Below, one piece after another: positions 1 through 64,000 of a DNA stretch of 64,000 nucleotides. A program made the translations under genes and the position numbers. Origin of the DNA: Methylotenera sp. (GTDB lineage: Bacteria; Pseudomonadota; Gammaproteobacteria; Burkholderiales; Methylophilaceae); assembly GCA_021732405.1 (NCBI GenBank), contig JAKFVB010000022.1, positions 552 to 64,551 of the forward strand. Direction: 5' to 3'. A model generated the notes under the pieces. That model searched no databases. It was not told the origin of the DNA and saw only the letters and a list, made by a program, of their open reading frames with translations. Within the stretch, counting starts at the first letter, position 1. Each line of letters opens with the position of its first letter.

Positions 1-288
1 CTCAATTTTATGCGCGGCCGTACTTTTTTACATAAGTTCTTAATTATTGACGAAGCGCAAAACTTAACGCCCAAACAAATGAAAACACTGATTACCCGCG
101 CTGGGCCAGGCACTAAAGTGGTCTGTTTAGGCAATATTGCCCAAATCGACACGCCTTACTTAACAGAGGGCAGTTCTGGCTTAACTTATGTAGTTGATCG
201 CTTTAAAGGTTGGGAACACAACGGCCATATTACATTGGTGCGTGGCGAACGCTCACGCTTGGCGGATTTCGCCGCTGAGGCCCTGTAA
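1..288 (+). CDS. PhoH-family ATPase, C-terminal part (5'-truncated by window)
   Basis: MRGRTF, Walker B-like LIIDEAQN and LGNIAQID motifs of the PhoH family; frame is open back to base 1. Confidence 0.9.
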   Translation, partial: LNFMRGRTFLHKFLIIDEAQNLTPKQMKTLITRAGPGTKVVCLGNIAQIDTPYLTEGSSGLTYVVDRFKGWEHNGHITLVRGERSRLADFAAEAL

Positions 289-321
289 TTGCAAATATGA
301 GTGCGTTTGAGCCATTAAGTA

Positions 322-1488
322 ATGTCTAAAGGGTTTTACACGCTTTTAGTTGCGCAGTTTTTATCTGCACTTGCTGATAACGCTTTGCTGTTTGCGGCCA
401 TTGCTTTACTGCAGCAGATGCACGCCCCAGAATGGCATGAACCGCTGTTATTACAATTTTTTGTTATCTCCTACATTGTACTTGCACCATTCGTCGGCTC
501 ATTTGCCGATGCATTACCAAAAGGTCGCGTCATGTTTTTGGCGAATGGCATTAAATTCTTTGGTAGTCTAGCCATGATACTAGGCATGCCGCCACTGTAT
601 GCTTATGGCATTGTAGGTATTGGCGCAGCGGCCTATTCACCTGCTAAATATGGTATTTTAACCGAGCTACTTCCCTCTGATAAGTTGGTCAGCGCAAACG
701 GTTGGATGGAAGGCTCAACCGTCATTGCCATTATCTTGGGTGCGATTATTGGCGGCAAAATGGCCAGCATCACCCCGCAAGGCGCAATGATAGCCATCGC
801 ATTTATGTATTTGGTGGCTGCCGCTTTTAATATGTTTATTCCAAAATTGCCTATTGACCACGCTATTGCTAAAAAAGACCCTTTATATATTCTGAGTGAT
901 TTTTATCGATCATTTGTCGCACTTTGGCGTGACCCACAAGGCCAAGTTTCACTTTCAGTCACCACTTTGTTTTGGGGCGCAGGTGCCACTTTAAGATTAG
1001 TTGTCATTGCTTGGGCAGGCATTATGCTGGGCTTTGGGTTGGATCAGGCAACGCAATTAACTGCCACCGTTGCTATAGGTGTAGCTTTAGGCTCTATTAT
1101 TGCAGCAAGATTTATCACGCTTCAAAATTCCGTTAAGGTATTACCAGCAGGTATCTTCATGGGCATTTTGGTCATTGCAGTGGCTTTTGTGACAGAGTGG
1201 CATATTGCTGCATTTGTATTATTTAGCATCGGTATTTTAAGCGGATTTTTTGTTGTGCCCCTAAATGCGCTCTTACAGCACCGTGGGCATTTGCTGATTG
1301 GCGCGGGTCACTCGATTGCAGTACAAAACTTTAATGAAAACTTAGGTATTTTAATTTTAAGCGGCGCCTACACATTAATGGTCAAAGCAAATATAGATAT
1401 CAATCATATTGTGGTTATTTTTGGCGTATTTGTCATTATTTCAATGAGCTTAATCAATAGGCTGTATCGCCAACAGATACAAGCTTAA
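322..1488 (+). CDS. lplT: Lysophospholipid transporter (MFS)
   Basis: AQFLSALADNALLF, AYSPAKYGILTE and GHSIAVQNFNEN are LplT signatures; multi-TM protein. Confidence 0.9.
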   Translation: MSKGFYTLLVAQFLSALADNALLFAAIALLQQMHAPEWHEPLLLQFFVISYIVLAPFVGSFADALPKGRVMFLANGIKFFGSLAMILGMPPLYAYGIVGIGAAAYSPAKYGILTELLPSDKLVSANGWMEGSTVIAIILGAIIGGKMASITPQGAMIAIAFMYLVAAAFNMFIPKLPIDHAIAKKDPLYILSDFYRSFVALWRDPQGQVSLSVTTLFWGAGATLRLVVIAWAGIMLGFGLDQATQLTATVAIGVALGSIIAARFITLQNSVKVLPAGIFMGILVIAVAFVTEWHIAAFVLFSIGILSGFFVVPLNALLQHRGHLLIGAGHSIAVQNFNENLGILILSGAYTLMVKANIDINHIVVIFGVFVIISMSLINRLYRQQIQA

Positions 1489-1502
1489 ACTTGTTACTCA
1501 TC

Positions 1503-1540
1503 AAGCAAAAAGCCTCGGTATCAATCGAGGCTTTTTGCTT
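1503..1540. terminator. Bidirectional intrinsic terminator
   Basis: aagcaaaaagcctcg-gtatcaat-cgaggctttttgctt hairpin with A/T tails, between convergent lplT and ndh. Confidence 0.85.
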
Positions 1541-1570
1541 AATACATCCATTATTAATGCATTTTAGATG

Positions 1571-2893
1571 TTAATGCAATTTCACTTGCGCTTCTGTTCT
1601 GCGGGTGATGATACGAGCTAAAGTTTGTAGTATGACTTCAAACACACCATGCAATGTCATTAAGTGCATTTTATATAGCGATTGATACATCATTCTTGCA
1701 AACAAACCCTCAATGTACATGCTGCCACCAGAAAGCGTGCCCATTAAGCTACCTACCGTAGAATAGCGCCCCAAATTAACCAAAGAACCATAATCGGTGT
1801 AATGATATTCTGGTAAGTTGGTTTTATTAGCCACGCGTTTTTTCATGGTTTTGAATAGTAATGATGCTTGCTGATGTGCAGCCTGCGCGCGAGGTGGAAC
1901 ATTGCCGTCATGCCCCAGCCATGGGCATGCAGCACAATCACCAAATGCAAAAACACTTTCATCAAGGGTTGTTTGCAGTGTCTGTTTCACCAATAATTGG
2001 TTAATACGATTGGTTTCTAATCCATCTAATTCTTTTAAAAAATCTGGCGCTTTAATACCCGCCGCCCATACCACTAATGCAGATGGAATAAATCGACCGC
2101 TATGTGTGTAAACGCCTTTATCAGCCACTTCCGTTACACGCTCACCTGTATAAATATGCACACGTAATTTACGCAACTCTAAATCAACCGCTTGTGATAA
2201 TTTAGGTGGTAGCGCAGGCAATACGCGCTCACTGGCCTCAATAATCGAAATTTTAATATCACGGTCAGCATCAATTTTATCTAAGCCGTAAGCCGCTAGC
2301 TCGCGTGTTGTATTGTGCAACTCTGCAGCAAGCTCTACGCCCGTTGCACCTGCTCCCACAATCACCACTTCTAACTGACCCGCCTTAACTGGTGCTACCT
2401 GCGTTTGCGCTCGCACTAATGCATTGTGTAATCTGCGATGAAATTTCTCTGCTTGGTCTTGCGTATCCAGCGCGATGGAATATTCACGCGCACCTTTGAT
2501 ACCGAAATCATTGGTCGTGCTGCCAATTGCAATTACCAAGCTATCATACTGAAAGGTTCTGCGCGGAATTACCTCTATGCCATCTTCATCAAAATAAGGC
2601 GCAATGGTGACTTCTTTTTTAGATCTGTCTAAGCCATCCATACGGCCCAGTCTAAAATTGAAATGGTGCCAATGTGCTTGCGCCAAATACTCCAATTCGT
2701 GCTTGTCAGGATTCATGCTGCCTGCAGCAATTTCATGTAACAAAGGCTTCCACACATGTGTTCTTGTGCTATCAATCAGTGTAATAACTGCCTGCTTTTT
2801 TTTACCTAGTGAGTCGCCAAGGCGAGTCGCTAGTTCTAACCCGCCAGCACCACCGCCGACAATAACAATATGATGTAATGTTTGTTTATTCAT
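1571..2893 (-). CDS. ndh: Type II NADH:quinone oxidoreductase
   Basis: Two Rossmann motifs (IVGGGAGG, IVGAGATGVELAAEL), plus WAAG, FGDCA and PPRAQAAHQQA. Confidence 0.92.
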   Translation of the reverse strand: MNKQTLHHIVIVGGGAGGLELATRLGDSLGKKKQAVITLIDSTRTHVWKPLLHEIAAGSMNPDKHELEYLAQAHWHHFNFRLGRMDGLDRSKKEVTIAPYFDEDGIEVIPRRTFQYDSLVIAIGSTTNDFGIKGAREYSIALDTQDQAEKFHRRLHNALVRAQTQVAPVKAGQLEVVIVGAGATGVELAAELHNTTRELAAYGLDKIDADRDIKISIIEASERVLPALPPKLSQAVDLELRKLRVHIYTGERVTEVADKGVYTHSGRFIPSALVVWAAGIKAPDFLKELDGLETNRINQLLVKQTLQTTLDESVFAFGDCAACPWLGHDGNVPPRAQAAHQQASLLFKTMKKRVANKTNLPEYHYTDYGSLVNLGRYSTVGSLMGTLSGGSMYIEGLFARMMYQSLYKMHLMTLHGVFEVILQTLARIITRRTEAQVKLH

Positions 2894-2952
2894 TTTAATG
2901 ATTTATATAGTTAATATTTTTTATTGATGATAGTTGTATATTGTTAAATAAG

Positions 2953-2984
2953 AAATGGCTACCGTAGCTATACAGTAGCCATTT
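2953..2984 (-). terminator. Hairpin/terminator after second xoxG copy
   Basis: aaatggctaccgta-gcta-tacagtagccattt; near-identical to 3628-3659. Confidence 0.7.
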
Positions 2985-3013
2985 GATGATATTAAACGGT
3001 AATACTTAACGCT

Positions 3014-3598
3014 TTATTGAAGCCAAGTTTTTTCGCCATCACCTTTGTACTCCGTACGAATATAAGCGATTGCTCTTAAAATCTCGTCATTGGTTAAACC
3101 ATCACCAACATGACCTACTAAATTTCTGTTCCAAATTGCCATAACCCCACCAGATAGGCCTGGCGTACCAGCTGAAATTGTTTCAAACATGCCTTTATCA
3201 GTTGCGTTTTTAGCATAAACCCATTTAGTATCAAATGCGCCTTGCCCACCCGCTTTGGTCAATGCTGGGGCCATAATACCCTCAAGCTTGCCGCCATGGC
3301 AGCCACTACATCCATTTAAAGTAAACACTTTTCTACCTGTTTTTGCAGCTTCTGCATCAGTAGCGAATTTTTTGGTGTAGGGATTAATACAAGTGCTTAA
3401 GAACTCTTTAGCCTCTGGTGTATCTGCATCGCTTACTTTAATTGCTAAAGGCTTATTATCTACAGTAGACACTAATTCACAACTAGCAGATGATATTGGC
3501 TTTCCAGCGTCTGAAGTTGAAACGTTGTCTGATTTTTCACAGCCAGCAAGTGCTGATAACAACACAACTAATACCAAACTAAACTTAAATTGCTTCAT
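3014..3598 (-). CDS. XoxG-like cytochrome c paralog, predicted lipoprotein
   Basis: Heme motif CSGCH; shares DTPxAKEFLSTCINPYTK and TDKGMFETI with 3690-4205; lipobox LAG-C; ATG at 3598 with GGGGA RBS preferred over the ORF-track start. Confidence 0.8.
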   Translation of the reverse strand: MKQFKFSLVLVVLLSALAGCEKSDNVSTSDAGKPISSASCELVSTVDNKPLAIKVSDADTPEAKEFLSTCINPYTKKFATDAEAAKTGRKVFTLNGCSGCHGGKLEGIMAPALTKAGGQGAFDTKWVYAKNATDKGMFETISAGTPGLSGGVMAIWNRNLVGHVGDGLTNDEILRAIAYIRTEYKGDGEKTWLQ

Positions 3599-3627
3599 TC
3601 TAATCCCCAACGTCTATCATAAAATAA

Positions 3628-3659
3628 AAATGGCTACTGTAATTATACAGCAGCCATTT
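3628..3659 (-). terminator. Hairpin/terminator after xoxG
   Basis: aaatggctactgta-atta-tacagcagccattt, followed by a T-run on the minus strand. Confidence 0.75.
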
Positions 3660-3689
3660 CAAACTGTTACTAACTTTTAAGTTGAAATC

Positions 3690-4205
3690 TTATTTCAACC
3701 AAGGCATATCACCGCCACCTTTATATTGCGTACGTAACCAGCCAACCACTTTCAAAATATCATCAGTTGATAGATTTTCTGGGTTACCTAGTTGTTGGTG
3801 CCATGCAAACATACCACCATTTGAACCGTTTGCAATCGTTTCAAACATACCCTTATCTGTTACATGTTTTGAATACTGCCAAGTACTATCCGTAATAGCT
3901 GGGCCTACTTGACCACCACCATTTGGGCCATGACATTGTGTGCATGAGTAATAACCAAATTTCTTTTTACCTGCTTTTGCAGCTTCTGGATCTTTAGCAT
4001 AAGCCTTTGTGTATGGGTTGATGCATGTAGATAAAAACTCTTTCGCTTGTGGCGTATCAGTTTCAGTTGCTTTAATTACAAATGGACTGCCGTCCTTGGT
4101 CGATAAAAAATTACAAGCAGCACTTGCTTGAGTTGATAGTGTAAGACCTGCCAACGTCAACATACCAACAAATAAAGTTGACTTTAATGCTTTATTGCCT
4201 AACAT
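3690..4205 (-). CDS. xoxG: Cytochrome cL-type electron acceptor of XoxF
   Basis: Sec signal, CTQCH heme motif, GQVGPAITD; lies downstream of xoxFJ. Confidence 0.85.
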   Translation of the reverse strand: MLGNKALKSTLFVGMLTLAGLTLSTQASAACNFLSTKDGSPFVIKATETDTPQAKEFLSTCINPYTKAYAKDPEAAKAGKKKFGYYSCTQCHGPNGGGQVGPAITDSTWQYSKHVTDKGMFETIANGSNGGMFAWHQQLGNPENLSTDDILKVVGWLRTQYKGGGDMPWLK

Positions 4206-4406
4206 GTTTTCTCCTAATTTTTACAATATGAGCAACGTCTTACTTGCATGCTTTGTACTTCTTAAGCGCAGTTTAGAGCGTATGACCATTTAACGAATAT
4301 AATTTCTAGTTGGTTGACATAACTGTTATATACATTTTGCCATCAAACGAACCCATGATTTTACTTGGTTTTGCAAATTATGTCACCCAAATGACGACTG
4401 TTTTAA

Positions 4407-5294
4407 CTATTTTTTAAACACCGTGTCACCCTCAACAACTGGTACTGTTGGAATACCGTAATCAGCTAGGATTTGTGTGATTTTTTCTTGATTTCTCGCG
4501 ATAGCCTCATTCACTACTTTAACGCGCTCTTTATCTTTTACTCGTACGCCCATTGAAATGTTCCAGTATTCTTTACCCTGCAAACTCACTTTATTATATT
4601 CTGGAACAAAAGCCATTTCCATTGGTACCTTAGATTGTTTCATGTAGTAACCAGCTATCGGTCCCCACATAACAGCAACATCAATTTCACCTTTAGCCAA
4701 GTCATCAATCAAAAAACTTGTAGGTAAATTTAAATCGCGTTGTAAGCGATATGGCCTAGCATTTGCCATTAAATTATTATCGTTAAGTGGCACAGTGGCA
4801 GGGCTTTTATCAACGATACCAATAATACCTTTACGAAGATCTGGTGAGCTCCAGTCTGTAATTTTAAAGTTACTATCTTTACGCCAAACAAACACATGGC
4901 CTGAGCGATAATAAGGTGTAGAAGTTCTTAATCCGTCAAAGTCAGATGTTGTACCGATAATGACATCACAGCGCCCTGCGTTAATCGTATTCCTTAAAAA
5001 ACCTTGACGGTTGTAGGCATACGCATAAGTTAATTTCTTGCCTAAATCTTTCGCCAACACTTCAGCAATTTTATCCTCAAAACCCTCACCTCTGATATTT
5101 GAATATGGCATATTATCTGGGTCTGAACATACTTTAAACTCAGTCCCATCATCTACTCGGCGAACCTCTCCTGGTCGACCCTCATCAGCACTTAATGACG
5201 GAACATCACTATCTTTAATTGGCTCCTCAGCCGCCACTGCATAACCAGACACTAGCGCTAAACATAAAGCTAGCCCTTTTAATTGTTTTAACAT
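4407..5294 (-). CDS. xoxJ: MxaJ/XoxJ periplasmic binding-protein-like MDH accessory
   Basis: VCSDPDNMPYSN, GFEDKIAE, PYYRSGHVFV, WGPIAGY; adjacent to xoxF. Confidence 0.88.
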   Translation of the reverse strand: MLKQLKGLALCLALVSGYAVAAEEPIKDSDVPSLSADEGRPGEVRRVDDGTEFKVCSDPDNMPYSNIRGEGFEDKIAEVLAKDLGKKLTYAYAYNRQGFLRNTINAGRCDVIIGTTSDFDGLRTSTPYYRSGHVFVWRKDSNFKITDWSSPDLRKGIIGIVDKSPATVPLNDNNLMANARPYRLQRDLNLPTSFLIDDLAKGEIDVAVMWGPIAGYYMKQSKVPMEMAFVPEYNKVSLQGKEYWNISMGVRVKDKERVKVVNEAIARNQEKITQILADYGIPTVPVVEGDTVFKK

Positions 5295-5488
5295 TATTGG
5301 TTCCTTATTAAATTGCGATTAAATATCGCACAGTTACATAGAGTACTACTAAAAATAAAAAGTTCTTCGGATAAAGATTTCTTAATCCACCATTGTAACT
5401 AATTTTTTATTTTTAGTAATACTAATCTGTATATATCCAGCTTTTACGGCATACAACACTTTATTTTTTCTATTGCAAACAAGTACTT

Positions 5489-5522
5489 AAAAAAAAACAC
5501 CCCACATTTCTGTGAGGTGTTT
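5489..5522 (-). terminator. Intrinsic terminator after xoxF
   Basis: aaacaccccaca-tttc-tgtgaggtgttt stem with a 9-nt U tract on the minus strand. Confidence 0.8.
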
Positions 5523-5569
5523 CGTTGGTTGAATTAACCAGTAACTAACTACAATTTAAACAATCTAAA

Positions 5570-7447
5570 TTATAGCGAGAATACTGTTAATGCACCGCCG
5601 CCAGGAGCAGCATTGTATTTTGTTAACTCTTTGTAACCACCAGCAGCACCAAGTGCATCTGTGTCGTTAGTTAAACCAAGGTTCATCGCAACGCCAGCCC
5701 AACCACCGATACCTGAAAGCGTACCAACGTATTGTTTACCTTTGTTACCGTATGTGAATGCATTACCAATCACGCCAGAACCAACTTGGAATTTCCAAAG
5801 TTCTTTACCTGATTGTGCATCAACTGCTTTGAACCAACGGTCTAATGAACCGTAGAACACAATGTTTGAAGCAGTAGTTAAAGCACCACCCCAAGCAGAG
5901 AATTTCTCTTTGTTATACCAAACTTTTTTGTTAGTCATTGGATCATAAGCGCCGAAGCCACCCATTACACCGTCAGGACCAGCAAACATAGTCAAAGTAG
6001 CACCAACCCAAGGTTGACCAGCAACATATTTAGACTCAACTGGCTCGTATGTCATACATACGTGGTTCAATGGAGTGTAAATTAAACCAGTTTTTGGTGA
6101 GTAAGCAGCTGGTTGTTGATCTTTAGTACCCAATGCAGCTGGGCAGATGCCTTTTGCATTGTAGTCTTGGTGAGTTGAGTATTTACCATCTTTTTGTGGC
6201 ACGCCTGTTTTTAAATCAACACTTGATGCCCAGTTAACGAATGGATGTACTTTTTCAGCAGCAACTAATGTACCGTTACCAGCTTGCCATGTGTAAGCAA
6301 AACCGTTACGGTCATGGTGCCAAGCGTATGTTTTACCACCTTTGTCGAACAAGATTACTTCGTTAATACCGTCGTAGTCCCACTCATCGTGTGGCGTCAT
6401 TTGCATGCCCCATTTAGCAATACCAGTATCTAAATCACGTGCAAATACTGTCATTGACCATTTGTTGTCGCCTGGACGTACATCTGGGTTCCATACAGAA
6501 GGGTTACCTGTTCCGTAGTAAACTAAATTTGTACGTGCATCATACGGCCACCAGCCCCATACAGAGCCACCACCATGTTGCCAACCATCTTTAACGGCTT
6601 GTGGTTTTAACCATGTACGTGTGCCTAATTCTTTTTCGCCAATTTTAATTTGGTCGTTTGGCAATGCTTTGAAAGAACCGCCTTGTTTGTTACCACCGTT
6701 TACATCAGCATAAACTGATAAAGCGCTGTAAGCTGGGTTTGCAGAGTTGAAATCTGAACCGATTAACATTTCAGCATCTGGGCCTGTTGAGTAAGCTTTC
6801 CATGCCAATGAACCGTCTTTGATGTTGTACGCAGCGATAAAGCAACGAACACCAAACTCAGCACCTGAACAACCTGTTAATACTTTGTCTTTGATTACGT
6901 GTGGAGCGTTTGTGTTTGTAGCGCCAACTTTTGGATCATTTACCAATGTTGACCAAACTTTAGCACCAGTTTTAGCATCTAAAGCAACCATGTTGCCATC
7001 GTTTTGTTGTAGATAGATTTTACCGTCGCCGTAGCCTAAACCACGTGAAACGTTATCGCAACATAATACAGCTTGTACTGATGGGTCTTGTTTTGGGAAA
7101 TATGACCAAACGATTTTTTGATTGTCGTTTAAATCTAAAGCGTAGATATTGTTCGGGAATGCTGTGTGAACATACATCATGTTACCAACAACAACTGGTG
7201 AACCTTCGTGACCACGGTTTACACCAGTAGCGAATGTCCATGCAGCTTTAAGGTTTTTAACGTTACCTTTGTTGATTTGTGACAATGAGCTGTAAGCTTG
7301 GTTTGTGTGGTTACCACGTGGGTGAGCCCAGTTATTTGCATTTGCGATTGCTGCTTCTTGGTCTGCAGCAGCTGATGCCATCATTGGCATTGCCAATGTA
7401 GCGCCTGCAACTAAGCCTAAAGCTAGCTTGATTGTATTGAATTTCAT
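5570..7447 (-). CDS. xoxF: Lanthanide-dependent PQQ methanol dehydrogenase (XoxF4-like)
   Basis: Vicinal CC (VLCCDNVSRG), YYGTGNP, TPHDEWDYDG carrying the extra Ln-binding Asp (D-Y-D); ATG 7447 with GGAG RBS; codon usage appears typical of high expression. Confidence 0.95.
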   Translation of the reverse strand: MKFNTIKLALGLVAGATLAMPMMASAAADQEAAIANANNWAHPRGNHTNQAYSSLSQINKGNVKNLKAAWTFATGVNRGHEGSPVVVGNMMYVHTAFPNNIYALDLNDNQKIVWSYFPKQDPSVQAVLCCDNVSRGLGYGDGKIYLQQNDGNMVALDAKTGAKVWSTLVNDPKVGATNTNAPHVIKDKVLTGCSGAEFGVRCFIAAYNIKDGSLAWKAYSTGPDAEMLIGSDFNSANPAYSALSVYADVNGGNKQGGSFKALPNDQIKIGEKELGTRTWLKPQAVKDGWQHGGGSVWGWWPYDARTNLVYYGTGNPSVWNPDVRPGDNKWSMTVFARDLDTGIAKWGMQMTPHDEWDYDGINEVILFDKGGKTYAWHHDRNGFAYTWQAGNGTLVAAEKVHPFVNWASSVDLKTGVPQKDGKYSTHQDYNAKGICPAALGTKDQQPAAYSPKTGLIYTPLNHVCMTYEPVESKYVAGQPWVGATLTMFAGPDGVMGGFGAYDPMTNKKVWYNKEKFSAWGGALTTASNIVFYGSLDRWFKAVDAQSGKELWKFQVGSGVIGNAFTYGNKGKQYVGTLSGIGGWAGVAMNLGLTNDTDALGAAGGYKELTKYNAAPGGGALTVFSL

Positions 7448-7733
7448 CTTTATCTCCAAAGTGATATTACTAAGGGTTAATTAAAAGTAAACTCTAAGCT
7501 TATTATTTATACACAGTTATTTTAAAAACTTTGTGTAATGAATACTAAAATTAAAGCTTAATTTTCTCCACATTTTCATGTGAGAGATGCAATATAAAAC
7601 AAGTAAATTTTAATTGCAACACTTTAGTTACAATTTATTAACAAATGTTCAAAATATTTTAAATAAATTAAGTATATTTTCTGTATATTTATAAAATATT
7701 CAATAAAATCAAATAGAAAGAATGGTTTAAAGA

Positions 7734-8723
7734 ATGGCTGAAGCACTTTACAATTTGTATCCTGAATTAGAACCTTTTAACAAAAACTGGCTTACTGTCG
7801 ATAGCACCCACCAAATGTATGTTGAGGAGTGTGGCAATCCAGACGGTATTCCCGTGATATTTTTGCATGGCGGGCCTGGCAGTGGGTGCAACCCGACGCA
7901 ACGCCGTTTTTTTGACCCAAATCATTACCGAATTGTGTTGTTTGATCAGCGTGGTTGTGGCCGCAGCAAACCGCAAGGAGAAGTTAAAGCAAATACAACG
8001 GATGATTTAATTAGTGATATTGAAGCAATTAGATTGCATTTAAATATCAACAAGTGGCACGTATTTGGTGGCTCTTGGGGCAGCACGCTGGCCATTGCTT
8101 ATGCAGTTAAGCATACTGCCCAGATTATCTCGCTAACATTGCGCGGTATTTTTTTAAGTCGCCCTGCAGAATTACAATGGTTTTTGGGTGATGTACAGCA
8201 TTTTTTTCCAGAAGTTTGGCATAAGCTTGTTCAATATTTACCACTCAACAAACAAAACGATGTACTTAACGCATATTCAGAGCTGATTTTTAATGATGAT
8301 TTAGCCATCAGCGGCGAGGCTGCCGTGCAGTGGAATGCGTTTGAAAATGCAATTATGCGGCTTAAACCAGCTCCTGAAAGCGCAGAGCCTACCCAAGTTA
8401 ATGCCAAAACACCTGCAGATACTCAACATGAACGCTTAACTGAAGTAGCCCGTGCGCGCGTTCAGATACATTATATAAAGCATCAATGTTTTGTAGATGG
8501 TGAAGCGTTATTAAAGCAAGCGAGTTTGCTTGCAAATATCCCAACGGTTATTGTGCAAGGGCGTTATGATATGGTATGCCCACCGCAAACAGCTTGGGCA
8601 CTGCATCAAATGATGCCGCATGCACAATTCACCATGGTGGCTGATGCGGGACATTCTGCGATGGAACCTAGTGTAACAAGTGCATTAATCGCCGCAACTG
8701 AAGCATTTAAAACGCTGACTTAA
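7734..8723 (+). CDS. pip: Proline iminopeptidase
   Basis: FLHGGPGSG, FDQRGCGRS, GGSWGS nucleophile, QGRYDMVCP, AGHS. Confidence 0.93.
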   Translation: MAEALYNLYPELEPFNKNWLTVDSTHQMYVEECGNPDGIPVIFLHGGPGSGCNPTQRRFFDPNHYRIVLFDQRGCGRSKPQGEVKANTTDDLISDIEAIRLHLNINKWHVFGGSWGSTLAIAYAVKHTAQIISLTLRGIFLSRPAELQWFLGDVQHFFPEVWHKLVQYLPLNKQNDVLNAYSELIFNDDLAISGEAAVQWNAFENAIMRLKPAPESAEPTQVNAKTPADTQHERLTEVARARVQIHYIKHQCFVDGEALLKQASLLANIPTVIVQGRYDMVCPPQTAWALHQMMPHAQFTMVADAGHSAMEPSVTSALIAATEAFKTLT

Positions 8724-8741
8724 CTAAATAAAGAGTGCAAT

Positions 8742-10067
8742 TTGGCAAAACCTTTACCGCAAGAAACGCCACCCGTAACAAAAAGTGCTGCTGATGGCAA
8801 ATTATCCGCTATGCAAAACCTTGCACAGCATCCTGCCTTTTCAAAACCATTGGCGGCTTATGCGCATCATGAGTATGCAACGCCTTTGTTTGTATTGCGT
8901 GAAACTTTGGGTGGGTTTGCGCGACACAATATATTAAGCTTGTCTGCATCATTATCGTTTTATGCACTGTTTGCCTTAATACCTTTAATTTTACTGATTT
9001 TTTTCTTGTTAAGTCATTTGGTTTTCTCGTCCGATTTCGCCATTGTAAAACTGGCGATTCTAACGGGCAATTTAGTGCCAGAATTCAGCAATAAAATCAT
9101 GACCGAAGTTTACAGCGCCACACAAACCAAAGCTGCTTGGGGCGCGCTGGGGGTGTTTGTATTGCTATGGACGATTACGCCGCTTGCGGCCAATATGCGT
9201 TCAGCTTTTTATACGATTGCTTCAATGGTAGAGGCGCCGTCTTATTTTAAGCGCAAGATGAAAGACGTTTTATCGGTGCTGGGCATTTTACTGTTATTTT
9301 TCTTATTTACTTCTGCGGGGTTTGTCATTGAACAAGTCATCCGGTTTTTAGCGAATCATCTGCCGATTTTAGAAATCAATTTAGTTGGCTCAATCAGCAC
9401 CTTGTTATTAACCACTTTATTGATTGCAATATTTTATAAAGTATTTTTCCCCATGCGAGTTGCATTTAAACACTTGTGTTTGGGTGCCAGCTTAACGGCA
9501 TTATTGTGGTTATTAATGCGACCAGCATTTGGCTTATTTTTATCACTTAACGAAAACTACGGCGCTATTTTTGGCAGCATGAAAGCCATGTTTGTATCGA
9601 TTACTTGGCTTTACTTAAATTTTGCCGTATTTTTGCTGGGCTCTGAACTGATTGCAACGCTGCGCAAAAAAGATGTATTGCTGCTAAAAGGTTTATTTAA
9701 CGGCGCCCCCAATAAAGCCAATTATATTGATACGCTAATGAATCGTTATGGCCTGACTTTAAAAAAAGAGGATGCGATCTTTGAGCGCGGCAATACAGAG
9801 CGCAACTTATATTATGTAGTAGAAGGCAGCATTCAATTGATACAAAATGGCGCTGTCATACGCGAATTAAACGCAGGTGATTATTTTGGCGAAATGGCGA
9901 TGCTAAGCGAAAAACCAGCGATTGCGGATGCGATTGTTTCATCAGAGCAAGCGCGCGTCATTGTGATCGATGCAGCGAACATTGACGCCATGCTGTCTGA
10001 TGAACCCAGAGTCGCCATGCAATTATTAAAACGCATGGCGGCTCGATTACAACAAAGTTTTAGTTAA
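8742..10067 (+). CDS. YihY/BrkB-family membrane protein fused to a cyclic-nucleotide-binding domain
   Basis: SASLSFYALFALIP and YGAIFGS...WLYL (YihY); C-terminal LYYVVEG...GDYFGEMAML (cNMP). Start codon uncertain. Confidence 0.8.
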   Translation: MAKPLPQETPPVTKSAADGKLSAMQNLAQHPAFSKPLAAYAHHEYATPLFVLRETLGGFARHNILSLSASLSFYALFALIPLILLIFFLLSHLVFSSDFAIVKLAILTGNLVPEFSNKIMTEVYSATQTKAAWGALGVFVLLWTITPLAANMRSAFYTIASMVEAPSYFKRKMKDVLSVLGILLLFFLFTSAGFVIEQVIRFLANHLPILEINLVGSISTLLLTTLLIAIFYKVFFPMRVAFKHLCLGASLTALLWLLMRPAFGLFLSLNENYGAIFGSMKAMFVSITWLYLNFAVFLLGSELIATLRKKDVLLLKGLFNGAPNKANYIDTLMNRYGLTLKKEDAIFERGNTERNLYYVVEGSIQLIQNGAVIRELNAGDYFGEMAMLSEKPAIADAIVSSEQARVIVIDAANIDAMLSDEPRVAMQLLKRMAARLQQSFS

Positions 10068-10092
10068 TATTAACTAGTTAACATTAATAAGC

Positions 10093-11625
10093 ATGGCAAA
10101 TTCAAACTCAGCACAACCCAAACCGCAAGATATTCAACAACTGATTGGCCTATTAAATAGCGGCCAATTACCGCAGGCAGAAAGCTTGGCTAAAAGTTTA
10201 ATTGGCAAACACGCCAACACTTTAATTTTGCATCACATATTGAGCCTTGTTTTAGATGGCCAGCAAAAGTTTGCCGAGGCGGTAATCAGCTATAAAAACG
10301 CAATTAAATTGCAGCCCAACACGCCTGATTTGTGGTTTAACTTAGGCATTGCACAAACGCATATTCAACAATTGGACGATGCGGCAGACAGCTACAGAAA
10401 AGCAATTCAAATAAAGCCCGATTTTTTTGAAGCTTTTGGCAATCTAGGTACGGTACTGCAGGCGCAAGGCAAACTGATTGCCGCGATTGAAAGCTATCAA
10501 AATGGCCTGAAGATTAACCCGCAAGATGCGCGCGCCTATTTTAATTTAGGCACCGCTTTGCGCGACAACGGTGCATTGAATGATGCCATTAATAGCTACC
10601 AAAAAGCGATTGCGCTATTTCCCAACTATACCGATGCGCATAATAATTTAGGCGAAACCTTGCGCGATAGCGGCGACATGGATGCCGCGGTAAAGAGCTA
10701 TCAAGCGGCTTTATCGCTAAACCCTAACCATGCGCAAGCCAATTACAATATGGCGGAATTTTTAGTGTTAGCCAAACAATATGCGCAGGCGATACCTTAT
10801 TTTGAAGCATCACAATTAGATGATTGGCGAGAGAAGTGCCTATATTGCTTGTACAAAGCAGAGGACTTTGATGCGTTTAAAATGCGTCGCGATGCGCTGA
10901 TTGCAAGCTTGCCACGCAATCAACATTACTCACCGTTTTTAGCCACTTTATCTACGCATTACAGCATTAACTTTGCGCAACCAGACCCTTACCAATTTTG
11001 CACGAACGGCTTAGATTATGTGTATCGCCAATCGATTCCTGAATTAACAAATGGCACGTTACTGGCAGAACTGCTGCACGATATTCACACCGCCGATATT
11101 GCGGAGCGCAAACAAGGCCGTTTAACCAATGGCCAGCAATCGGCAGGTAATTTGTTTAAACGCAGTGAACGCTCGTTCCAAACACTGGCCGCTTTAATCA
11201 AACAACAGTTTTTGGCTTATAAACAACATTTTGCAAATGCCGATTGCGCGTTGATTCAGGCGTTTCCAGATGAGCTGGAATTCACTAGCTCTTGGTATGT
11301 AAAAATGCAGCAAGGCGGCCATTTAAATGCGCATATTCACGAAATTGGCTGGATAAGTGGCGCAGTGTATTTAGCCATGCCGCAAGCAAACGGGTTGGAA
11401 GGCGCATTTGAGTATGGTACGCATGGCGATGATTACCCAATTTTACCGCCTAAAAATGCGTTAAGTTTTCCGATTGCGCAAATCATGCCAAACGTTGGCG
11501 ATATCGTACTATTTCCCTCCTCTCTCTTTCACCGTACCATTCCTTTTAATAGTGCGGATAACCGCATCTGTATTGCCTTTGATTTAAAACCAAGCAATTC
11601 AATCAATCGTAAAAATAATTATTAA
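10093..11625 (+). CDS. TPR-repeat protein with C-terminal putative 2OG-Fe(II) oxygenase
   Basis: Repeated A..NLG TPR units; HIH...ISGAVYL...LFPSSLFH...RICIAFD. Confidence 0.8.
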   Translation: MANSNSAQPKPQDIQQLIGLLNSGQLPQAESLAKSLIGKHANTLILHHILSLVLDGQQKFAEAVISYKNAIKLQPNTPDLWFNLGIAQTHIQQLDDAADSYRKAIQIKPDFFEAFGNLGTVLQAQGKLIAAIESYQNGLKINPQDARAYFNLGTALRDNGALNDAINSYQKAIALFPNYTDAHNNLGETLRDSGDMDAAVKSYQAALSLNPNHAQANYNMAEFLVLAKQYAQAIPYFEASQLDDWREKCLYCLYKAEDFDAFKMRRDALIASLPRNQHYSPFLATLSTHYSINFAQPDPYQFCTNGLDYVYRQSIPELTNGTLLAELLHDIHTADIAERKQGRLTNGQQSAGNLFKRSERSFQTLAALIKQQFLAYKQHFANADCALIQAFPDELEFTSSWYVKMQQGGHLNAHIHEIGWISGAVYLAMPQANGLEGAFEYGTHGDDYPILPPKNALSFPIAQIMPNVGDIVLFPSSLFHRTIPFNSADNRICIAFDLKPSNSINRKNNY

Positions 11626-11899
11626 TTGTCATCGTAGTATGTCAAAATAAATCACTTAGTTGACGAAGTTTGGCCTAGCAAACTTCAAATACAAAACAAC
11701 AAAAACGTCTAACTATAAACATGAAACTTTGCTGCAAAAAACTAAATGATGGTAACTATTTGATTTTTAAATAGTTATTTAAATTTTATTGCTTAACGCA
11801 AGTTAGTTTTATATCCTGCCAACAACGAAAATCGTTGGCTTAAATATTGCTTAACTGTCTACAGACAGCTAGCAATTGCACTCATTAAGGTATTTAAGA

Positions 11900-12970
11900 A
11901 TGAATAATGGACAAATGTTTGACGATTGCTCGGTATTAATCGTTGATGACCAATCAACCAGTAGAACAATTCTTTCACATGTAGTTAAAAACATTAATCC
12001 AACGATTAAAATTATTGAAAAACATAATCCAGAACAAGCATTAGAATGGGCAACGCAACACACGGCTGATTTGGTGTTTGTGGATTATGTAATGCCAGAA
12101 ATGAACGGTGGGGATTTTATTAAGTTGCTTAAAACACTGCCTAAATATGAATCGGTTCCGGTGGTGATGATCACCATTAAAAAAGACGCCGAAACGCGCT
12201 ATGAGGCACTGGATGCAGGTGTGGCTGATTTTATCAGCAAGCCGGTGGATGTGCATGAGTGCACGGCACGCACGCGCAATTTATTAACCATGCGTCAACA
12301 ACATATTTCGCTACAAAACAAAAGTGCCTTATTAGAAAGCCTAGTAAAAGCGGCGACTGTTGAAATTAGAGCACGCGAAAAAGAAACACTCATGCGCCTT
12401 GCGCGCGCAGGTGAGCACAAAGATTATGATACCGCTATGCATTTGCACCGCATGTCGCTTTACAGCAGAGCACTAGCCGAAGCAATTGGCTTAAGCGAAG
12501 AAGAAGCAGAAGTGATTGAGCTTTCATCGCCGCTGCATGATATTGGCAAAATTGGTATTCCAGATAGTATTTTGCTAAAAAAAGGCCCGCTGGATGAACA
12601 AGAACTAAAATCGATGCGTAGACATCCGCTAATTGGTTATGAAATATTAGAAAACAGCCCCTCAAAATATTTACAAAAAGGTGGTGAAATCGCCTTAGCA
12701 CATCATGAGCGTTTTGACGGTACTGGCTACCCATACAATCTTAAAGGCGCTGATATTCCACTTGCAGCCAGAATAGTTGCAATTGCGGATGTGTTTGACG
12801 CGCTGACTAGCGTGCGCCCTTACAAGGAAGCATGGAGTGTGGATAGAGCGTTTGAATATATTCAAAATGAAAGCGGCAAACATTTTGATCCTGAGCTGGT
12901 TTCGGCGATGGTCGGTATTCGTAGCAGGGTAGAAAAAATTCTAGCCGAACACGCAACTGCGATTCATTAA
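11900..12970 (+). CDS. rpfG: REC + HD-GYP c-di-GMP phosphodiesterase
   Basis: N-terminal receiver; LHDIGKIGIPD, HHERFDGTGYP, RPYK; clustered with rpfC/rpfF. Confidence 0.88.
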   Translation: MNNGQMFDDCSVLIVDDQSTSRTILSHVVKNINPTIKIIEKHNPEQALEWATQHTADLVFVDYVMPEMNGGDFIKLLKTLPKYESVPVVMITIKKDAETRYEALDAGVADFISKPVDVHECTARTRNLLTMRQQHISLQNKSALLESLVKAATVEIRAREKETLMRLARAGEHKDYDTAMHLHRMSLYSRALAEAIGLSEEEAEVIELSSPLHDIGKIGIPDSILLKKGPLDEQELKSMRRHPLIGYEILENSPSKYLQKGGEIALAHHERFDGTGYPYNLKGADIPLAARIVAIADVFDALTSVRPYKEAWSVDRAFEYIQNESGKHFDPELVSAMVGIRSRVEKILAEHATAIH

Positions 12971-12991
12971 TCATACGAATAATTATAGATT

Positions 12992-13432
12992 ATGACTATT
13001 AGCAACATTAGAAGCGCAACCAATTTTAAGCAAACCGCTTTACTGATTGATGACCAGCCAACCGTGCTGGATATTCATGCGGCTATTTTGAAATCGCTCA
13101 AAATGAATTTAAAAATTGTCACCATGACAAACCCCGTTGAAGCACTGGAATGGATGCAGAATAAACAGGTTGATTTGATTATTACCGACTTTCGCATGCA
13201 TCAAATGGATGGCATGCAATTTGTGCAAGCGATTAAAAACACCAGTAACGTATTAACAAGATCGATTATTGTAGTAACGGTATTAAAAGAAATTAATATT
13301 CATCAAGAGTTGTTGGCTGCTGGCGCATCGGCCTGTTTAACCAAGCCAGTACAAACGCAAGAACTTGCCAAGATTGCTAAACAGTTACTAGAACAAAGTA
13401 AAGAATATTACAGCCAAGGTTTAATTGCTTAA
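12992..13432 (+). CDS. Single-domain response regulator
   Basis: LIDD, IITDFRMHQMDG, LTKP; no output domain. Confidence 0.85.
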   Translation: MTISNIRSATNFKQTALLIDDQPTVLDIHAAILKSLKMNLKIVTMTNPVEALEWMQNKQVDLIITDFRMHQMDGMQFVQAIKNTSNVLTRSIIVVTVLKEINIHQELLAAGASACLTKPVQTQELAKIAKQLLEQSKEYYSQGLIA

Positions 13433-13441
13433 TCACTTAAT

Positions 13442-15652
13442 ATGCTAAATACATTTAAAAACTGGTACAAAGGCGCAGCATCACATTGTGATCCATTAGA
13501 ACTGGAGCAAGCATTTACGCGGCTAGCTATTGGTACTATTTTTACATTGTATTTATTCATATCTTTATCAATGGGAAAAGTAATTGGCCATGGTGAAGTG
13601 ATTGGTTTGTATTGTCTTGCTGTATTCGAAGTAGCCGCATTTTTTATGCTGATTGCAGTAGCGGCTGCAAAACGGCAATCCCCTATTAGACGCTTACTAG
13701 GTGCTTGGCTTGATATTATTGGCACTTCAACCTTTTTAGCGCTAGCTGGAGATATAAGTGTTGTATTGATTGGCGTTTATCTGTGGGTTATTTTTGGCAA
13801 TGGTTTTCGATTTGGCAAGAAATATCTTTACCATGCTCAGGCAATCAGTATTGTTGGCTTTTTAATTGCTACGCGGGTAAATCCATACTGGGTAGAACAT
13901 CAGCCTATTGTAGTTGGTTTCTTTTTGATGTTAATTGCTTTGCCAATCTATGTAGCAAAACTGATTGAGAGGATGCATGAAGCACGCCACAAAGCAGAAA
14001 TTGCTCGCGAAAAGGCTGCTGAAGCTAACCTTGCAAAAACCCAATTTGTAGCCAATATGAGCCATGAAATTCGCACCCCACTCAATGGCATTATTGGCAT
14101 TAGCACCCTATTTAAAACCACACCACTAAATGCCGATCAGCGTGACTTACTCAAAACATTAGATAGCTCTTCTAAATTACTGCTGTCATTACTCAATAAT
14201 GTATTAGATTTCACAAAAATTGAAGAACGTAAATTTACCATTGAGCATATTGATTTTTCTGCAGAAGAAGCTGTACGCGATACCCTAGAGATTTTCCGTT
14301 CACAATCTGTAGCCAAAGGTATTCAGGTTGGCGTTAGCATTTCTGATTCACTGCATGCTGTTAAAGGCGATGCCTTTGTCATTCGCCAAGTGCTTGCAAA
14401 CTTAATGGGTAATGCGGTTAAGTTTACCGAAAAAGGTAGTGTGACTATTTCTGCCATTAGCCTGCATGAAGATGACTATAAAGTATTGGTGCGTTTTGAA
14501 GTTGCTGACACAGGGGTTGGAATTCCAGCTGACAAGCAAAATAAAATATTTGATAGTTTTACCCAAGCAGATTCGTCCACCACCCGCAAATTTGGAGGCA
14601 GCGGGTTGGGCTTAACGATTGCCAAACATATGGTAGAGGCAATGGGTGGTGACTTATATTTCCAAAGTACTGAAGGTGTTGGTAGCCGTTTTTGGTTTGA
14701 TTTGTCTTTAGAAAAAACTGCTGCTATCAACACTCAAATAGCTGAATCCACAACTTCAGTTATCGAACACAAGGTGACAAACCCTACCCCATTAAACAAT
14801 ATTGCGACTTTAAATCCTCTCAATATACTGGTCTGTGAAGATGAAGCCACTAATCAAAAAATCATCACTCGCTTATTGTCACTTCCTGGCCATCAAGTAC
14901 AAATTGCCGAAAATGGTGATGAAATGCTGGATGCGCTTGAACGCAAACGCTTTGATTTAGTGATTACTGACTTGAATATGGCTGGTATGAATGGCGCCGA
15001 TGCTTTGAAGCTTTATCGCTTTACCAACCCAGACGACAGAGATACACGCTTTATTCTATTCACCGCAGATGCGACTTCGACAGCAAGAGAAATTGCAGAT
15101 GAGGCAGGTTTTGATGGCTTCTTAACAAAACCAATTGAAGCCGCAACATTGTTTGGCACCATTGAAACTGTTCTAAAATTGGCACCTAATACGGCCGACT
15201 TATGGATGCGTAATGCTTTAAATATTCCAGTTGAGGTGGAGTCTGATTTAGCTGCAGATAACATTGCTTTGGATATTAATACCCTGAAAGAACTAGAAAA
15301 AATCGGCGCAGGCGATGATTTATTTATGCACCGTTTACTGAGAAACTACTTAAGCGATTCAGTTAAACTGATTTATAAAATAGAAACCGCAGTCAAACAA
15401 AAACATTACGGCGAGTTGCACGACTTTTGCCATGCGCTAAAAGGTAATAGCTTAAGTGTTGGCGCAACAAAATTGGCAGGGACAACCGAATTAATTAGCA
15501 AATTAACTCGTTCTGTAAACCCTGCTCAATCATTAGAAATGCTCGATACACTTAATACTGACTTTTCAAATCTTACTTTGGCTGTAGAAGACTACCTCAG
15601 ACGCCCACTAGGCAAAACGACTGAAGCTGGCATCAACACTGCAGGCAGATAA
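13442..15652 (+). CDS. rpfC: DSF sensor hybrid histidine kinase (TM-HisKA-HATPase-REC-HPt)
   Basis: RpfC-like TM sensor ([13 protein letters not shown]), [22 protein letters not shown] domain, HPt HALKG. Confidence 0.9.
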
Positions 15653-15653
15653 T

Positions 15654-16553
15654 TTAAGCTGTTTGTCTTTCACTTAACTGCACAGGCTCGCTGCTCACTT
15701 TGGTGTTTTGAGCGCGCACTAAACGCTCCATAATTTTTAAATTACGTTCGTCTAAGCGTAACGCTGCATCTACCCAAATTTCAGTAATATCATATAGCTC
15801 ATTTAGCGTCAGTGGATTCACACGTTGTTTTGCGCGATTAATGGCTTGGAACGAATTAAGTGAGCGATGATTTTTCTTAATCCAATTATTCATGGCATAT
15901 TCACCTTGCCCATCTTCAGCCAGCACATCCACCACGCCTATTTGATATAACTCTTCGCCTGTGTAGATTTTGCCAGAGCGCACCATTTTTTCTGCGGCAG
16001 GCATGCCGATTTTGCGTGATAAAAAGCTTAAAGCACCCATACCTGGAAACAAATTAAATAGCACTTCTGGCAAACCCATCAAAGCACTTTTCTCTGCTAC
16101 CATCACATGCGCTGCTAATGCCGCCTCAAATCCGCCGCCCATTGCTTGGCCTTGCACCAATGAAATTGTTGTAACTGGTGCTTGCATATTATAAAAAGTC
16201 CAAACATTGTCTACACACAATCTTGCATAAGTCAGCAAATGTTCGCGCGCTTTTGACAAAATTAGCTGTTTAAATACCGATAAATCGCCACCAAGATTAA
16301 ATATGCCTGGCACGTCAGATGCCAGCACCAAATAATTAGCTTGATTCAACTTACCATTTGCATGTACCTGCCCAAGAGCCGCCTCTAATTTAGATTGGCT
16401 ATCGTACAATTCGCCCATGCAAATTTGATTAAAACAAGGCCTAGGCTCTGGATTCATAAAATAAGCCATCACCCCAAACTCATCCTCAAAACGAGTTCTC
16501 ATTTGCGTTAAATTAGCATTATTATTTAACTGAAAATCTACGACGGTATTCAT
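15654..16553 (-). CDS. rpfF: DSF synthase (crotonase/enoyl-CoA hydratase)
   Basis: FNLGGDL, GGGFEAAL and LPEVLFNLFPGMGA with both catalytic Glu; convergent with rpfC as in Xanthomonas. Confidence 0.92.
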   Translation of the reverse strand: MNTVVDFQLNNNANLTQMRTRFEDEFGVMAYFMNPEPRPCFNQICMGELYDSQSKLEAALGQVHANGKLNQANYLVLASDVPGIFNLGGDLSVFKQLILSKAREHLLTYARLCVDNVWTFYNMQAPVTTISLVQGQAMGGGFEAALAAHVMVAEKSALMGLPEVLFNLFPGMGALSFLSRKIGMPAAEKMVRSGKIYTGEELYQIGVVDVLAEDGQGEYAMNNWIKKNHRSLNSFQAINRAKQRVNPLTLNELYDITEIWVDAALRLDERNLKIMERLVRAQNTKVSSEPVQLSERQTA

Positions 16554-16850
16554 ACAAACCTCCTAAGTGAATTTGACTGCGACAACTTCTAAATAAGCAT
16601 TCTCTTAACTTTAACAAGCCTAAATAACTACTTGTAATATAAGCATTTACGATTAAGACTATAAGCTTAATAATTTGCGCCCTCAAGAGAATGTTTTTTG
16701 AAAAATAGCTAGTATTCAGGTAAATTGTTGGTTTATAACAACAAAGTCAGTTTTACCATTCAATAATTCACACGAATTTATGCCTGTAAGTTATTGATGT
16801 GATATTCTTTTTAAGAATTTTAACAACCCAACACAGTGAAAGCTTTTTTC

Positions 16851-18089
16851 ATGCAAAAACTATTTTTTTCTTTTGTTATTTTTACAACACCCATAGTGTC
16901 ACAAGCCGCTGGATTCGCGCTTTCAGAACAAAGTGGTAGTGGCCTTGGCAATGCTTTTGCTGGTGTTGCAGCATCTGCTGAAGATGCCTCTACCATCTTT
17001 TTCAACCCAGCAGGTATGACTTATATTGAGGGTACGCAGGCAGTTGGTACATTGCATTTAATTAAACCCAATGCTGAGTTTAATAATCAAGGCTCGGTTG
17101 CGGGTACGGCTAGGCCATTAGGTAGCGAAAGTGATGATGCAGGTAGTTTAGCTTTTGTACCAAACTTTTACTTTATAACGCCATTAACCGAAACGGTGAA
17201 GTTTGGTGTGGGCGTTAACGCGCCGTTTGGCTTAAAAACTGAATACGACAAAGACTGGATTGGCCGTTTTCAGGGCATTAAGTCTGATTTAAAAACCATC
17301 AACATTAATCCTTCATTAAGTTTTAAAGTAAACGACGAATTATCACTGGGTTTTGGTTTGTCTGCGATGTGGATACAGGCGGAGTTAACTAGCGCCGTGA
17401 ATCTAGGCGCTGCTGAAAGAACTTCTAGAGTAAAAGGTGACGACTGGGGCTTTGGCTATAACCTTGGTGCAATTTATCAGGCAACTAATGACACGCGATT
17501 TGGCGTAGCTTATCGCTCTAAAATAGATCAGCATTTAAAAGGAGATGTTAGATTTTCAATCTCAAATGGGCCAACACCTAATGGTGATGTAACCGCAGAT
17601 GTGACTTTGCCTGAAATGCTGTCTATCAGTAGCTTTAGCCAAGTAAACGATCAATGGGATTTACTAGGCGATGTGACTTGGACACGCTGGAGTCGGTTTC
17701 AAAAATTAGCTGTTTTTCGTGATAACGGCGCGCCACTCTCTAGCACTGCGCAAAACTGGGAAAACACATTGCGCTACTCAATTGGCGTTAATTATCACTA
17801 TAACGATAAACTTAAATTACGCGCAGGCGTTGCCTATGATGAAACACCAACCAGCAACGAATTCCGCACGGTGCGCATTCCTGATAACGATAGAAAATGG
17901 TTAAGTTTTGGTGCGGCATGGCAAGCAACGCCTGACACCAAACTAGATATTGGTTATGCGCATTTATTTGTGAGTGACGTTAAAATTGATGACAATCAAA
18001 CGACACCATTACCAGGCCGAGGCCGAGTGCGTGGCGATTATGATGCCAGCGTTGATATTTTGAGTGTTCAGTTAACCCATCATTTTTAG
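16851..18089 (+). CDS. fadL: Outer-membrane long-chain fatty acid transporter
   Basis: AGFALSEQS...NAFAG, NPAG hatch motif, C-terminal Phe; alternative GTG start at 16836. Confidence 0.9.
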   Translation: MQKLFFSFVIFTTPIVSQAAGFALSEQSGSGLGNAFAGVAASAEDASTIFFNPAGMTYIEGTQAVGTLHLIKPNAEFNNQGSVAGTARPLGSESDDAGSLAFVPNFYFITPLTETVKFGVGVNAPFGLKTEYDKDWIGRFQGIKSDLKTININPSLSFKVNDELSLGFGLSAMWIQAELTSAVNLGAAERTSRVKGDDWGFGYNLGAIYQATNDTRFGVAYRSKIDQHLKGDVRFSISNGPTPNGDVTADVTLPEMLSISSFSQVNDQWDLLGDVTWTRWSRFQKLAVFRDNGAPLSSTAQNWENTLRYSIGVNYHYNDKLKLRAGVAYDETPTSNEFRTVRIPDNDRKWLSFGAAWQATPDTKLDIGYAHLFVSDVKIDDNQTTPLPGRGRVRGDYDASVDILSVQLTHHF

Positions 18090-18126
18090 TTAATAAGCAT
18101 TAAGTTAACGGTTAAAAGTTAACGAT

Positions 18127-18176
18127 TATTTAGTAACAAAAAAGCTCGCCTAGGCGAGCTTTTTTGTTACTAAATA
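18127..18176. terminator. Bidirectional terminator within a perfect 50-bp palindrome
   Basis: tatttagtaacaaaaaagctcgcct|aggcgagcttttttgttactaaata between convergent genes. Confidence 0.9.
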
Positions 18177-18199
18177 TTTTTAAAGCGAGTTAATTTTTA

Positions 18200-19732
18200 C
18201 TAAGCATTTTTTTCACGGCGTTTAGCACCAAAGCCCACTAATCCCAATCCTGCGATTAACAATGCATACGTTTCTGGCTCTGGTACTGGGGCTAAGTTAT
18301 AAACTGTTGTAGTGTTAGAACCCTCATTAGCAATCGCTAAATAATACTCGCCATTTAATATAAAGCCCTCTAATCCCTCTGGCGCTGTATCGCCATTTGT
18401 TACAATAAAATCAATAAAGCTTGAATTAGCCGGGTCTGTAATATCAAAAATGCCAATAGCGGCTTGAGTTGTTCGCTCTAAACCAATCAGCGCAAACGTT
18501 CTACCGCCCAACGTGATTAACTCAACACCTTCTGGCTCAACCCCTCTGTCTCGACTTCTAACATCGTTGTAGATGCCCAATTCGGCAGCTTTTGTATCTA
18601 AAATATCACCACTGGAATACACAAGATTGCCATCTGCATCACGAATCGTGAAGTCACGCGTGCCTGCAGTAAACAACTGCCCTGGTGATGACTCTGTATT
18701 TAATATACGTAAAGGCCCCAAATCACCTGTTGCGCCAACCGTGCGAGCTGCTGAGCGGTCGCCATCATCTTCACGGAAATCACCTTCATTTGCCGTCACT
18801 AGATATGTGCTACCACCAACATTATAAGTAGCAATCGCATCAGGCTGGTACAAACCTTTTACGTTAGGCGATGTAAAGCTAATGATGCCATTATTGTTTG
18901 TATCTATCGTATTACCTGGCAGGCTAAAATCTTTTGCCCCCAAGCCGATGATTTTTTCAAATGAATTCGTGTTTAAATCTAAAACACCAATTGCATTGGC
19001 TTCTTGCAAAGTCACATAAGCTTTAGTACCAGCTGCATTTACCGCAATGTATTCTGGCTCAAAATCCATACCTGTATTAGTACGAATATTACTGCCTGTT
19101 GTTGGCACACCAACCAAGCCTGCCGTTGCTGTGACCGTGCGAGTTGCAACATCGATAATGCTGACGCTACCAGCTGGATCGTTCACTGCTGGACCATACA
19201 CTCTAGGGACAGTCTCACCAACTCTTGGACCATATACATCTGGCGTGCCTTCGTTAGCAACCAATAATTTGCTACCATCTGGCGTAAAAGTCACCATATC
19301 TGGTAAAGAACCCACTGTAATCGAGTTAACGCCAGCACTTAAACTTCTGGTTGCTGTATCGTAAAACTGCACAGTACCCGCATTGGTGCGTGTACTTGAT
19401 TCAATCGCAAAAGCAGCCAATCCATTATGAATGGCTACGCTGTTAATGTTACCAAAGGCGCTGGTATCAATATGTTGAATCAAACTACCGTTTGAAGCGT
19501 TTAAGACATCTACGCCTTTAACACCAGCCACCCATAATGAGTTGGTTGTGCTGTCAAAGCTAACAATTTCAGACAAAAAACCATTGACACCTGTGGCCGC
19601 ATGGTTATATGTCCAAGCTCTTGATAAGCTCTCAAAAGGGTTATCGGCAAGTGCTACAACTGGGTTAAACAATGCTGCAGCAAGCACAGCAATCACTTTT
19701 TTGTTCATTGAACTTTTGGTTGAAATTTTCAC
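18200..19732 (-). CDS. PEP-CTERM surface protein with choice-of-anchor I (alkaline-phosphatase-associated beta-propeller) domain
   Basis: Repeated ANEG, EPEY, LQEAN, QPDAI and IGLER motifs; C-terminal VPEPETYALLIAGLGLVGFGAKRR. Confidence 0.85.
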   Translation of the reverse strand: MKISTKSSMNKKVIAVLAAALFNPVVALADNPFESLSRAWTYNHAATGVNGFLSEIVSFDSTTNSLWVAGVKGVDVLNASNGSLIQHIDTSAFGNINSVAIHNGLAAFAIESSTRTNAGTVQFYDTATRSLSAGVNSITVGSLPDMVTFTPDGSKLLVANEGTPDVYGPRVGETVPRVYGPAVNDPAGSVSIIDVATRTVTATAGLVGVPTTGSNIRTNTGMDFEPEYIAVNAAGTKAYVTLQEANAIGVLDLNTNSFEKIIGLGAKDFSLPGNTIDTNNNGIISFTSPNVKGLYQPDAIATYNVGGSTYLVTANEGDFREDDGDRSAARTVGATGDLGPLRILNTESSPGQLFTAGTRDFTIRDADGNLVYSSGDILDTKAAELGIYNDVRSRDRGVEPEGVELITLGGRTFALIGLERTTQAAIGIFDITDPANSSFIDFIVTNGDTAPEGLEGFILNGEYYLAIANEGSNTTTVYNLAPVPEPETYALLIAGLGLVGFGAKRREKNA

Positions 19733-19779
19733 GGCTTAATCCATTAACTAAAAATAAGTGAGCAAATCTCACTTTTATA

Positions 19780-19797
19780 GTGACAGATTAATGACAA
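19780..19797 (-). promoter_or_regulatory. Pho box-like site
   Basis: Minus strand TTGTCAT-TAAT-CTGTCAC, close to the E. coli consensus CTGTCAT-A(A/T)A(T/A)-CTGT(C/A)A(C/T); 48 bp upstream of the gene. Confidence 0.75.
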
Positions 19798-19861
19798 TAG
19801 ATTGCAATAGCGTGAATCGGTATAGTCCTAACAGGATATTTTTGCATATTGTTAATGCAAA

Positions 19862-20968
19862 TTAATGCTCAAAAACCTGCAAAATTTGTTGTGATAAATC
19901 GACCCAATTGTAGTGTGCCTCAACATGCGCGCGCGTATTTGCAGCTAATCTAGCGTGTGTTTGCATATCATTCAAAACCTCCACAATTTTTTGTGCCATT
20001 GCTGCATAGTCATCAGGCGCAATTAAATAACCTGTTTTATCAGGTAAAACCAACCCACGGTAAAACAAAAAATCCCACGCAATCGTTGGCAATCCCATGG
20101 CGGTTGCTTCTAAACAAGTGCCTGGCAAGCCTTCGTAATAAGAGGTTGAAACGTATAATTTGCTGGCTTGATAATAGGCTTGCATATCAGAGAAATTGAC
20201 TTTTCCTGTTAATTTAACCTGTTGGCTGTATGGCGCTAATTGCTCACTCACCCAAACATCATCATCGCCATAACCAACAATCACGATGCGAATATTACTT
20301 TTTTGCTGTATCAAATTTTTGCAAACTTGCACCATTGCTCTACTGCCCTTGCGGTGTTCTATGCGTCCGCAAAATAGCACATCAACCGTTTTTTCAATAT
20401 TTTGGCTAGGTTTAAAAGCCACCAAATCTGCGCCATTAGGAATAATCGCAATCGGCTTATTAATGGCATAGGTCAACAACTCCTGTTTACCTTGTTCAGT
20501 CAGCGCAATAATTTTTGCCGCTTGCTTAAAAATACGCTTTTCTATCCAGCGCTTAATCGCAATTTCCACATCATTCCACTGGCTTAAAAAATAAGGCTTA
20601 TCGTAAAACTTGCCCGACATACCAATATAAGTGGTGTGTGCGGTTAATATTAAGGGAATCTGCTTTGGTAAAAACAAGCCAGGAATAAGCGGCGGAATAT
20701 GCAAATTGACTGCCTTAATTTTTTGTTCAGCATACAACTGCTTGACGATTTTACGGGCCGCCAATATCCAAAAAAACAAATTAAAGCGGTTAGATGTAAA
20801 TGGAATATGGATGATTTGCACACTGGCATAGTGCCGCTCTACTTGATGCTCATCCCCTGTGATGAGATAAATTGTAGGTGAATTGTTTGGCAAGTTAGAT
20901 AAAAAAGAATCTAAATAACGGGCAATGCCGCCGACACCATAAAATTGCGGGTACACAATTGCAATCAT
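19862..20968 (-). CDS. Glycosyltransferase family 4
   Basis: GGIARY, GRIEHRKG, YEGLPGTCLEA. Confidence 0.88.
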   Translation of the reverse strand: MIAIVYPQFYGVGGIARYLDSFLSNLPNNSPTIYLITGDEHQVERHYASVQIIHIPFTSNRFNLFFWILAARKIVKQLYAEQKIKAVNLHIPPLIPGLFLPKQIPLILTAHTTYIGMSGKFYDKPYFLSQWNDVEIAIKRWIEKRIFKQAAKIIALTEQGKQELLTYAINKPIAIIPNGADLVAFKPSQNIEKTVDVLFCGRIEHRKGSRAMVQVCKNLIQQKSNIRIVIVGYGDDDVWVSEQLAPYSQQVKLTGKVNFSDMQAYYQASKLYVSTSYYEGLPGTCLEATAMGLPTIAWDFLFYRGLVLPDKTGYLIAPDDYAAMAQKIVEVLNDMQTHARLAANTRAHVEAHYNWVDLSQQILQVFEH

Positions 20969-22182
20969 TTCATTGCATCTTTCATGAAAAGATTTGACTC
21001 AGTTTCTTGGGTTAACCTTTCCCAAGTATAGCCAGCCATTATCTGCTGACGCGCGGCGTGTTCCATTTGGGTTTTTAATAGTGAATTAGCTAAAATATCT
21101 ACCGCTACTTTTGCGGTTTTTTCTGGGTCGTTTGCATTCACTAGCAGGCCGTTTACACCATTTTTTATAATCTCTGGCACACCTCCTACCGCAGTGCTGA
21201 CCAAGCATGTGCCTGAAGCCATCGCTTCTAACACCACTAGCGGGCAAGGGTCTTGCCACACCGATGGCAATACAACAATATCTGCTGCTGAATATACATA
21301 TCGCAATTTGTCGTGCGGCATAAAGCCTGTAAAGATAATCGCTGTGCTCACTGGTTTTGCTAGCTCAACAAGTGATTGCTCATAATCTGTTTTGGTAGCA
21401 CCGCCAAAAAATGAACTGCCCGCGATGATTAACCTTGTGTGCGGTAGTTGTGCGTGAATAGTAATAAAGGCTTTAATTAATACGTGCACGCCCTTAATTT
21501 CGGTTAATCGCCCAACGTAAAGCAAATAGGTTTTATCGGGCTGTATATCAATTAAGCCTCTCAACTGGCTAACGGCCTCATCACCATATGGCTTAAATAT
21601 TTCAGGGTCAGTGGCGTTAAATACTACGGTGAATTTATCGGCATATTCTGGAAAATACTGCAGCGCATGGCGCCTAATATAATCGCTAACACAAATAACT
21701 TTATCTACCTTTTTAAGTGCGCGGCGATAAAACGGCCTAAAAAGCGCAATACCTAAATGCGCATTGTGCATATGTAAAATAAGCGTTTGTTGCGGCATTT
21801 TTTTCATAAAAAATAAAAAATTAGGTTCGTTATGAATCACCACCATATCAAACTCGCGCACTAATTTAGCCATTCGCAGACCATAAGAAACCACGTTTTG
21901 TATTTTGGCGATGTAGCGTAGCGGGTTACGCCATGTGACTTTTTCTTTTATTTTGTAAAAAAACTGCTCTGTTTTTGTCCAAGCGATTGTTAAATAGCGA
22001 ACATTTTTAACACCAATTGCATCAGCTGGCCGCGATACTATCGTGATATCAAATTGCGCTTGGTCTAACCGTTGAGAAACCTCATGCACCCAATGCTCAA
22101 CCGCACCACCTTTAACAGGCGGTACTGGCAACATTTCTGGCACCACAATGGCTAGGCTTTTTTTAGGTATGTTTTGATTCAA
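20965..22182 (-). CDS. Glycosyltransferase family 4
   Basis: PPVKGGAVE, VGRLTEIKG, DPCPLVVLEAMASG. Confidence 0.9.
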   Translation of the reverse strand: MNQNIPKKSLAIVVPEMLPVPPVKGGAVEHWVHEVSQRLDQAQFDITIVSRPADAIGVKNVRYLTIAWTKTEQFFYKIKEKVTWRNPLRYIAKIQNVVSYGLRMAKLVREFDMVVIHNEPNFLFFMKKMPQQTLILHMHNAHLGIALFRPFYRRALKKVDKVICVSDYIRRHALQYFPEYADKFTVVFNATDPEIFKPYGDEAVSQLRGLIDIQPDKTYLLYVGRLTEIKGVHVLIKAFITIHAQLPHTRLIIAGSSFFGGATKTDYEQSLVELAKPVSTAIIFTGFMPHDKLRYVYSAADIVVLPSVWQDPCPLVVLEAMASGTCLVSTAVGGVPEIIKNGVNGLLVNANDPEKTAKVAVDILANSLLKTQMEHAARQQIMAGYTWERLTQETESNLFMKDAMK

Positions 22183-22197
22183 GATGGCGTTTTCTGG

Positions 22198-24582
22198 TTA
22201 TTGCTGCTGGCTAATACTGCTAGTTGATACCACTTCAAAATACGTGGTTGCGCCATGGCTTAATTGGCTAATATCTAGCTCAAACTCAATACCAGCATCG
22301 GTTGGTTTAACGGCAATCACATCTTGGCGCTGGCCGCGTAAATTGGTAGAAAACACCGTTAGCTGGCTTTTATAAGGTGTTTTAATGGCCAGCTTTACCT
22401 TTGCTGCTTTGATCACCACTGGCAGTTTGCCAATATCTTGCAAAATGCTTTCGCTGGCATCGCTAAAGCGCATATCGCTATTTCTGGCATCGGTAGCCAG
22501 CACAATTAGCATGCGTTTGCTGTTTGCCAACACTTGCCCATCCATCGCCGATACTGCAACCAAAGCTGCGCCGCTAGCCGACAAAACTGAAAGCTGGTTT
22601 AGCTGAATTATTGCTGGCTCGTCAAACACAACCGCCTCGGTTTTAGGAGTAATCACCATCATGCGTTTTTGCGGCGCATCCAACAAAATTTCACCCGTAT
22701 CACTTTGGTAAATACCTGCTTCAGGGTTGGTTAAGTTGCTAGCGTTAAGCAATTTAGCATCGCGCAAATTTTGCACGCGCGCTGCCCAGCGGTCATCCGC
22801 TAGCAGTTTCACCTTGCTCACTTTGTACGCCAAGCCGCTGGCATATTCTTTTAATAAGCCATGTAGTTTTAAGCCCAAATTAGTGGTGGGCTGCACCAGT
22901 TTGCCAAAACCCGCTTTATTTAATCGCAAACCTGGCTGATTAAAATCAATTTCTGCTGCTGCTTTTTGATTAATTGTTAGCTTAGGTTTGGGCTGCCAAT
23001 CTAATCCAACCCCTGTCACTAAACTTAATTTAGAAACATCCGCAGGCGTATTGCCCAAATGCGCGCTGTTTTGAAATGCATCTTGCGGCGTGAGTTTTAC
23101 GCTAATGGTATTTAGCGCAGGTGCTACATCCCCGCGCAAATAGAGTAATGCAGCTAGCGTTTCAGTGGCGCGCGATATGGGGTCTTGCCCTACTGCAAAA
23201 GAATTAATCCTATTTTTATTGGCATTCGTTTGCGTGCCAGCATAACTTAGCGTAACTGCCCCAGAATGCTGGCAAATTCCACCCCAGCTTTGCAGTGCTG
23301 CATAAGCAGGTAGGGCTAAACCCGATTCGCGCCTGTATTGATTCCAAAAAACTTGGCCATGCTCACTGACTGTGTATGCTTTGCCTAAATGTTTAGCTGC
23401 TGTTAGCTCTCTGATATAGGCTGCATGATTTTCTAGCATGCTGTCTTGGCGTACCTTTAGTTGCGTACCCACATAATCCGGGTGACCAAAATAATTATGC
23501 ATATCAACCCAGTTAAACTGGCCGCGCGTTGCTTGTGTGGCTGGCGCATGCCATAAATTGTAGCTACTCACTTGGCCTGTAAAACCAAGTTTGCGCACAT
23601 ATTGCGTCATCCAATCTGCGGTCTTTTTTTCGGTATCCACAAAAAATGCTTGTGTATCAGCCATGCGTAGCGATGTCCAAGCGTCTGGTGCAGGAAACTT
23701 AACCTGATTTTTATCCCAATTTTTATCTAAATTATTTTCTATATTTTCATCGGACTTGAGTTCACTGATACCTGTGGTTTTACTAGTCCAAGCGGATTTA
23801 AGTTTAGCGTTGCTACCATATTTTGCCTTAAGCCATTTGGCAAAATGGGGATTAAATTCCAGCTTAACACCGTTGCGATTCACAAAAGTTAAGTTGTTTT
23901 CGTTGACTAAAATCATGCCTGCAAAAGCAGGGTCTTTTATGGTTGCTAGGCCTGTATAAGGGTTTACGCTACCATACATTTTGGCAATCAATTGCCTCCA
24001 ATGCGCTTGGCTCTCTGCATCAAAATACACGCCCGCATGCAAACCTTTTTTGCCTATCCACCGCTCATTAACGTTGCCGTAACCGCCATTATCGTTACTT
24101 AATCCATTTAAAATGTAATAAATACCGTTACGTTTTAATGCAGCCAGCAAATAATAAAAACGGTCTAGTTGCTCTGGATTAAAATCAAAATCTTGCTGGC
24201 GCGCTTCCATTAATGTCGCCTCTACAAAATCCAGCCGCGCCATATTGTAGCCATGCAAACGAAATTGCTGCACATACAAATCGGTAACTGCATGACTGGG
24301 AAAGCTGCCCGTTGCGACACCAAAACCTAATGAACCAATCAAAAAGCGCTGATTTTTATTCGGCTCATTTTCAAGTGCCCAGTGGCCTTGATTATTGATT
24401 ATAAGCTTTGTTTTAATTGGTTTTTCCGGTGGCATTAAGTTAGAAAAATCTAAAATACTGCCCTCTTCAACCATCAATGAAACATCTTTTACTGGCACCC
24501 ATGTGTCTGCAGCTAAACTTGTGTCGGTAAACAAAAAGCTAATTGCTACAGGCAATAAAAAAGCCACCACTGCCGCTTTCAT
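22198..24582 (-). CDS. Secreted/periplasmic clan GH-A-like glycoside hydrolase associated with the EPS locus
   Basis: Signal peptide; GYNMARL, LVNE (acid/base-like), DMHNY, TVSEHG (nucleophile-like). Confidence 0.6.
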   Translation of the reverse strand: MKAAVVAFLLPVAISFLFTDTSLAADTWVPVKDVSLMVEEGSILDFSNLMPPEKPIKTKLIINNQGHWALENEPNKNQRFLIGSLGFGVATGSFPSHAVTDLYVQQFRLHGYNMARLDFVEATLMEARQQDFDFNPEQLDRFYYLLAALKRNGIYYILNGLSNDNGGYGNVNERWIGKKGLHAGVYFDAESQAHWRQLIAKMYGSVNPYTGLATIKDPAFAGMILVNENNLTFVNRNGVKLEFNPHFAKWLKAKYGSNAKLKSAWTSKTTGISELKSDENIENNLDKNWDKNQVKFPAPDAWTSLRMADTQAFFVDTEKKTADWMTQYVRKLGFTGQVSSYNLWHAPATQATRGQFNWVDMHNYFGHPDYVGTQLKVRQDSMLENHAAYIRELTAAKHLGKAYTVSEHGQVFWNQYRRESGLALPAYAALQSWGGICQHSGAVTLSYAGTQTNANKNRINSFAVGQDPISRATETLAALLYLRGDVAPALNTISVKLTPQDAFQNSAHLGNTPADVSKLSLVTGVGLDWQPKPKLTINQKAAAEIDFNQPGLRLNKAGFGKLVQPTTNLGLKLHGLLKEYASGLAYKVSKVKLLADDRWAARVQNLRDAKLLNASNLTNPEAGIYQSDTGEILLDAPQKRMMVITPKTEAVVFDEPAIIQLNQLSVLSASGAALVAVSAMDGQVLANSKRMLIVLATDARNSDMRFSDASESILQDIGKLPVVIKAAKVKLAIKTPYKSQLTVFSTNLRGQRQDVIAVKPTDAGIEFELDISQLSHGATTYFEVVSTSSISQQQ

Positions 24583-25511
24583 AAACGTATCACTTGACGA
24601 CAGTAATCAATGCAAAACACAGCAAAGCCAGGCAATAATGCGGCTAAACAAAGTGCATATGCGCCTACATTTGAAAACCTAGATACATTCATAAAACGAC
24701 CATCTGCCGCATGAAAGCTATAGCGCACATACAGCACTGCCCATTTAATAAACGTTTTTGGGTCATCAAAAAAATAGCGTAAATCTCTGTTTAATAGTTG
24801 CAGAAAATAACCTTTAACCAGTGCTTTTTTTTGCGGATTAGCTTTGGTTATTTGATTGCCAGAATCTTGATAAAAAATTCTTAATGGTTCATTAATGCAG
24901 CGAATCTTATATTTGCTTGCAATGGCATCCCATACAATATTTTCTGGCACAAAACGCACTGATTTATCTTCTGGAAAAGGATATTGTTTTAACACTTCAG
25001 TACGATGAAATCCCCAGCATTCGCCACGTTTTTTGTGCTTATAACGCAAATCTAAGGCGTTGGTGTCTAACGGATGACTTGCAAACAGGTCACCACAAAT
25101 TTCACCATTCTCGTACTGGCATAAAGTGACAATACCTGTAAATTCTGCGCGCTTATTGTCTGGAATAAGCTGCCACCAATGCAGCATTTTTTCTAAGGAA
25201 TCAGGCAAAAAACCATCATCTGAATCAATCGGCAAAAACAACTCTCCACGCGCTAAATTTACCCCTTTGTTAAAGGCAATATGCTTGCCTGAATTAGGCT
25301 GAAGTGTGTATAAAATGGGGAAGTTCGCTATTTTCTGCCATTGTTTAATAAGCTGATGCGTACCATCTGTAGAGCCATCATCTACAATCACCCACTCAAA
25401 ATCGTGAAAAGTTTGCGCAGCCAAACTATCAAAAACGCGGTATAAAGTATGTGCGCGATTGTAGGTTGGGGTAAATACAGTGAATTTTGGTTTAGCAGCT
25501 ATTGGTTGCAT
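24579..25511 (-). CDS. Glycosyltransferase family 2
   Basis: VFTPTYNR, VDDGSTDGT, IDSDD. Confidence 0.9.
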   Translation of the reverse strand: MQPIAAKPKFTVFTPTYNRAHTLYRVFDSLAAQTFHDFEWVIVDDGSTDGTHQLIKQWQKIANFPILYTLQPNSGKHIAFNKGVNLARGELFLPIDSDDGFLPDSLEKMLHWWQLIPDNKRAEFTGIVTLCQYENGEICGDLFASHPLDTNALDLRYKHKKRGECWGFHRTEVLKQYPFPEDKSVRFVPENIVWDAIASKYKIRCINEPLRIFYQDSGNQITKANPQKKALVKGYFLQLLNRDLRYFFDDPKTFIKWAVLYVRYSFHAADGRFMNVSRFSNVGAYALCLAALLPGFAVFCIDYCRQVIRL

Positions 25512-26710
25512 AAGTGTTCATATTTCTTTGCCAAATCGGCGGTTAATACATCATAACCACGCATTTTTTTAATATACCGCGTACCAGATTTTGCCATTAT
25601 TGTTTTTTGGTTACTGTTATTCATCAATAACAAAACAGACTTTGCAAATGCATCAGCACTTAACTCAACACAAAGCCCTGCGCCACTTTCTGTTAACACT
25701 TGCATTTGGTCAGGATTATCATTTGCAATAATCGGCAAACCAAAAGCCATATACTCAACCGCTTTGGTGGGCGATGCCATATCAAGCAAATACCCACGTG
25801 GAAATGGTGATAAACCGATTTCGGCTGCTTTTAAATAACGCCATGCATCTTGCATTGGTAGCCAGTCAGTCCACAAAATTTGCTGCATCACACCTAACCG
25901 TTGTGCTTCTTGTTTTAACCAATCTCGGTGCGTTTTGTCTTCTGCATCGCCTGCCAACACCAGCAAAATATCAGGTAATTGTTGCTTCAACATGACAAGC
26001 ATTTCAAACAGAATATGAATCTGGCGCGATTTGTCTAGCGTACCCAAATAAATAATGACGCGTTTGCCAGCAAGCCTTGCATCATCACTGGCTGCGATTT
26101 TATCTGGCTGTGCAATCTCTAAATCAACGCCCATTGGCACTGCTGTCATCTTTTGTGGGTTAACGCCTTGCAGCGCTAACATTTCAAGCATATTTTGGCT
26201 TTGCACAAACACATGATTGGCATTTGGCAAAATAATTTTATATAGTAAAAATTTCCCGATAGCGCCTTGCAATAGCGGAAACCAATATCGCATACCAGCA
26301 CTTGCACCACGCGCTTTTGCACGCTCAATTTGGCCTTCTGATTGCGGATAAGAAAGCCAATAGTAAAACGGTATATTTTTAAATTTGCACATCACGATTG
26401 CAGCAAGCGCAATCAATGTCATATCGCGCACTTGCACGGCTTGATATTGCGCGTAATCCGCGCTAATTAACACCTTGCATTGATGCAAAAATTTGAAAAT
26501 ATATTGCCCTGCGCGGTTTTGTGGCACTTTGCACAATAGTGCTTTGCCCGCTGGCCAATATGCTGCTTTTACCGTGCTTACATCTTGTTCAGTCACTAAA
26601 TCACAAGTAATACCCAAACGTGGTAAATATTTGCCAAATAATGTAGTGACATCGGCCCTAAAAGTAGGCCATTGTTCTGCGGTTAAATAGAGAATATGCA
26701 TGTTAAACAA
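25499..26710 (-). CDS. Glycosyltransferase family 4
   Basis: VPMGVD, YLGTL, SPTKAVEYMAFGLP. Confidence 0.85.
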   Translation of the reverse strand: MFNMHILYLTAEQWPTFRADVTTLFGKYLPRLGITCDLVTEQDVSTVKAAYWPAGKALLCKVPQNRAGQYIFKFLHQCKVLISADYAQYQAVQVRDMTLIALAAIVMCKFKNIPFYYWLSYPQSEGQIERAKARGASAGMRYWFPLLQGAIGKFLLYKIILPNANHVFVQSQNMLEMLALQGVNPQKMTAVPMGVDLEIAQPDKIAASDDARLAGKRVIIYLGTLDKSRQIHILFEMLVMLKQQLPDILLVLAGDAEDKTHRDWLKQEAQRLGVMQQILWTDWLPMQDAWRYLKAAEIGLSPFPRGYLLDMASPTKAVEYMAFGLPIIANDNPDQMQVLTESGAGLCVELSADAFAKSVLLLMNNSNQKTIMAKSGTRYIKKMRGYDVLTADLAKKYEHLCNQ

Positions 26711-28190
26711 GCATTTTTTTTGCTAATTGTATTTCGCGCTGCTGTTGCTGATGCAAAAATGCGGCGTATCCCAACATCAGCGAAATAATCAGCTCATGTA
26801 CTAATAAATTCACTTGGCTATCGGAGTAGATTAAGAAGAATAAGGTTAAAGCAATACCCGCTTGCAAAGCCATACAGTCTGCTTTTACTTGTGGGTTTGT
26901 TGAATTGCGCCATAACTTGCCAATTTGCACCCAAGCGGCTAGAAAAATGCTTATATACATTGTTAGCCCAACAACACCTAAATCCCACAACAAGGTAGAA
27001 ATAGTGGTTAAGTTAATACCGTAATTGGGATACAAACGTGCGATATGACCAGCATCGAAACCGTTGCCATAAGAGCTGCCTAAACCATGGCCGAATAAAA
27101 AGCTGATTGGGTCTTGCCAGCTGTGAAACTTAGCCCAAAAGGTCATCACAGTGGTGCGATTAAGTAATAGTGTGCCGTAGCCGACTTCTTGCACGTTGTA
27201 GCGCAAAATACCAGTAATTGCTTCATCAAAGCTGCTATCCAGCAAGATATACACATAAAAATAGGCCAATATTGCAGTCAATATAAGCATTAACCCGAAC
27301 ACTGGGATATATTTTGCAGGCTGGCGCATAATATCTTTGCGCAATAATACAAAAGCTAACAAAGGTAGAATGACTACAACTACTTTTGTTTCACCCAATG
27401 CAAGTGGTAACAACAAAATACCAGCGAGCAATGCCGCGCGCGATGTTTCAATTAAGCCTACTTTCCAGCGCGCAAACACAAATGCAGCTGCAATCAACAC
27501 AAAAGTAACCATAATAGAGTTAGGGCTGCCGCCTTCTAAATTGGCGCCCATTGTGCCTGCCACAACGTCAGTTGCCTCACCACCTGCTGCTAAGCCACCA
27601 CGCAAAGGCACTAAAATAAATCGTTCAAATACTGCAAAAGGTAGTTGTAAAAGCGCAATAATTAGTAACAACTTAAGCCATAAATCAAAATCTTGCTTGT
27701 TATTCGCTAAAGTCACTAAGGCCAGCAATAAGCCAAAGGTTTGAAAGTAGCGTTTAAACCCTGTAAATAGCTCACCTAAACCATGTAATTGCGAAACGCT
27801 GACAATGAGTGCATACAGCACAAAAATAAGGGCAAGCCAAATAAACAGCGGTATCGTTTTTTTTTGTTCTGGATTAAAACTAAATAAATTCAATAAGCCC
27901 GGCACAAACAACAATAACGCCATCATAGAAACAGCCCACAGCACGCGATGAAAACCGTGCCCCACCATATCCAACAAAGCTGGTGTTGCCAAGCCAAGCG
28001 CAATCACTAGCCAGATGGTTTTTTTAGGAATTGCCAGTAAAAATGTACCGCCAACCAAGCCTGCTGCTAGCCCAATTAAAATGGGGTTTGCAGTCACTGA
28101 AATTAAGCCAAACAAAAAGGCAAGGCCACTGGCCACCATAAAGAAAGCCACTTTTACCCAAATGCCATGTCCATTTTTTAGTGTTTGCAT
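26703..28190 (-). CDS. Putative Wzy polysaccharide polymerase / O-antigen-ligase-like protein
   Basis: About 12 TM segments; FLFGHGLGS and LWDLGVVG motifs; lies within the GT cluster. Confidence 0.7.
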   Translation of the reverse strand: MQTLKNGHGIWVKVAFFMVASGLAFLFGLISVTANPILIGLAAGLVGGTFLLAIPKKTIWLVIALGLATPALLDMVGHGFHRVLWAVSMMALLLFVPGLLNLFSFNPEQKKTIPLFIWLALIFVLYALIVSVSQLHGLGELFTGFKRYFQTFGLLLALVTLANNKQDFDLWLKLLLIIALLQLPFAVFERFILVPLRGGLAAGGEATDVVAGTMGANLEGGSPNSIMVTFVLIAAAFVFARWKVGLIETSRAALLAGILLLPLALGETKVVVVILPLLAFVLLRKDIMRQPAKYIPVFGLMLILTAILAYFYVYILLDSSFDEAITGILRYNVQEVGYGTLLLNRTTVMTFWAKFHSWQDPISFLFGHGLGSSYGNGFDAGHIARLYPNYGINLTTISTLLWDLGVVGLTMYISIFLAAWVQIGKLWRNSTNPQVKADCMALQAGIALTLFFLIYSDSQVNLLVHELIISLMLGYAAFLHQQQQREIQLAKKMLV

Positions 28191-28229
28191 ATTGTTAACA
28201 TCATTTTTTATTCAACTTTTTGATTAAAT

Positions 28230-30326
28230 TTATTGCTGAATCAAGCTGAAATTTTGTTGCTTAGCTGCACTTAACCTTTGTATGGCATCTAAAAATACAG
28301 GCTCTATTTTGCTCCAAACATGTTGCCTGCCAGACATGACAGCATGATGTTTAAATTTAGGCAGCTCATGCTTATTGGTGTGCAATTGAAATATGGCATG
28401 TGCTAGCGATTGCGCATCGTAATCAAATATCAGCCCATTTTGCCAATCGTTTATGTAGCGCGTATGGGTGCGAATATTACTGGCCAACACGGGTATGCCT
28501 GCCACCAAATATTCAAACAATTTGGTTGGCGGGTTAAATTCGTTCCATTGATTTTGCTCCCAAAGGCAAATGCCCACATCTGCTTGCGCTAAATATGTGG
28601 GTATTTCATGCCCCGACACACGACCCACAAGGTGCACAAATTGCTCAATTTTTAATGCTTTAACACGCTGTTGGCAAAAAGCTAATTCCGACTCTGTTGC
28701 GCCAACAATGGTTAATTTAATGGCACTGTTTCGCTTTAACAGCAACGTATCTTTGGCTAAAATCGCCATGGCATCTAGCATCACATCGCGGCCACGCGCT
28801 TGGCTTACAGTGCCAATATAAATCAACTGAATCGGCTTGTTTTGTGGCGTCTCTGTTTTAGCATGCTGCATAAAACTATCAGCCACGCCCATGTAAATCA
28901 TTTTAATTTTTGCAGCTTTTACGCCATGCCGTATTAAATCTTCTTGATGATCTTCACCAATTGGCATAATTAAATCTGCACGTTTTGCACCGTAAAAAAC
29001 CAGCCAATGCGCCATTTTTGCCAAAGTATTACGCACGGGTGAAAACGTTTTTAGCACATGCATTAAATTAGTCGGATGCTCATTCCAATACAAACAAGTT
29101 GGAATTTTTCCCACCATTAAACTAATGGGCGACGCGCTAGAATGCAATAGAACTGCCAAGCTTGGCTGCTGTTTGCGTATGGTGTTAGCACATTGCACCA
29201 AATAATATAGCCAGCCAAATTTGCCACTTTTTCGCCCCAGCGCTACGTAATTTGCACCCTCAATCATTAATTCAGTTTGGGTAAGCGCATCTTGGCTCAA
29301 AATAGTCAGCTGATAATGCTTAGCCAATGCATGCAGACGATAGGAAAAATCCAAATAACCAGGCTGATTTTCAGAGAAGCAAGTAACGACCATACAGATT
29401 GGCCGCGAATCTTTTCTGTCAATCAAATTTCGCATTTTTAAATAGCCAGCGCCAACAATTAATTCTTTTACAAACGCCTTAAAACCAAAGTGATTGGCAG
29501 ATTTACACCACATTTTTGCAGTGCGTAAAGGTTCCGGCATATCAACCAATGCTTTCATATAAAATGCCCCCCTGCCTGCTAAATAGCTTGATTCAATTTT
29601 GGCTAAATCACTCGCAGTACGGCGACGATGATGATGAGAAACAACGATATTGGGGCAATATTTACCGTGTACTCCTGTGTTTAAGGCTCTCAGTAAAATA
29701 TCACAGTCCTCACAAGGGTATGGCGTACCAGCACCCATTAACGGGTCAAAGCCGCCAATTTTCTCTAGTAAATCTCTGGTAAAAGCAAAGTTAGCGCCAT
29801 GAATGTAACCTGGGCCAATAAAAGAATAAGCATTAAAATAGTCAAAGTTTTCACTGAGCTTTATTGTGATTGGTAAATCTTCAGGATCATGCAATAACAC
29901 TCTACCACCCACAAAACCAATATTTTTTTCTATAAACGCTAATGCCAAATTATCAATAAAATTAGCTTCTGGATAACAGTCATCATCAGTAAAGGCAATA
30001 ATCTTGGCCTGAGAATGGCTCCATCCAGCATTTTTGGCACTTGATGAACCTGTTATCTTTTCATGCACAATGCTGACTGGTATCGCTGATTGTTGCGCGA
30101 ATCTTGCCAATACGTTTGCTGTGTCATCGCTGCTGTTGTTATCTACAAAAATGATTTCCCATAATATGGATGATTGGATTGCTGCTAACGATGCTAAATG
30201 ATTAGGCAAAAATTGCGCGCGATTACGTGTGCAAATCACTAAAGAAATGGATATTGTTTCCTGTATTTCACTCTCAATACCCAAGGCCTGAATATTGTTG
30301 TCTGTAGTTAATTCTTTATCAATCAT
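28230..30326 (-). CDS. GT2-GT4 bifunctional glycosyltransferase
   Basis: N-terminal ICTRNR/VDNNSSD/FTDDD (GT2) and C-terminal PTKLFEYLVAGIP (GT4); ATG 30326 avoids overlap with wzx. Confidence 0.8.
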   Translation of the reverse strand: MIDKELTTDNNIQALGIESEIQETISISLVICTRNRAQFLPNHLASLAAIQSSILWEIIFVDNNSSDDTANVLARFAQQSAIPVSIVHEKITGSSSAKNAGWSHSQAKIIAFTDDDCYPEANFIDNLALAFIEKNIGFVGGRVLLHDPEDLPITIKLSENFDYFNAYSFIGPGYIHGANFAFTRDLLEKIGGFDPLMGAGTPYPCEDCDILLRALNTGVHGKYCPNIVVSHHHRRRTASDLAKIESSYLAGRGAFYMKALVDMPEPLRTAKMWCKSANHFGFKAFVKELIVGAGYLKMRNLIDRKDSRPICMVVTCFSENQPGYLDFSYRLHALAKHYQLTILSQDALTQTELMIEGANYVALGRKSGKFGWLYYLVQCANTIRKQQPSLAVLLHSSASPISLMVGKIPTCLYWNEHPTNLMHVLKTFSPVRNTLAKMAHWLVFYGAKRADLIMPIGEDHQEDLIRHGVKAAKIKMIYMGVADSFMQHAKTETPQNKPIQLIYIGTVSQARGRDVMLDAMAILAKDTLLLKRNSAIKLTIVGATESELAFCQQRVKALKIEQFVHLVGRVSGHEIPTYLAQADVGICLWEQNQWNEFNPPTKLFEYLVAGIPVLASNIRTHTRYINDWQNGLIFDYDAQSLAHAIFQLHTNKHELPKFKHHAVMSGRQHVWSKIEPVFLDAIQRLSAAKQQNFSLIQQ

Positions 30327-30345
30327 ATTTCTAATCGCATAAAAT

Positions 30346-31812
30346 CTATATAAGCTGTAAGCGTAAGATTTGGCGTAATAGCTTGATTTCTTGCCAATAA
30401 ATAAATCGTATGCATACAACAAACACGGCCACAATAATGATTGCTTTACTTATTGCGACAATAATATTAGGCAGATTCACAAGTACTTCAATGGCAAATA
30501 GATAAGTGACAAATAGCCAAGCAATCGCAATCATTAATGTGACGACAGCAGCCGCTTTTAATGCAGAAAAATATTCTGTTAGTGTGTAATTAACCACGTT
30601 ACGTGATAGCCAAAGACTTAAAGGCAGTACCAGTAAAATTTTGATTGGGTTAGCAGCAGCCGCAGCTAAGATGCCAAATTGACTCAATAACGCCAGTAAA
30701 CTTAAGGAAACAATTGTGTCTACTAACATCAGTGTAAAAAACGCTTTATTTCGGTTATTTGCCAACAATACAAAACCATTTAAACTGCAAAATCCTGCCA
30801 ACAATCCTGTCAAGAACAAAATCTGAGCTATTGGCGCACTTGATGTCCATTTAACGCCGAATACAATCGGAACCCAATCGGGCGATAAAGCAACTGCAAT
30901 CATAAATATTGGCGCTGTAATCAATGCAGAAAACTTAATTGATGTTAAAAACATCGCCTTTAATCGTTGTTTATCATTTTGTAGCCTACCAAATGCAGAG
31001 GCTATAACACCAGTTGCCGCCTGTAACACACCATCATTTAACACTTGAAATATTTTTTTACCCATTGCGTAAAAACCTAAATCACGCATGCCAAATATAC
31101 TGCCAATGATGAGGGTATCTGCAGACTGTGATAAAACATCTAAAATACGACTTGAAACGATACCCCAACCATCTTGCAGGGCTTTTTTTAAGTAGGCTAT
31201 TTCAAAGTCAAACGATGGACGCCAGTTACTTAATTTAAAGCAATAATAGGTATCGATTATCACTTCAATTACCTGTTTTAAAACCAGGCTCCATAACCCA
31301 TAACCCGCAATCGCTAGCATAATAGCTATAACCGAACTCGCAGAAATTGCTACTAGGGAGCGAATAGCCAATCCTTTATAATCCATTTGACGACGCAATA
31401 ATGCCTCTGGAATTTTTGCAGCTGCGGATATTGGTAAAGTAAAAGCCAGCACTATCATGGCGATAATGGAGTCGGGATTTGTTTTATCAGGGTTAACATG
31501 CCCCGTTAGCAATAGAGCTATTAGTAATAATGCTATCGCCAATGAAACGACGACTTGAAACCACCATATGCCAAGCTCTATTAGTCTTGAAGAATCGTGA
31601 TTGTAAACAATGTATTCTGCAAGCCCTAAATCGGCAATTACGGCCAATAAAGAAAGCCAGCCTAAAATATAGCTAATTAGCCCTATTTCTTCTGGGTTGA
31701 GTATTCTTGTTAATATGAAAAATACTAATAGCGTGGCTACACGCGTGCCCCAACTTCTTATTGCAGACCAAGCAACCGCTCCTGCCACTCCGTTTTTCGC
31801 AACTGTTTTCAA
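30346..31812 (-). CDS. wzx: Wzx-type flippase
   Basis: LTRILNPEEIG, IADLGL, GYGLWSLV, DLGFYAMG; multi-TM PST family. Confidence 0.85.
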   Translation of the reverse strand: MKTVAKNGVAGAVAWSAIRSWGTRVATLLVFFILTRILNPEEIGLISYILGWLSLLAVIADLGLAEYIVYNHDSSRLIELGIWWFQVVVSLAIALLLIALLLTGHVNPDKTNPDSIIAMIVLAFTLPISAAAKIPEALLRRQMDYKGLAIRSLVAISASSVIAIMLAIAGYGLWSLVLKQVIEVIIDTYYCFKLSNWRPSFDFEIAYLKKALQDGWGIVSSRILDVLSQSADTLIIGSIFGMRDLGFYAMGKKIFQVLNDGVLQAATGVIASAFGRLQNDKQRLKAMFLTSIKFSALITAPIFMIAVALSPDWVPIVFGVKWTSSAPIAQILFLTGLLAGFCSLNGFVLLANNRNKAFFTLMLVDTIVSLSLLALLSQFGILAAAAANPIKILLVLPLSLWLSRNVVNYTLTEYFSALKAAAVVTLMIAIAWLFVTYLFAIEVLVNLPNIIVAISKAIIIVAVFVVCIRFIYWQEIKLLRQILRLQLI

Positions 31813-31848
31813 CGTATTATTTCAGATAGCCGACTGATAGCTGGTTTG

Positions 31849-32580
31849 CTAAATTGAATTAGTACTGTCTTGATTCAGGCTGCCTGTTAATCGCAGGCGC
31901 TGGCTAGGTGAAACGCCAGTTAATAAATCGTTGGTAAAGCGTGTTTGCAAGGCATACGCTTGGTTGATATCGGTGCTTTCAATTGATGAGGTAATGCTGG
32001 ATACACGCATCAATAGGCCATCTGGAATGCTGCCACTTAACGCATATTCCAGCTTAATTTTTTTGGTTTCCCAGCCTGGATAACCGACTTTTTTACCTGT
32101 GGTGAGCCAATAAGTAATGGGTTCTATTCGGTCTGATTTTCTGGCTAATAACCGCAATACAGGAATATCGCCAAAAGCAGTGTTTAACTGGCCTTTAAGA
32201 ATACTATTTACCGCAAAACCTTGGCCGCTGTAACAGCCCTCTGGCGCATGTGCGCCTACGCTATCGCTTTGATCGCGGCCATAAGCAATAGATAACATAA
32301 TGCGCTGGCCTTTGCCGTTTTCGTATACGCGCGATAATGTTTGCGCATAAATTTTATCCAGCGCAGCGGCGGTTTCTGGGTTAACAATTTGCGATGATAA
32401 ATTTAAAATGCGCCAATCGTTAAATTGCTGCGGAATTAGCTGCTCTAAATTTACCTGCTCACCCTCATCGGCGATTCTGTGCGTAGGGCGGGCAGCATAA
32501 GCAAATACCGATGTACATATCATGATGAGCATTAATAAATAGTGGCGTTTGCTATGGTAACTAATTGGCATGCTAGGCAA
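31849..32580 (-). CDS. epsI: Exosortase-associated EpsI
   Basis: IYAQTLSRVY, IMLSIAYG, HAPEGCYSGQGF, PDGLLMRVSS. Confidence 0.88.
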   Translation of the reverse strand: MPSMPISYHSKRHYLLMLIMICTSVFAYAARPTHRIADEGEQVNLEQLIPQQFNDWRILNLSSQIVNPETAAALDKIYAQTLSRVYENGKGQRIMLSIAYGRDQSDSVGAHAPEGCYSGQGFAVNSILKGQLNTAFGDIPVLRLLARKSDRIEPITYWLTTGKKVGYPGWETKKIKLEYALSGSIPDGLLMRVSSITSSIESTDINQAYALQTRFTNDLLTGVSPSQRLRLTGSLNQDSTNSI

Positions 32581-33448
32581 TCTTTTGCTTAAATTTAACG
32601 AAATATTGCAGCATAGAATCCACTGTCATAATGAACATTAGCGCTACAAAAAACAGCAAGAAGCCAGCAAAGCCATGTACAAAACCTTGCCCAACTTCAT
32701 CACCAAAATAATAGGTAATGAGTGTGAGTGTAATGACGCGAATAACGTTGGCAGTGAACGAAATAGGGATTATTAGCATGGTTAGCGTGACATTGCGAAT
32801 CAGCGAATCGTGCTTAACCAAGCTTAAATACAGCAAGCCCAAAGCCTCTAATGAAATGAGTGTGTGCATGCCTGCGCAAGCATCGGCTACCAGCAATTGA
32901 TATTGCCCAATTTGCAAAATAACGCCCTCACGTGCAATGGGGTAATCAAACCAAAACAGAATGGTTTCTGTGACATATGAAACGGCCATTTTCATGGGTA
33001 GGGTTAATGAATCCAACGGAAACGGAATCATAAAGATAATAAAAAATAGCGGAAACCATAACGCTTTTAGCATTGGCAAGCCGCGCATTAGCAGAAAAAT
33101 ACCGGATAAAACAAATATCTGTGAGGCTAAATCGAGAATAAAAATATCTTGCGAACGGCCTGCTATATAGCATAGCAAGCCAAATACTAAGGTTAAACCG
33201 CCTAAAATTGGCGCAGGTTTATCTGTTGCAGTAAAACTAAAATGCTCACGTTTTTGCCAAAATAAAAACACAATCACCATCAGCACTATTGGGCCGTGGC
33301 CTTGGTCTTCTGTTACCCATAAGTTGTTAAACACTTCATGATAAGTGGGGATATATAAAGCCAAAAGGCCAATAACAATTTGCACCCACATGAGATATGG
33401 GCTGCTTTTTAAACCATTAAAATTTTGCGCTATTGCTTGCATAGCCAA
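32573..33448 (-). CDS. xrtB: Exosortase B (EpsH)
   Basis: Catalytic Cys/Arg/His in VADACAG, ANVIRV, FVHGFAG; HGPIV. Confidence 0.92.
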   Translation of the reverse strand: MAMQAIAQNFNGLKSSPYLMWVQIVIGLLALYIPTYHEVFNNLWVTEDQGHGPIVLMVIVFLFWQKREHFSFTATDKPAPILGGLTLVFGLLCYIAGRSQDIFILDLASQIFVLSGIFLLMRGLPMLKALWFPLFFIIFMIPFPLDSLTLPMKMAVSYVTETILFWFDYPIAREGVILQIGQYQLLVADACAGMHTLISLEALGLLYLSLVKHDSLIRNVTLTMLIIPISFTANVIRVITLTLITYYFGDEVGQGFVHGFAGFLLFFVALMFIMTVDSMLQYFVKFKQKIA

Positions 33449-33451
33449 TAC

Positions 33452-34357
33452 CTAAGCGTCTACAAACACACTGCCTAAGACTGTTGCACCTGTCATCGAC
33501 AATTGCTGGCTTAGTTGCTGCATATCTGGCACTTGAGTGGTGTCTTTTTTTGCCACAATAATGGCTGCTTTGGCTTTTGATACCACGGTTAATACATCTA
33601 ACCCCAAATGAATGGGCGATGTATCAATCAAAATTACATCGTAGATTTTTTCTAAATCTGCCAGCAATGTCGCTAAATTGTTCTGACTTAATAGCTCTTG
33701 CGGGTTCGGCACTTCTGTACCTGCCGTTAAAATCGTTAAATTTGGCAACGACTCATGCTTGCTTAAGGTGTATTGGCCTTGCCTGTTGGCAAGTATGTTC
33801 GCCAAGCCTAATTTAGTATCAATATGAAAAAAGCGATGTTGTTTGGCGTTACGTAGATTAGCGTCTATTAATAATGTTTTTTTATTCAGCTGCGAAAAAA
33901 CAATGGCTAAATTCGCCACTAATTGGCTTGCATCGTCATCGCTACTCACCGATGTAACTGCTAAGGTTTTATTGTTTTGGTCAAACCAACGCATCGATAG
34001 CTGGCTTCTTAAGCTTCGCAATTGCTCTACTTCTAAGGCAAAAGGCTTGTGGGCAGCAATTAATAATGGGCTGATTTTATGGTTATCATCTTGCAGATAA
34101 GCATAGTTAAATTGCTCAGATAACACTTTTTGCAAATCGTCTTCTGTAATCAAGCCTAGTTTTTTTGCGGCCTCACCAAACAACATGTTTTTATCGCGTT
34201 GCAATTCTAATATGCGCGCAATATCTTGTTGCGTTAGCTTTGCATGCACGGCCAAAGCATCGCCCATGCGCTTGGCATCTGGCGAATCAGTCATGCTGGT
34301 GGCTGTTTGTTCTAGTTGATCGCTATTCAATTGAGGCGTCTCTTTACTGTAATCCAT
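33452..34357 (-). CDS. epsG: Chain-length determinant tyrosine-kinase-like EpsG (degenerate Walker A)
   Basis: EQLRSLRSQL, ANLAIVFSQ, LLIDANLR, ILIDTSP; the Walker A region reads VSSDDDAS. Confidence 0.85.
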   Translation of the reverse strand: MDYSKETPQLNSDQLEQTATSMTDSPDAKRMGDALAVHAKLTQQDIARILELQRDKNMLFGEAAKKLGLITEDDLQKVLSEQFNYAYLQDDNHKISPLLIAAHKPFALEVEQLRSLRSQLSMRWFDQNNKTLAVTSVSSDDDASQLVANLAIVFSQLNKKTLLIDANLRNAKQHRFFHIDTKLGLANILANRQGQYTLSKHESLPNLTILTAGTEVPNPQELLSQNNLATLLADLEKIYDVILIDTSPIHLGLDVLTVVSKAKAAIIVAKKDTTQVPDMQQLSQQLSMTGATVLGSVFVDA

Positions 34358-34407
34358 AAGTTTTTGTGGCCAAAAATGTGCTTAAAAATATATTCTAAAA
34401 TGTAGGC

Positions 34408-35835
34408 TTAAAAGCTAATGACTGGTTTTTTAGTATTTTTTTGCTTAAAAAACTGATTCACTTTATCTTTAAAAGTACGTGATTTTTTAGCATGACGACT
34501 TAACTCGCCCAACACTGGCATATTGAGTAATTGCCTTAAATCTTCAGCAGAGCGAACACGTCTATCAAACATTTCTGCCACCAACACAAATCCAATGCCC
34601 AACAAACCACCTAAAAATACAGAAAGTGCAATATTTAACATTATTTTCGGGCTGGAATGCTTAAGCGGCGCAATGGCTGGGTTTAAAACAGATACGTCAG
34701 TTTGGCCAGATTGGCTTTCCATATTGGTTTGGCCAAAGCGCAATAGCGCGTTGTCATACATACGTTGTGCGCCTTCTACTTCGCGCTCTAGCACTGCCAT
34801 TTCATCGTGCTGGCTTTTTAGTTTTAATACGCGCTCTTTTTGTTGAGCAAGTGAGGCGTTAATTTCTGCTTCTTTTTGTTGCGATACGCGTGCAGTTTGG
34901 CCCACACTGTTGCTGGTTTTTGCGGTTTCTACACGAATTAAATCGCGCAGGCTTGTTACATCCGATTGTGCTGCCTGATATTGCGGATGGTTCACACCTA
35001 AGCGTTGCGACACTTCATTAAGGCGCGTTTCAGCTTGTACCAATTGCGATTTCAAACCTTGAATTAAGCCATTGGCTAAAATTTCAGGTGATTCTGAAGC
35101 TGAACCTTTTTTAAGCTGACTTTGGCGCGAAGTGCTGTCGTAAGTTTGCGCTTGCGCCATCACTAATTGGCTAGAAAGCTCACTTAAGCGCGCGGCTTCG
35201 GTATCCATACGCTCACCTGAAAACGCAATGCCATTTTCTTGTTGAAACGCAGATAGCTTGGCTTGTGCTTGCTCTACATTTTGGCGCAGGCCTTTAATTT
35301 GCTGATCAAACCACAAGGCGGCTTGTTTAGCAGGCTCTGTTTTCATTTGTAAATTGGTATTAATGTATGCTTCAGCAAAGGCATTGGCTAAATCGGCAGC
35401 AAATACGGGGTCTGCGCCCTCATAGCCAATTTCAATCACATCGCTAGAGCGTGATGGCTTAACCGATAAATTTTGCAAAAAGCGGTCGGCAAACCAATCA
35501 TTAATATTGCCTTCGCCATTGGTGGCTTTTTCAAAGGTGGCTTTTGCAGCATCGCTATTGGCAACACCAAGCTTGGCGACCACTTTTAATGCCACGTTAT
35601 GGCTTTGAATAATATCAACCTGCGTCGCCATATAGCCCGGCATCAAGGTTGCTGGCAAAGTCAGGCCAGTAACGGGGTCTGCGCCTTTAGAATTAATCAC
35701 CAATGATGCAGTGGCGGTGTAGCTTTTTGGTAACAAAAAACTCACTACAGTTGTCACCAACACCGTCACAAAAAACACCCAAATAGCGATGATTTTGCGC
35801 GCCATTAAAATAGATAGTAATTGTGAAAAACTCAT
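34408..35835 (-). CDS. epsF: Polysaccharide co-polymerase EpsF
   Basis: LPKSYTATA, YMATQVDII, NHPQY, two TM segments flanking a coiled coil, PVLG. Confidence 0.88.
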   Translation of the reverse strand: MSFSQLLSILMARKIIAIWVFFVTVLVTTVVSFLLPKSYTATASLVINSKGADPVTGLTLPATLMPGYMATQVDIIQSHNVALKVVAKLGVANSDAAKATFEKATNGEGNINDWFADRFLQNLSVKPSRSSDVIEIGYEGADPVFAADLANAFAEAYINTNLQMKTEPAKQAALWFDQQIKGLRQNVEQAQAKLSAFQQENGIAFSGERMDTEAARLSELSSQLVMAQAQTYDSTSRQSQLKKGSASESPEILANGLIQGLKSQLVQAETRLNEVSQRLGVNHPQYQAAQSDVTSLRDLIRVETAKTSNSVGQTARVSQQKEAEINASLAQQKERVLKLKSQHDEMAVLEREVEGAQRMYDNALLRFGQTNMESQSGQTDVSVLNPAIAPLKHSSPKIMLNIALSVFLGGLLGIGFVLVAEMFDRRVRSAEDLRQLLNMPVLGELSRHAKKSRTFKDKVNQFFKQKNTKKPVISF

Positions 35836-35932
35836 GTGTAATCGCTTTTTTGTTTGATTGGTTGATATTGTTAACGGTTATTTTTTGTCAATATTTGAAT
35901 GTTAATTGTGCTTAAGTAGTGATTAAGCTTGG

Positions 35933-37015
35933 TTAAAACCAGCTTTCTCTCACCATCACAATATCGTCAGGCTTCAATAAATCGCCAGACGATGCATCCA
36001 GTGTTTTAAGTTTGCCGTCAACATTGCGTTTGATTTTGATGCCGCGCTCTGTGCCGCGTGGTGACAGACCGCCGCCTGTAGATAACGCCTGCGCAATATT
36101 CATATTGCGCTCTAATCTAAAAGCGCCTGGGCGTTGCACTTCGCCATAAATATAAAAAACTGCGGTTCTTGGCACGTAAATAGAGTCGCCATCTGCTAGC
36201 TCAAAATTGGCCGATGTATCACCTTTGCGATAAAGCTGATCAATATCAATTTCGCGCTTTTCGGTTTTGCCATCTCGCTTGGTAATCACAATAATGCTAT
36301 CTGCGCCACCTGCTGAAACTCCGCCTGCCTGCGATAAAAAGTCAATTACCGTGCGCACGCCGCTGGCTACCGAATATTTACCAGGGCGATTCACTTGCCC
36401 TAATACCGATACTTCACGCGCATTCACATACACAATATCGTCAGCCAATAGTGGTGGATTGCTGGTTGGGTCGGCCTTATTCACTAAGTCGCGCAAGTCA
36501 TAGTTTTGCTTGATGGTTTTACCATCAGTACTACGAATTAAAGTAATCATGTCTGAGCCATTTGGCGTAGTACCGCCCGCCAATGCCAGCACGTCAGACA
36601 AAGTACTGGGGCGATCTAACGAATATTTACCAGGCTTATATACATCGCCAAGCACCGAAATAAACTGGCTTTGAAATTGCAAAACCACTAAATTCACTTG
36701 CGCCTTTTTAACAAAACCACCTTTTTCCAGCAAATCGGCTATTTTTTTCTCTGCCAATTGCGGACTTAAACCACCCAATACCACCTCGCCGATTAGCGCA
36801 AAGTTAATACTACCTGCAGCAGAAAGACGTGCTTCTGTTAGTAAATCTGGGCTGCCGTAAACGCCAATTCGCACATAATCGCCTGAGCCTAAAATATAGT
36901 CGCGTTTGGTTTCAGATGCTGCAACCGTGCTTTCTTCAGCCACTGCGGCAACACTTACCAGCAACATAAAAAACACACACAGCCAACCAAAAATACCTTT
37001 TTTCAAACGATTCAC
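35933..37015 (-). CDS. epsE: Polysaccharide export protein EpsE (Wza/OPX-like)
   Basis: YILGSGD poly_export motif, three SLBB-like units (VLGDVYKPG, VLGQVNRPG, IYGEVQRPG), ends VRESWF. Confidence 0.88.
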   Translation of the reverse strand: MNRLKKGIFGWLCVFFMLLVSVAAVAEESTVAASETKRDYILGSGDYVRIGVYGSPDLLTEARLSAAGSINFALIGEVVLGGLSPQLAEKKIADLLEKGGFVKKAQVNLVVLQFQSQFISVLGDVYKPGKYSLDRPSTLSDVLALAGGTTPNGSDMITLIRSTDGKTIKQNYDLRDLVNKADPTSNPPLLADDIVYVNAREVSVLGQVNRPGKYSVASGVRTVIDFLSQAGGVSAGGADSIIVITKRDGKTEKREIDIDQLYRKGDTSANFELADGDSIYVPRTAVFYIYGEVQRPGAFRLERNMNIAQALSTGGGLSPRGTERGIKIKRNVDGKLKTLDASSGDLLKPDDIVMVRESWF

Positions 37016-37089
37016 CTTTACTTTTATGCTTGCATTTTTTTGTTTTAATATTTACTTAATATCTACCTAAACAAATTTAATGTAAGTGC

Positions 37090-38139
37090 TTACAAACCTG
37101 ACAAACCTTTATCCATGCTACCTGCATCTTTTGCAGGCTTGTCAGCTGTTTGAGCAGAGTCCGCAGGCGCGGCCATCTCTTGCGTAGCAGCTGGCGGTGC
37201 ATCAGATGTATTAGTATCAGCTGTTTTAGTATCAGATTTTTTAATGGCAGTTGGTGCAGGCTGCACGCCTTTTTTCATATCGGCAAATGCACCAATAAAT
37301 TCAATATTGGCTTTTTCATTTAAAGCAGCCATCTCTTTTTTAGCTAAAGCGGCTTTGTTTTGGTTTAGAAAGTATTGCTCAATCACAGGCGTGGCTTTTT
37401 CACGGGTAATCGGCATTGTTTGCGATGCGGCTAAATGTACGATGCTGACTGATGCATTATTAGATACCGCGATTAAATCGCCATCTTGAAGCGGCTGTAA
37501 CTTCTTTAAAAAATCTAAGGGTAATTGTTCTGCGGCGCGCACATTACTGTTGGCGCTAAATGGATAATTTTTTTCTTTTAACCATGCTGCAACTTCATTA
37601 ATGTTTTTAGTGGTGGCTACTTTTTCTGCAATTTCTGCATATTTGTCTTTATCCACATTAATCGCTAATTCTTGCAAGCGAAACACACGACGGTTTTCAA
37701 ATAATTCTGGCTTCTCTTTATAAAACGCATCAACCTGAGTAACACTTGGCTTAGCTGCTTTTGAGAGCATTTGCTCTAAATAAGCCTGCGCTAAAATCTC
37801 ACTTTTTGAAGCTTCAATCGCTTGCAAAATTCTAGGGTCGCGGTCTAGTTTTGTTTCAGTGGCTTGTTGTTTTAATAATTGCTGATCAACCAATCGCGCC
37901 AAAATTTGTTTGGCGGCTTCTTTGCTTTGCGCCTCTGTTAAGTTTTTGCCTTGCGCTAATCGGTTTAGTTGAAAGTTAATCTGATGAATCGAAATTTCAT
38001 CGCCATTTACTTTAGCAACGACTTGCGTACCGCCCTTGGCTTCTGTTTTATCTTTATCACCGCAAGCCGTTAAACTTAATACCGCGCCAAGAATGGCTAA
38101 GACTATATATTTATTTTGATATTGATTTTGCACACGCAT
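37090..38139 (-). CDS. epsD: EpsD-family peptidyl-prolyl isomerase-like lipoprotein
   Basis: Lipobox LTAC, TQVVAKVNGDEISIHQIN, KLDRDP, ends KGLSGL. Confidence 0.88.
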   Translation of the reverse strand: MRVQNQYQNKYIVLAILGAVLSLTACGDKDKTEAKGGTQVVAKVNGDEISIHQINFQLNRLAQGKNLTEAQSKEAAKQILARLVDQQLLKQQATETKLDRDPRILQAIEASKSEILAQAYLEQMLSKAAKPSVTQVDAFYKEKPELFENRRVFRLQELAINVDKDKYAEIAEKVATTKNINEVAAWLKEKNYPFSANSNVRAAEQLPLDFLKKLQPLQDGDLIAVSNNASVSIVHLAASQTMPITREKATPVIEQYFLNQNKAALAKKEMAALNEKANIEFIGAFADMKKGVQPAPTAIKKSDTKTADTNTSDAPPAATQEMAAPADSAQTADKPAKDAGSMDKGLSGL

Positions 38140-38183
38140 TTTATTATCTCGCTCAAATACTGATGTTTAAATTAACAACTAGT

Positions 38184-38217
38184 ACTATAAGAAGAAAATA
38201 TGACTTTAATGTGTCAA
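38184..38217 (-). promoter_or_regulatory. Pho box-like promoter of the epsD operon
   Basis: TTGACAC-ATTA-AAGTCAT, 10 bp spacer, TATAGT (-10). Confidence 0.6.
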
Positions 38218-38358
38218 AAATAAGTAGAATTTATGATGAAACTTAAATTAGTTTCGAGAAAGGATTAACACAACATCATTTTGCGCGGTCATTATGACAA
38301 AACGTGTTTAGAACCTAATCTGTTTAGCCTATATCAGACATTTTTGGGATTCTCGGAA

Positions 38359-39579
38359 TTAAAAGTTATAGCGCGCCACCAGGCTCACTGAATTAAAGCG
38401 AAAACCCTGATTGGTTAAGGTAGATTCGCGATCTTCTGTTTGGTAATTTAACTGCAACACCGATTTTAAAGTTGGCGTATATATTAAACTTAAGCTGGCC
38501 GTTTTTGAGCTGTCTTTGCGGTCGTTGGCGATGGCAAAAAATCCGCTACTGCCTAAATAATCAACGTCTTGATAACCTACACCGCCGCGCAAAGCCACTT
38601 TGCTGGTGACATTCAAAGTCGGGTTAAAGCTGGCACCTGTTGACTCAACAAAAGTCGATAGAATGTCGTCAATCGGCGACACCTCTCTGTAAGCAGTTGC
38701 GTTTAATGTCACTTTGCTGGTGAGTGCGTAGTTAATATCCCAGCGTTGGCTAAATCCGCTAAATTCGCGCTGCGGTAAGTCGGCATAATCAATCGTCACG
38801 CGAGATAGTCGGGCGCTGATACGAGTTTTTGCGCTGGGCTGCCATGCGGCATCTAAAGCCAATGCGCCTTGCACACTTTCATCGCCAAAAAAAGCCGCTG
38901 CACCGCCAGTTCGATTCGGAAATTCAGAATCCACCTCACGATACGATAAGCCCAGTTGTGTGCCAAAAGGGCTGCGATAGCGCACCCCTGCTTCAGTAAC
39001 AATGTCATCTCTATCTAAGTTTTCAAACCCAATCAATTCGTTTTCTGTTTGAATCTCTTCGCGTGATGCATAAGCGGTCCAATCGGGGTGAAAACGCCAA
39101 TTCACGCTGGCAGATTGCCTATCGACTAATCTGGTATTTCTAACGGGGTTTCTAATCTCGGTAAAACCGGCAATGGATTCGCTCTTATTTTTATTTAATG
39201 TGCCAAAAAAATGATTGCCAAGCTGCCAATCCCAAGCCAAAGCGTACGATTTAGCCAAGTTATCGAGCAAATCAAAACGGTTATATTTGCTGTCACTGAC
39301 GTTGGCTGATAGTCGTACCAGTTGTCTGCTTAATCTGATATTGGCATCCAATCCTAAATCTAAGCGCTTAACAAAATCCGCTGTCTCAGTAGAGCCAAAC
39401 GCTTGCTGTGCCTGGGTATCGGATGAAAATCGAAACACGTTATCGTCGTATACCAGATTCGCGCCTATGCTCGGCGTGATATCAATAATGCCCTCAGCAT
39501 TGGCTAAGCAAGAGCAAAATAACAAGCAGGCAGCAGATATTTTTTTAAGGCGCGCGTTTTTAATCGGAATAATCAACAT
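38359..39579 (-). CDS. epsL: XrtB/PEP-CTERM-associated outer membrane beta-barrel EpsL
   Basis: Signal peptide, YDDNVFR, SRQ, WQLGN, C-terminal ARYNF; ATG 39579 avoids overlap. Confidence 0.78.
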   Translation of the reverse strand: MLIIPIKNARLKKISAACLLFCSCLANAEGIIDITPSIGANLVYDDNVFRFSSDTQAQQAFGSTETADFVKRLDLGLDANIRLSRQLVRLSANVSDSKYNRFDLLDNLAKSYALAWDWQLGNHFFGTLNKNKSESIAGFTEIRNPVRNTRLVDRQSASVNWRFHPDWTAYASREEIQTENELIGFENLDRDDIVTEAGVRYRSPFGTQLGLSYREVDSEFPNRTGGAAAFFGDESVQGALALDAAWQPSAKTRISARLSRVTIDYADLPQREFSGFSQRWDINYALTSKVTLNATAYREVSPIDDILSTFVESTGASFNPTLNVTSKVALRGGVGYQDVDYLGSSGFFAIANDRKDSSKTASLSLIYTPTLKSVLQLNYQTEDRESTLTNQGFRFNSVSLVARYNF

Positions 39580-39593
39580 AAACAACACTGCCG

Positions 39594-40265
39594 TTACCAA
39601 TATTGCCAATGGCCTGTAGTCACCACGTATATGCCCAGCAAGCCATTCGTCATCGCGTGTGCAAAAACCGGAATCCACAAATTTTTATAGGTTTTATACA
39701 ACTCGCCGTATACCAAGCCTGCAAATAAACCTGCCAGCCATAAATGATGCTCTATTGCAAATAAACAGGCGCTGCCGACATAGGCGTAACCCGATATTTT
39801 TTCGGGTAACAATTTTAAAAAATCTTCTTTATCAAACCAGCGCATGATAAATGAGCGCCAAAATAACTCTTCCATCACTGGCACTAATAAAGCCGCACCT
39901 GAAATACGTACTGACATCCAAAAAAATGCACTTAGTTCTGTTTCGCCTGTTAATGGGTTAAAGCCTTGCGTATCGCCGCCACCCAGCCAAGTTGGATAAG
40001 GAAAAATCCAGATAACAAATACGATTAATCCAGCAATACCTGCGTATAAAAAATCCCCAAGTACAGGCTTACGTTTAAGCTCTGAGTAATCGCGCCAGAA
40101 ATACACTAATATTGCCGCGACCGCCGCGATTCTAATCACATATAGCCATTTCACATCTAACATTAGCCACTCAAATAGCTGAGTTAACGGCTGATGAAAG
40201 GCTAAAAATAGGATAAAAATAGCAAAGGGTAGCGCTCTAGCGAGCACTGCACGGTCAAATGTCAT
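39594..40265 (-). CDS. CAAX prenyl-protease-related protein (PEP-CTERM-associated)
   Basis: VPVMEELFWRSF, FAIEH, HAMTN; ARALPF N-terminus. Confidence 0.88.
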   Translation of the reverse strand: MTFDRAVLARALPFAIFILFLAFHQPLTQLFEWLMLDVKWLYVIRIAAVAAILVYFWRDYSELKRKPVLGDFLYAGIAGLIVFVIWIFPYPTWLGGGDTQGFNPLTGETELSAFFWMSVRISGAALLVPVMEELFWRSFIMRWFDKEDFLKLLPEKISGYAYVGSACLFAIEHHLWLAGLFAGLVYGELYKTYKNLWIPVFAHAMTNGLLGIYVVTTGHWQYW

Positions 40266-40362
40266 GTTTGGCTCACAGTGAAAACAAACATGTTACGCAT
40301 GGATTATGACGATTTTATTTCGCTGTCATAATTGAGCGAATACGTCATCATCCAAATTTAGA

Positions 40363-41058
40363 TTAATTAACGGTTTTTTTAGATGAAAAACGCTCTTCAT
40401 CTAATTTATCTTGTTGATTTTGCAATATATTTTCTAGCTGAACCCGTTTTAACTGGAAAAACTGCTCTTTACGCATCACGGCTTCGTACTGACTAGGCGT
40501 GTCATAAATATGTATTAATTCGGTGCCAAATTGATGCAATTTGCCATTTTTAACCGAGCAAGTATTCAATTCTTTGGTGGTATCTGCCAGATTTTTTGAT
40601 ATGGTTTTGCGCTGATTATCGTTAAATTTTAGGTCGGCTAATGCTTGTGCATGAACACCTTTTAAATCGGTCAGACTGTTTTGGGTAGTGTCTAGCTTCG
40701 CCTGCGTTTCAGTCAGTTTAGTTTCAACCACAGTTTTCTCATCCATGGTTTTAGTTAACTCAATACTTAAGTTTTTAGCCTTGCGCTGTGATGATGCCAA
40801 TGCCTTATTGGTTTTTTCTAACTCAGTATCTTTAGCCAATAACTGCTCTTGCAAGGCCTTTTTTTCTGTATCAAATTGGGTTTGCATGGCCGCTTTTTCG
40901 GCTTCCATATCTTGCTTCATTTTTTGCATCATCAATGCCTGACGCCTTGCAGCTTTGTCTTTTTTTTCCGCTGCTATAGCCGATTGCGGCAGAAGCATGC
41001 CAGCCAACAAAGCCAATATGAATAGCCCAACAATTTTTTGCGCGACAGTTAGTTTCAT
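40363..41058 (-). CDS. Exported coiled-coil protein
   Basis: Signal peptide, long heptad-rich region, C..KN..L and RVQLEN tail. Confidence 0.7.
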   Translation of the reverse strand: MKLTVAQKIVGLFILALLAGMLLPQSAIAAEKKDKAARRQALMMQKMKQDMEAEKAAMQTQFDTEKKALQEQLLAKDTELEKTNKALASSQRKAKNLSIELTKTMDEKTVVETKLTETQAKLDTTQNSLTDLKGVHAQALADLKFNDNQRKTISKNLADTTKELNTCSVKNGKLHQFGTELIHIYDTPSQYEAVMRKEQFFQLKRVQLENILQNQQDKLDEERFSSKKTVN

Positions 41059-41069
41059 GATGGCCTCAA

Positions 41070-42836
41070 TTAAAACTTGGTGTTCAAATCAAGCAATAGC
41101 ACATCGATACCTAATGGATCTAAGCCCCCGCGCGGCGAAATCTCATCGGCGCTAAACCAACGTGCTTGCAGCCATGTATTTTTACCGATGCCGTAACTGC
41201 CGCCCAAAATCCAGCCTTTTACATTCGTACCACGTTGGTAAAAGTCAGAATCGGTAAACGTATCCACCACTGAATCGGCCTCTAGGTGCTTATAAGCGGC
41301 AAACACTTGCCAGTCATGCAGTTTTTCGGTGGTGGGCATACCAACATCTAGCCTTACTTGATAAGCGTTTACTTCTTCATCAGGCACTAAGCCAGGCACA
41401 ATGCCTGTTCTTCTGATGATTTCGTTACGGTCAAAACCAATATTGCGCACATAATCACCTGTTAAGCTAATGTGTACAGGATCAAAAGCAGCAATATCCA
41501 CCTTGCCCGTCAGGTTAAGCTCTCTAAATTTAGAGGCGTAACCAAATAGTGGGTCGCTGCCGAACTGTCCCCCATTTATGTCAAATGTTGAGTTACCTTT
41601 AGTGCGTGCGTTGGCAGATGTTGAATTAAAGGGTGCATTGGGCCCAAATTGACCCGCAGGGTTGGCAATACCCTCAACATTATCAAACTCATATAATGCC
41701 AATCCCACTTTGACAGACGATTTATTGGCAGAAGTCCATTTAATGCCCGTTTGCGCACCATACAACCATTTATCTTTGGCTCTGTTAAATTCCGAGCTTT
41801 CAATCTCATCTATCGGAAACACGCCAGCTGTTGCAAAGCCAGACCAACGATCATTAAATTTGGGCTTATAACTAGCTGCAACACCATCAAACGCCAAATC
41901 AGGATCCCACACCAAATCGGTTGAGAACCATGGGTTTTCAAAGCGACCACCCACCAAACTTAATTCTGGTGTGATATTGGTTTTTAAGAAAACACGGTCT
42001 AGATTCAACTCATACTTACCACTCACGCCTTGTAATGTTTCGTTAGCAGAAATAGGGTCATTTATACTACCAGTGGTCATTCTGATGCCACCGTTTAACC
42101 AATCGTTTACTTTGATATTAAAGCCGAATCTTGCACGCACCCGCGCACGATTTCGGTCTTCGGTTGTGTTGTTTAAAACCACATTGTTTGCCGCAATAAA
42201 GTCATTCAGATTGGGATTACCATCTGGAAATTGCGTAGTTTGGTACCTCAATCTTAAATCGCCCTCCCACTGCAAACGGTCAATCCAATCGGGCAAGCCT
42301 AAACGCTCACCCGCTTTGAAATTCAGTTTCGCCATCACTTCTTTTTTAATTTCTTCTTTCATTTCATTTTTAACAATTTGCGGTACATATTGCACACGCA
42401 CTTTTTCATCGACGATTTTGCCGACCATTTTTTCATCTGCAGACAAATCAGCTGTATTTTGATTCGCCAGTGCTGTAGCGGTGTCTAATTCTTTGGCTTT
42501 TTCGGCATCGGCTGCGGCTTGTTTTAATAAGGCCTCTGCTTTCTCTTTGCTCAATACGCCTTCTTGCACCAATAAGTTAACCAAGTTAACAGTGGTTGAG
42601 CGTAACTGCTCTAGCGATTCGCGCTCACCTGCAACGGCATTATTGGTACTCATACTTAACGCTATAATAAGCATTAAAAGTGTATGAACAGGCTTGTTTG
42701 CATGGCTTAAAAAGCCACCCTTTTGCCCCATAGCAGCTAATCCCAAGCTTAATTTTTTCATGCTGGGTTTTACACTTAGTTTTATCGTCATTTTCATGGT
42801 CGTTCTCGTTTTAATTTCAATTAATTGTTTAATCAC
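41070..42836 (-). CDS. Putative porin with N-terminal periplasmic extension
   Basis: NLLVQEGVLSKEKA N-domain; GDLRLRY, RNRARVRAR, DLVWDPDL, TDSDF, ends DLNTKF. Start uncertain. Confidence 0.8.
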   Translation of the reverse strand: MIKQLIEIKTRTTMKMTIKLSVKPSMKKLSLGLAAMGQKGGFLSHANKPVHTLLMLIIALSMSTNNAVAGERESLEQLRSTTVNLVNLLVQEGVLSKEKAEALLKQAAADAEKAKELDTATALANQNTADLSADEKMVGKIVDEKVRVQYVPQIVKNEMKEEIKKEVMAKLNFKAGERLGLPDWIDRLQWEGDLRLRYQTTQFPDGNPNLNDFIAANNVVLNNTTEDRNRARVRARFGFNIKVNDWLNGGIRMTTGSINDPISANETLQGVSGKYELNLDRVFLKTNITPELSLVGGRFENPWFSTDLVWDPDLAFDGVAASYKPKFNDRWSGFATAGVFPIDEIESSEFNRAKDKWLYGAQTGIKWTSANKSSVKVGLALYEFDNVEGIANPAGQFGPNAPFNSTSANARTKGNSTFDINGGQFGSDPLFGYASKFRELNLTGKVDIAAFDPVHISLTGDYVRNIGFDRNEIIRRTGIVPGLVPDEEVNAYQVRLDVGMPTTEKLHDWQVFAAYKHLEADSVVDTFTDSDFYQRGTNVKGWILGGSYGIGKNTWLQARWFSADEISPRGGLDPLGIDVLLLDLNTKF

Positions 42837-42857
42837 TGCACTGCTTTCAAGGCCACA

Positions 42858-43592
42858 TTAGCCAACAGAGCGCGCAGTCACTCTTAATTTCACAGGTTGC
42901 GGCATATCGCCTGGCGGCTTTTCAGCCAGTTTTGGCATCGCATCCAGTTGTTTTTTAATCAGGGTATCAATATCTGGCTTGCCGCTTGAGCTAGCCAGTT
43001 CAAAGCGCTCAATCGCGCCATTTGATGCCACCCACACTTTCACCACCACTTTATAAGCGCCACTTGCCAGCGTTTTATCTTTGCTCATGGCGTCTTCAAT
43101 TTGGTTTTTAAGCAAATCGGTATACCAAGCAAATTGATATTTATTTGGCCCACCACCAATGGTATTACCTGTTTTTACGTCGCCACCTTTGTAGTCGTTG
43201 GTTACAGGACCCGATCCAAACGGACTTGGGCCATCGCCTGCGGCACCTTCCATTTTTAACTGCTCGGCAGGCGGCGTTTCTACTGGTTTTGGTTGCTCTA
43301 CCTTAATTTCTTTTGGTGCGTCTGGCTTAGGCTGCTCTTTTGGCGGTTCTTTGGGCGGCGGCGGAGGTGGCGGTGGCGGCGTATCTGGTAGCAACTTAAT
43401 GGTTGTAACCTTTTTTTTCGCTGGCGCGCCGCCAGACATTAAACTACTAATGCCGTAACCAATGCCGCCTAATACAATTAAACCAATCAATATGATTGCG
43501 ATACGTTTAAGCCAAACGCCAGTCTGCGATTCTGGCTCATCTTCATCCAGCATTGGGTCGTAGGTTTTGTTCATGTTTTCTTGCATCATCAA
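42858..43592 (-). CDS. TonB/TolA-like energy transducer
   Basis: Single N-terminal TM, poly-Pro linker, TonB_C-like SSGKPDID...PPGDMPQPV. Confidence 0.85.
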   Translation of the reverse strand: MMMQENMNKTYDPMLDEDEPESQTGVWLKRIAIILIGLIVLGGIGYGISSLMSGGAPAKKKVTTIKLLPDTPPPPPPPPPKEPPKEQPKPDAPKEIKVEQPKPVETPPAEQLKMEGAAGDGPSPFGSGPVTNDYKGGDVKTGNTIGGGPNKYQFAWYTDLLKNQIEDAMSKDKTLASGAYKVVVKVWVASNGAIERFELASSSGKPDIDTLIKKQLDAMPKLAEKPPGDMPQPVKLRVTARSVG

Positions 43593-43598
43593 TAACGC

Positions 43599-44003
43599 TT
43601 ACGTGCCAATTCGGCCTGTAACCAATCCCACGTTTTCAATTTCCAACTTATTCACTAAATCAATCACACCTACCACGCCTGCATAAGGCGCTTTTGCGTC
43701 GCCGCGAATCATCACGTTAAATTTTGGGTCAGCTGCTTTTGCTGCATTTAGTTGGTTTTCCAGCTCAGTCATACTCACGCCTGCGCCATTAATCGTCAGG
43801 CCACCACCTTGTTGCACTTGCACAATTTTAATTTCATGCTTTTCAGTGCTTGGCTTGTTAGATGGCTTAGGCAAATTCATGGTTAAACCCTGTACACCTG
43901 CTGTGGTCATCAGGATAAAAATCACCAGCAACACATAGGCTAAATCCAACATCGGCGTGATGTTGATGGTGTCGTATGGCTGTGCATCATTTTGTACTTG
44001 CAT
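43599..44003 (-). CDS. exbD: ExbD/TolR protein
   Basis: INITPMLDLAYVLLVIFI with conserved Asp; IRGD. Confidence 0.9.
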   Translation of the reverse strand: MQVQNDAQPYDTINITPMLDLAYVLLVIFILMTTAGVQGLTMNLPKPSNKPSTEKHEIKIVQVQQGGGLTINGAGVSMTELENQLNAAKAADPKFNVMIRGDAKAPYAGVVGVIDLVNKLEIENVGLVTGRIGT

Positions 44004-44047
44004 TTAAAGTCCTTGTGTTGGTTAAGTTATTTAAAAAGTTAACCTAT

Positions 44048-44458
44048 TTAATTGCTTAACTTTTTAGTCACTAAACCGACTTCAGTAATATCCAATTTTT
44101 TGCAAATCTCTAATACTTCAGATACTTTTTCATAATTAGCTGTTGCATCACCTTTTAACACCACAGGTAATGCAGGGTTACCACTTTTAAACTCACTTAA
44201 ACGTTGCTCTAAAGTAATCATGTCTACTGGATAAGCATCTAAATAAACACTGCCATCGCTGGTAATCGTAATTGCGCGCGTTTGCGGTTTGGCTAAACTG
44301 CCAGAGTTAACCGTTTGTGGCATATCTACCTTTACGCCTTGCACCGACGCGGTTGTCATGATGATAAAAATCACCAGCAACACGTACGCCAAATCCAACA
44401 TCGGCGTGATGTTAATCTCGTCGTATAGCTGGTTCTCTTCTTTTATACCCTCTGACAT
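44048..44458 (-). CDS. exbD: ExbD/TolR protein
   Basis: INITPMLDLAYVLLVIFI; LKGD. Confidence 0.9.
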   Translation of the reverse strand: MSEGIKEENQLYDEINITPMLDLAYVLLVIFIIMTTASVQGVKVDMPQTVNSGSLAKPQTRAITITSDGSVYLDAYPVDMITLEQRLSEFKSGNPALPVVLKGDATANYEKVSEVLEICKKLDITEVGLVTKKLSN

Positions 44459-44461
44459 TTC

Positions 44462-46147
44462 TTATTCTTTACCAAATAACTCGGCAGAACGTGTTACAAA
44501 CTCATCCACAAAAATCTGCATGGCAATGGTGATATTTTTGATGCGGCTAGCTAAATAGTTGTAGCCAAACAAAGCAGGAATCGCCACCGCCAAACCGGCA
44601 ACCGTTGCCAGCAAAGCGGCTGCAATACCAGGCGCAATCGCATTTACGTTCACATCACCCGCAGCGGCAATCGCCGCAAAGGTAATCATCACGCCCACCA
44701 CCGTGCCTAATAATCCCAAGAAAGGGCCGCCAGAAATCGCAATGGTCAGTAACACCATGCCCGCATTTTGGCGCTGTGTTTCGCGTACTAAATCCGCATC
44801 AATCGCTGCTTTAATGGCATCCATCGATGCGCCACTGAGTGATAGTTTTTCACCCTCATGCTGGCGCTTTTTAATCTCACGCAAACCTGCTTGATACAAC
44901 TTAAATAGATTGGAATGTGGATATTTACCGCCCTTATCTAGCTCCAATAAGTCGCTGGCATTCGATTTTTGAAAGCGCGCTAAGAATCTTTTATTGTCTT
45001 TATCGGTGTGCGATACCAGCATGGCTTTGCTCCACATCACCCACACACTAATCGCAAACATCACAGCTAAAATACCAATGACAATTTTGGCGTCAATTGT
45101 TAAGCTGTTAATTAAAATGCCAAGGTAATTAGCTTCACCCTCCTCCTCTTCACCATCCTCACCGCCCTCACCTTCAGCGATTTTTAACAGTTGGCTATCA
45201 ACACTTTCGCTACTGGCAATCAGCTTGATAAAGTCTGCGCTGCGCGCTATATTGGCAATTTCCAACTCATCTACTTCGCCCGTAAAACCCTCACCAATTT
45301 TAATATCGGTGGCTGTATCTACCGTTGGCACATCGCCTGTGGCTACTTCTACACCGTTTAAATACAGTACGGCTTTACCAGCATTTAAGGTAAACGCAAT
45401 ATGTTGCCAAACAGCAGGTTTTAGCTCGCCGCCCGTTAATACAATTTCGCCTATTTTTAGCGTTAAGTTCTGCGCGGCAATGGCTAAATCCACGTTATTT
45501 TCTTGGCTATACAAGCTTGCTGTTTGTGGCAAGGCGCTTGGCTTAATCCATGCAGACCAAGTAAATCCTGCGCTGGCATTGGTGGCGGCATTGGCAGGAA
45601 TCACTAGCGCTTCGCCTGTTAACACTGCACTTTCGCCAATTAAGCCCGCTTTTTGCGCGGTAATTTTGCCACTGGCAAATAAGCCTGATGTTGAACTATC
45701 TTGCAGTAAGGCTTTGTCAGAAAACTGGAATTTAGCGACTAAGTGTGAATCCAGCATGATTTTTGGGTTAGCGGTACTGGTGGCGTTTTCGTTACCGTAA
45801 TACAACCAAAAATGAGCATCTTTATCTGCCCCGCTAATTTGCGGAATTTGTACCCAAATAATGGCTAACTCATTTACCGCATCAAATTTTTCTACAAAAT
45901 ATTTGAGCTCAGTTTTGTCATCTTGCGCAATAAAACGGATATCAGAGCCATCAATATTCACAGACGTAAAATCAAAATTACCAGAATGCAAACGCACCAC
46001 CACAGAGGGCTGAACGATAGCCTGTGTAATGCCAACGGCATTAATGCTGATTTTTTTACGCTGTGGCCAATCGGCATTCCATTCTGCAAAGCCACTTATC
46101 GGAAAAAGCCCCATCACCAAACTTAATAACACTAACCATTTCTTCAT
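44462..46147 (-). CDS. DUF2341 + LamG-like + MotA/TolQ/ExbB fusion
   Basis: Signal peptide; DGSDIRF...LYYGN (DUF2341); WIKP...WQHIA...LYLNG (LamG); GPFLGLLGTVVG and ATVAGLAVAIPA (ExbB); ATG 46147 with AAGGGA RBS. Confidence 0.88.
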   Translation of the reverse strand: MKKWLVLLSLVMGLFPISGFAEWNADWPQRKKISINAVGITQAIVQPSVVVRLHSGNFDFTSVNIDGSDIRFIAQDDKTELKYFVEKFDAVNELAIIWVQIPQISGADKDAHFWLYYGNENATSTANPKIMLDSHLVAKFQFSDKALLQDSSTSGLFASGKITAQKAGLIGESAVLTGEALVIPANAATNASAGFTWSAWIKPSALPQTASLYSQENNVDLAIAAQNLTLKIGEIVLTGGELKPAVWQHIAFTLNAGKAVLYLNGVEVATGDVPTVDTATDIKIGEGFTGEVDELEIANIARSADFIKLIASSESVDSQLLKIAEGEGGEDGEEEEGEANYLGILINSLTIDAKIVIGILAVMFAISVWVMWSKAMLVSHTDKDNKRFLARFQKSNASDLLELDKGGKYPHSNLFKLYQAGLREIKKRQHEGEKLSLSGASMDAIKAAIDADLVRETQRQNAGMVLLTIAISGGPFLGLLGTVVGVMITFAAIAAAGDVNVNAIAPGIAAALLATVAGLAVAIPALFGYNYLASRIKNITIAMQIFVDEFVTRSAELFGKE

Positions 46148-46192
46148 GCTGCTTCCCTTTGTATTCAATTTATTTACTTCTATATTCAATGA

Positions 46193-47863
46193 TTAAAAAT
46201 CGTACCAAAAGCGTATATGGCTTAAAAAATCGCCTTTTTCGGTTGCGGCGCTGTCTCTTAATGCCCACGCCAAATCCAAATTTAAATTAAAGTTTGTCCA
46301 GGCTTTGGCGCGCAGGCCAATGCCGTAGCCAGCCAACACAGATTGCCTGTCTTGTCCAGGCAGTGGATCAATTGTTCTAATCTTGGCAATATCGTAAAAC
46401 GCCGCTAATTTTGTGTTTTGCAGCCAGTTAACATTTTTAAATAGCACTGGTGAAGTTAATTCTAAAGTTGAATGAATACCTTGATCGCCCGCTTCTTCCG
46501 ACTCTAGATAACCTCTAACAGTATCTGCACCGCCCACCAAAAACTGCTCATTGGGAATCAATGGTGAGCCAGAATATTGGCCATCAATTTTGGCTAACAG
46601 TTGAAAATCTTTAGGTAAGTTTTGTGTGCGTTGTAAATCGATTTTTGCTACAAAGAAATTAGAATTCGCACCAACTCTTCTGGCTTCAAATTCTGCTTCA
46701 TCAGAAATAAAACCACGCAAACCTACGTTAACGCCTGTGTTTAGCTGCGTTCTGCCAGTGGCGCCTTGCCAAGTTCCGCTGTAAGAAGCTGATAACGGCG
46801 CGTAAGTCACAGGTGTCTCAAAATCGGTGCCAAAGACAATGGTTTGGCCAAAGTCTTTGTAATCAATCCCCAAAGAAATCGAATGGAAGTAGTTATCTAA
46901 ATTTGGCAAAGGCTTGATTAAGCGCGCGCCCAAAATAGTACCGTCGCCCAAAATATTGACACCGCCCACTGTGGCTACGTTACTTTTAGACCTAACGCCG
47001 TATAAGGCCAATAAAATGTCACTGGTGTCAAAGCGCCATAAATAGTTGGCCGATAACACTTGTACTTCATCTGTATTTTCTGGCGAAACCAAGAAATTAA
47101 GTGACAGGCTGTGCTCTCGCTGCCACAAGTTATCGTATTTAATCGTGCCGCCTAATCTTGGCTTGGTCGTGTCGCGGCTATAGCGATTATTGAGTTCTAA
47201 GTTTGCATGCAGTGGCAGTGTATCTTCTACTTTTAAATCCACTTCTACCGTACCAAAGGTTTTACCAGCCCTTAAAACGGGCGTCACTCGCTTATCTGAT
47301 GAGCGATTTAAGCGCGTAATATCGGCTTGCAAGGTGGGGAAATGCGGTACTTGGCCCTCTTGAACAGATGGCGACAACGCTTTAATACGGCCCAATGAAA
47401 AGTATTTTGAGTCTTTCACTCTAAACTTAGCGACTTTGCCTTCAGTGACATTTAAGCGGACTACTTTTTTATCCACATCTTGTTCGGGAATATCCACCAA
47501 AACCGTTAAATAGCCTGCTTGATGGTAAGTTTTTTCTAGTGCATCACGCGCTTTATTCACATCATCAATTGATTTTTTTTCACCCATGTGCGGGTAAACA
47601 GCTGTTTCAATTTGCACATTGGTGAGCTTGGTATTGCCGTCTACCTGAAACTCATAAATATCGAAATAATTGACTGCTGGCTCAGCCTGTGTGTTTACTT
47701 CTGCTTGTACGCCATCTTGAGCCGCTGCTGCGTCCTGCTTTTGTGTTGCAACTTCCGCCTCTGGCGCGATTGACTCTTCTGCCGCGCACAGCACTTCTAC
47801 ATTCATCAGCAACAGAATGCTTAACACAACTGTGCTTATTGTTTGGTTATAGTGCTGACGCAT
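46193..47863 (-). CDS. TpsB (ShlB/FhaC/HecB) two-partner secretion transporter
   Basis: POTRA (VDGNT...YHQAGY), NLWQREH, VRGY motif, C-terminal aromatic residue. Confidence 0.92.
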   Translation of the reverse strand: MRQHYNQTISTVVLSILLLMNVEVLCAAEESIAPEAEVATQKQDAAAAQDGVQAEVNTQAEPAVNYFDIYEFQVDGNTKLTNVQIETAVYPHMGEKKSIDDVNKARDALEKTYHQAGYLTVLVDIPEQDVDKKVVRLNVTEGKVAKFRVKDSKYFSLGRIKALSPSVQEGQVPHFPTLQADITRLNRSSDKRVTPVLRAGKTFGTVEVDLKVEDTLPLHANLELNNRYSRDTTKPRLGGTIKYDNLWQREHSLSLNFLVSPENTDEVQVLSANYLWRFDTSDILLALYGVRSKSNVATVGGVNILGDGTILGARLIKPLPNLDNYFHSISLGIDYKDFGQTIVFGTDFETPVTYAPLSASYSGTWQGATGRTQLNTGVNVGLRGFISDEAEFEARRVGANSNFFVAKIDLQRTQNLPKDFQLLAKIDGQYSGSPLIPNEQFLVGGADTVRGYLESEEAGDQGIHSTLELTSPVLFKNVNWLQNTKLAAFYDIAKIRTIDPLPGQDRQSVLAGYGIGLRAKAWTNFNLNLDLAWALRDSAATEKGDFLSHIRFWYDF

Positions 47864-47930
47864 GAAAAAGAAATCCCAAGACTATCAGTGCAGAAATACC
47901 GCATTTTCTGCACCCTAAAATTAAGGCTTG

Positions 47931-47964
47931 ATAGTAATAGGACTATGTGACGATAAAATTACAA
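47931..47964 (-). promoter_or_regulatory. Pho box-like promoter of the tpsB-exbB-exbDD-tonB-porin operon
   Basis: TTGTAAT-TTTA-TCGTCAC, 10 bp spacer, TACTAT (-10). Confidence 0.65.
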
Positions 47965-48036
47965 ATAACTACGGTTGTTAAAATTTCGCCTACTTGTTAC
48001 AAATGACTTTAGTTTGTTACAAGTGGGCAAAAATTA

Positions 48037-51000
48037 TTAGGGCTGACAATCTTTTTTAGTTTTGTCGTCTGGTACACAAGGCTTAAGCTTAGGACTAGTC
48101 GGCGCTAATTCATCACCCAACGAAATCACTTCAACCGTAATTAACGACGGCAGTGCAGCAAGTTTGTTGCCGTCTGTTTTGGTGGATTCTGCTATCTCAC
48201 TGCCCTGTTTGTTTTGCGCAGTCGGGTCGCTAGATGCAGGTGCAGTTAAGCCAGCCGCACCAGTACTCGCCACTGGTAAGCCAGTTGAAGTACCGCCCAC
48301 TTTAATATTATCTGCACCAATAATGACACGTGCACCCAAATCAATATCGCCTGCTGAACGAATACCCGCTTCACCCGCATTAATTTCACCATAAGGCGCA
48401 AACAAACTGGCTCTGCCAGGCACGCCGCCTGTTGAGGTTAACGCAGCGATACCACTACCTGTTACCGCACCAGAAAAGTCAAACGTTACTTGGCCATTTT
48501 GAATCGTAATTAAAGGTGGCGGTGTACTAGATGATGTTTTTGCGCCACGGCCCGCATCAATACTGCCTAATGCTGAATACAAGAGTAAATCGCTACCGCC
48601 CAATGTAAACACACGCGACTGATTCACTAAAAAGTCATCCCGCACAAAGCCCAGCAAATCACCGCCGCGCAAGGTCACAATACCTAGCTCGCTATCTGGT
48701 TTGGCAATGCTGCTGGCTACTGCTAAGCCCGCATTCACCAATCCACCTGGTACTAAAATCTCAATAGCGCCGCCACTTTCACTTCTAATTTGACTATAAA
48801 AAAGGCTTAAGTCGCCAGGGTTGCTGACTTCTTCGTTACCAATACTTTCAAAACCGTTCATGATTGAGCCAGTGCTTGCCAATAGCGACTGAGTTGTTTC
48901 TGGTTGTGCAAAGGTTGGGAACATTGTCAAAATGGCGCGTTGTGATCGTGAATAATCGCCAAAGGAGCTATTGTTTACATCCAGCGCATCACGTCCACCC
49001 GCTCTTAATTCTGCAAAGTAAACGCTATTAATAAAGCCTGTTTGCGATTGTTTATCTAGCTGCCTAAATGCAGTTAATGCCTGAGTGCTATCAATACTGC
49101 TATCGCCAGTGCGTGTGCGTATTAATTGGGTTAATTGCGGCAGATAAATACTAGAGTAAATAGAGGCTGGGTCTACATAGGCATTTAAAACACCTTCAAA
49201 ATCAGCAACCGCCGCTGCACCCGCTTGCACTAATAAATCTGCGCCTTGCGTAGGCAAGAATGGGTTGTATAAATTACCCAACGAACGAATACCGTCCGAA
49301 GTACCTAAATCAATGTCTTTATTAGCAGTTACATGCAATCGGCCAGGGCCAGTTACTTGAATACCACCATCTGAAATTTGCAGTGTGCCGCCACTTTGGC
49401 CTGCGTCGTTGTAATAAATATTATTACCCGCTTCAATAACAGAAATATCGGTCGGGCGAATATTTTGCAAAATCACGTTAGCATCAACCACATCATTACC
49501 TGCGCTAATAATGGTTGCTTTTGGTGTAATGAGCGGCGCTGCAATATTAAATGTGCTTACTCCGTCAGTAGTTACCTCGTTATTAAAAGCAATATCGTTT
49601 AATGCATAAATACGTACTGGTTCAGTGTCATTGATATGCAGCAAACCTGCAGTATGTGCTGCACCACCTTGGAATGTGCTAATTTGTGGTCGCGCAACAC
49701 CTAAAAAGTTTGTTGTAATAAATGGTAAGGTGTTTGGATCTACTTCTGAAATCACCAAGCCATCGATATTAATATTATTACCCGCTAATAAAGTGGCATT
49801 ACCTGTCCTGGAAGGGAAAAGTGTGACTGATTCAATATTAATATTGCCATTTGGGGTTGCAGCAAATAAATTAGACGGATACGCCTCTGTATTACCACGC
49901 ACTTCGATATTGCCAGCCAGCGAAACAGCACTCACTGCGGCATCTTCTGTATATGTGTAAAAATTTGCTAACCGTGTTCTGCTCTCAGATGAAGTAATTG
50001 TAGGGTTGGACGCGCCAGTAACTGTAATATTTCCAGTTGCAACAAGTGAAGCTTGCCCATCCATTAAGGCTATTGTGGCGCTTAAATCACTGCCAGATTG
50101 TGCGTTAATATCCCCTTTACCTGTGTAAAGCAGTACTTGTGAAACTGCACCATTCGCTTGCAAGTTAACGTCGCCACCGCCCAGTTCTTCAAAGCTGGCT
50201 AAGTTAGGCGCTTCATTTAATGGTCCACCTAGCCTACCATTATTAGCCGCAGCAACTTGTAAATTGCTGACTTGACCAGCGGTCTGAATATTCACATCAC
50301 CGCCGCCAAGTGTCGCTAAGCCGTTGGTAAAACCAGCTGTCCTGTTAGCAGGAAGCCCAGTCGTAACAGTGTCATAGCGATTCCACCATCTTGCTTGTGT
50401 ATTTTGCGTTGTACTATTTTGTGCAGTGTGAAAAACCCAATCCGTTACTGTTTGAGTTTGTGCCTCGCGCGCAGACCCAGCTAAATTACCGCCTAAGGCA
50501 ATATTGATGTCACCGCCACCATCCGCATAAATTTCGCGATCTTGCGCAAATGAAAGACCTATAAAATCTACTGGGTTGGTAGTGTCTGGCAAACCTGTGG
50601 TGTAAATCGCCGCGCCTGCACCATTCAAAGTGCCTAAATTAAGGTTATTACCCGCCGCTGCATGAATAAAACCAGTTCCAGTGCGAACAAACTGACCATC
50701 ACGTACAGAAATATTACCCGCTCCAGCTAAGGTTGTTTCTATATTAGCAGCTGTTCTATCTGCACCAGCAACCAAGCGATAACTCCAGCTGCCTGACCGT
50801 GGAGCAATAATATTATTCGCAACTGAAAACTGTTCGTAATCAATGTTACCGTTAATATTTAAATTGTTAGCCGCGCGTAAATTTAATATGCCGCCACTGT
50901 TAACTAATAGGTTTGCAGCTGTAGTAGAGTTGCCCAATACCCAATTATTTTGAACAGTAAAGTTATTAACAACCCCCACATTCAAGTCGCCTGTACTAAA

Positions 51001-54000
51001 AATATCCACACTAGGCGCAATAATGGCGGCTAAACCATCTCGAGTTGGGCTAAAGCTGGCAATAGTGGGCGCAATAGCTGCAGCAAAATTATTCGTATCG
51101 GTGCGAATGGTTGTCTGCTGAGCAGCGTTAATTGTGATATTGGCTTGGTTACCAAAATCAGCATTCGTGTACTGTTTAACAGCTTCAATTAATACGCGTC
51201 TAGCGCCTGTTACGGCGGCAGCGGCTTGACTGTCCACATTTACACCGTTACCTGCACCTACGCCAGTTCGGGCTGCTCTAAAAATCACATCGCCATTTTC
51301 CCCTCTAACTGCGCCTACTTGGTCACCAGATACATCGATTAATGCGCCTGATAAACCATTTGCATCGCTAGCCACCGTTCTAACAATGCCTGCATCAGAC
51401 GAAATAATCACATCACCGCCATTACCCAAGCTACCCGCTGTGCTATTTGTATCTGCCAAGCCTTTTGCCAATAGTTTTGCACCGCGATTAATGGTGACAT
51501 CATTTTTAGCAAACAACTCAATATTGCCACCTTTATTGCCAGACGCATCAATCGTACCGTTAACCGTAATTGCGCCTTGGTCAACGTTCACTTTTACACT
51601 ATTGGCGGTAATTTTATCGCTTGCGCCAATCGTAATATCGCCCTCACGCACACGGAACATTTGCTCAGCCGCAAAATTACCAAGCGCTGCAAGCACCTGG
51701 CTAATATTGCTAATCGACTTCGCATCAACACTGGCTATGGCATTTTTACCAGACTCAACTGCTTTAATCGTACCTGCTAATCGCACATCGCCATTAACCG
51801 CAGAAGCGCTAAAGCGACCGGCATCGCCATTGCCAGCGGCTGATACATCAATTAATGCGCCTGTTTGTACATCAATATCACCATTGGCTGATTGCAAGGC
51901 AACGCTACCTGCAGGCAATGCAACTGTTTGGTCGTTAATAGTGAAAAGCGAGCCTGTTACATTAATGCTAGCGCCATTTTCAAGAGTAACGTTATCGGTG
52001 GCTGCTGCACCTGTTGCGCTAACGGTAACTTGACCACCTTTTACAACAATCGCTGCCGCGTGTCTGTCGGTTATATTAGATGTTTGCGTGGTACCGCCAG
52101 CCAAAATAACTTTATCACCCGATAAACTTAAACGAGTACCTTGCGATTGTGGGCTAGCTAAATTGGTTGGCTGAGCGCCAACAGAACCTTGCACTTTTAA
52201 TGTACCCGTATTCAAATTACCTGCATTAATAGCGTAATCTGCGCGGCTTGCAGTAGTTAAGCGTGGTGCGCTTAAGGTTAAATTATTATCTGCCAATAAT
52301 TGGTTTGGTGTGGCAGCTGCCGTTGGCCTTGCTGTGCTGCCTGCTGCAACGATTTCTCTGCTGGCGTTAATATCAATTTGGTCATAGCCAGCTAAGCGCT
52401 CGGTGTTATTGCCAAGATTAACTGTTTCTGCCTGAATAACTAAATTACCAGTGCCTAGCGTCGGCACAGTGCCATTACTTAACGCTGTTGCCGGGGCAAA
52501 AACTGCATTATTGTTATTGCCAATAGTTAAGTTTTGGGCAGTAATTGTGGCAGTTTGGCCATTATTCTGGTAACCCGCAAGCCCTGCACTTTGCAGCGTT
52601 AAATCAAAATTGTTATTACCAAATGTGGCGCTGCCATAAATATCAATCGTCGATTGGCTATTTAAACTTAAGCTACCTGCTGCCGTAAATTCTGCTAATT
52701 GCTCATCTTGTAACCACAGGCCATCTGCTACAGATTCGCCATTTACTGGCGCACCTAAACTAATGCGGCCAGATGAAAATGCCAGTGCTGCGCCCTCTGC
52801 AAAGTCAATATCGCCCTGTAAGCTTGTATTTCTAGATCCATCTAACAACACAGAGCCGTCTGCTACAACAGTTGCACCTGTATCAATAATTAAATCACCT
52901 CTGTCAGCATTGACGTTGGTGCGCGTTAACGTTGCTGCCGCGCCACCTGAAACACGCACTAAAGCACCATCACCATCTAACACACCTGCGCTATTTGTCA
53001 CGTTGCCAATAGTAATATTTCTAGCCCCAGCGCCTGTACCACGGCCAGTTAAAGTAGCACCGCTATCTAACCTAACTGTGTCTGTGGCAGCTAAAATCAC
53101 CTCTGGCCCAGTTACATTTGCGTTGCCATTTAAGCGCACTTCGCCTGATACCACATCAACGTTGCCTTGGCTGCGTGTGCCGCCTAGTAACAAACTCGCG
53201 GCATTAAAATTGGCTAATGTTGTTTCATCAATCGCTAAGTAATTAATACCATTTAAATCCACTTGACCCGTTTGCTCTCCTGCGCCTACCACCAATAAAT
53301 TCGGCGCGGCAATATCAACTTCTGAACCAGAGCCTCCTTGTTGAGTGATAGCGGTTAATGTGCCGCGCAGCACTAAGCTTTCTGTCGCGGCAATGGATAA
53401 GCGGCCTGCATCAATTGTGCGTTGCGCTTGTGTGTTACCGCTAAAAAAAGCGCTGGCAGTCGTGGTATTGTATTGCGCTAATTTATACGCATCAGCATCC
53501 GAGCGCACCACAAAACCTGCTGTACGCGCTGTCTGTGTGTAGCCATTGCTAGTGAAAGCAGCTAAGTGACCAGAAACTAAAGTGCTACCGTTTACTAAGG
53601 TTGATGTTAAACCTTCGGTTCTATCTTGTGCGCCCGATACCGCTGAAACCAAGACGGCACCTGGCAATAATGCATAACGCGCTGGTAATAATGTGTAGTA
53701 ACCCGCTGCAACACCTGGCGCGCCAGAAATATACACCGCATCACCCGCCTTAATATTGCTGCCTTGCCAATATTGCGGATCAAAACTGGCAAAGGTTTGA
53801 TTGTTGTTAGGCAAAATCACCCATGTGTTCGTCGCATTTTGCCCAAAAGCCTGCTGATTGGCGTCGGCCGCTAGCACATCGCTGCTGCCGCCCAAGCCAG
53901 GCACCCATTCGTAAGCAAACAAATCACCGCCACCACTAATGTCAATCACGCTATCTTCGTTTTGATTCACATTTGGCGCGTTAAGCCTCACTACGCGCTC

Positions 54001-57000
54001 TGGTGCTGAATTTAAAACTAAATTTGCAGGGCCAAAATTATATAAATAATCTAAGCCATCTTGCTGCGTAAAACCAAACGGAATTAATGCATTTTGTGCA
54101 GAAACTGAAGTGACGCTGCCAGCATTTAAATTCAATGTGTCACTGGCATTTAAAGCAATAGTGCCAAAAGGGGCTAGCAGAACACCATTTTGGTTAATGG
54201 TTTCAGCATTAATATTTAACGTGCCGCCTGCGGATAACACTGCATCGTAGCCACTAGCTGGATTGATTTTGTTAATTGTCACCGTGCTACCGATGCCACT
54301 TACTGTAATCGTGTAATCAGTCAGCGTAGTTGGGTAAATTTGGCGCGCATTTAATTCAAGCGCACCTTTGGTTAATAATGTGCCTGTGGGTGGTTGCCTG
54401 AATCCACCAGCGGCTAAGTTTGGGTTACTAATACCCGTTAATCGAATATCACCCTGGCTATTAATAGCCGTGTTAGAAAAGCCTGATAAGGCAAATGAAC
54501 CTCTTAAATCAGCTAAATTCGCATTCACAGTAAATTGTGCGTTACCAGCCACTGGTGTGGTGGCAGTATATTCAGAGTTTGGTCTGATTGCTTGTGTTTC
54601 AAATTCATTTGCAAGCACAACATTAGGTGCTGTTAATGTGACCGATGAATCTGCCGTCGCTTCTATCACTCTGGCATTTAAGCTAATGCTACGCGAGGTG
54701 GTTAAATTGACATCGCCAGTAAAACGTACACCGTATTCTGATTTTAATGCCACATCGCTAAAACCACCCTCAGTTATGCGGTCAGCAGAAATTTTTGCAA
54801 CGCCACTTGCGGCTGGTTGCACTGCATCACCCACATTTAAACTATCTGGCACAAATGTACCCGATTGCGCCACATCAATATACCAAAGCTGGTCTGGCGC
54901 ATTACCTACGTTGATATCAGATGGTAATGTTCCTGGATATGGAGACGTTATTAAACCCAGACTAGTAGTACCGCCACGCGTTAAGCGCACATCTAAGCTA
55001 CCAGCTAAACCACCAGGTGATGATGCATTAAAAGTAGAATCCAGCAATATACCCTCACGCGCACTAATTGAAACTTCACCGCCATTACTGGCAATTCTGG
55101 TTGGAGTAATACTATTGGTATTACGAATATCTAATACAGCAGAAGTACCTGCCACATTAATTTCTGACCCCGTTTTTGCTACTACAAAGCCTTTGTTGGC
55201 GTCGATATTGACATGGCCACCATCATAAACAGTACCAATGCGCTGATTGACATTAGTAGGGGCTAAAGCCGTGTGTCCGCTAGCATTTAATACAGCATTT
55301 TCGCCTAACCAAATGGCTTGCGCGGCATTGTAACCATTATCATCGATTGCAGATGGTGATCCATTCATTACCAAAGAAATATCACCGCCCAAGGCTTGCA
55401 ATGTGCCATCTACGACAATTTGATTATCCCATGCTGATAGTGAAATGCTTGGCACTACTGTGCCGCCAGTTACTGACTCTCTTGCGCCATTTGAATCTAC
55501 TTTAATATTAGCGTTGGCTTCAACAACAATGCTGCCTCTTGACACGCCACTAGCTAAAAATGGGTCTGACACTGACGCCATTAATGCTGACTGCGTGGCT
55601 AAAGTTAATGTGGTTGAAGCGCGATTAAACGCAGGCAAAAGCGTTGGCGTGGCGAAATCATTGACGCGCGCGCCTGTTCTTTGTAACTGAAAATTTCTAT
55701 TTAACTGGTAATTTTTAGCGACCACGCTAACATCGGTATTACTGCGCACAATCACACCGTCGCGACCTGTTAAATTAAAGCTGACAAAACCGCTATCCTG
55801 AAAAAATTCTGGTGTTGCTAAAAACTCACGTGCGTCGCCAAAACCACTATTGCCAATGGTGATAAAGGGTGCAGTAATAGATAAATCACCACCCGTACCC
55901 AGTGCAAAACCACGCAGTTCACCGTTAAGTTTTGGCGCAACATAAGTAAATGGGTTAAGCGCTGTGCCTTGATCTACTTGCGTAGCAATATGAATGCTTC
56001 CTGCATTGCCATTATCTAGTTCAGCTCTGTTGCGCACATTATGCAAATAGCCGCCACCAGAAACATCCACCAAACTACCCGTGCCCAACGTTACTTCATC
56101 GGTAGAGCTAATACTGACACTACCGCCATGTTCTTGAATGCGACCTGTTTGTAATGCGCCATTGGTGTCATTAATCCAATTGCCAGAAACGTCTAACTTA
56201 ACACCATTAGCAACGGTAATATTAGTATCGGCTGAGCCAACAATTCCCTCTATAAATTCGGTGGTTAAAGCAATATCGCCGCTACGTGAAACGATATTTT
56301 GATTCACTTGAATTTCACGCCCAGTGATTGCAATTTTTGCACCATTCACCAAGTTAACTGCACTATTCACTTGCACACTACCACCAGTGGTAATGGCAAT
56401 ATCTTCAAAACCACTGCGGCTTAACATGCCCGCATCAATTTCAACTGTGCTTGCACGGTTTGTTGGTAATACAGAATCAGTTGCAAAGTTGCCAGCTAAT
56501 GCAACTGTGTTGCCAATATTAACGTTCTGCGCTGGCGTTAGTGTAGTTGGCAATATTAAGTTAATCGACAATTGCGCCATCATGTTATCGGCTTCACGTT
56601 GTCTTTCACCGTAAATTCCGCCGCCTAATAACTGTCCGTCTAATGCAATAGTTGAAGCCTCAATCTGTAAAGCCACAGCTTGTGTTTGGCCTTGTTGTGC
56701 ATTAAGCACTCTGCCATTTACTAATCTACTGCCTCTGCCCTCGGTGTAGCCTGCTTCTTGAAGTAAACGCACATTCCTACCGCCTAAAAACCCCACAAAC
56801 AGCGTATCTGCAGGTGCATCACCTAATGCATAACTTCTGCCGTCTGCTGCCTCAAGCCAGGTTTCTCGGCTTATGCCCGCATTAAATCGTAATGAGCCAC
56901 CAGAAACATCCACTGTAGATCCCGTACGCTGAATAAAATCACCCTCAGATCGCAATGTAACCGCGCCACCATCAGCTAGTTTTTCACCTACGGCACGTGG

Positions 57001-58827
57001 TACTTGGCGCACAAAACCTGCCAAGTTAGCCACGCGTGAGTCTGGCGTATTGCGGATATCAAACATCACAAATTGCCGATTTAAAAATTCGTTGCGGTTA
57101 ATCGGGTCATCGTTAAGATCGGTTTGCGTCAATAAAGCCTCTACAAAATTACGACCTAAATCCACCTCTACATTTTTTAAACCTGCTGCATCTACTAGTG
57201 TATTTTTACCTAAATAAAGTCGTGATTGGGTTTCTGGATTAGTACTACCAATACCTTGACCAAATAACTGCCCAGTTTGCGCTGTAATATTGATAAAGCC
57301 GCCAGGCACCACGATTTTAGCGTTATCGTTAACAGTCACCTGTCTACCAATTGCCTCTATTACGGGTGGATTAAATATTTGGTCATCGGTAATGGTAGTA
57401 CCCATTACATTGACTGCAGATAACACTTTATTCAAATACGATTTATCGCCGCCTCTTGCTTCAGGCTCGCCGATTTGTGGTGATGAAAATAATTCATTCA
57501 CCTTGTAAACAGCGGCTTTATCTTCAGCCAAAATAGTAGTCACACTGTTTTCACCAAAACTGAGTTGTCCGTTGCGGCTACCCGTGATTAAGGTGTTAGG
57601 AATTGATTCATTGCCAACGGTTAATCGATTAGTAAATTGCGTGGCTACATTGTTTGCATCATAAACCAGCTCATCCGACTCTAACGCCCTTGTATCTCTT
57701 GCCAACAAGCGTATTGAGCCTTTTTGGGTGGCTGAAGATGTCGCAGTAACGCGACCATTTTGATTCACCAAGTATGACGCCATAGTGACATTGCCGCGCT
57801 GCGCTAAAATACGGCCAGATGTGTCATTAGTTACTGTGCCAAATAGCTCTGTGGCTTGATTTTCAATCGATGGGTCAATTTCATCTGGTTTCAGTTGGTA
57901 AGAATCCACTTCTACCAATACGCCTGCCAAACCTTTAAGTGCAGAATCATCTGCATAATCAAACGTTCCTGACGCTACTTCATTCAGCTCTGGCGCGTAA
58001 GATAAATACACTTTGTCACCAGCCGCCAACGCAACTTGGCCTCCGTTAGTTTCAATACTGCCTTGGTTAATCACTTTTGGGGCAAATAATAAAACTGAGC
58101 TACCCAAGGCTGCTTTAATTTGGGCATCTGGTTCTACTTGTACTAATACGGTTTGAAAGCCATTTGCATCACCACCCCAATTATAAGCGGCACGGTTAGC
58201 GCCTAAAAAAGCCGGTAATAAATGGCCTTGCTCACTTAAAAAATCAGTATCTTGCAAATCGAGTGCAGAGGCCACCAAGCCATTCACATTCACGCGTGCG
58301 CCGTTGGCAAACAAAATACCATTTTGGTTAATCAAATAAACACTGCCGTTTGGTGAGTTTAGTGCACCCTGAATAATACTTTTAGGGCCATTAATGCGGA
58401 CCAAAGTAGCCGAACCCGCGCCACCTAAATGATTAAAGTTAACAGTGGCAGCAGAGCCAATATTAAAGTTGGTACCTTGCAAGATACCTTTTTGCGTAAT
58501 CTGATTAATATTTAATAACCCATTTGAGCCAGTAGGCAATTGGCCTGCAGTCAATGGCGCACCGCCGTTACCAACATAACTACCGCTTGTTATGTTCAAG
58601 CCAGTTGGTATCGTTAATGCATCTGCAAATGAAACCTTAACCGACCCTACCAAGCTAATACCAAGTATTAATATAGTTAAGCTTATTTTTTTAGATTGTT
58701 TAAGCGCTTTTTTAAATGCCTTTCCAGCGCCATTTTTGCCAGATTGATGCCCACGAACATGCTCACCTACCGCCATCCAAATACCACGAGATGTGTTGTA
58801 AACAAGACGATAAATTCCAATATTCAT
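48037..58827 (-). CDS. Giant filamentous-hemagglutinin-like TpsA with DUF3739-type C-terminus (3596 aa)
   Basis: ESPR leader (IYRLVYN...WMAVGE), TPS domain (FNIG...LINQNGILF), beta-helix repeats (DVSGG), YTLLPARYALLPGA, VNQSRVFT...IDAGRG. Confidence 0.9.
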   Translation of the reverse strand: MNIGIYRLVYNTSRGIWMAVGEHVRGHQSGKNGAGKAFKKALKQSKKISLTILILGISLVGSVKVSFADALTIPTGLNITSGSYVGNGGAPLTAGQLPTGSNGLLNINQITQKGILQGTNFNIGSAATVNFNHLGGAGSATLVRINGPKSIIQGALNSPNGSVYLINQNGILFANGARVNVNGLVASALDLQDTDFLSEQGHLLPAFLGANRAAYNWGGDANGFQTVLVQVEPDAQIKAALGSSVLLFAPKVINQGSIETNGGQVALAAGDKVYLSYAPELNEVASGTFDYADDSALKGLAGVLVEVDSYQLKPDEIDPSIENQATELFGTVTNDTSGRILAQRGNVTMASYLVNQNGRVTATSSATQKGSIRLLARDTRALESDELVYDANNVATQFTNRLTVGNESIPNTLITGSRNGQLSFGENSVTTILAEDKAAVYKVNELFSSPQIGEPEARGGDKSYLNKVLSAVNVMGTTITDDQIFNPPVIEAIGRQVTVNDNAKIVVPGGFINITAQTGQLFGQGIGSTNPETQSRLYLGKNTLVDAAGLKNVEVDLGRNFVEALLTQTDLNDDPINRNEFLNRQFVMFDIRNTPDSRVANLAGFVRQVPRAVGEKLADGGAVTLRSEGDFIQRTGSTVDVSGGSLRFNAGISRETWLEAADGRSYALGDAPADTLFVGFLGGRNVRLLQEAGYTEGRGSRLVNGRVLNAQQGQTQAVALQIEASTIALDGQLLGGGIYGERQREADNMMAQLSINLILPTTLTPAQNVNIGNTVALAGNFATDSVLPTNRASTVEIDAGMLSRSGFEDIAITTGGSVQVNSAVNLVNGAKIAITGREIQVNQNIVSRSGDIALTTEFIEGIVGSADTNITVANGVKLDVSGNWINDTNGALQTGRIQEHGGSVSISSTDEVTLGTGSLVDVSGGGYLHNVRNRAELDNGNAGSIHIATQVDQGTALNPFTYVAPKLNGELRGFALGTGGDLSITAPFITIGNSGFGDAREFLATPEFFQDSGFVSFNLTGRDGVIVRSNTDVSVVAKNYQLNRNFQLQRTGARVNDFATPTLLPAFNRASTTLTLATQSALMASVSDPFLASGVSRGSIVVEANANIKVDSNGARESVTGGTVVPSISLSAWDNQIVVDGTLQALGGDISLVMNGSPSAIDDNGYNAAQAIWLGENAVLNASGHTALAPTNVNQRIGTVYDGGHVNIDANKGFVVAKTGSEINVAGTSAVLDIRNTNSITPTRIASNGGEVSISAREGILLDSTFNASSPGGLAGSLDVRLTRGGTTSLGLITSPYPGTLPSDINVGNAPDQLWYIDVAQSGTFVPDSLNVGDAVQPAASGVAKISADRITEGGFSDVALKSEYGVRFTGDVNLTTSRSISLNARVIEATADSSVTLTAPNVVLANEFETQAIRPNSEYTATTPVAGNAQFTVNANLADLRGSFALSGFSNTAINSQGDIRLTGISNPNLAAGGFRQPPTGTLLTKGALELNARQIYPTTLTDYTITVSGIGSTVTINKINPASGYDAVLSAGGTLNINAETINQNGVLLAPFGTIALNASDTLNLNAGSVTSVSAQNALIPFGFTQQDGLDYLYNFGPANLVLNSAPERVVRLNAPNVNQNEDSVIDISGGGDLFAYEWVPGLGGSSDVLAADANQQAFGQNATNTWVILPNNNQTFASFDPQYWQGSNIKAGDAVYISGAPGVAAGYYTLLPARYALLPGAVLVSAVSGAQDRTEGLTSTLVNGSTLVSGHLAAFTSNGYTQTARTAGFVVRSDADAYKLAQYNTTTASAFFSGNTQAQRTIDAGRLSIAATESLVLRGTLTAITQQGGSGSEVDIAAPNLLVVGAGEQTGQVDLNGINYLAIDETTLANFNAASLLLGGTRSQGNVDVVSGEVRLNGNANVTGPEVILAATDTVRLDSGATLTGRGTGAGARNITIGNVTNSAGVLDGDGALVRVSGGAAATLTRTNVNADRGDLIIDTGATVVADGSVLLDGSRNTSLQGDIDFAEGAALAFSSGRISLGAPVNGESVADGLWLQDEQLAEFTAAGSLSLNSQSTIDIYGSATFGNNNFDLTLQSAGLAGYQNNGQTATITAQNLTIGNNNNAVFAPATALSNGTVPTLGTGNLVIQAETVNLGNNTERLAGYDQIDINASREIVAAGSTARPTAAATPNQLLADNNLTLSAPRLTTASRADYAINAGNLNTGTLKVQGSVGAQPTNLASPQSQGTRLSLSGDKVILAGGTTQTSNITDRHAAAIVVKGGQVTVSATGAAATDNVTLENGASINVTGSLFTINDQTVALPAGSVALQSANGDIDVQTGALIDVSAAGNGDAGRFSASAVNGDVRLAGTIKAVESGKNAIASVDAKSISNISQVLAALGNFAAEQMFRVREGDITIGASDKITANSVKVNVDQGAITVNGTIDASGNKGGNIELFAKNDVTINRGAKLLAKGLADTNSTAGSLGNGGDVIISSDAGIVRTVASDANGLSGALIDVSGDQVGAVRGENGDVIFRAARTGVGAGNGVNVDSQAAAAVTGARRVLIEAVKQYTNADFGNQANITINAAQQTTIRTDTNNFAAAIAPTIASFSPTRDGLAAIIAPSVDIFSTGDLNVGVVNNFTVQNNWVLGNSTTAANLLVNSGGILNLRAANNLNINGNIDYEQFSVANNIIAPRSGSWSYRLVAGADRTAANIETTLAGAGNISVRDGQFVRTGTGFIHAAAGNNLNLGTLNGAGAAIYTTGLPDTTNPVDFIGLSFAQDREIYADGGGDINIALGGNLAGSAREAQTQTVTDWVFHTAQNSTTQNTQARWWNRYDTVTTGLPANRTAGFTNGLATLGGGDVNIQTAGQVSNLQVAAANNGRLGGPLNEAPNLASFEELGGGDVNLQANGAVSQVLLYTGKGDINAQSGSDLSATIALMDGQASLVATGNITVTGASNPTITSSESRTRLANFYTYTEDAAVSAVSLAGNIEVRGNTEAYPSNLFAATPNGNINIESVTLFPSRTGNATLLAGNNINIDGLVISEVDPNTLPFITTNFLGVARPQISTFQGGAAHTAGLLHINDTEPVRIYALNDIAFNNEVTTDGVSTFNIAAPLITPKATIISAGNDVVDANVILQNIRPTDISVIEAGNNIYYNDAGQSGGTLQISDGGIQVTGPGRLHVTANKDIDLGTSDGIRSLGNLYNPFLPTQGADLLVQAGAAAVADFEGVLNAYVDPASIYSSIYLPQLTQLIRTRTGDSSIDSTQALTAFRQLDKQSQTGFINSVYFAELRAGGRDALDVNNSSFGDYSRSQRAILTMFPTFAQPETTQSLLASTGSIMNGFESIGNEEVSNPGDLSLFYSQIRSESGGAIEILVPGGLVNAGLAVASSIAKPDSELGIVTLRGGDLLGFVRDDFLVNQSRVFTLGGSDLLLYSALGSIDAGRGAKTSSSTPPPLITIQNGQVTFDFSGAVTGSGIAALTSTGGVPGRASLFAPYGEINAGEAGIRSAGDIDLGARVIIGADNIKVGGTSTGLPVASTGAAGLTAPASSDPTAQNKQGSEIAESTKTDGNKLAALPSLITVEVISLGDELAPTSPKLKPCVPDDKTKKDCQP

Positions 58828-58968
58828 AGCATTAATCCTTTTAAAACATTCAAATCAAACAACTCAATTAACCAATTTAAAGCAAATTACTTAACAACCA
58901 TTTTCTGTGCATTTTTTGCCAAAAAATAATGGTTAACTAACTTTAATTTTGCAGCCTATTCAGTAGCA

Positions 58969-59000
58969 CAAAAGCCCTTCCCTAGTTTCAGGGAAGGGCT
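58969..59000 (-). terminator. Intrinsic terminator after the PstS-like gene
   Basis: agcccttccct-agtttc-agggaagggct followed by TTT on the minus strand. Confidence 0.75.
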
Positions 59001-59058
59001 GCCGTTTCAATTATTCGTTACAGATACAAAAACATTCTGTTTTGAATAAACCACTCAA

Positions 59059-60633
59059 CTAGATTGAATCGAAAGCTTGCAATGGTGCGCAAGTATTACC
59101 GCCACGTGAGAATCTAGATACGAAATTTCTGTATGGATTGCCAGTAGCTGGGTTGTTGCCAACATATGGCGTAAATTGTGGTAATGATGCAAAAGCATTT
59201 GGTACTGATACGAATTGGCCACCATCATTGCCTGTGTAACGTGTAGAACCAGCACGTCTTACAAACTCGTTATAGAAGCTTTGTTTAATTGCATCAGTTG
59301 CTAAAGCAGGCACTACGTCACCATTTACGTTAGTTACTGTTGTGTTACGTGATTGAAGTGATAACTCAACTACAAAGTCATATGAACCATTTAACAAGTT
59401 TGCTTTTGATGGCGCAATACCTGTTGCACCAGCTGAAGAAGATTGTGTACCTGAACCATCGGCTGCGCCTGAGTAAGTGTAAGTACCTGCACCATCCAAA
59501 TGACGGAATGTATAACCTGCACCGCCAGTACCAGCGGTTACATAGCTGTCTAAGGACAATACGCCGATTGCTTTACCTGCTGATGGCAGCCTGTTGAACA
59601 ATACGCTGTAAAACACACCACTTGCACCTTGCACATTAAACACTGTGCGGTTTTGAGCGGCTGTTAAGCATGAACGTAGATTACCTGATGTTGAGTTTTC
59701 AACTACTGTGTAACCTTGACTTGGGTCAAGAACGAACGGATCTGCTGAAGTGCCTGAACCACTAACTAAAGTTGGGCTTTGGTCGGCTGATATTGGCGCA
59801 TTTCCTAAAAAACCACCTGATGAAGTGTTACATGGAAAGCCTGAGAAAAAGAAATTGTATGAAGATTGTGTACCAGAACCATTTGGACGACGACATACAA
59901 TTACTGGGTTTGTTGCTGCTGGCGAACCATCGATGCTTGACCAATCAGTAATTCTACCTGCCAACATTGCACCGTATTGCGCACGGCTGATAGATGTAGT
60001 CGCTGCAACAGCGTTTGTGGCCACAATACCCATCATAATTTGGTTAACTGGTAGGTTATTTAAACGAGCTAGTTCTGCTGTGCTTAATGCTGGTTGACCA
60101 TTTTCTGTGTTGTACGGCTCGGCAAACAAAGCTGGCTCTACGTCAGAAATACCAAAATCTGGCACTAAACCTGTGTTAGATGACGTTGCATGACCTGCAA
60201 CACCTGGGTCAATACCTGTTGTAGTACATGAAAAAGAATATGGGCTTGCTGCTGTTGGTGTTGTTGCAGTACAGCTGTTAAAATCAATGGTTTGAATACG
60301 TGCTGCACGTGCCACTGGGTCTACACCAAATACTGAGCCACCTTGTGAGCGTTTGATAAATAAAATAGGAGTGCCAACTGCAACACCTGGAATACCAGCA
60401 GCCGCTTGGCCCAAGAATGCACGATGTAAAGGCGCTGTTGGAGAGTCGCTAGTACGAATACCAGTAACACCTGTTAACATACTAGAAGCAAGATCAGCTA
60501 AAAAGTTATCTGGTGCTGAAGCGCCAGATAAGAATATGACGCGTGTACCTGCTGGAATAGTGACTGATGCTGCTTGTGCTGACAAAGCAGCTAAAGCTAA
60601 ACCGCAAGCTACTGCAATTTTTGTAAATTTCAT
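59059..60633 (-). CDS. Exported PstS/DING-like phosphate-binding-fold protein
   Basis: Signal peptide (AQA-A); SGASAP, SQGGS, DFGISD, RRPNGSGTQ parallel PstS motifs; several Cys. Confidence 0.6.
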   Translation of the reverse strand: MKFTKIAVACGLALAALSAQAASVTIPAGTRVIFLSGASAPDNFLADLASSMLTGVTGIRTSDSPTAPLHRAFLGQAAAGIPGVAVGTPILFIKRSQGGSVFGVDPVARAARIQTIDFNSCTATTPTAASPYSFSCTTTGIDPGVAGHATSSNTGLVPDFGISDVEPALFAEPYNTENGQPALSTAELARLNNLPVNQIMMGIVATNAVAATTSISRAQYGAMLAGRITDWSSIDGSPAATNPVIVCRRPNGSGTQSSYNFFFSGFPCNTSSGGFLGNAPISADQSPTLVSGSGTSADPFVLDPSQGYTVVENSTSGNLRSCLTAAQNRTVFNVQGASGVFYSVLFNRLPSAGKAIGVLSLDSYVTAGTGGAGYTFRHLDGAGTYTYSGAADGSGTQSSSAGATGIAPSKANLLNGSYDFVVELSLQSRNTTVTNVNGDVVPALATDAIKQSFYNEFVRRAGSTRYTGNDGGQFVSVPNAFASLPQFTPYVGNNPATGNPYRNFVSRFSRGGNTCAPLQAFDSI

Positions 60634-60717
60634 GATGTTTCCTCTGAATAATAAGTTTTAGTTTTTAAATGGACTGCTTAGTAAAGAACAGCCCATTTAT
60701 ACTTAAATAAGATTTTC

Positions 60718-61575
60718 TTAAGCAGCTTTATTACGACGACGTGCAATACCTGCCACCAAACCTAAACCAGCTAACAACATGGCATATGTTTCTGGTTCTG
60801 GCACTGGCGCTACTGCAATGCGCAAACGCCATTCGTCATTTTGTAAATAAGTGCTTACAACGATTGGTGCATTGTCAAATGAAAGCAACTGTGTATTTAG
60901 CGCAGGAGTATTTTGTGAACCAACTGTAGTTGTTTGCGCCAATAAGAATATACCTGTTGATGCACCTAAAATATTAGTTGTATCAGTAATATTGTTAGCG
61001 TAAGTACTACCGAAGTTACCTGCGTAAGCAGCGCCGTTTGTTGAGCTTGTAACAGCAAATGTATCTTCAGCAGGCTCAATAATAAAACCATTTGAAGTTA
61101 GTGCATAAGTCTGCCAAGCAGTGGCTGCTTGAGTCACAAGTTGGTTAGTTGATGTTAATGGGCCTGAATCACCTTGAGTGAACAATACACGTCTACGTCC
61201 AGTTACATCGATTGCACCTAAATTCCACTGTACTTGAGAAAAGTCAGCAAAATTAGCTGTGCTAAAACCAGTTAATGCTTGGTCAAAAATAACGCCATCA
61301 GCACCAATTAATGAAGAAGCCACTCTAGCATTTTCCAAAACAGCCACGTTACCTGCTGCTGTTGTAGGTGAATCTAAACCTGCTAAATCGTGAAAAACTC
61401 TATCCCAGTTTAAATCGTATGTATAACCAATACCTGCGTTAGCATCCCAAGCACTGAACACAAACTCTGAGCTGCCTGTTGTTGTTGACGAAGCAGCTGT
61501 AATTGCCGCGTTTACTGACATTGAAGATGCAGCTAAAACTACTGCCGCAACCAATGTATTTAATTTAATTTTCAT
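60718..61575 (-). CDS. PEP-CTERM sorting-domain protein
   Basis: Signal peptide; Thr/Ala/Ser-rich body; VPEPETYAMLLAGLGLVAGIARRR; AGGAG RBS. Confidence 0.92.
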   Translation of the reverse strand: MKIKLNTLVAAVVLAASSMSVNAAITAASSTTTGSSEFVFSAWDANAGIGYTYDLNWDRVFHDLAGLDSPTTAAGNVAVLENARVASSLIGADGVIFDQALTGFSTANFADFSQVQWNLGAIDVTGRRRVLFTQGDSGPLTSTNQLVTQAATAWQTYALTSNGFIIEPAEDTFAVTSSTNGAAYAGNFGSTYANNITDTTNILGASTGIFLLAQTTTVGSQNTPALNTQLLSFDNAPIVVSTYLQNDEWRLRIAVAPVPEPETYAMLLAGLGLVAGIARRRNKAA

Positions 61576-61929
61576 GCCGTACTCCTAAAAATAAAAAAAT
61601 GTAAAACTTAACTTCTAAACCACTCGAAAAAAACCTTCAAAATCTGTCGCTTAATATCTGCGTCGTTTAAAGCCATTTAACAAAATCACTCGCAACATCT
61701 TTATATTTAAGATGCATAGCCCACTTATATAATAAGTAATTGCTATCGCCTTACGACCGTTGCCATATTAATTGGGCAATGTGAAACCAACATGTTCAAA
61801 CATAGTCTGTTCGGCTTACATCAATTTGTTATTAAAGCTTTGTAGAAGCGCGTTGCTTTATTTTATAAAAACGCTTTTATTGATTGTGCTGATAATGCCC
61901 TCTAAATGTGACAGGCATTAAAAAATGGC

Positions 61930-61947
61930 ATAGTCCTATCGGACTAT
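61930..61947. promoter_or_regulatory. Palindromic operator candidate ATAGTCC-N4-GGACTAT
   Basis: Perfect 7-bp arms in the divergent promoter region; related copy at 19822-19839. Confidence 0.55.
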
Positions 61948-62010
61948 AAAAAAATTGACTTTACTGCCTGCAAAGGCCGCTGCTAAAGGCTTAGGCGCTG
62001 CAGTTACGGC

Positions 62011-62044
62011 GCGTCATCATGACGTCATTTTTCATTCTTATGAT
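62011..62044 (+). promoter_or_regulatory. Pho box-like promoter of dsbC
   Basis: GCGTCAT-CATG-ACGTCAT, 10 bp spacer, TATGAT (-10). Confidence 0.65.
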
Positions 62045-62107
62045 GTGGTTATTCATTATTGTGATGTTTATTTTTTTCTCATTTTTATCGTTTTTAAAAG
62101 GTTAACC

Positions 62108-62857
62108 ATGTCTTATTTCAATCGCACATTTATCAATCAAACCTTAAACATGTGCTTAATTTCTGCTGGTTTATACACAGTTTCATTGCCTGTTTTGGCG
62201 GATGAAGCCAGTGATATTGCGGCTATTAAATCTAATTTAGAAGCCAGAAAACCGCCATTGCTGGCAAAAAGTATTCAAGCATCACCTATTGCAGGTTTGT
62301 ATGAAGTATTTGCCAATGGCAATATTCTGTACGTTAATAAAAATGTGTCGCACGTGATTGTTGGCGGCGCTTTGTTAGATGGCGCAACCAAGCAAAACTT
62401 AACGGCAGAAAGATTAAAAGTTTTGACCACCATTAAGTTTGACAGCCTGCCACTTAAGAACGCCATTGAAATTAAAAAGGGCACTGGCGCGTATAAATTT
62501 GCCGTTTTTTCTGACCCTGATTGCCCATTTTGCAAAACATTAGAGCAAGGTTTAGATAAGCTGGATTTAACCGATTACACAGCTTATGTGTTTTTATTCC
62601 CGCTAAAAGAATTGCACCCTGATGCAGTGGCAAAAGCAGAATCAATTTGGTGTGCAAAAGATAAAAAAGAGGCATGGACTAACTTAATGGTAAAAGGCGA
62701 TGAGCCAGCAAAAGCCACCTGCGCCAACCCGATTGCAGAAAATGAAAAACTGGCTAATCAATTAGGCGTGGCGGGCACACCGACTATTTATTTAGAAGAT
62801 GGCCAACAAACGCAATCGCCACAAGAGTTGGTTAAGGCGATTAAAAAAGAGATTTAA
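62108..62857 (+). CDS. dsbC: Disulfide isomerase DsbC
   Basis: SPIAGLYEV dimerisation domain, FSDPDCPFCK, IWCAKD, GTPT; ATG 62108. Confidence 0.9.
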   Translation: MSYFNRTFINQTLNMCLISAGLYTVSLPVLADEASDIAAIKSNLEARKPPLLAKSIQASPIAGLYEVFANGNILYVNKNVSHVIVGGALLDGATKQNLTAERLKVLTTIKFDSLPLKNAIEIKKGTGAYKFAVFSDPDCPFCKTLEQGLDKLDLTDYTAYVFLFPLKELHPDAVAKAESIWCAKDKKEAWTNLMVKGDEPAKATCANPIAENEKLANQLGVAGTPTIYLEDGQQTQSPQELVKAIKKEI

Positions 62858-62878
62858 AAGAATCATTGATTTGGTAAA

Positions 62879-62910
62879 AAAATAAAAGCGATTCAGTTCG
62901 CTTTTATTTT
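62879..62910. terminator. Bidirectional terminator
   Basis: aaaataaaagcga-ttcagt-tcgcttttatttt between convergent dsbC and epsA. Confidence 0.8.
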
Positions 62911-62974
62911 GCCTAAGTTTTAAATGCTCATTGATTTTTTACAGTGAGATTAAACTGATACTTTACTCAATAGC

Positions 62975-63826
62975 TTAGTTATTTCTAACCTTAACTAAAC
63001 CCAATTTAGCGGCCTTAACCGCAGCCTGACCGCGATTTTGTACATCTAATTTGCGCAAAATATTTTGCACATGATTTTTAACGGTAAGCGGGCTAATATC
63101 TAAAATAGTCGAAATTTCCCAGTTAGTTTTACCCATGTGCACCCACTGCAAAATCTCTGACTCTCGCCCTGTGATTTTTTTTGCGGATTTGCTCACTTGT
63201 ACCACGCTGCTGCGATTGCTAGTGACGCGAATGAGCGCACAGTGCAGGTGCGGCATAATTAGTTCTAATATTCTGGAATGGTTGCTACTGATTTTTTTGG
63301 ATAAACGCCCAAACACCACAAATGTGGATATTCTAGTGTGATTATCGCCAAAGCCATGCGCTAAGAAATCACCCATTTCAGATGCTTTTAAGCTAGCTTG
63401 TGGTAAGTTAATTACCGAATATTGGTTAAATTCGTTGGCCTGCATTTGATTGGTGGCTAAAACAGGTTGCGCGGTTTTTTTCCAGGCATGCAGCGCTTGG
63501 CTGACCAAACCCACTTCACGCTCTATCGCTTCATTAAAACGTGTTTCATCAAAATAACGCGAGCTGGTGAAATATTCAAAATCATAATCTTCAGTTTCGT
63601 TAGATTTAATGCCAAAAATCATCACTTCGTGCGCAAGCAAATACTGAAAGCCTGCCTGCAACCAGTTAAACAAATGCGTGCGTTGCGATAAGCGCAGCGA
63701 TTCTTCGATGACTTCCATAAAAACAACGCGCTGCTCGTCATCTAAACAAGCTTCGGCTTTTACGGGTTCATCGAGATTAAAATTTGAGCTAATAATCATG
63801 CATTTTGTTTGTTTGTGCACAAACAT
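62975..63826 (-). CDS. epsA: XrtB/PEP-CTERM-associated LuxR-family regulator EpsA
   Basis: LIMPHLHCAL; HTH ITGRESEILQWVHMGKTNWEISTILDISPLTVKNHVQNILRKL. Confidence 0.85.
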   Translation of the reverse strand: MFVHKQTKCMIISSNFNLDEPVKAEACLDDEQRVVFMEVIEESLRLSQRTHLFNWLQAGFQYLLAHEVMIFGIKSNETEDYDFEYFTSSRYFDETRFNEAIEREVGLVSQALHAWKKTAQPVLATNQMQANEFNQYSVINLPQASLKASEMGDFLAHGFGDNHTRISTFVVFGRLSKKISSNHSRILELIMPHLHCALIRVTSNRSSVVQVSKSAKKITGRESEILQWVHMGKTNWEISTILDISPLTVKNHVQNILRKLDVQNRGQAAVKAAKLGLVKVRNN

Positions 63827-63844
63827 ATTTTATAAGTTGCAGGC

Positions 63845-63911
63845 AGTTTGGCCTTGTTTAGTGACAGCGTGATTAAGGTTAGATGGCAGTTTTTTTACAG
63901 TTTTGTAACAA
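63845..63911 (-). promoter_or_regulatory. Array of pho-box-like half-sites upstream of epsA
   Basis: TTGTTAC (63905), CTGTAAA (63894), CTGCCAT (63883) and CTGTCAC (63861) in 11-bp phase; then 10 bp and CAAACT. Confidence 0.65.
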
Positions 63912-63967
63912 AAGCCTAGTCATGTGCATCACTAAAAACTGTCATATTGCTAGTGAATAATAGCCAC

Positions 63968-64000
63968 ATGAAAAAAATCAACCTATTCAGTTTAAGTATT
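63968..64000 (+). CDS. Possible start of an exported protein, truncated by the window end
   Basis: ATG MKKINLFSLSI resembles a signal peptide; preceded by CTGTCAT-N10-AATAAT. Confidence 0.4.
   Translation, partial: MKKINLFSLSI

Follow-up and report, generated by a model that had tools for sequence, protein, structure and literature searches.

The promoters of a methanolan-type exopolysaccharide island of Methylotenera sp. share their box with the phosphate-starvation genes of the same genome and are therefore likely to be activated by PhoB at low phosphate; a second, palindromic signal, TAGYCC-N4-GGRCTA, lies upstream of most PEP-CTERM genes of this genome. The preferred reading, given a probability of about two in three from the sequence comparisons below, is that PhoB activates the island at low phosphate and that EpsA, a LuxR-type regulator encoded in it, binds the palindrome and relays the signal to surface-protein genes. 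Given both signals, the slime coat is predicted to be turned on in two steps when phosphate is low.

Source and gene content

The window, i.e., the whole stretch of DNA analysed (64,000 nt), was taken from assembly GCA_021732405.1, contig JAKFVB010000022.1, positions 552-64,551 of the forward strand; the host genome assembly is 89% complete. The following genes were assigned:

18200..19708, minus strand: choice-of-anchor-I family PEP-CTERM surface protein (NF038117 over cut-off; PF22494 and PF07589)
19862..38139, minus strand: methanolan-type eps operon (epsD, E, F, G, xrtB/epsH, epsI, flippase, glycosyltransferases)
38359..40265, minus strand: CAAX-protease-related gene and epsL
40363..47863, minus strand: tpsB, exbB fusion, two exbD, tonB, Porin_5 and an unknown gene
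48037..58827, minus strand: tpsA, 3596 aa, DUF3739
59059-60633: 524-aa protein with a weak PstS-like domain, after the FxDxF-type PEP-CTERM gene
60718..61575, minus strand: FxDxF-type PEP-CTERM protein
62108..62857, plus strand: dsbC-like disulfide isomerase
62975..63799, minus strand: epsA, LuxR-type HTH regulator of the island type (TIGR03020 over cut-off)
ATG at 63968, plus strand: gene resembling a lytic transglycosylase (judged by eye)

xrtB, epsI, epsF, epsE, epsD, epsL and epsA all scored above their NCBIfam cut-offs and epsG just below; by gene content the island is an XrtB/methanolan-type eps locus. It continues on contig C36 with T2SS gspG, a nucleotidyltransferase and epsB, where Pho-type boxes were found too; the C5-C36 junction is unassembled. 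A terminator at 58973-59000 lies between the upstream genes and tpsA. For the 524-aa protein the best PstS-like match was weak (E 0.43) and the single-sequence fold prediction unusable (pLDDT 31.5). The choice-of-anchor-I domain is one that we presume to have a phosphatase role, putative in the 18200..19708 protein; a PDB search with this protein gave no informative match, and a phosphatase label was sought for it and not obtained.

Pho-type promoters

Matrix: The training set was confined to phoB and pstS promoters of relatives (48 distinct sites kept from 58 regions); the host genome's own loci and L012, a phoB locus without a promoter of its own, were left out. Among 1533 upstream regions of the host genome, pstS, an OprP-type porin and phoB ranked at the top; pstC, ppk, PhoX, OlsB and a lipid-remodelling cluster were recovered by the same matrix. 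The host genome has PhoB/PhoR and a Pst system: phoB is above the TIGR02154 cut-off with a kinase-sized gene adjoining, and pstS is followed by three ABC-type genes.

Sites: The nine motif strings reported in a first-pass annotation of this DNA were all present at their positions, each pointing to the adjacent gene. Six of them share one geometry, two 7-nt half-sites separated by 4 nt, with the -10 following after a further 10 nt; two-box scores are followed by the share of upstream regions scoring as high:

19764..19797, minus strand: choice-of-anchor-I gene, weak -10; 14.5 (0.7%), rank 10/1533
38184..38217, minus strand: epsD, proximal; 17.6 (0.3%), rank 4/1533
40290..40323, minus strand: CAAX gene, upstream half-site degenerate; 8.2 (equalled or beaten by 4.5%)
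47931..47964, minus strand: tpsB; 15.4 (0.4%), rank 6/1533
62011..62044, plus strand: dsbC; 15.1 (0.6%), rank 9/1533
63845..63911, minus strand: epsA, five phased half-site positions, 10 nt, -10; 11.9 (1.4%), rank 22/1533

The earlier count of four half-sites in the epsA array is corrected to five phased positions. The remaining three calls, each a lone half-site with a -10 (38278, 61892 and 63939), scored 1.5, 1.4 and 1.7 and are not significant on the two-box model, because about 28% of upstream regions score as high; six two-box sites of the original set therefore stand and three single-half-site calls are weak alone. The third of these (63939..63961, plus strand) ends 6 nt before the ATG at 63968, a distance identical in 6/7 genomes; its transcript is likely leaderless. 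A model of a single half-site plus -10 was dropped, since its top ranks were mostly unrelated genes and it did not discriminate.

Enrichment: The top ten of the 1533 regions include four island promoters (epsD, tpsB, dsbC and the choice-of-anchor-I gene). At least 14 bits were reached by 4/20 island upstream regions against 11/1533 genome-wide (hypergeometric p = 6.6e-6), and 0/1000 dinucleotide shuffles matched the observed count (null mean 0.007), so that enrichment over shuffled intergenic background, the check proposed with the original sites, was obtained; a two-box score of at least 8 bits is reached by 5% of the host genome's upstream regions. Over 61 upstream regions (own and orthologous) the 4-nt/10-nt spacing gave a mean of 11.3, the other 34 spacing pairs at most 7.9. 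The matrix scan found no Pho box inside the eps operon, 19862..38139. A consensus sigma70 scan of 58700-64000 returned 2 sites against 13 expected and was uninformative. Upstream of tpsA the score was 1.1 without a box, and the gene lies behind the terminator.

Conservation: In Methylophilaceae orthologs the boxes are kept at the exact 4- and 10-nt spacing. The epsD box reached at least 11 bits in 13/17 epsD loci (own included), the control, operon-internal epsL, in 0/30; the CAAX-gene box reached at least 8 in 15/23 loci. Upstream of island-type epsA a box of at least 8 bits was found in 35/40 closest homolog loci, against 2/21 for the other EpsA subfamily; the reverse-strand control at epsA (10/29 loci at 8 or more) is not clean because the divergent promoter occupies the same region. 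Where tpsB has been relocated, the exbB-fusion gene itself bears a box (17.9 in G057, 10.5 in G025). In G100, a close relative, the choice-of-anchor-I box has a degenerate second half-site. By matrix rank alongside canonical Pho genes and by conservation, the PhoB reading is well supported for epsA, epsD, tpsB, dsbC and the genes of the CAAX and choice-of-anchor-I proteins; it does not cover tpsA.

The palindrome and composite promoters

The palindrome, absent from the first-pass annotation, has an exact copy at 61931-61946. Upstream of the PEP-CTERM genes it occurs in two geometries, either abutting a TTG-type -35 or about one helical turn farther upstream, with 15-16 nt between it and a lone PhoB-type half-site. 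Host regions (1363) were ranked with a matrix whose training came from relatives; the top 17 comprise 10 PEP-CTERM genes, 4 of their divergent partners, 2 genes of one PEP-CTERM operon, in which a 5'-nucleotidase-like protein and an ExeM nuclease are encoded, and 1 EPS glycosyltransferase, it being noted that the palindrome was first spotted in three promoters that later entered the counts. In 7 other genomes a PEP-CTERM gene adjoins 24/45 sampled palindromes (strict tail pattern). Most dispersed PEP-CTERM cargo genes carry the palindrome and no Pho box; two layers therefore describe the data better than the single phosphate-starvation regulon proposed earlier, of which the box shared among island promoters is retained.

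Composite arrangements were found or proposed as follows; two of the lone half-sites above (38278, 61892) have the palindrome 15-16 nt upstream:

19785..19838, minus strand: choice-of-anchor-I gene, candidate; palindrome 19823-19838 (2 mismatches), 15 nt, half-site 19801-19807, 10 nt, -10 at 19785-19790
38278..38331, minus strand: epsD, distal, candidate; degenerate palindrome 38316-38331, 15 nt, lone half-site, 10 nt, -10
61765..61818, minus strand: FxDxF gene, proximal, candidate; palindrome 61803-61818 (3 mismatches), 15 nt, half-site 61781-61787, 10 nt, -10
61892..61946, minus strand: FxDxF gene, distal; exact palindrome 61931-61946, a putative EpsA operator; then 16 nt, half-site 61908-61914 standing alone, 10 nt, -10

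The last ranks 1/1525 on the composite model; the epsD distal candidate ranks 3 and passes in only 2/16 relatives' epsD loci. Half-site/-10 matches downstream of palindromes fell at offset 15-16 in 27/38 cases, most of the relatives' offset-15 composites appearing to be orthologs of a single gene. In the host genome the 15-16 gap gave 6 composite matches and five other gap pairs 0-1.

Proposed assignment of the regulators

EpsA and the palindrome: The island EpsA stands apart as a subfamily of its own, sharing 27-30% identity with the best TIGR03020 scorers. At least 3 exact palindromes were counted in 28/35 genomes with island-type EpsA (80%) and in 7/86 without (8%), a co-occurrence confounded with PEP-CTERM content and drawn from related genomes that are not independent. 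Of the genomes with island-type EpsA, seven contain fewer than 3 exact copies, and three to four of these (G035, G078, G083, G064) lack them altogether. In favour of the link, G028, with 12 PEP-CTERM matches and no EpsA match, has no exact palindrome. The palindrome also occurs where only the other EpsA subfamily is present (17 copies in G045; at 3/7 PEP-CTERM genes in G001). It is somewhat improbable, and still the strongest of the alternatives, that PhoB acts directly on the island while the palindrome is bound by another regulator travelling with PEP-CTERM genes, with no relay from PhoB to EpsA. Such a binder would account for the confounding just named and for G007 (99% complete) and G010 (92%), in which EpsA was sought and not found and which carry 6 and 8 palindromes, several adjoining PEP-CTERM genes. 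It sits poorly with the 80% against 8% and with the palindrome staying beside EpsA homologs in distant Betaproteobacteria. The inverted repeat stands at a fixed position upstream of target promoters, as in a LuxR/NarL-family operator; an operator abutting the -35 is the class II LuxR-box arrangement, and the position of the palindrome fits a LuxR-family class II activator.

PhoB and its paralogs: The half-sites of the island depart from those in the training set and are more degenerate than pstS/phoB boxes, so another OmpR-family protein, responding to a signal other than phosphate, might read these direct repeats, and the host genome encodes eight other full-length members. This was judged unlikely: pstS, the OprP porin, phoB, pstC and ppk rank alongside the island sites on one matrix, and PhoB was found in 114/121 genomes. 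CreB, the paralog closest to the PhoB model, was ruled out as the binder, not being found in G025, G074 and G057, which keep the boxes (18-21 candidates scored per genome).

RNA structure or chance: It was considered very unlikely that the palindrome works as RNA, by forming a terminator or leader hairpin, or is a dispersed repeat instead of a protein operator. The 61929-61948 copy is flagged terminator-like and the arms tend to covary (44 T/A, 10 C/G, 5 mixed), yet other genomes often have copies with mixed arms, several copies separate divergently transcribed genes, neither of which reads into them, the palindromes keep fixed distances upstream of predicted -10 elements, and tandem copies recur at 33-bp spacing. 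Chance matching in AT-rich intergenic DNA, for which the commonness of single half-site matches and the three sites unremarkable on the two-box model might speak, is the least probable reading, the shuffle, genome-rank, spacing and conservation tests all being contrary, and is refuted for the six two-box sites.

Proposed mechanism: In the preferred two-layer reading, phosphorylated PhoB would act directly on epsA and on the operons for EPS, export and Ton/TPS, turning them on; EpsA dimers would activate dispersed PEP-CTERM cargo alone and would act together with PhoB at composite promoters, some of which may need both. Such a coherent feed-forward loop would yield, under phosphate limitation, a polysaccharide coat with anchored proteins, some of them possibly linked to phosphorus scavenging. 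A wider proposal, for and against which the chances appear evenly balanced, is that TAGYCC-N4-GGRCTA is the EpsA operator and, for exosortase-B/PEP-CTERM systems throughout Betaproteobacteria, the cis-element so far missing; in Methylophilaceae it would be wired under PhoB, an EpsA dimer one helical turn off taking the place of the upstream PhoB half-site at composite promoters, to give a phosphate-gated AND switch for surface display and slime. An operator, a candidate regulator and a nutrient signal make PEP-CTERM surface-protein control directly testable, would allow regulon prediction from sequence in floc- and biofilm-forming Betaproteobacteria, and would tie slime production of a widespread methylotroph family to phosphorus limitation.

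Comparison with known systems

A phosphate-starvation link was not known to be described for methanolan-type loci. PhoB control is published for a similar TPS/ExbBD/TonB set (Pseudomonas aeruginosa) and for EPS (Sinorhizobium); in the literature searched, outside which most subscription papers lie, neither a PhoB link to PEP-CTERM, methanolan or exosortase-B loci nor TAGYCC-N4-GGRCTA or any EpsA site was found.

Classical Pho boxes: PhoB boxes of the E. coli type (P. aeruginosa pstC, vreA) are two 7-bp direct repeats in 11-bp phase in place of the -35 (PMC4971064, PMC3333781), and Methylophilaceae phoB and pstS promoters have the same geometry. The island boxes are more degenerate, several having a single good half-site, preceded at 15-16 nt by a palindrome.

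PUMA3: The P. aeruginosa regulon under PhoB and sigmaVreI at phosphate starvation comprises the hxc T2SS, tpsA/tpsB, exbB2, exbD2, a tonB-like gene and PA0696-99 (PMC2729926, PMC4971064). The island is similar by gene content alone (T2SS, TPS pair, ExbBD/TonB, PPIase); PhoB with a dedicated second factor would be paralleled by PhoB with EpsA. No vreAIR-like ECF sigma, FecR or receptor genes were found in the 64-kb window (genome 89% complete, C5-C36 unjoined), the only two FecR-domain matches of the host genome being on contigs C53 and C20. The island -10 stands 10 nt past the box and is sigma70-like, whereas pdtA has separate -35 and -10 elements.

Methanolan loci: Relative to the eps cluster of Methylobacillus sp. 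12S and XrtB-EpsA loci, the island has orthologs of epsA, D, E, F, G, H/xrtB, I and L; the epsA genes of the best TIGR03020 scorers, unlike the island's, lack an upstream Pho box in 19/21 loci.

Exosortase-A systems: Control by PrsK/PrsR/sigma54, with a common upstream motif on dispersed PEP-CTERM genes, is described in PMC1569441, where further motifs and regulators outside sigma54/PrsR are said still to be found. Both systems mark dispersed genes by an upstream motif; in the island the motif differs, the promoters are sigma70-type and the candidate regulator is LuxR-type.

Sinorhizobium meliloti EPS II: For galactoglucan, PhoB induces, according to PMC3233446, the EPS operons and the cluster's own activator WggR, which binds palindromes beside the Pho box, a feed-forward logic like that proposed for PhoB and EpsA. 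WggR is of the MarR family and EpsA LuxR-type, the polysaccharide systems differ, and in the island the influence of the second regulator appears to extend to dispersed PEP-CTERM cargo genes.

Island Gene Content and Setting

All nine PhoB-type motifs listed in the first-pass annotation were found in the window at their stated coordinates, each oriented to the neighbouring gene, and the promoter feature is real. Family scans of the window identified the island as an exosortase-B, methanolan-type locus:

EPS part, window: epsD/E/F/G, xrtB, epsI, flippase, glycosyltransferases, epsL, CAAX-related gene
Ton/TPS part, window: tpsB-exbB-exbD-exbD-tonB-porin, then tpsA
Remaining island genes, window: two PEP-CTERM genes, dsbC, epsA

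The closest homologs of EpsA were in records labelled Methylotenera or Methylophilaceae; PhoB and the pst operon are encoded in the genome under study (G000). In relatives the island runs on into genes that sit here on contig C36 (T2SS, nucleotidyltransferase, PEP-CTERM gene, epsB). This continuation (G000:C36:8738-20878, L255) also holds a glycosyltransferase; its Pho-type boxes rank 15, 23, 28 and 42, and its gspG promoter carries a conserved array including a perfect 8-bp inverted repeat (4-nt spacer). Other window genes: 59059-60633, 524-aa secreted-looking protein that weakly matches a PstS-like domain (PBP_like_2) and is encoded directly upstream of tpsA, where the Pseudomonas cluster has its Hxc-secreted phosphatase gene; 11876-16553, adjoining the island, genes for an HD-GYP-like response regulator, a receiver protein, a hybrid kinase and an RpfF-like crotonase, which may together make up a DSF-type signalling set; 3014-7459, PQQ methanol-dehydrogenase-type gene, xoxJ/moxJ-like gene and two cytochrome c genes.

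Pho-Box Ranking and Conservation

The Pho matrix was trained only on upstream regions of relatives' phoB (29) and pstS (29), 48 distinct sites being kept; its layout was half-site, 4 nt, half-site, 10 nt, TA(A/T)AGT. Scanning of 1533 upstream regions (gene calls made in this analysis) gave the following ranks: pstS 1, OprO/P porin 2, phoB 3, pstC 5, ppk 8; island genes, epsD 4, tpsB 6, dsbC 9, choice-of-anchor-I gene 10, epsA 22; others, a glycosyltransferase resembling glycolipid synthases 7, PhoX 20, OlsB 30. At least 14 bits was reached by 4/20 island regions vs 11/1533 genome-wide (p = 6.6e-6), and at least 9.5 bits by 10/26 regions of the island with its C36 extension vs 46/1533 (p = 8e-10). 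The island count was reached in 0/1000 shuffles, and the 4/10 spacing scored above all 34 alternative spacings. The PhoB-type assignment is well supported for epsD, tpsB, dsbC, the choice-of-anchor-I gene, epsA and the CAAX gene. Three sites of the first-pass annotation (38278, 61892 and 63939) were ordinary on this two-box matrix; contrary to that annotation, tpsA lacks a box and lies behind a terminator. A cluster headed by a Pho box beside the pst operon (G000:C25:23620-26462, L254) encodes a PAP2 phosphatase, a phospholipase C of the zinc-dependent type and a glycosyltransferase, likely a phospholipid-replacement module.

Across Methylophilaceae orthologs, the epsD box scored at least 11 in 13/17 loci and the CAAX box at least 8 in 15/23; operon-internal epsL reached at least 11 in 0/30. 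Upstream of island-type epsA (the subfamily encoded in the window) a box of at least 8 was present in 35/40 closest loci, but in 6/38 scored distant loci; for the second EpsA subfamily, in 2/21. Where tpsB is located elsewhere (G057, G025), the exbB-fusion gene has its own box; the 19780 box is half lost in G100.

Compared with the training sites, those of the island are more degenerate, which would fit a paralog of PhoB, another OmpR-family regulator, reading the repeats; such a reading is improbable. CreB, one of these paralogs, was not found in three near-complete relatives that retain the boxes (18–21 candidates scored per genome). Motifs, spacing, enrichment, conservation and co-occurrence were observed directly; PhoB~P is predicted to turn on epsA as well as the operons for EPS, export and Ton/TPS (probability about 0.85).

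Palindrome

Alignment of orthologous promoters revealed a conserved palindrome, TAGYCC-N4-GGRCTA, with 8 exact copies in the genome under study, 7 of them intergenic. A matrix trained on relatives was used to rank 1363 regions; the motif had originally been spotted in three of the promoters later counted. The top 17 comprised 10 PEP-CTERM genes, 4 divergent neighbours of these, 2 genes of a PEP-CTERM operon that also encodes an ExeM nuclease and a 5'-nucleotidase-like protein, and 1 EPS glycosyltransferase; 13/17 PEP-CTERM genes with upstream space were within the top 41. In seven other genomes (strict pattern), a PEP-CTERM gene was adjacent at 24/45 sampled sites.

Among 121 family genomes, in which kin are not independent, at least three exact palindromes were counted in 28/35 with island-type EpsA vs 7/86 without it, the latter including 4/29 with the other EpsA type only. 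Contrary cases exist: exact copies numbered zero in four genomes that do carry island-type EpsA; G045 and G001 have the palindrome with the other subfamily alone, and G007 and G010 have it although EpsA was searched for there and not found. The palindrome is probably bound by EpsA.

Further observations: tandem palindromes in G021, G045 and G054 repeat at exactly 33-bp spacing, 19-bp spacing being also found; in the operon G000:C23:23415-30723 (L256), an ExeM/NucH nuclease gene and a 5'-nucleotidase-like gene are each followed by a PEP-CTERM gene and each preceded by a palindrome; at C1:21151-23302, PhoX is followed by a PEP-CTERM gene. In genus g29 (L342, L344, L361, L364) a short TGTAC-N4-GTACA-like palindrome was seen by eye before several PEP-CTERM genes, in genomes without exact TAGYCC-N4-GGRCTA copies. 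A second EpsA paralog, of the other subfamily (G000:C26:33749-34516, L263), heads a polysaccharide cluster of its own that includes a WcaJ-type gene; its Pho-box score fell outside the top 45.

Candidate Composite Promoters

LuxR-type boxes abut the -35. TTG followed the palindrome immediately in 19 of 91 de-duplicated palindrome-gene pairs, in which -10-like hexamers peaked at offsets 22–23 and 32–33; 27/38 half-site/-10 hits began 15–16 nt past the palindrome, most being apparently orthologs of one gene beside epsA, with other genes too. The composite model (palindrome, 15–16 nt, lone half-site, 10 nt, -10) placed site 61892 at rank 1 and site 38278 at rank 3 of 1525 regions in the genome under study, so both weak sites are accounted for as composite promoters; the 5'-nucleotidase-like and choice-of-anchor-I genes came next, and other gaps gave 0–1 hits. 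At site 63939 the start codon follows the -10 by exactly 6 nt in 6/7 genomes, which suggests a leaderless transcript.

That composite promoters require both PhoB and EpsA is slightly more likely than not. The PhoB control proposed in the first-pass annotation was largely right, but it makes up one layer of what is probably a two-layer circuit.

Comparison with Known Systems

No PhoB link for methanolan-type loci and no EpsA binding site for them were found in the mostly non-subscription literature searched; the operator and wiring were not found in print, and the regulatory logic is already known. A sigma54/PrsR motif is described for PEP-CTERM control and further motifs are declared undiscovered (PMC1569441), and EpsA of Curvibacter (2026) is called a potential regulator only, PhoB being unmentioned (PMC13751637). 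Outside the family, Aquabacterium olei plasmid pTB101 (L268:1-25654) has the same cassette (T2SS, EpsA-like LuxR, PEP-CTERM, TPS pair, ExbBD, TonB, porin); there the LuxR gene is preceded by a Pho-like box scoring 10.6 bits, and exbB by a palindrome with 2 mismatches. No ECF/FecR gene, as in the P. aeruginosa sigmaVreI system, is present in the window. S. meliloti EPS II is controlled by PhoB plus a cluster-encoded activator that binds palindromes near Pho boxes (PMC3233446), and in P. aeruginosa PhoB and sigmaVreI govern a T2SS/TPS/ExbBD gene set (PMC4971064, PMC2729926) that resembles the island's, the two being likened by gene content alone.

What the first reader, a model, noticed from the sequence alone, without database searches (positions are those of the whole stretch)
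40363..61575. Ton-energised TPS/porin module embedded in an exosortase-B/EPS island: candidate uncharacterised surface export/assembly machine
Seen: co-oriented run of PEP-CTERM gene, PstS-like exported protein, 3596-aa TpsA, TpsB, ExbB with periplasmic DUF2341+LamG domains, two ExbD, TonB, putative porin and coiled-coil protein. It sits between epsA/dsbC and the CAAX-epsL-epsD...xrtB genes. No plug-barrel TonB-dependent receptor and no T2SS genes occur in the window. Established: classical TPS needs no Ton motor, and Ton motors normally serve TonB-dependent importers. To my knowledge the outer-membrane route of PEP-CTERM proteins is unresolved. Similar DUF3739/DUF2341 clusters are, from memory, annotated in other proteobacteria but not mechanistically characterised. 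Inference: the motor acts on the porin, TpsB or TpsA to export or assemble PEP-CTERM/PstS-like cargo, or to import phosphate species captured at the surface.
Basis: partly seen in the sequence, partly recalled or inferred. Interest (0 to 1): 0.9.

Follow-up and report, generated by a model that had tools for sequence, protein, structure and literature searches.

The report
Motor-coupled giant surface fibre cluster
This gene cluster encodes a giant exported-type fibre, its export pore, a dedicated proton-driven motor, a porin and a phosphate-binding-type protein, a set already seen but unexplained in Pseudomonas; the motor likely grips a conserved strand at the fibre's tail, while the neighbouring cargo proteins likely leave through an ordinary type II secretion system encoded just beyond the window.

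Summary
All ten genes are real, co-oriented and as described. The core (TpsA, TpsB, DUF2341-ExbB, ExbD, TonB, porin, helical protein) has the gene order of P. aeruginosa pdtA-pdtB-exbB2-exbD2-tonB4-PA0696-PA0697, published as uncharacterised. This scan reported it twice before on other DNA.

A type II secretion cluster begins just past the window across an assembly gap and lies upstream in 10 of 12 related loci. Five of 8 phylum-wide carriers lack any exosortase, so the module is unlikely to be the PEP-CTERM exit.

New here:
- TpsA ends in a conserved nine-residue strand after a 41-53 residue variable linker.
- The module's TonB tip forms its own subfamily with the tip of the signalling protein VreA.
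- A second copy of the strand occurs in 9 of 12 VreA-bearing cases and 0 of 18 without VreA.

Best model (0.4): the motor grips the fibre's periplasmic tail, making TpsA a plug-less TonB client.

The parts
62975..63826 (-). epsA, LuxR-type regulator; likely regulator of the module in this variant
   Evidence: TIGR03020 above cut-off; upstream of the PstS-like gene in 12 of 12 informative related loci; regulation inferred
61955..62857 (+). dsbC-like disulphide isomerase, divergent; variable neighbour
   Evidence: Pfam DsbC_N and Thioredoxin_2; seen in 2 of 12 related upstream regions
60718..61575 (-). PEP-CTERM protein, conserved partner gene of the PstS-like gene
   Evidence: PF07589; directly upstream of the PstS-like gene in 10 of 12 informative loci; full-length homologues move with the module in the rearranged Methyloversatilis-type loci
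59059..60633 (-). Exported-type PstS/DING-fold protein, 524 aa, with conserved phosphate-site motifs and five conserved cysteines
   Evidence: Model and Foldseek; S/T39, S100, D164, R249, S253, G254, T255 conserved in 92-93 of 93 homologues; assignment of these positions to PstS ligands is recalled, not from a call
58973..59000 (-). Terminator-like 12-bp hairpin between the PstS-like gene and tpsA
   Evidence: consensus scan only (10 such sites found against 6.9 expected by chance)
48037..58827 (-). TpsA, 3596 aa, DUF3739 family (PdtA-like), with a TPS domain closest to EtpA, HxuA and HMW1
   Evidence: PDB sequence hits 8cpk, 4i84, 2odl; median 30% identity to close relatives against 69% for ExbB
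48115..48141 (-). Conserved nine-residue C-terminal strand of TpsA (residues 3563-3571), after a 41-53 aa unconserved linker; proposed TonB-binding strand
   Evidence: Conservation 0.88 against 0.41 in the linker, 55 homologues; pattern in 92 of 120 DUF3739 proteins against 11 of 972 control proteins; role inferred
46193..47863 (-). TpsB (PdtB-like) export pore
   Evidence: POTRA_2, ShlB, Omp85
44462..46189 (-). ExbB with periplasmic DUF2341 and LamG domains
   Evidence: same three domains in 7 of 7 distant loci scanned; LamG part matches solved lectin-like domains, DUF2341 part matches none
44048..44458 (-). ExbD copy 1, membrane aspartate present
43599..44003 (-). ExbD copy 2, membrane aspartate present
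42858..43592 (-). Dedicated TonB (TonB4-like): membrane anchor, proline-rich linker, C-terminal domain of a subfamily shared with VreA
   Evidence: TonB_2; profile tests
41070..42836 (-). Porin_5 (PA0696-like): predicted 16-strand barrel without a plug domain, helical periplasmic N-terminal stalk, and a second conserved free strand at residues 146-152
   Evidence: best structural match OmpM1 (Z 25.9, rmsd 3.1, 303 aligned), OprP Z 20.0; 17 basic against 8 acidic conserved strand residues
40363..41058 (-). Exported-type helical protein (PA0697-like), no family
   Evidence: No Pfam or NCBIfam hit; atlas neighbours all hypothetical; C-terminal part 24% identical to the same-position protein of a Pseudomonas-type locus, E 3e-7
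31849..40265 (-). CAAX protease-epsL-epsD-epsE-epsF-epsG-xrtB-epsI: exosortase B / exopolysaccharide genes, adjacent mainly in Methylophilaceae
   Evidence: NCBIfam above cut-off; at least one of CAAX, epsL or epsD follows the module in 25 of 80 loci, 22 of them titled Methylophilaceae or its genera

Best explanation
The window holds a conserved cluster for a giant two-partner-secreted fibre (TpsA/TpsB), a dedicated ExbB-ExbD-TonB motor and a stalked porin, in which the motor likely grips a conserved strand at the fibre's C-terminal tail, predicted to stay in the periplasm, while the adjacent PstS-like and PEP-CTERM proteins likely leave through the island's own type II secretion system. Shown: gene content, co-occurrence, predicted folds, the tail strand, the TonB/VreA subfamily, and T2SS linkage. 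Inferred, step 1: TpsA is threaded through TpsB and held by its tail, as HMW1 and HxuA are. Step 2: the linker of fixed length spans the pore, and the strand adds to the TonB beta-sheet as a TonB box does. Step 3: proton-driven pulling tensions, gates or releases the fibre. Step 4: the fibre displays or docks the T2SS-secreted phosphate-binding protein in the exopolysaccharide matrix, and phosphate species enter through the basic porin. In lineages with PUMA3, VreA would read a second copy of the strand to signal to the sigma factor; here EpsA likely replaces that control.
For: Porin_5 and DUF3739 co-occur in 8 of 8 genomes, 292 have neither. The tail strand is conserved from Methylophilaceae to Pseudomonas-type and alphaproteobacterial loci while the linker keeps only its length. 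The TPS domain's solved relatives are EtpA, HxuA and HMW1; a review says the C-termini of HMW1 and HxuA are expected to stay in the periplasm (PMC5422565, passages), and this TpsA also ends in a cysteine pair. The TonB-tip profile finds module TonBs and STN-bearing VreA-like proteins (listed VreA-like hits E 7e-18 to 1e-11) but the genome's other TonB-type proteins only at E 0.015 and 0.11 and solved TonB/TolA/HasB at E 0.01-0.7. The reciprocal VreA profile ranks the window TonB at 9e-20 and 17 of 17 module TonBs at 5e-7 or better, above the next own-genome hit at 2e-4. G266 has three TpsA genes, each with a VreA-like gene upstream, a fourth before tpsB, and one porin. A second strand copy is in 9 of 12 VreA-bearing cases and 0 of 18 without. 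Llamas 2009 proposed an unknown outer-membrane partner for the VreA tip (PMC2729926, passages). T2SS lies upstream in 10 of 12 loci and a DING protein is secreted by such a T2SS. TpsA and the PstS-like protein are both only 26-30% identical within the genus while ExbB and ExbD are 74-94%, as expected for exposed parts.
Against: The periplasmic location of the tail is borrowed from relatives; only 11 of 55 tails have a cysteine pair after the strand. The strand is not a canonical TonB box and could pair with a TpsB POTRA domain, the ExbB lectin-like domain or the porin stalk. The porin has its own conserved free strand. Three of 12 VreA-bearing cases lack the second strand, the strand was read by eye, the positive cases may be one mobile subfamily, and STN was checked by Pfam or annotation for only some of them. 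G266's fourth VreA lies before the porin operon, which fits the porin model too. In P. aeruginosa a vreA deletion did not change regulon expression in low phosphate (PMC4971064, passages), and tpsA, tpsB, tonB and PA0696 mutants kept full virulence in zebrafish. No Pho box lies upstream of the module here or in 11 related promoters. This PstS-like family was not found at E 1e-8 in 7 of 8 phylum-level carriers, so the phosphate step is the weakest link.
Confidence: 0.4

Rival explanations
1. The motor acts on the porin: TonB binds the conserved free strand in the porin's periplasmic stalk and gates or energises uptake of an anionic nutrient such as phosphate or a phosphate ester that the secreted PstS-like protein and the fibre concentrate at the surface. 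The porin would be a plug-less TonB-dependent importer.
For: tonB and porin genes are adjacent in every locus where both were in range; the stalk strand has an invariant Arg (60 of 60) and lies at the end of a low-confidence linker in the monomer model; strands carry 17 conserved basic against 8 acidic residues; OprP is among the top structural matches; the P. aeruginosa operon is phosphate-starvation controlled.
Against: No plug domain in the model. The best match is OmpM1, an attachment porin, and OprP is tied with general porins. The strand may simply build the stalk of a trimer. This reading does not explain the TpsA tail strand or its duplication with VreA. No Pho box here.
Confidence: 0.24
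2. The motor is a Tol-Pal-like or Agl-Glt-like envelope device: TonB works through the helical protein, the porin stalk or TpsB to pull outer membrane and wall together, or to feed the 370-kDa TpsA across the periplasm. The tail strand would only anchor TpsA in TpsB.
For: TonB_2/TolA-type tip; OmpM1-like stalked porin; a periplasmic PPIase in Pseudomonas-type loci and EpsD next door here; one ExbB with two ExbD; in Myxococcus the TonB-like tips are modelled on periplasmic partners, not on barrels (PMC11761067, passages).
Against: Classical two-partner secretion needs no motor (established knowledge). The genome has a separate Tol-like locus and other ExbB loci. It does not explain why a signalling protein carries a copy of the TonB tip.
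Confidence: 0.2
3. One reading: the Ton/porin/TpsB module is the missing outer-membrane export or assembly route for PEP-CTERM and PstS-like proteins.
For: In Burkholderiales 13 of 17 module genomes carry xrtB against 17 of 133 others (kin not independent); a PEP-CTERM gene and the PstS-like gene are conserved upstream and move with the module when it is rearranged.
Against: A T2SS is in the same island. Five of 8 phylum-level carriers lack an exosortase and 53 of 56 exosortase genomes lack the module. DING is secreted by Hxc, and GlyGly-CTERM and MYXO-CTERM proteins need a T2SS (bioRxiv 10.1101/2023.06.07.544157, passages). A 16-strand porin is not a known folded-protein exit.
Confidence: 0.07
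4. The PstS-fold and PEP-CTERM proteins are structural matrix or surface-layer subunits organised on the fibre, and the system serves floc or biofilm formation rather than phosphate supply; the motor's target is left open.
For: EpsA upstream in 12 of 12 loci and no Pho box; a terminator-like hairpin separates the two small genes from tpsA, as for abundant products; alleles only about 25% identical within one family; PEP-CTERM proteins are tied to floc formation in Aquincola (PMC9850573, passages).
Against: Phosphate-site motifs are kept across the divergent alleles. The core occurs without exopolysaccharide or PEP-CTERM genes in Pseudomonas-type loci.
Confidence: 0.09

Closest known systems
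P. aeruginosa PUMA3 regulon: hxc T2SS, lapA/lapB, pdtA (PA0690), pdtB, exbB2, exbD2, tonB4, PA0696-PA0701
   Same: Same order of T2SS, phosphate-binding-type exoprotein, TpsA, TpsB, ExbB, ExbD, TonB, putative porin and hypothetical protein. Window proteins are homologous to Pseudomonas-type and Klebsiella-plasmid loci with exactly the published order (ExbB, TpsB and porin 32-42% identical).
   Different: No vreAIR, YbjN or LysR gene and no Pho box here; EpsA instead; two ExbD; a PEP-CTERM gene; a different, larger PstS-fold family; one tail strand rather than two; embedded in an exosortase B / exopolysaccharide island. PAO1 sequences themselves were not compared.
Haemophilus influenzae HxuA/HxuB/HxuC (and HMW1)
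   Same: Two-partner-secreted protein with a related TPS domain, held by a C-terminal anchor and working with TonB-driven uptake (PMC5422565).
   Different: HxuC is a plug-and-barrel receptor and TonB acts on it; here there is no such receptor, the motor is encoded in the cluster and TpsA is about four times larger.
TonB-dependent transducers (cell-surface signalling, FecA/FpvA type)
   Same: A periplasmic strand gripped by TonB and, in VreA lineages, an STN domain linked to a FecR-type anti-sigma factor.
   Different: No 22-strand barrel or plug; the candidate strand is C-terminal on a secreted fibre and the STN domain is on a separate protein.
Myxococcus Agl-Glt gliding machine
   Same: Tol/Ton-type motor, TonB-like tips, outer-membrane barrels and a surface adhesin (PMC11761067).
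   Different: No TPR, FHA or cytoplasmic platform genes in the module; the adhesin is a TpsA; analogy only, homology not tested.
OmpM1 of Veillonella and OprP of P. aeruginosa
   Same: 16-strand barrel; OmpM1 is the best structural match (Z 25.9), OprP Z 20.0.
   Different: 16-18% identity; the N-terminal stalk matched no solved chain and no SLH domain was detected; specificity unknown.

Membership tests
PdtAB-ExbB2D2-TonB4-PA0696/PA0697 module | Gene set TpsA, TpsB, ExbB, ExbD, TonB, putative porin, hypothetical exported protein in this order | tested here: met
   against the published order
PdtAB-ExbB2D2-TonB4-PA0696/PA0697 module | Sequence homology to the Pseudomonas-type proteins | tested here: met
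   Homologous loci with the published order: ExbB 35%, TpsB 36-42%, porin 32-35%; last gene E 3e-7. PAO1 itself not compared
PdtAB-ExbB2D2-TonB4-PA0696/PA0697 module | Linked T2SS and phosphate-binding-type exoprotein | tested here: met
   the join of the two G000 contigs is inferred from the complete same-genus genome G458
PUMA3 (VreA-VreI-VreR) controlled variant | vreA, vreI, vreR genes with the cluster | tested here: not met
   None in the window; only one strong TonB-tip match in G000; genome 89% complete
PUMA3 (VreA-VreI-VreR) controlled variant | Pho box at the module promoters | tested here: inconclusive
   Ad hoc scan with a recalled consensus: best 17 upstream of the PEP gene, 21.5 upstream of tpsB, against 25 for the genome's best; at most 18.5 in 11 related promoters
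Two-partner secretion (type Vb) | TpsA with extended signal peptide and TPS domain; TpsB with POTRA and ShlB barrel | tested here: met
Two-partner secretion (type Vb) | TpsB-dependent secretion of TpsA | not testable with these tools
   Needs mutants
Contact-dependent inhibition (CdiA) | Pre-toxin/VENN and toxin domain with adjacent immunity gene | tested here: not met
   Pfam and NCBIfam find only ESPR, TPS and DUF3739 (and a below-cut-off DUF6799); no ORF of 90 aa or more between tpsA and tpsB
TonB-dependent transporter | 22-strand barrel with plug domain | tested here: not met
   16 strands and no plug in the model; PF00593 does not match this gene
Ton/Tol motor | ExbB membrane helices with conserved threonines, ExbD aspartate, TonB anchor, proline linker and C-terminal domain | tested here: met
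   residue roles recalled
TonB client (TonB box) | Periplasmic strand that binds the TonB C-terminal domain | not tested
   Complex prediction unavailable; only indirect sequence evidence
PstS/DING phosphate-binding proteins | Fold and phosphate-site motifs | tested here: met
PstS/DING phosphate-binding proteins | Part of a pstSCAB operon (PstS) or N-terminal DINGGG (DING) | tested here: not met
   No pst genes in the window; a separate PstS on contig C25; the sequence shows no DINGGG
PEP-CTERM / exosortase B system | XrtB, EpsI and PEP-CTERM targets | tested here: met
   TIGR03113 above cut-off; 10 PEP-CTERM-type ORFs in the genome by pattern, 11 matches with one judged spurious
PEP-CTERM / exosortase B system | Module obligately co-occurs with an exosortase | tested here: not met
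   3 of 8 at phylum level, p 0.17; 13 of 17 at order level

The most novel reading that the evidence does not exclude
DUF3739 TpsA fibres are a new class of TonB client. A private ExbBD-TonB motor pulls on a TonB-box-like strand at the C-terminus of a two-partner-secreted protein, so the fibre with its TpsB pore plays the part of a plug-and-barrel receptor. In Pseudomonas and other VreA lineages a duplicated strand is the long-missing outer-membrane partner of VreA, which makes PdtA itself the receptor of the PUMA3 signalling system.
Probability: 0.3. Interest if true: 0.88.

Novelty: new variant of a known kind. Interest (0 to 1): 0.62.

Why it matters
The core is widespread (8 of 300 sampled Pseudomonadota genomes, 17 of 150 Burkholderiales, 12 plasmid records). 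In P. aeruginosa it is published as uncharacterised, with an unknown partner for the VreA tip. The conserved tail strand and the TonB/VreA subfamily give a nine-residue, directly testable answer to both questions. If right, two-partner secretion, usually treated as energy-independent, would here be coupled to proton-motive force after secretion. The result also redirects the open question of PEP-CTERM export towards a specific linked T2SS.

Tried and rejected
Nothing was folded, so this says nothing on binding.
- Expression: no RNA holder listed.
- Atlas search of the DUF2341 part did not run. The atlas gave only hypothetical proteins for the helical protein.
- PDB sequence searches gave nothing for the porin or for DUF3739 with its tail. 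The porin stalk was barely tested by the fold searches.
- Pho-box control of this variant: no convincing site. Sigma-70 scans gave fewer sites than chance.
- Charge covariation: TonB tips are more acidic where tails carry a poly-Arg run (net 0.0, n=6, against +2.7, n=30), while the ExbB and porin N-domains shift the other way. This is one clade and ExbB and porin also show acid-gain columns, so it is not counted as evidence.
- About 1100-aa DUF3739 proteins start mid-domain in the 9 inspected and look like partial gene calls; not pursued.
- CDI toxin system and TonB-dependent receptor readings rejected (see membership test).
- GspD and GspE models stayed below cut-off in G000. T2SS identity rests on GspG above cut-off, gene order and orthology.
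- Faure et al. 2014 on PdtAB is not held; I saw only other papers' summaries, so whether it tested TonB4 is unknown to me.
- Literature searches found no mechanistic study of the module and no mention of the tail strand in the passages read. Subscription journals and supplements were not seen.

Full report
Observation. The ten ORFs between 40363 and 61575 are present on the minus strand with the lengths stated. Pfam and NCBIfam confirm PEP-CTERM, a weak PBP_like_2 match, TpsA (ESPR, TPS, DUF3739), TpsB, ExbB with DUF2341 and LamG, two ExbD, TonB_2 and Porin_5; the last gene has no family. From tpsB onward the gaps are 3-44 bp, while pstS-like to tpsA and tpsA to tpsB are 231 and 173 bp, with a terminator-like hairpin in the first. 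The nearest named relatives are Methylophilaceae. The genome is 89% complete in 90 contigs.

The core is known but unexplained. Otero-Asman 2020 (PMC7035377, passages) describes hxc, lapA, pdtA, pdtB, exbB2-exbD2-tonB4 ('still uncharacterized') and PA0696-PA0700 ('still unknown'). Llamas 2009 (PMC2729926, passages) noted that TPS, ExbBD and PA0696 homologues stay together in several bacteria. A Pseudomonas comparative study lists the same gene set (PMC7204214, passages), and a stator survey calls DUF2341 uncharacterised (PMC12505986, passages). I could not compare PAO1 directly. Pseudomonas-type loci and a Klebsiella plasmid with the full published order are homologous to the window at 32-42% for ExbB, TpsB and porin. 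The scan's index holds two earlier reports of this module on other genomes; I had reached the P. aeruginosa reading before that call.

Distribution. In 300 sampled Pseudomonadota genomes, full-length Porin_5 occurs in 8. Six more genomes had only partial matches and were not counted. DUF3739 occurs in exactly those 8. An exosortase occurs in 3 of the 8 and in 53 of the other 292, p 0.17. In 150 Burkholderiales genomes the module occurs in 17; xrtB in 13 of 17 against 17 of 133; the PstS-like family in 13 of 17 against 1 of 133, in 11 cases 16-19 kb upstream of the porin on the same contig. Kin are not independent, so the p values overstate. xrtB lies within 40 kb of the porin in only 3 of those 13 genomes. 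The core is therefore independent of exosortase, and the PEP-CTERM/PstS-like/xrtB link marks a betaproteobacterial variant.

The missing T2SS is not missing. G000 contig C36 carries wcaJ, a PEP-CTERM gene and gspG-F-E onward, and ends inside the secretin at residue 333 of 677. In the complete same-genus genome G458 the same genes run on without a break into epsA, PEP-CTERM, PstS-like, tpsB, tpsA, exbB, exbD, exbD, tonB, porin, helical protein, CAAX, epsL-G, xrtB, epsI. The last ORF of the window's contig is the orthologue of the gene between that T2SS and epsA. The T2SS thus very likely starts about 5 kb past the window across an assembly gap. Of 20 stretches fetched, 12 genomes showed the region upstream of the PstS-like gene: T2SS in 10, epsA in 12, a PEP-CTERM gene directly upstream in 10. 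These genomes were chosen because they carry the PstS-like gene, most also known to carry the module. A gspG orthologue lies 12-13 kb upstream in 8 of 9 genomes tested by a separate search (overlapping set). In P. fluorescens the DING protein beside hxc is secreted by it (PMC2225411, passages), and two other C-terminal sorting systems need a T2SS (bioRxiv 10.1101/2023.06.07.544157, passages).

The parts. The 524-aa protein folds as PstS/DING (pLDDT 91.5) and keeps the phosphate-site motifs in 92-93 of 93 homologues (ligand assignment recalled). Alleles in the same family are only about 25% identical yet keep the first motif and, in most, the Arg-Ser-Gly-Thr motif. A separate canonical PstS lies elsewhere. 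The porin model has 16 strands, no plug and a helical N-terminal stalk. Its best match is OmpM1 (Z 25.9, rmsd 3.1, 303 aligned); OprP (Z 20.0) is tied with general porins. Conserved strand residues are 17 basic to 8 acidic, which suggests anion preference without fixing it. Motor residues are intact. Among close relatives TpsA is 30% identical at the median, porin 53%, ExbB 69% and ExbD 86-88%.

What the motor may grip. With no plug-barrel receptor in the cluster, and 8 receptors and three other ExbB/TolQ loci elsewhere, the dedicated TonB needs another client. TpsA ends in DUF3739, a low-complexity linker of 41-53 residues, then a nine-residue pattern (hydrophobic-x-hydrophobic-acid-hydrophobic-hydrophobic-Gly/Ser-hydrophobic-Gly), often within a few residues of the end. 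Conservation is 0.88 in the pattern and 0.41 in the linker. A pattern search finds it in 92 of 120 further DUF3739 proteins and in 11 of 972 control proteins. It is present in gamma- and alphaproteobacterial TpsAs too. The TPS domain's solved relatives are EtpA, HxuA and HMW1, and the C-termini of the last two are expected to stay in the periplasm (PMC5422565, passages).

The VreA link. A profile of the module's TonB tip also finds proteins with an STN domain next to FecR-type genes, that is VreA, but scarcely the housekeeping TonB or TolA. The reciprocal profile gives the same result. VreA therefore carries a non-anchored copy of this TonB tip, and likely binds the same kind of strand. G266 has three TpsA genes, each preceded by a VreA-like gene, a fourth before tpsB, and one porin. 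TpsAs from 9 of 12 VreA-bearing genomes or loci carry a second, similar strand further on; none of 18 without VreA does. Caveats: the second strand was read by eye; six of the 18 had a weak second profile hit (E 5e-6 to 7e-5) that I took for housekeeping TonB; G382, G433 and three plasmid loci were left out for lack of a tail or of VreA status; the positives may be one mobile subfamily. Two tips and two strands against one tip and one strand is the best support I have, and it is indirect.

Against. The tail's location is inferred, and only 11 of 55 tails have a cysteine pair. The porin stalk has its own conserved free strand. vreA deletion left the regulon unchanged in low phosphate (PMC4971064, passages), and single mutants were fully virulent in zebrafish. 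No convincing Pho box precedes the module here or in 11 relatives, although the genome's best-scoring box lies in this island before another PEP-CTERM gene and one lies before gspG. This PstS-like family is not found in 7 of 8 phylum-level carriers at E 1e-8. The complex could not be predicted.

Verdict. The cluster is a new, exosortase-B- and EpsA-linked variant of a known but unexplained module. I put 0.4 on the motor gripping the TpsA tail, 0.24 on a motor-gated porin, 0.2 on an envelope or secretion-assist role, 0.09 on a purely structural matrix role and 0.07 on PEP-CTERM export. Papers were seen as abstracts and passages only (also PMC9850573, PMC11761067 and PMC8929069); no supplements were read, and Faure 2014 was not available.

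Noticed in passing
window 18200-19732 and about 19780-19797: A choice-of-anchor I PEP-CTERM gene at the far end of the EPS island has the best-scoring Pho-box-like site of the whole genome just upstream, so at least one PEP-CTERM cargo looks phosphate-regulated.
   Followed up: partly
L101:8750-8790 (G000 C36 near 13758): A Pho-box-like site (score 23) lies upstream of gspG of the island's T2SS.
   Followed up: no
window 3014-7459: PQQ methanol dehydrogenase, MoxJ-like protein and two cytochrome c(L)-like genes in a row; two cytochrome copies in tandem.
   Followed up: no
window 11876-16553: RpfF-like crotonase next to a hybrid kinase, a receiver protein and an HD-domain response regulator, followed by a FadL channel at 16836-18089: resembles a diffusible-signal-factor system beside the EPS island.
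   Followed up: no
window 22198-24582 and 26703-28190: Two ORFs of 794 and 495 aa among the glycosyltransferases have no Pfam or NCBIfam match.
   Followed up: no
window 35933-37015: EpsE is 360 aa with three SLBB repeats and matches the 239-position model twice.
   Followed up: no
L081:7399-7983, L082:2232-2828, L091:15466-15903, L135:26827-27411, L136:26132-26641: Small proteins with a module-type TonB tip and no STN domain detected in the three scanned sit in VreA-type clusters: a third member of the subfamily, possibly a decoy or inhibitor.
   Followed up: partly
L039, L043, L050, L054-L058, L062-L078 (TpsA tails): In Rubrivivax/Aquabacterium/Roseateles-type loci the tail strand is preceded by an acidic then poly-Arg run (19 of 54 classified tails).
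   Followed up: partly
L024-L030, L034, L036: In Methylophilus-type loci about 7-8.5 kb of other DNA separates the end of tpsA from exbB; content not examined.
   Followed up: no
L135:1-28400: A conjugative Klebsiella plasmid carries the whole PUMA3-type module with tandem TpsA genes; the module is mobile.
   Followed up: partly
L133:11600-33383: A Methylomagnum plasmid locus has ExbB, ExbD, TonB and a hypothetical gene but no porin within the stretch read, near two alkaline phosphatase genes and a DUF3739 TpsA.
   Followed up: no
G000 C11:42000-53500 and C12:42500-53191: Two further secretin/ATPase/pilin clusters of T2SS or MSHA type besides the island's T2SS.
   Followed up: no
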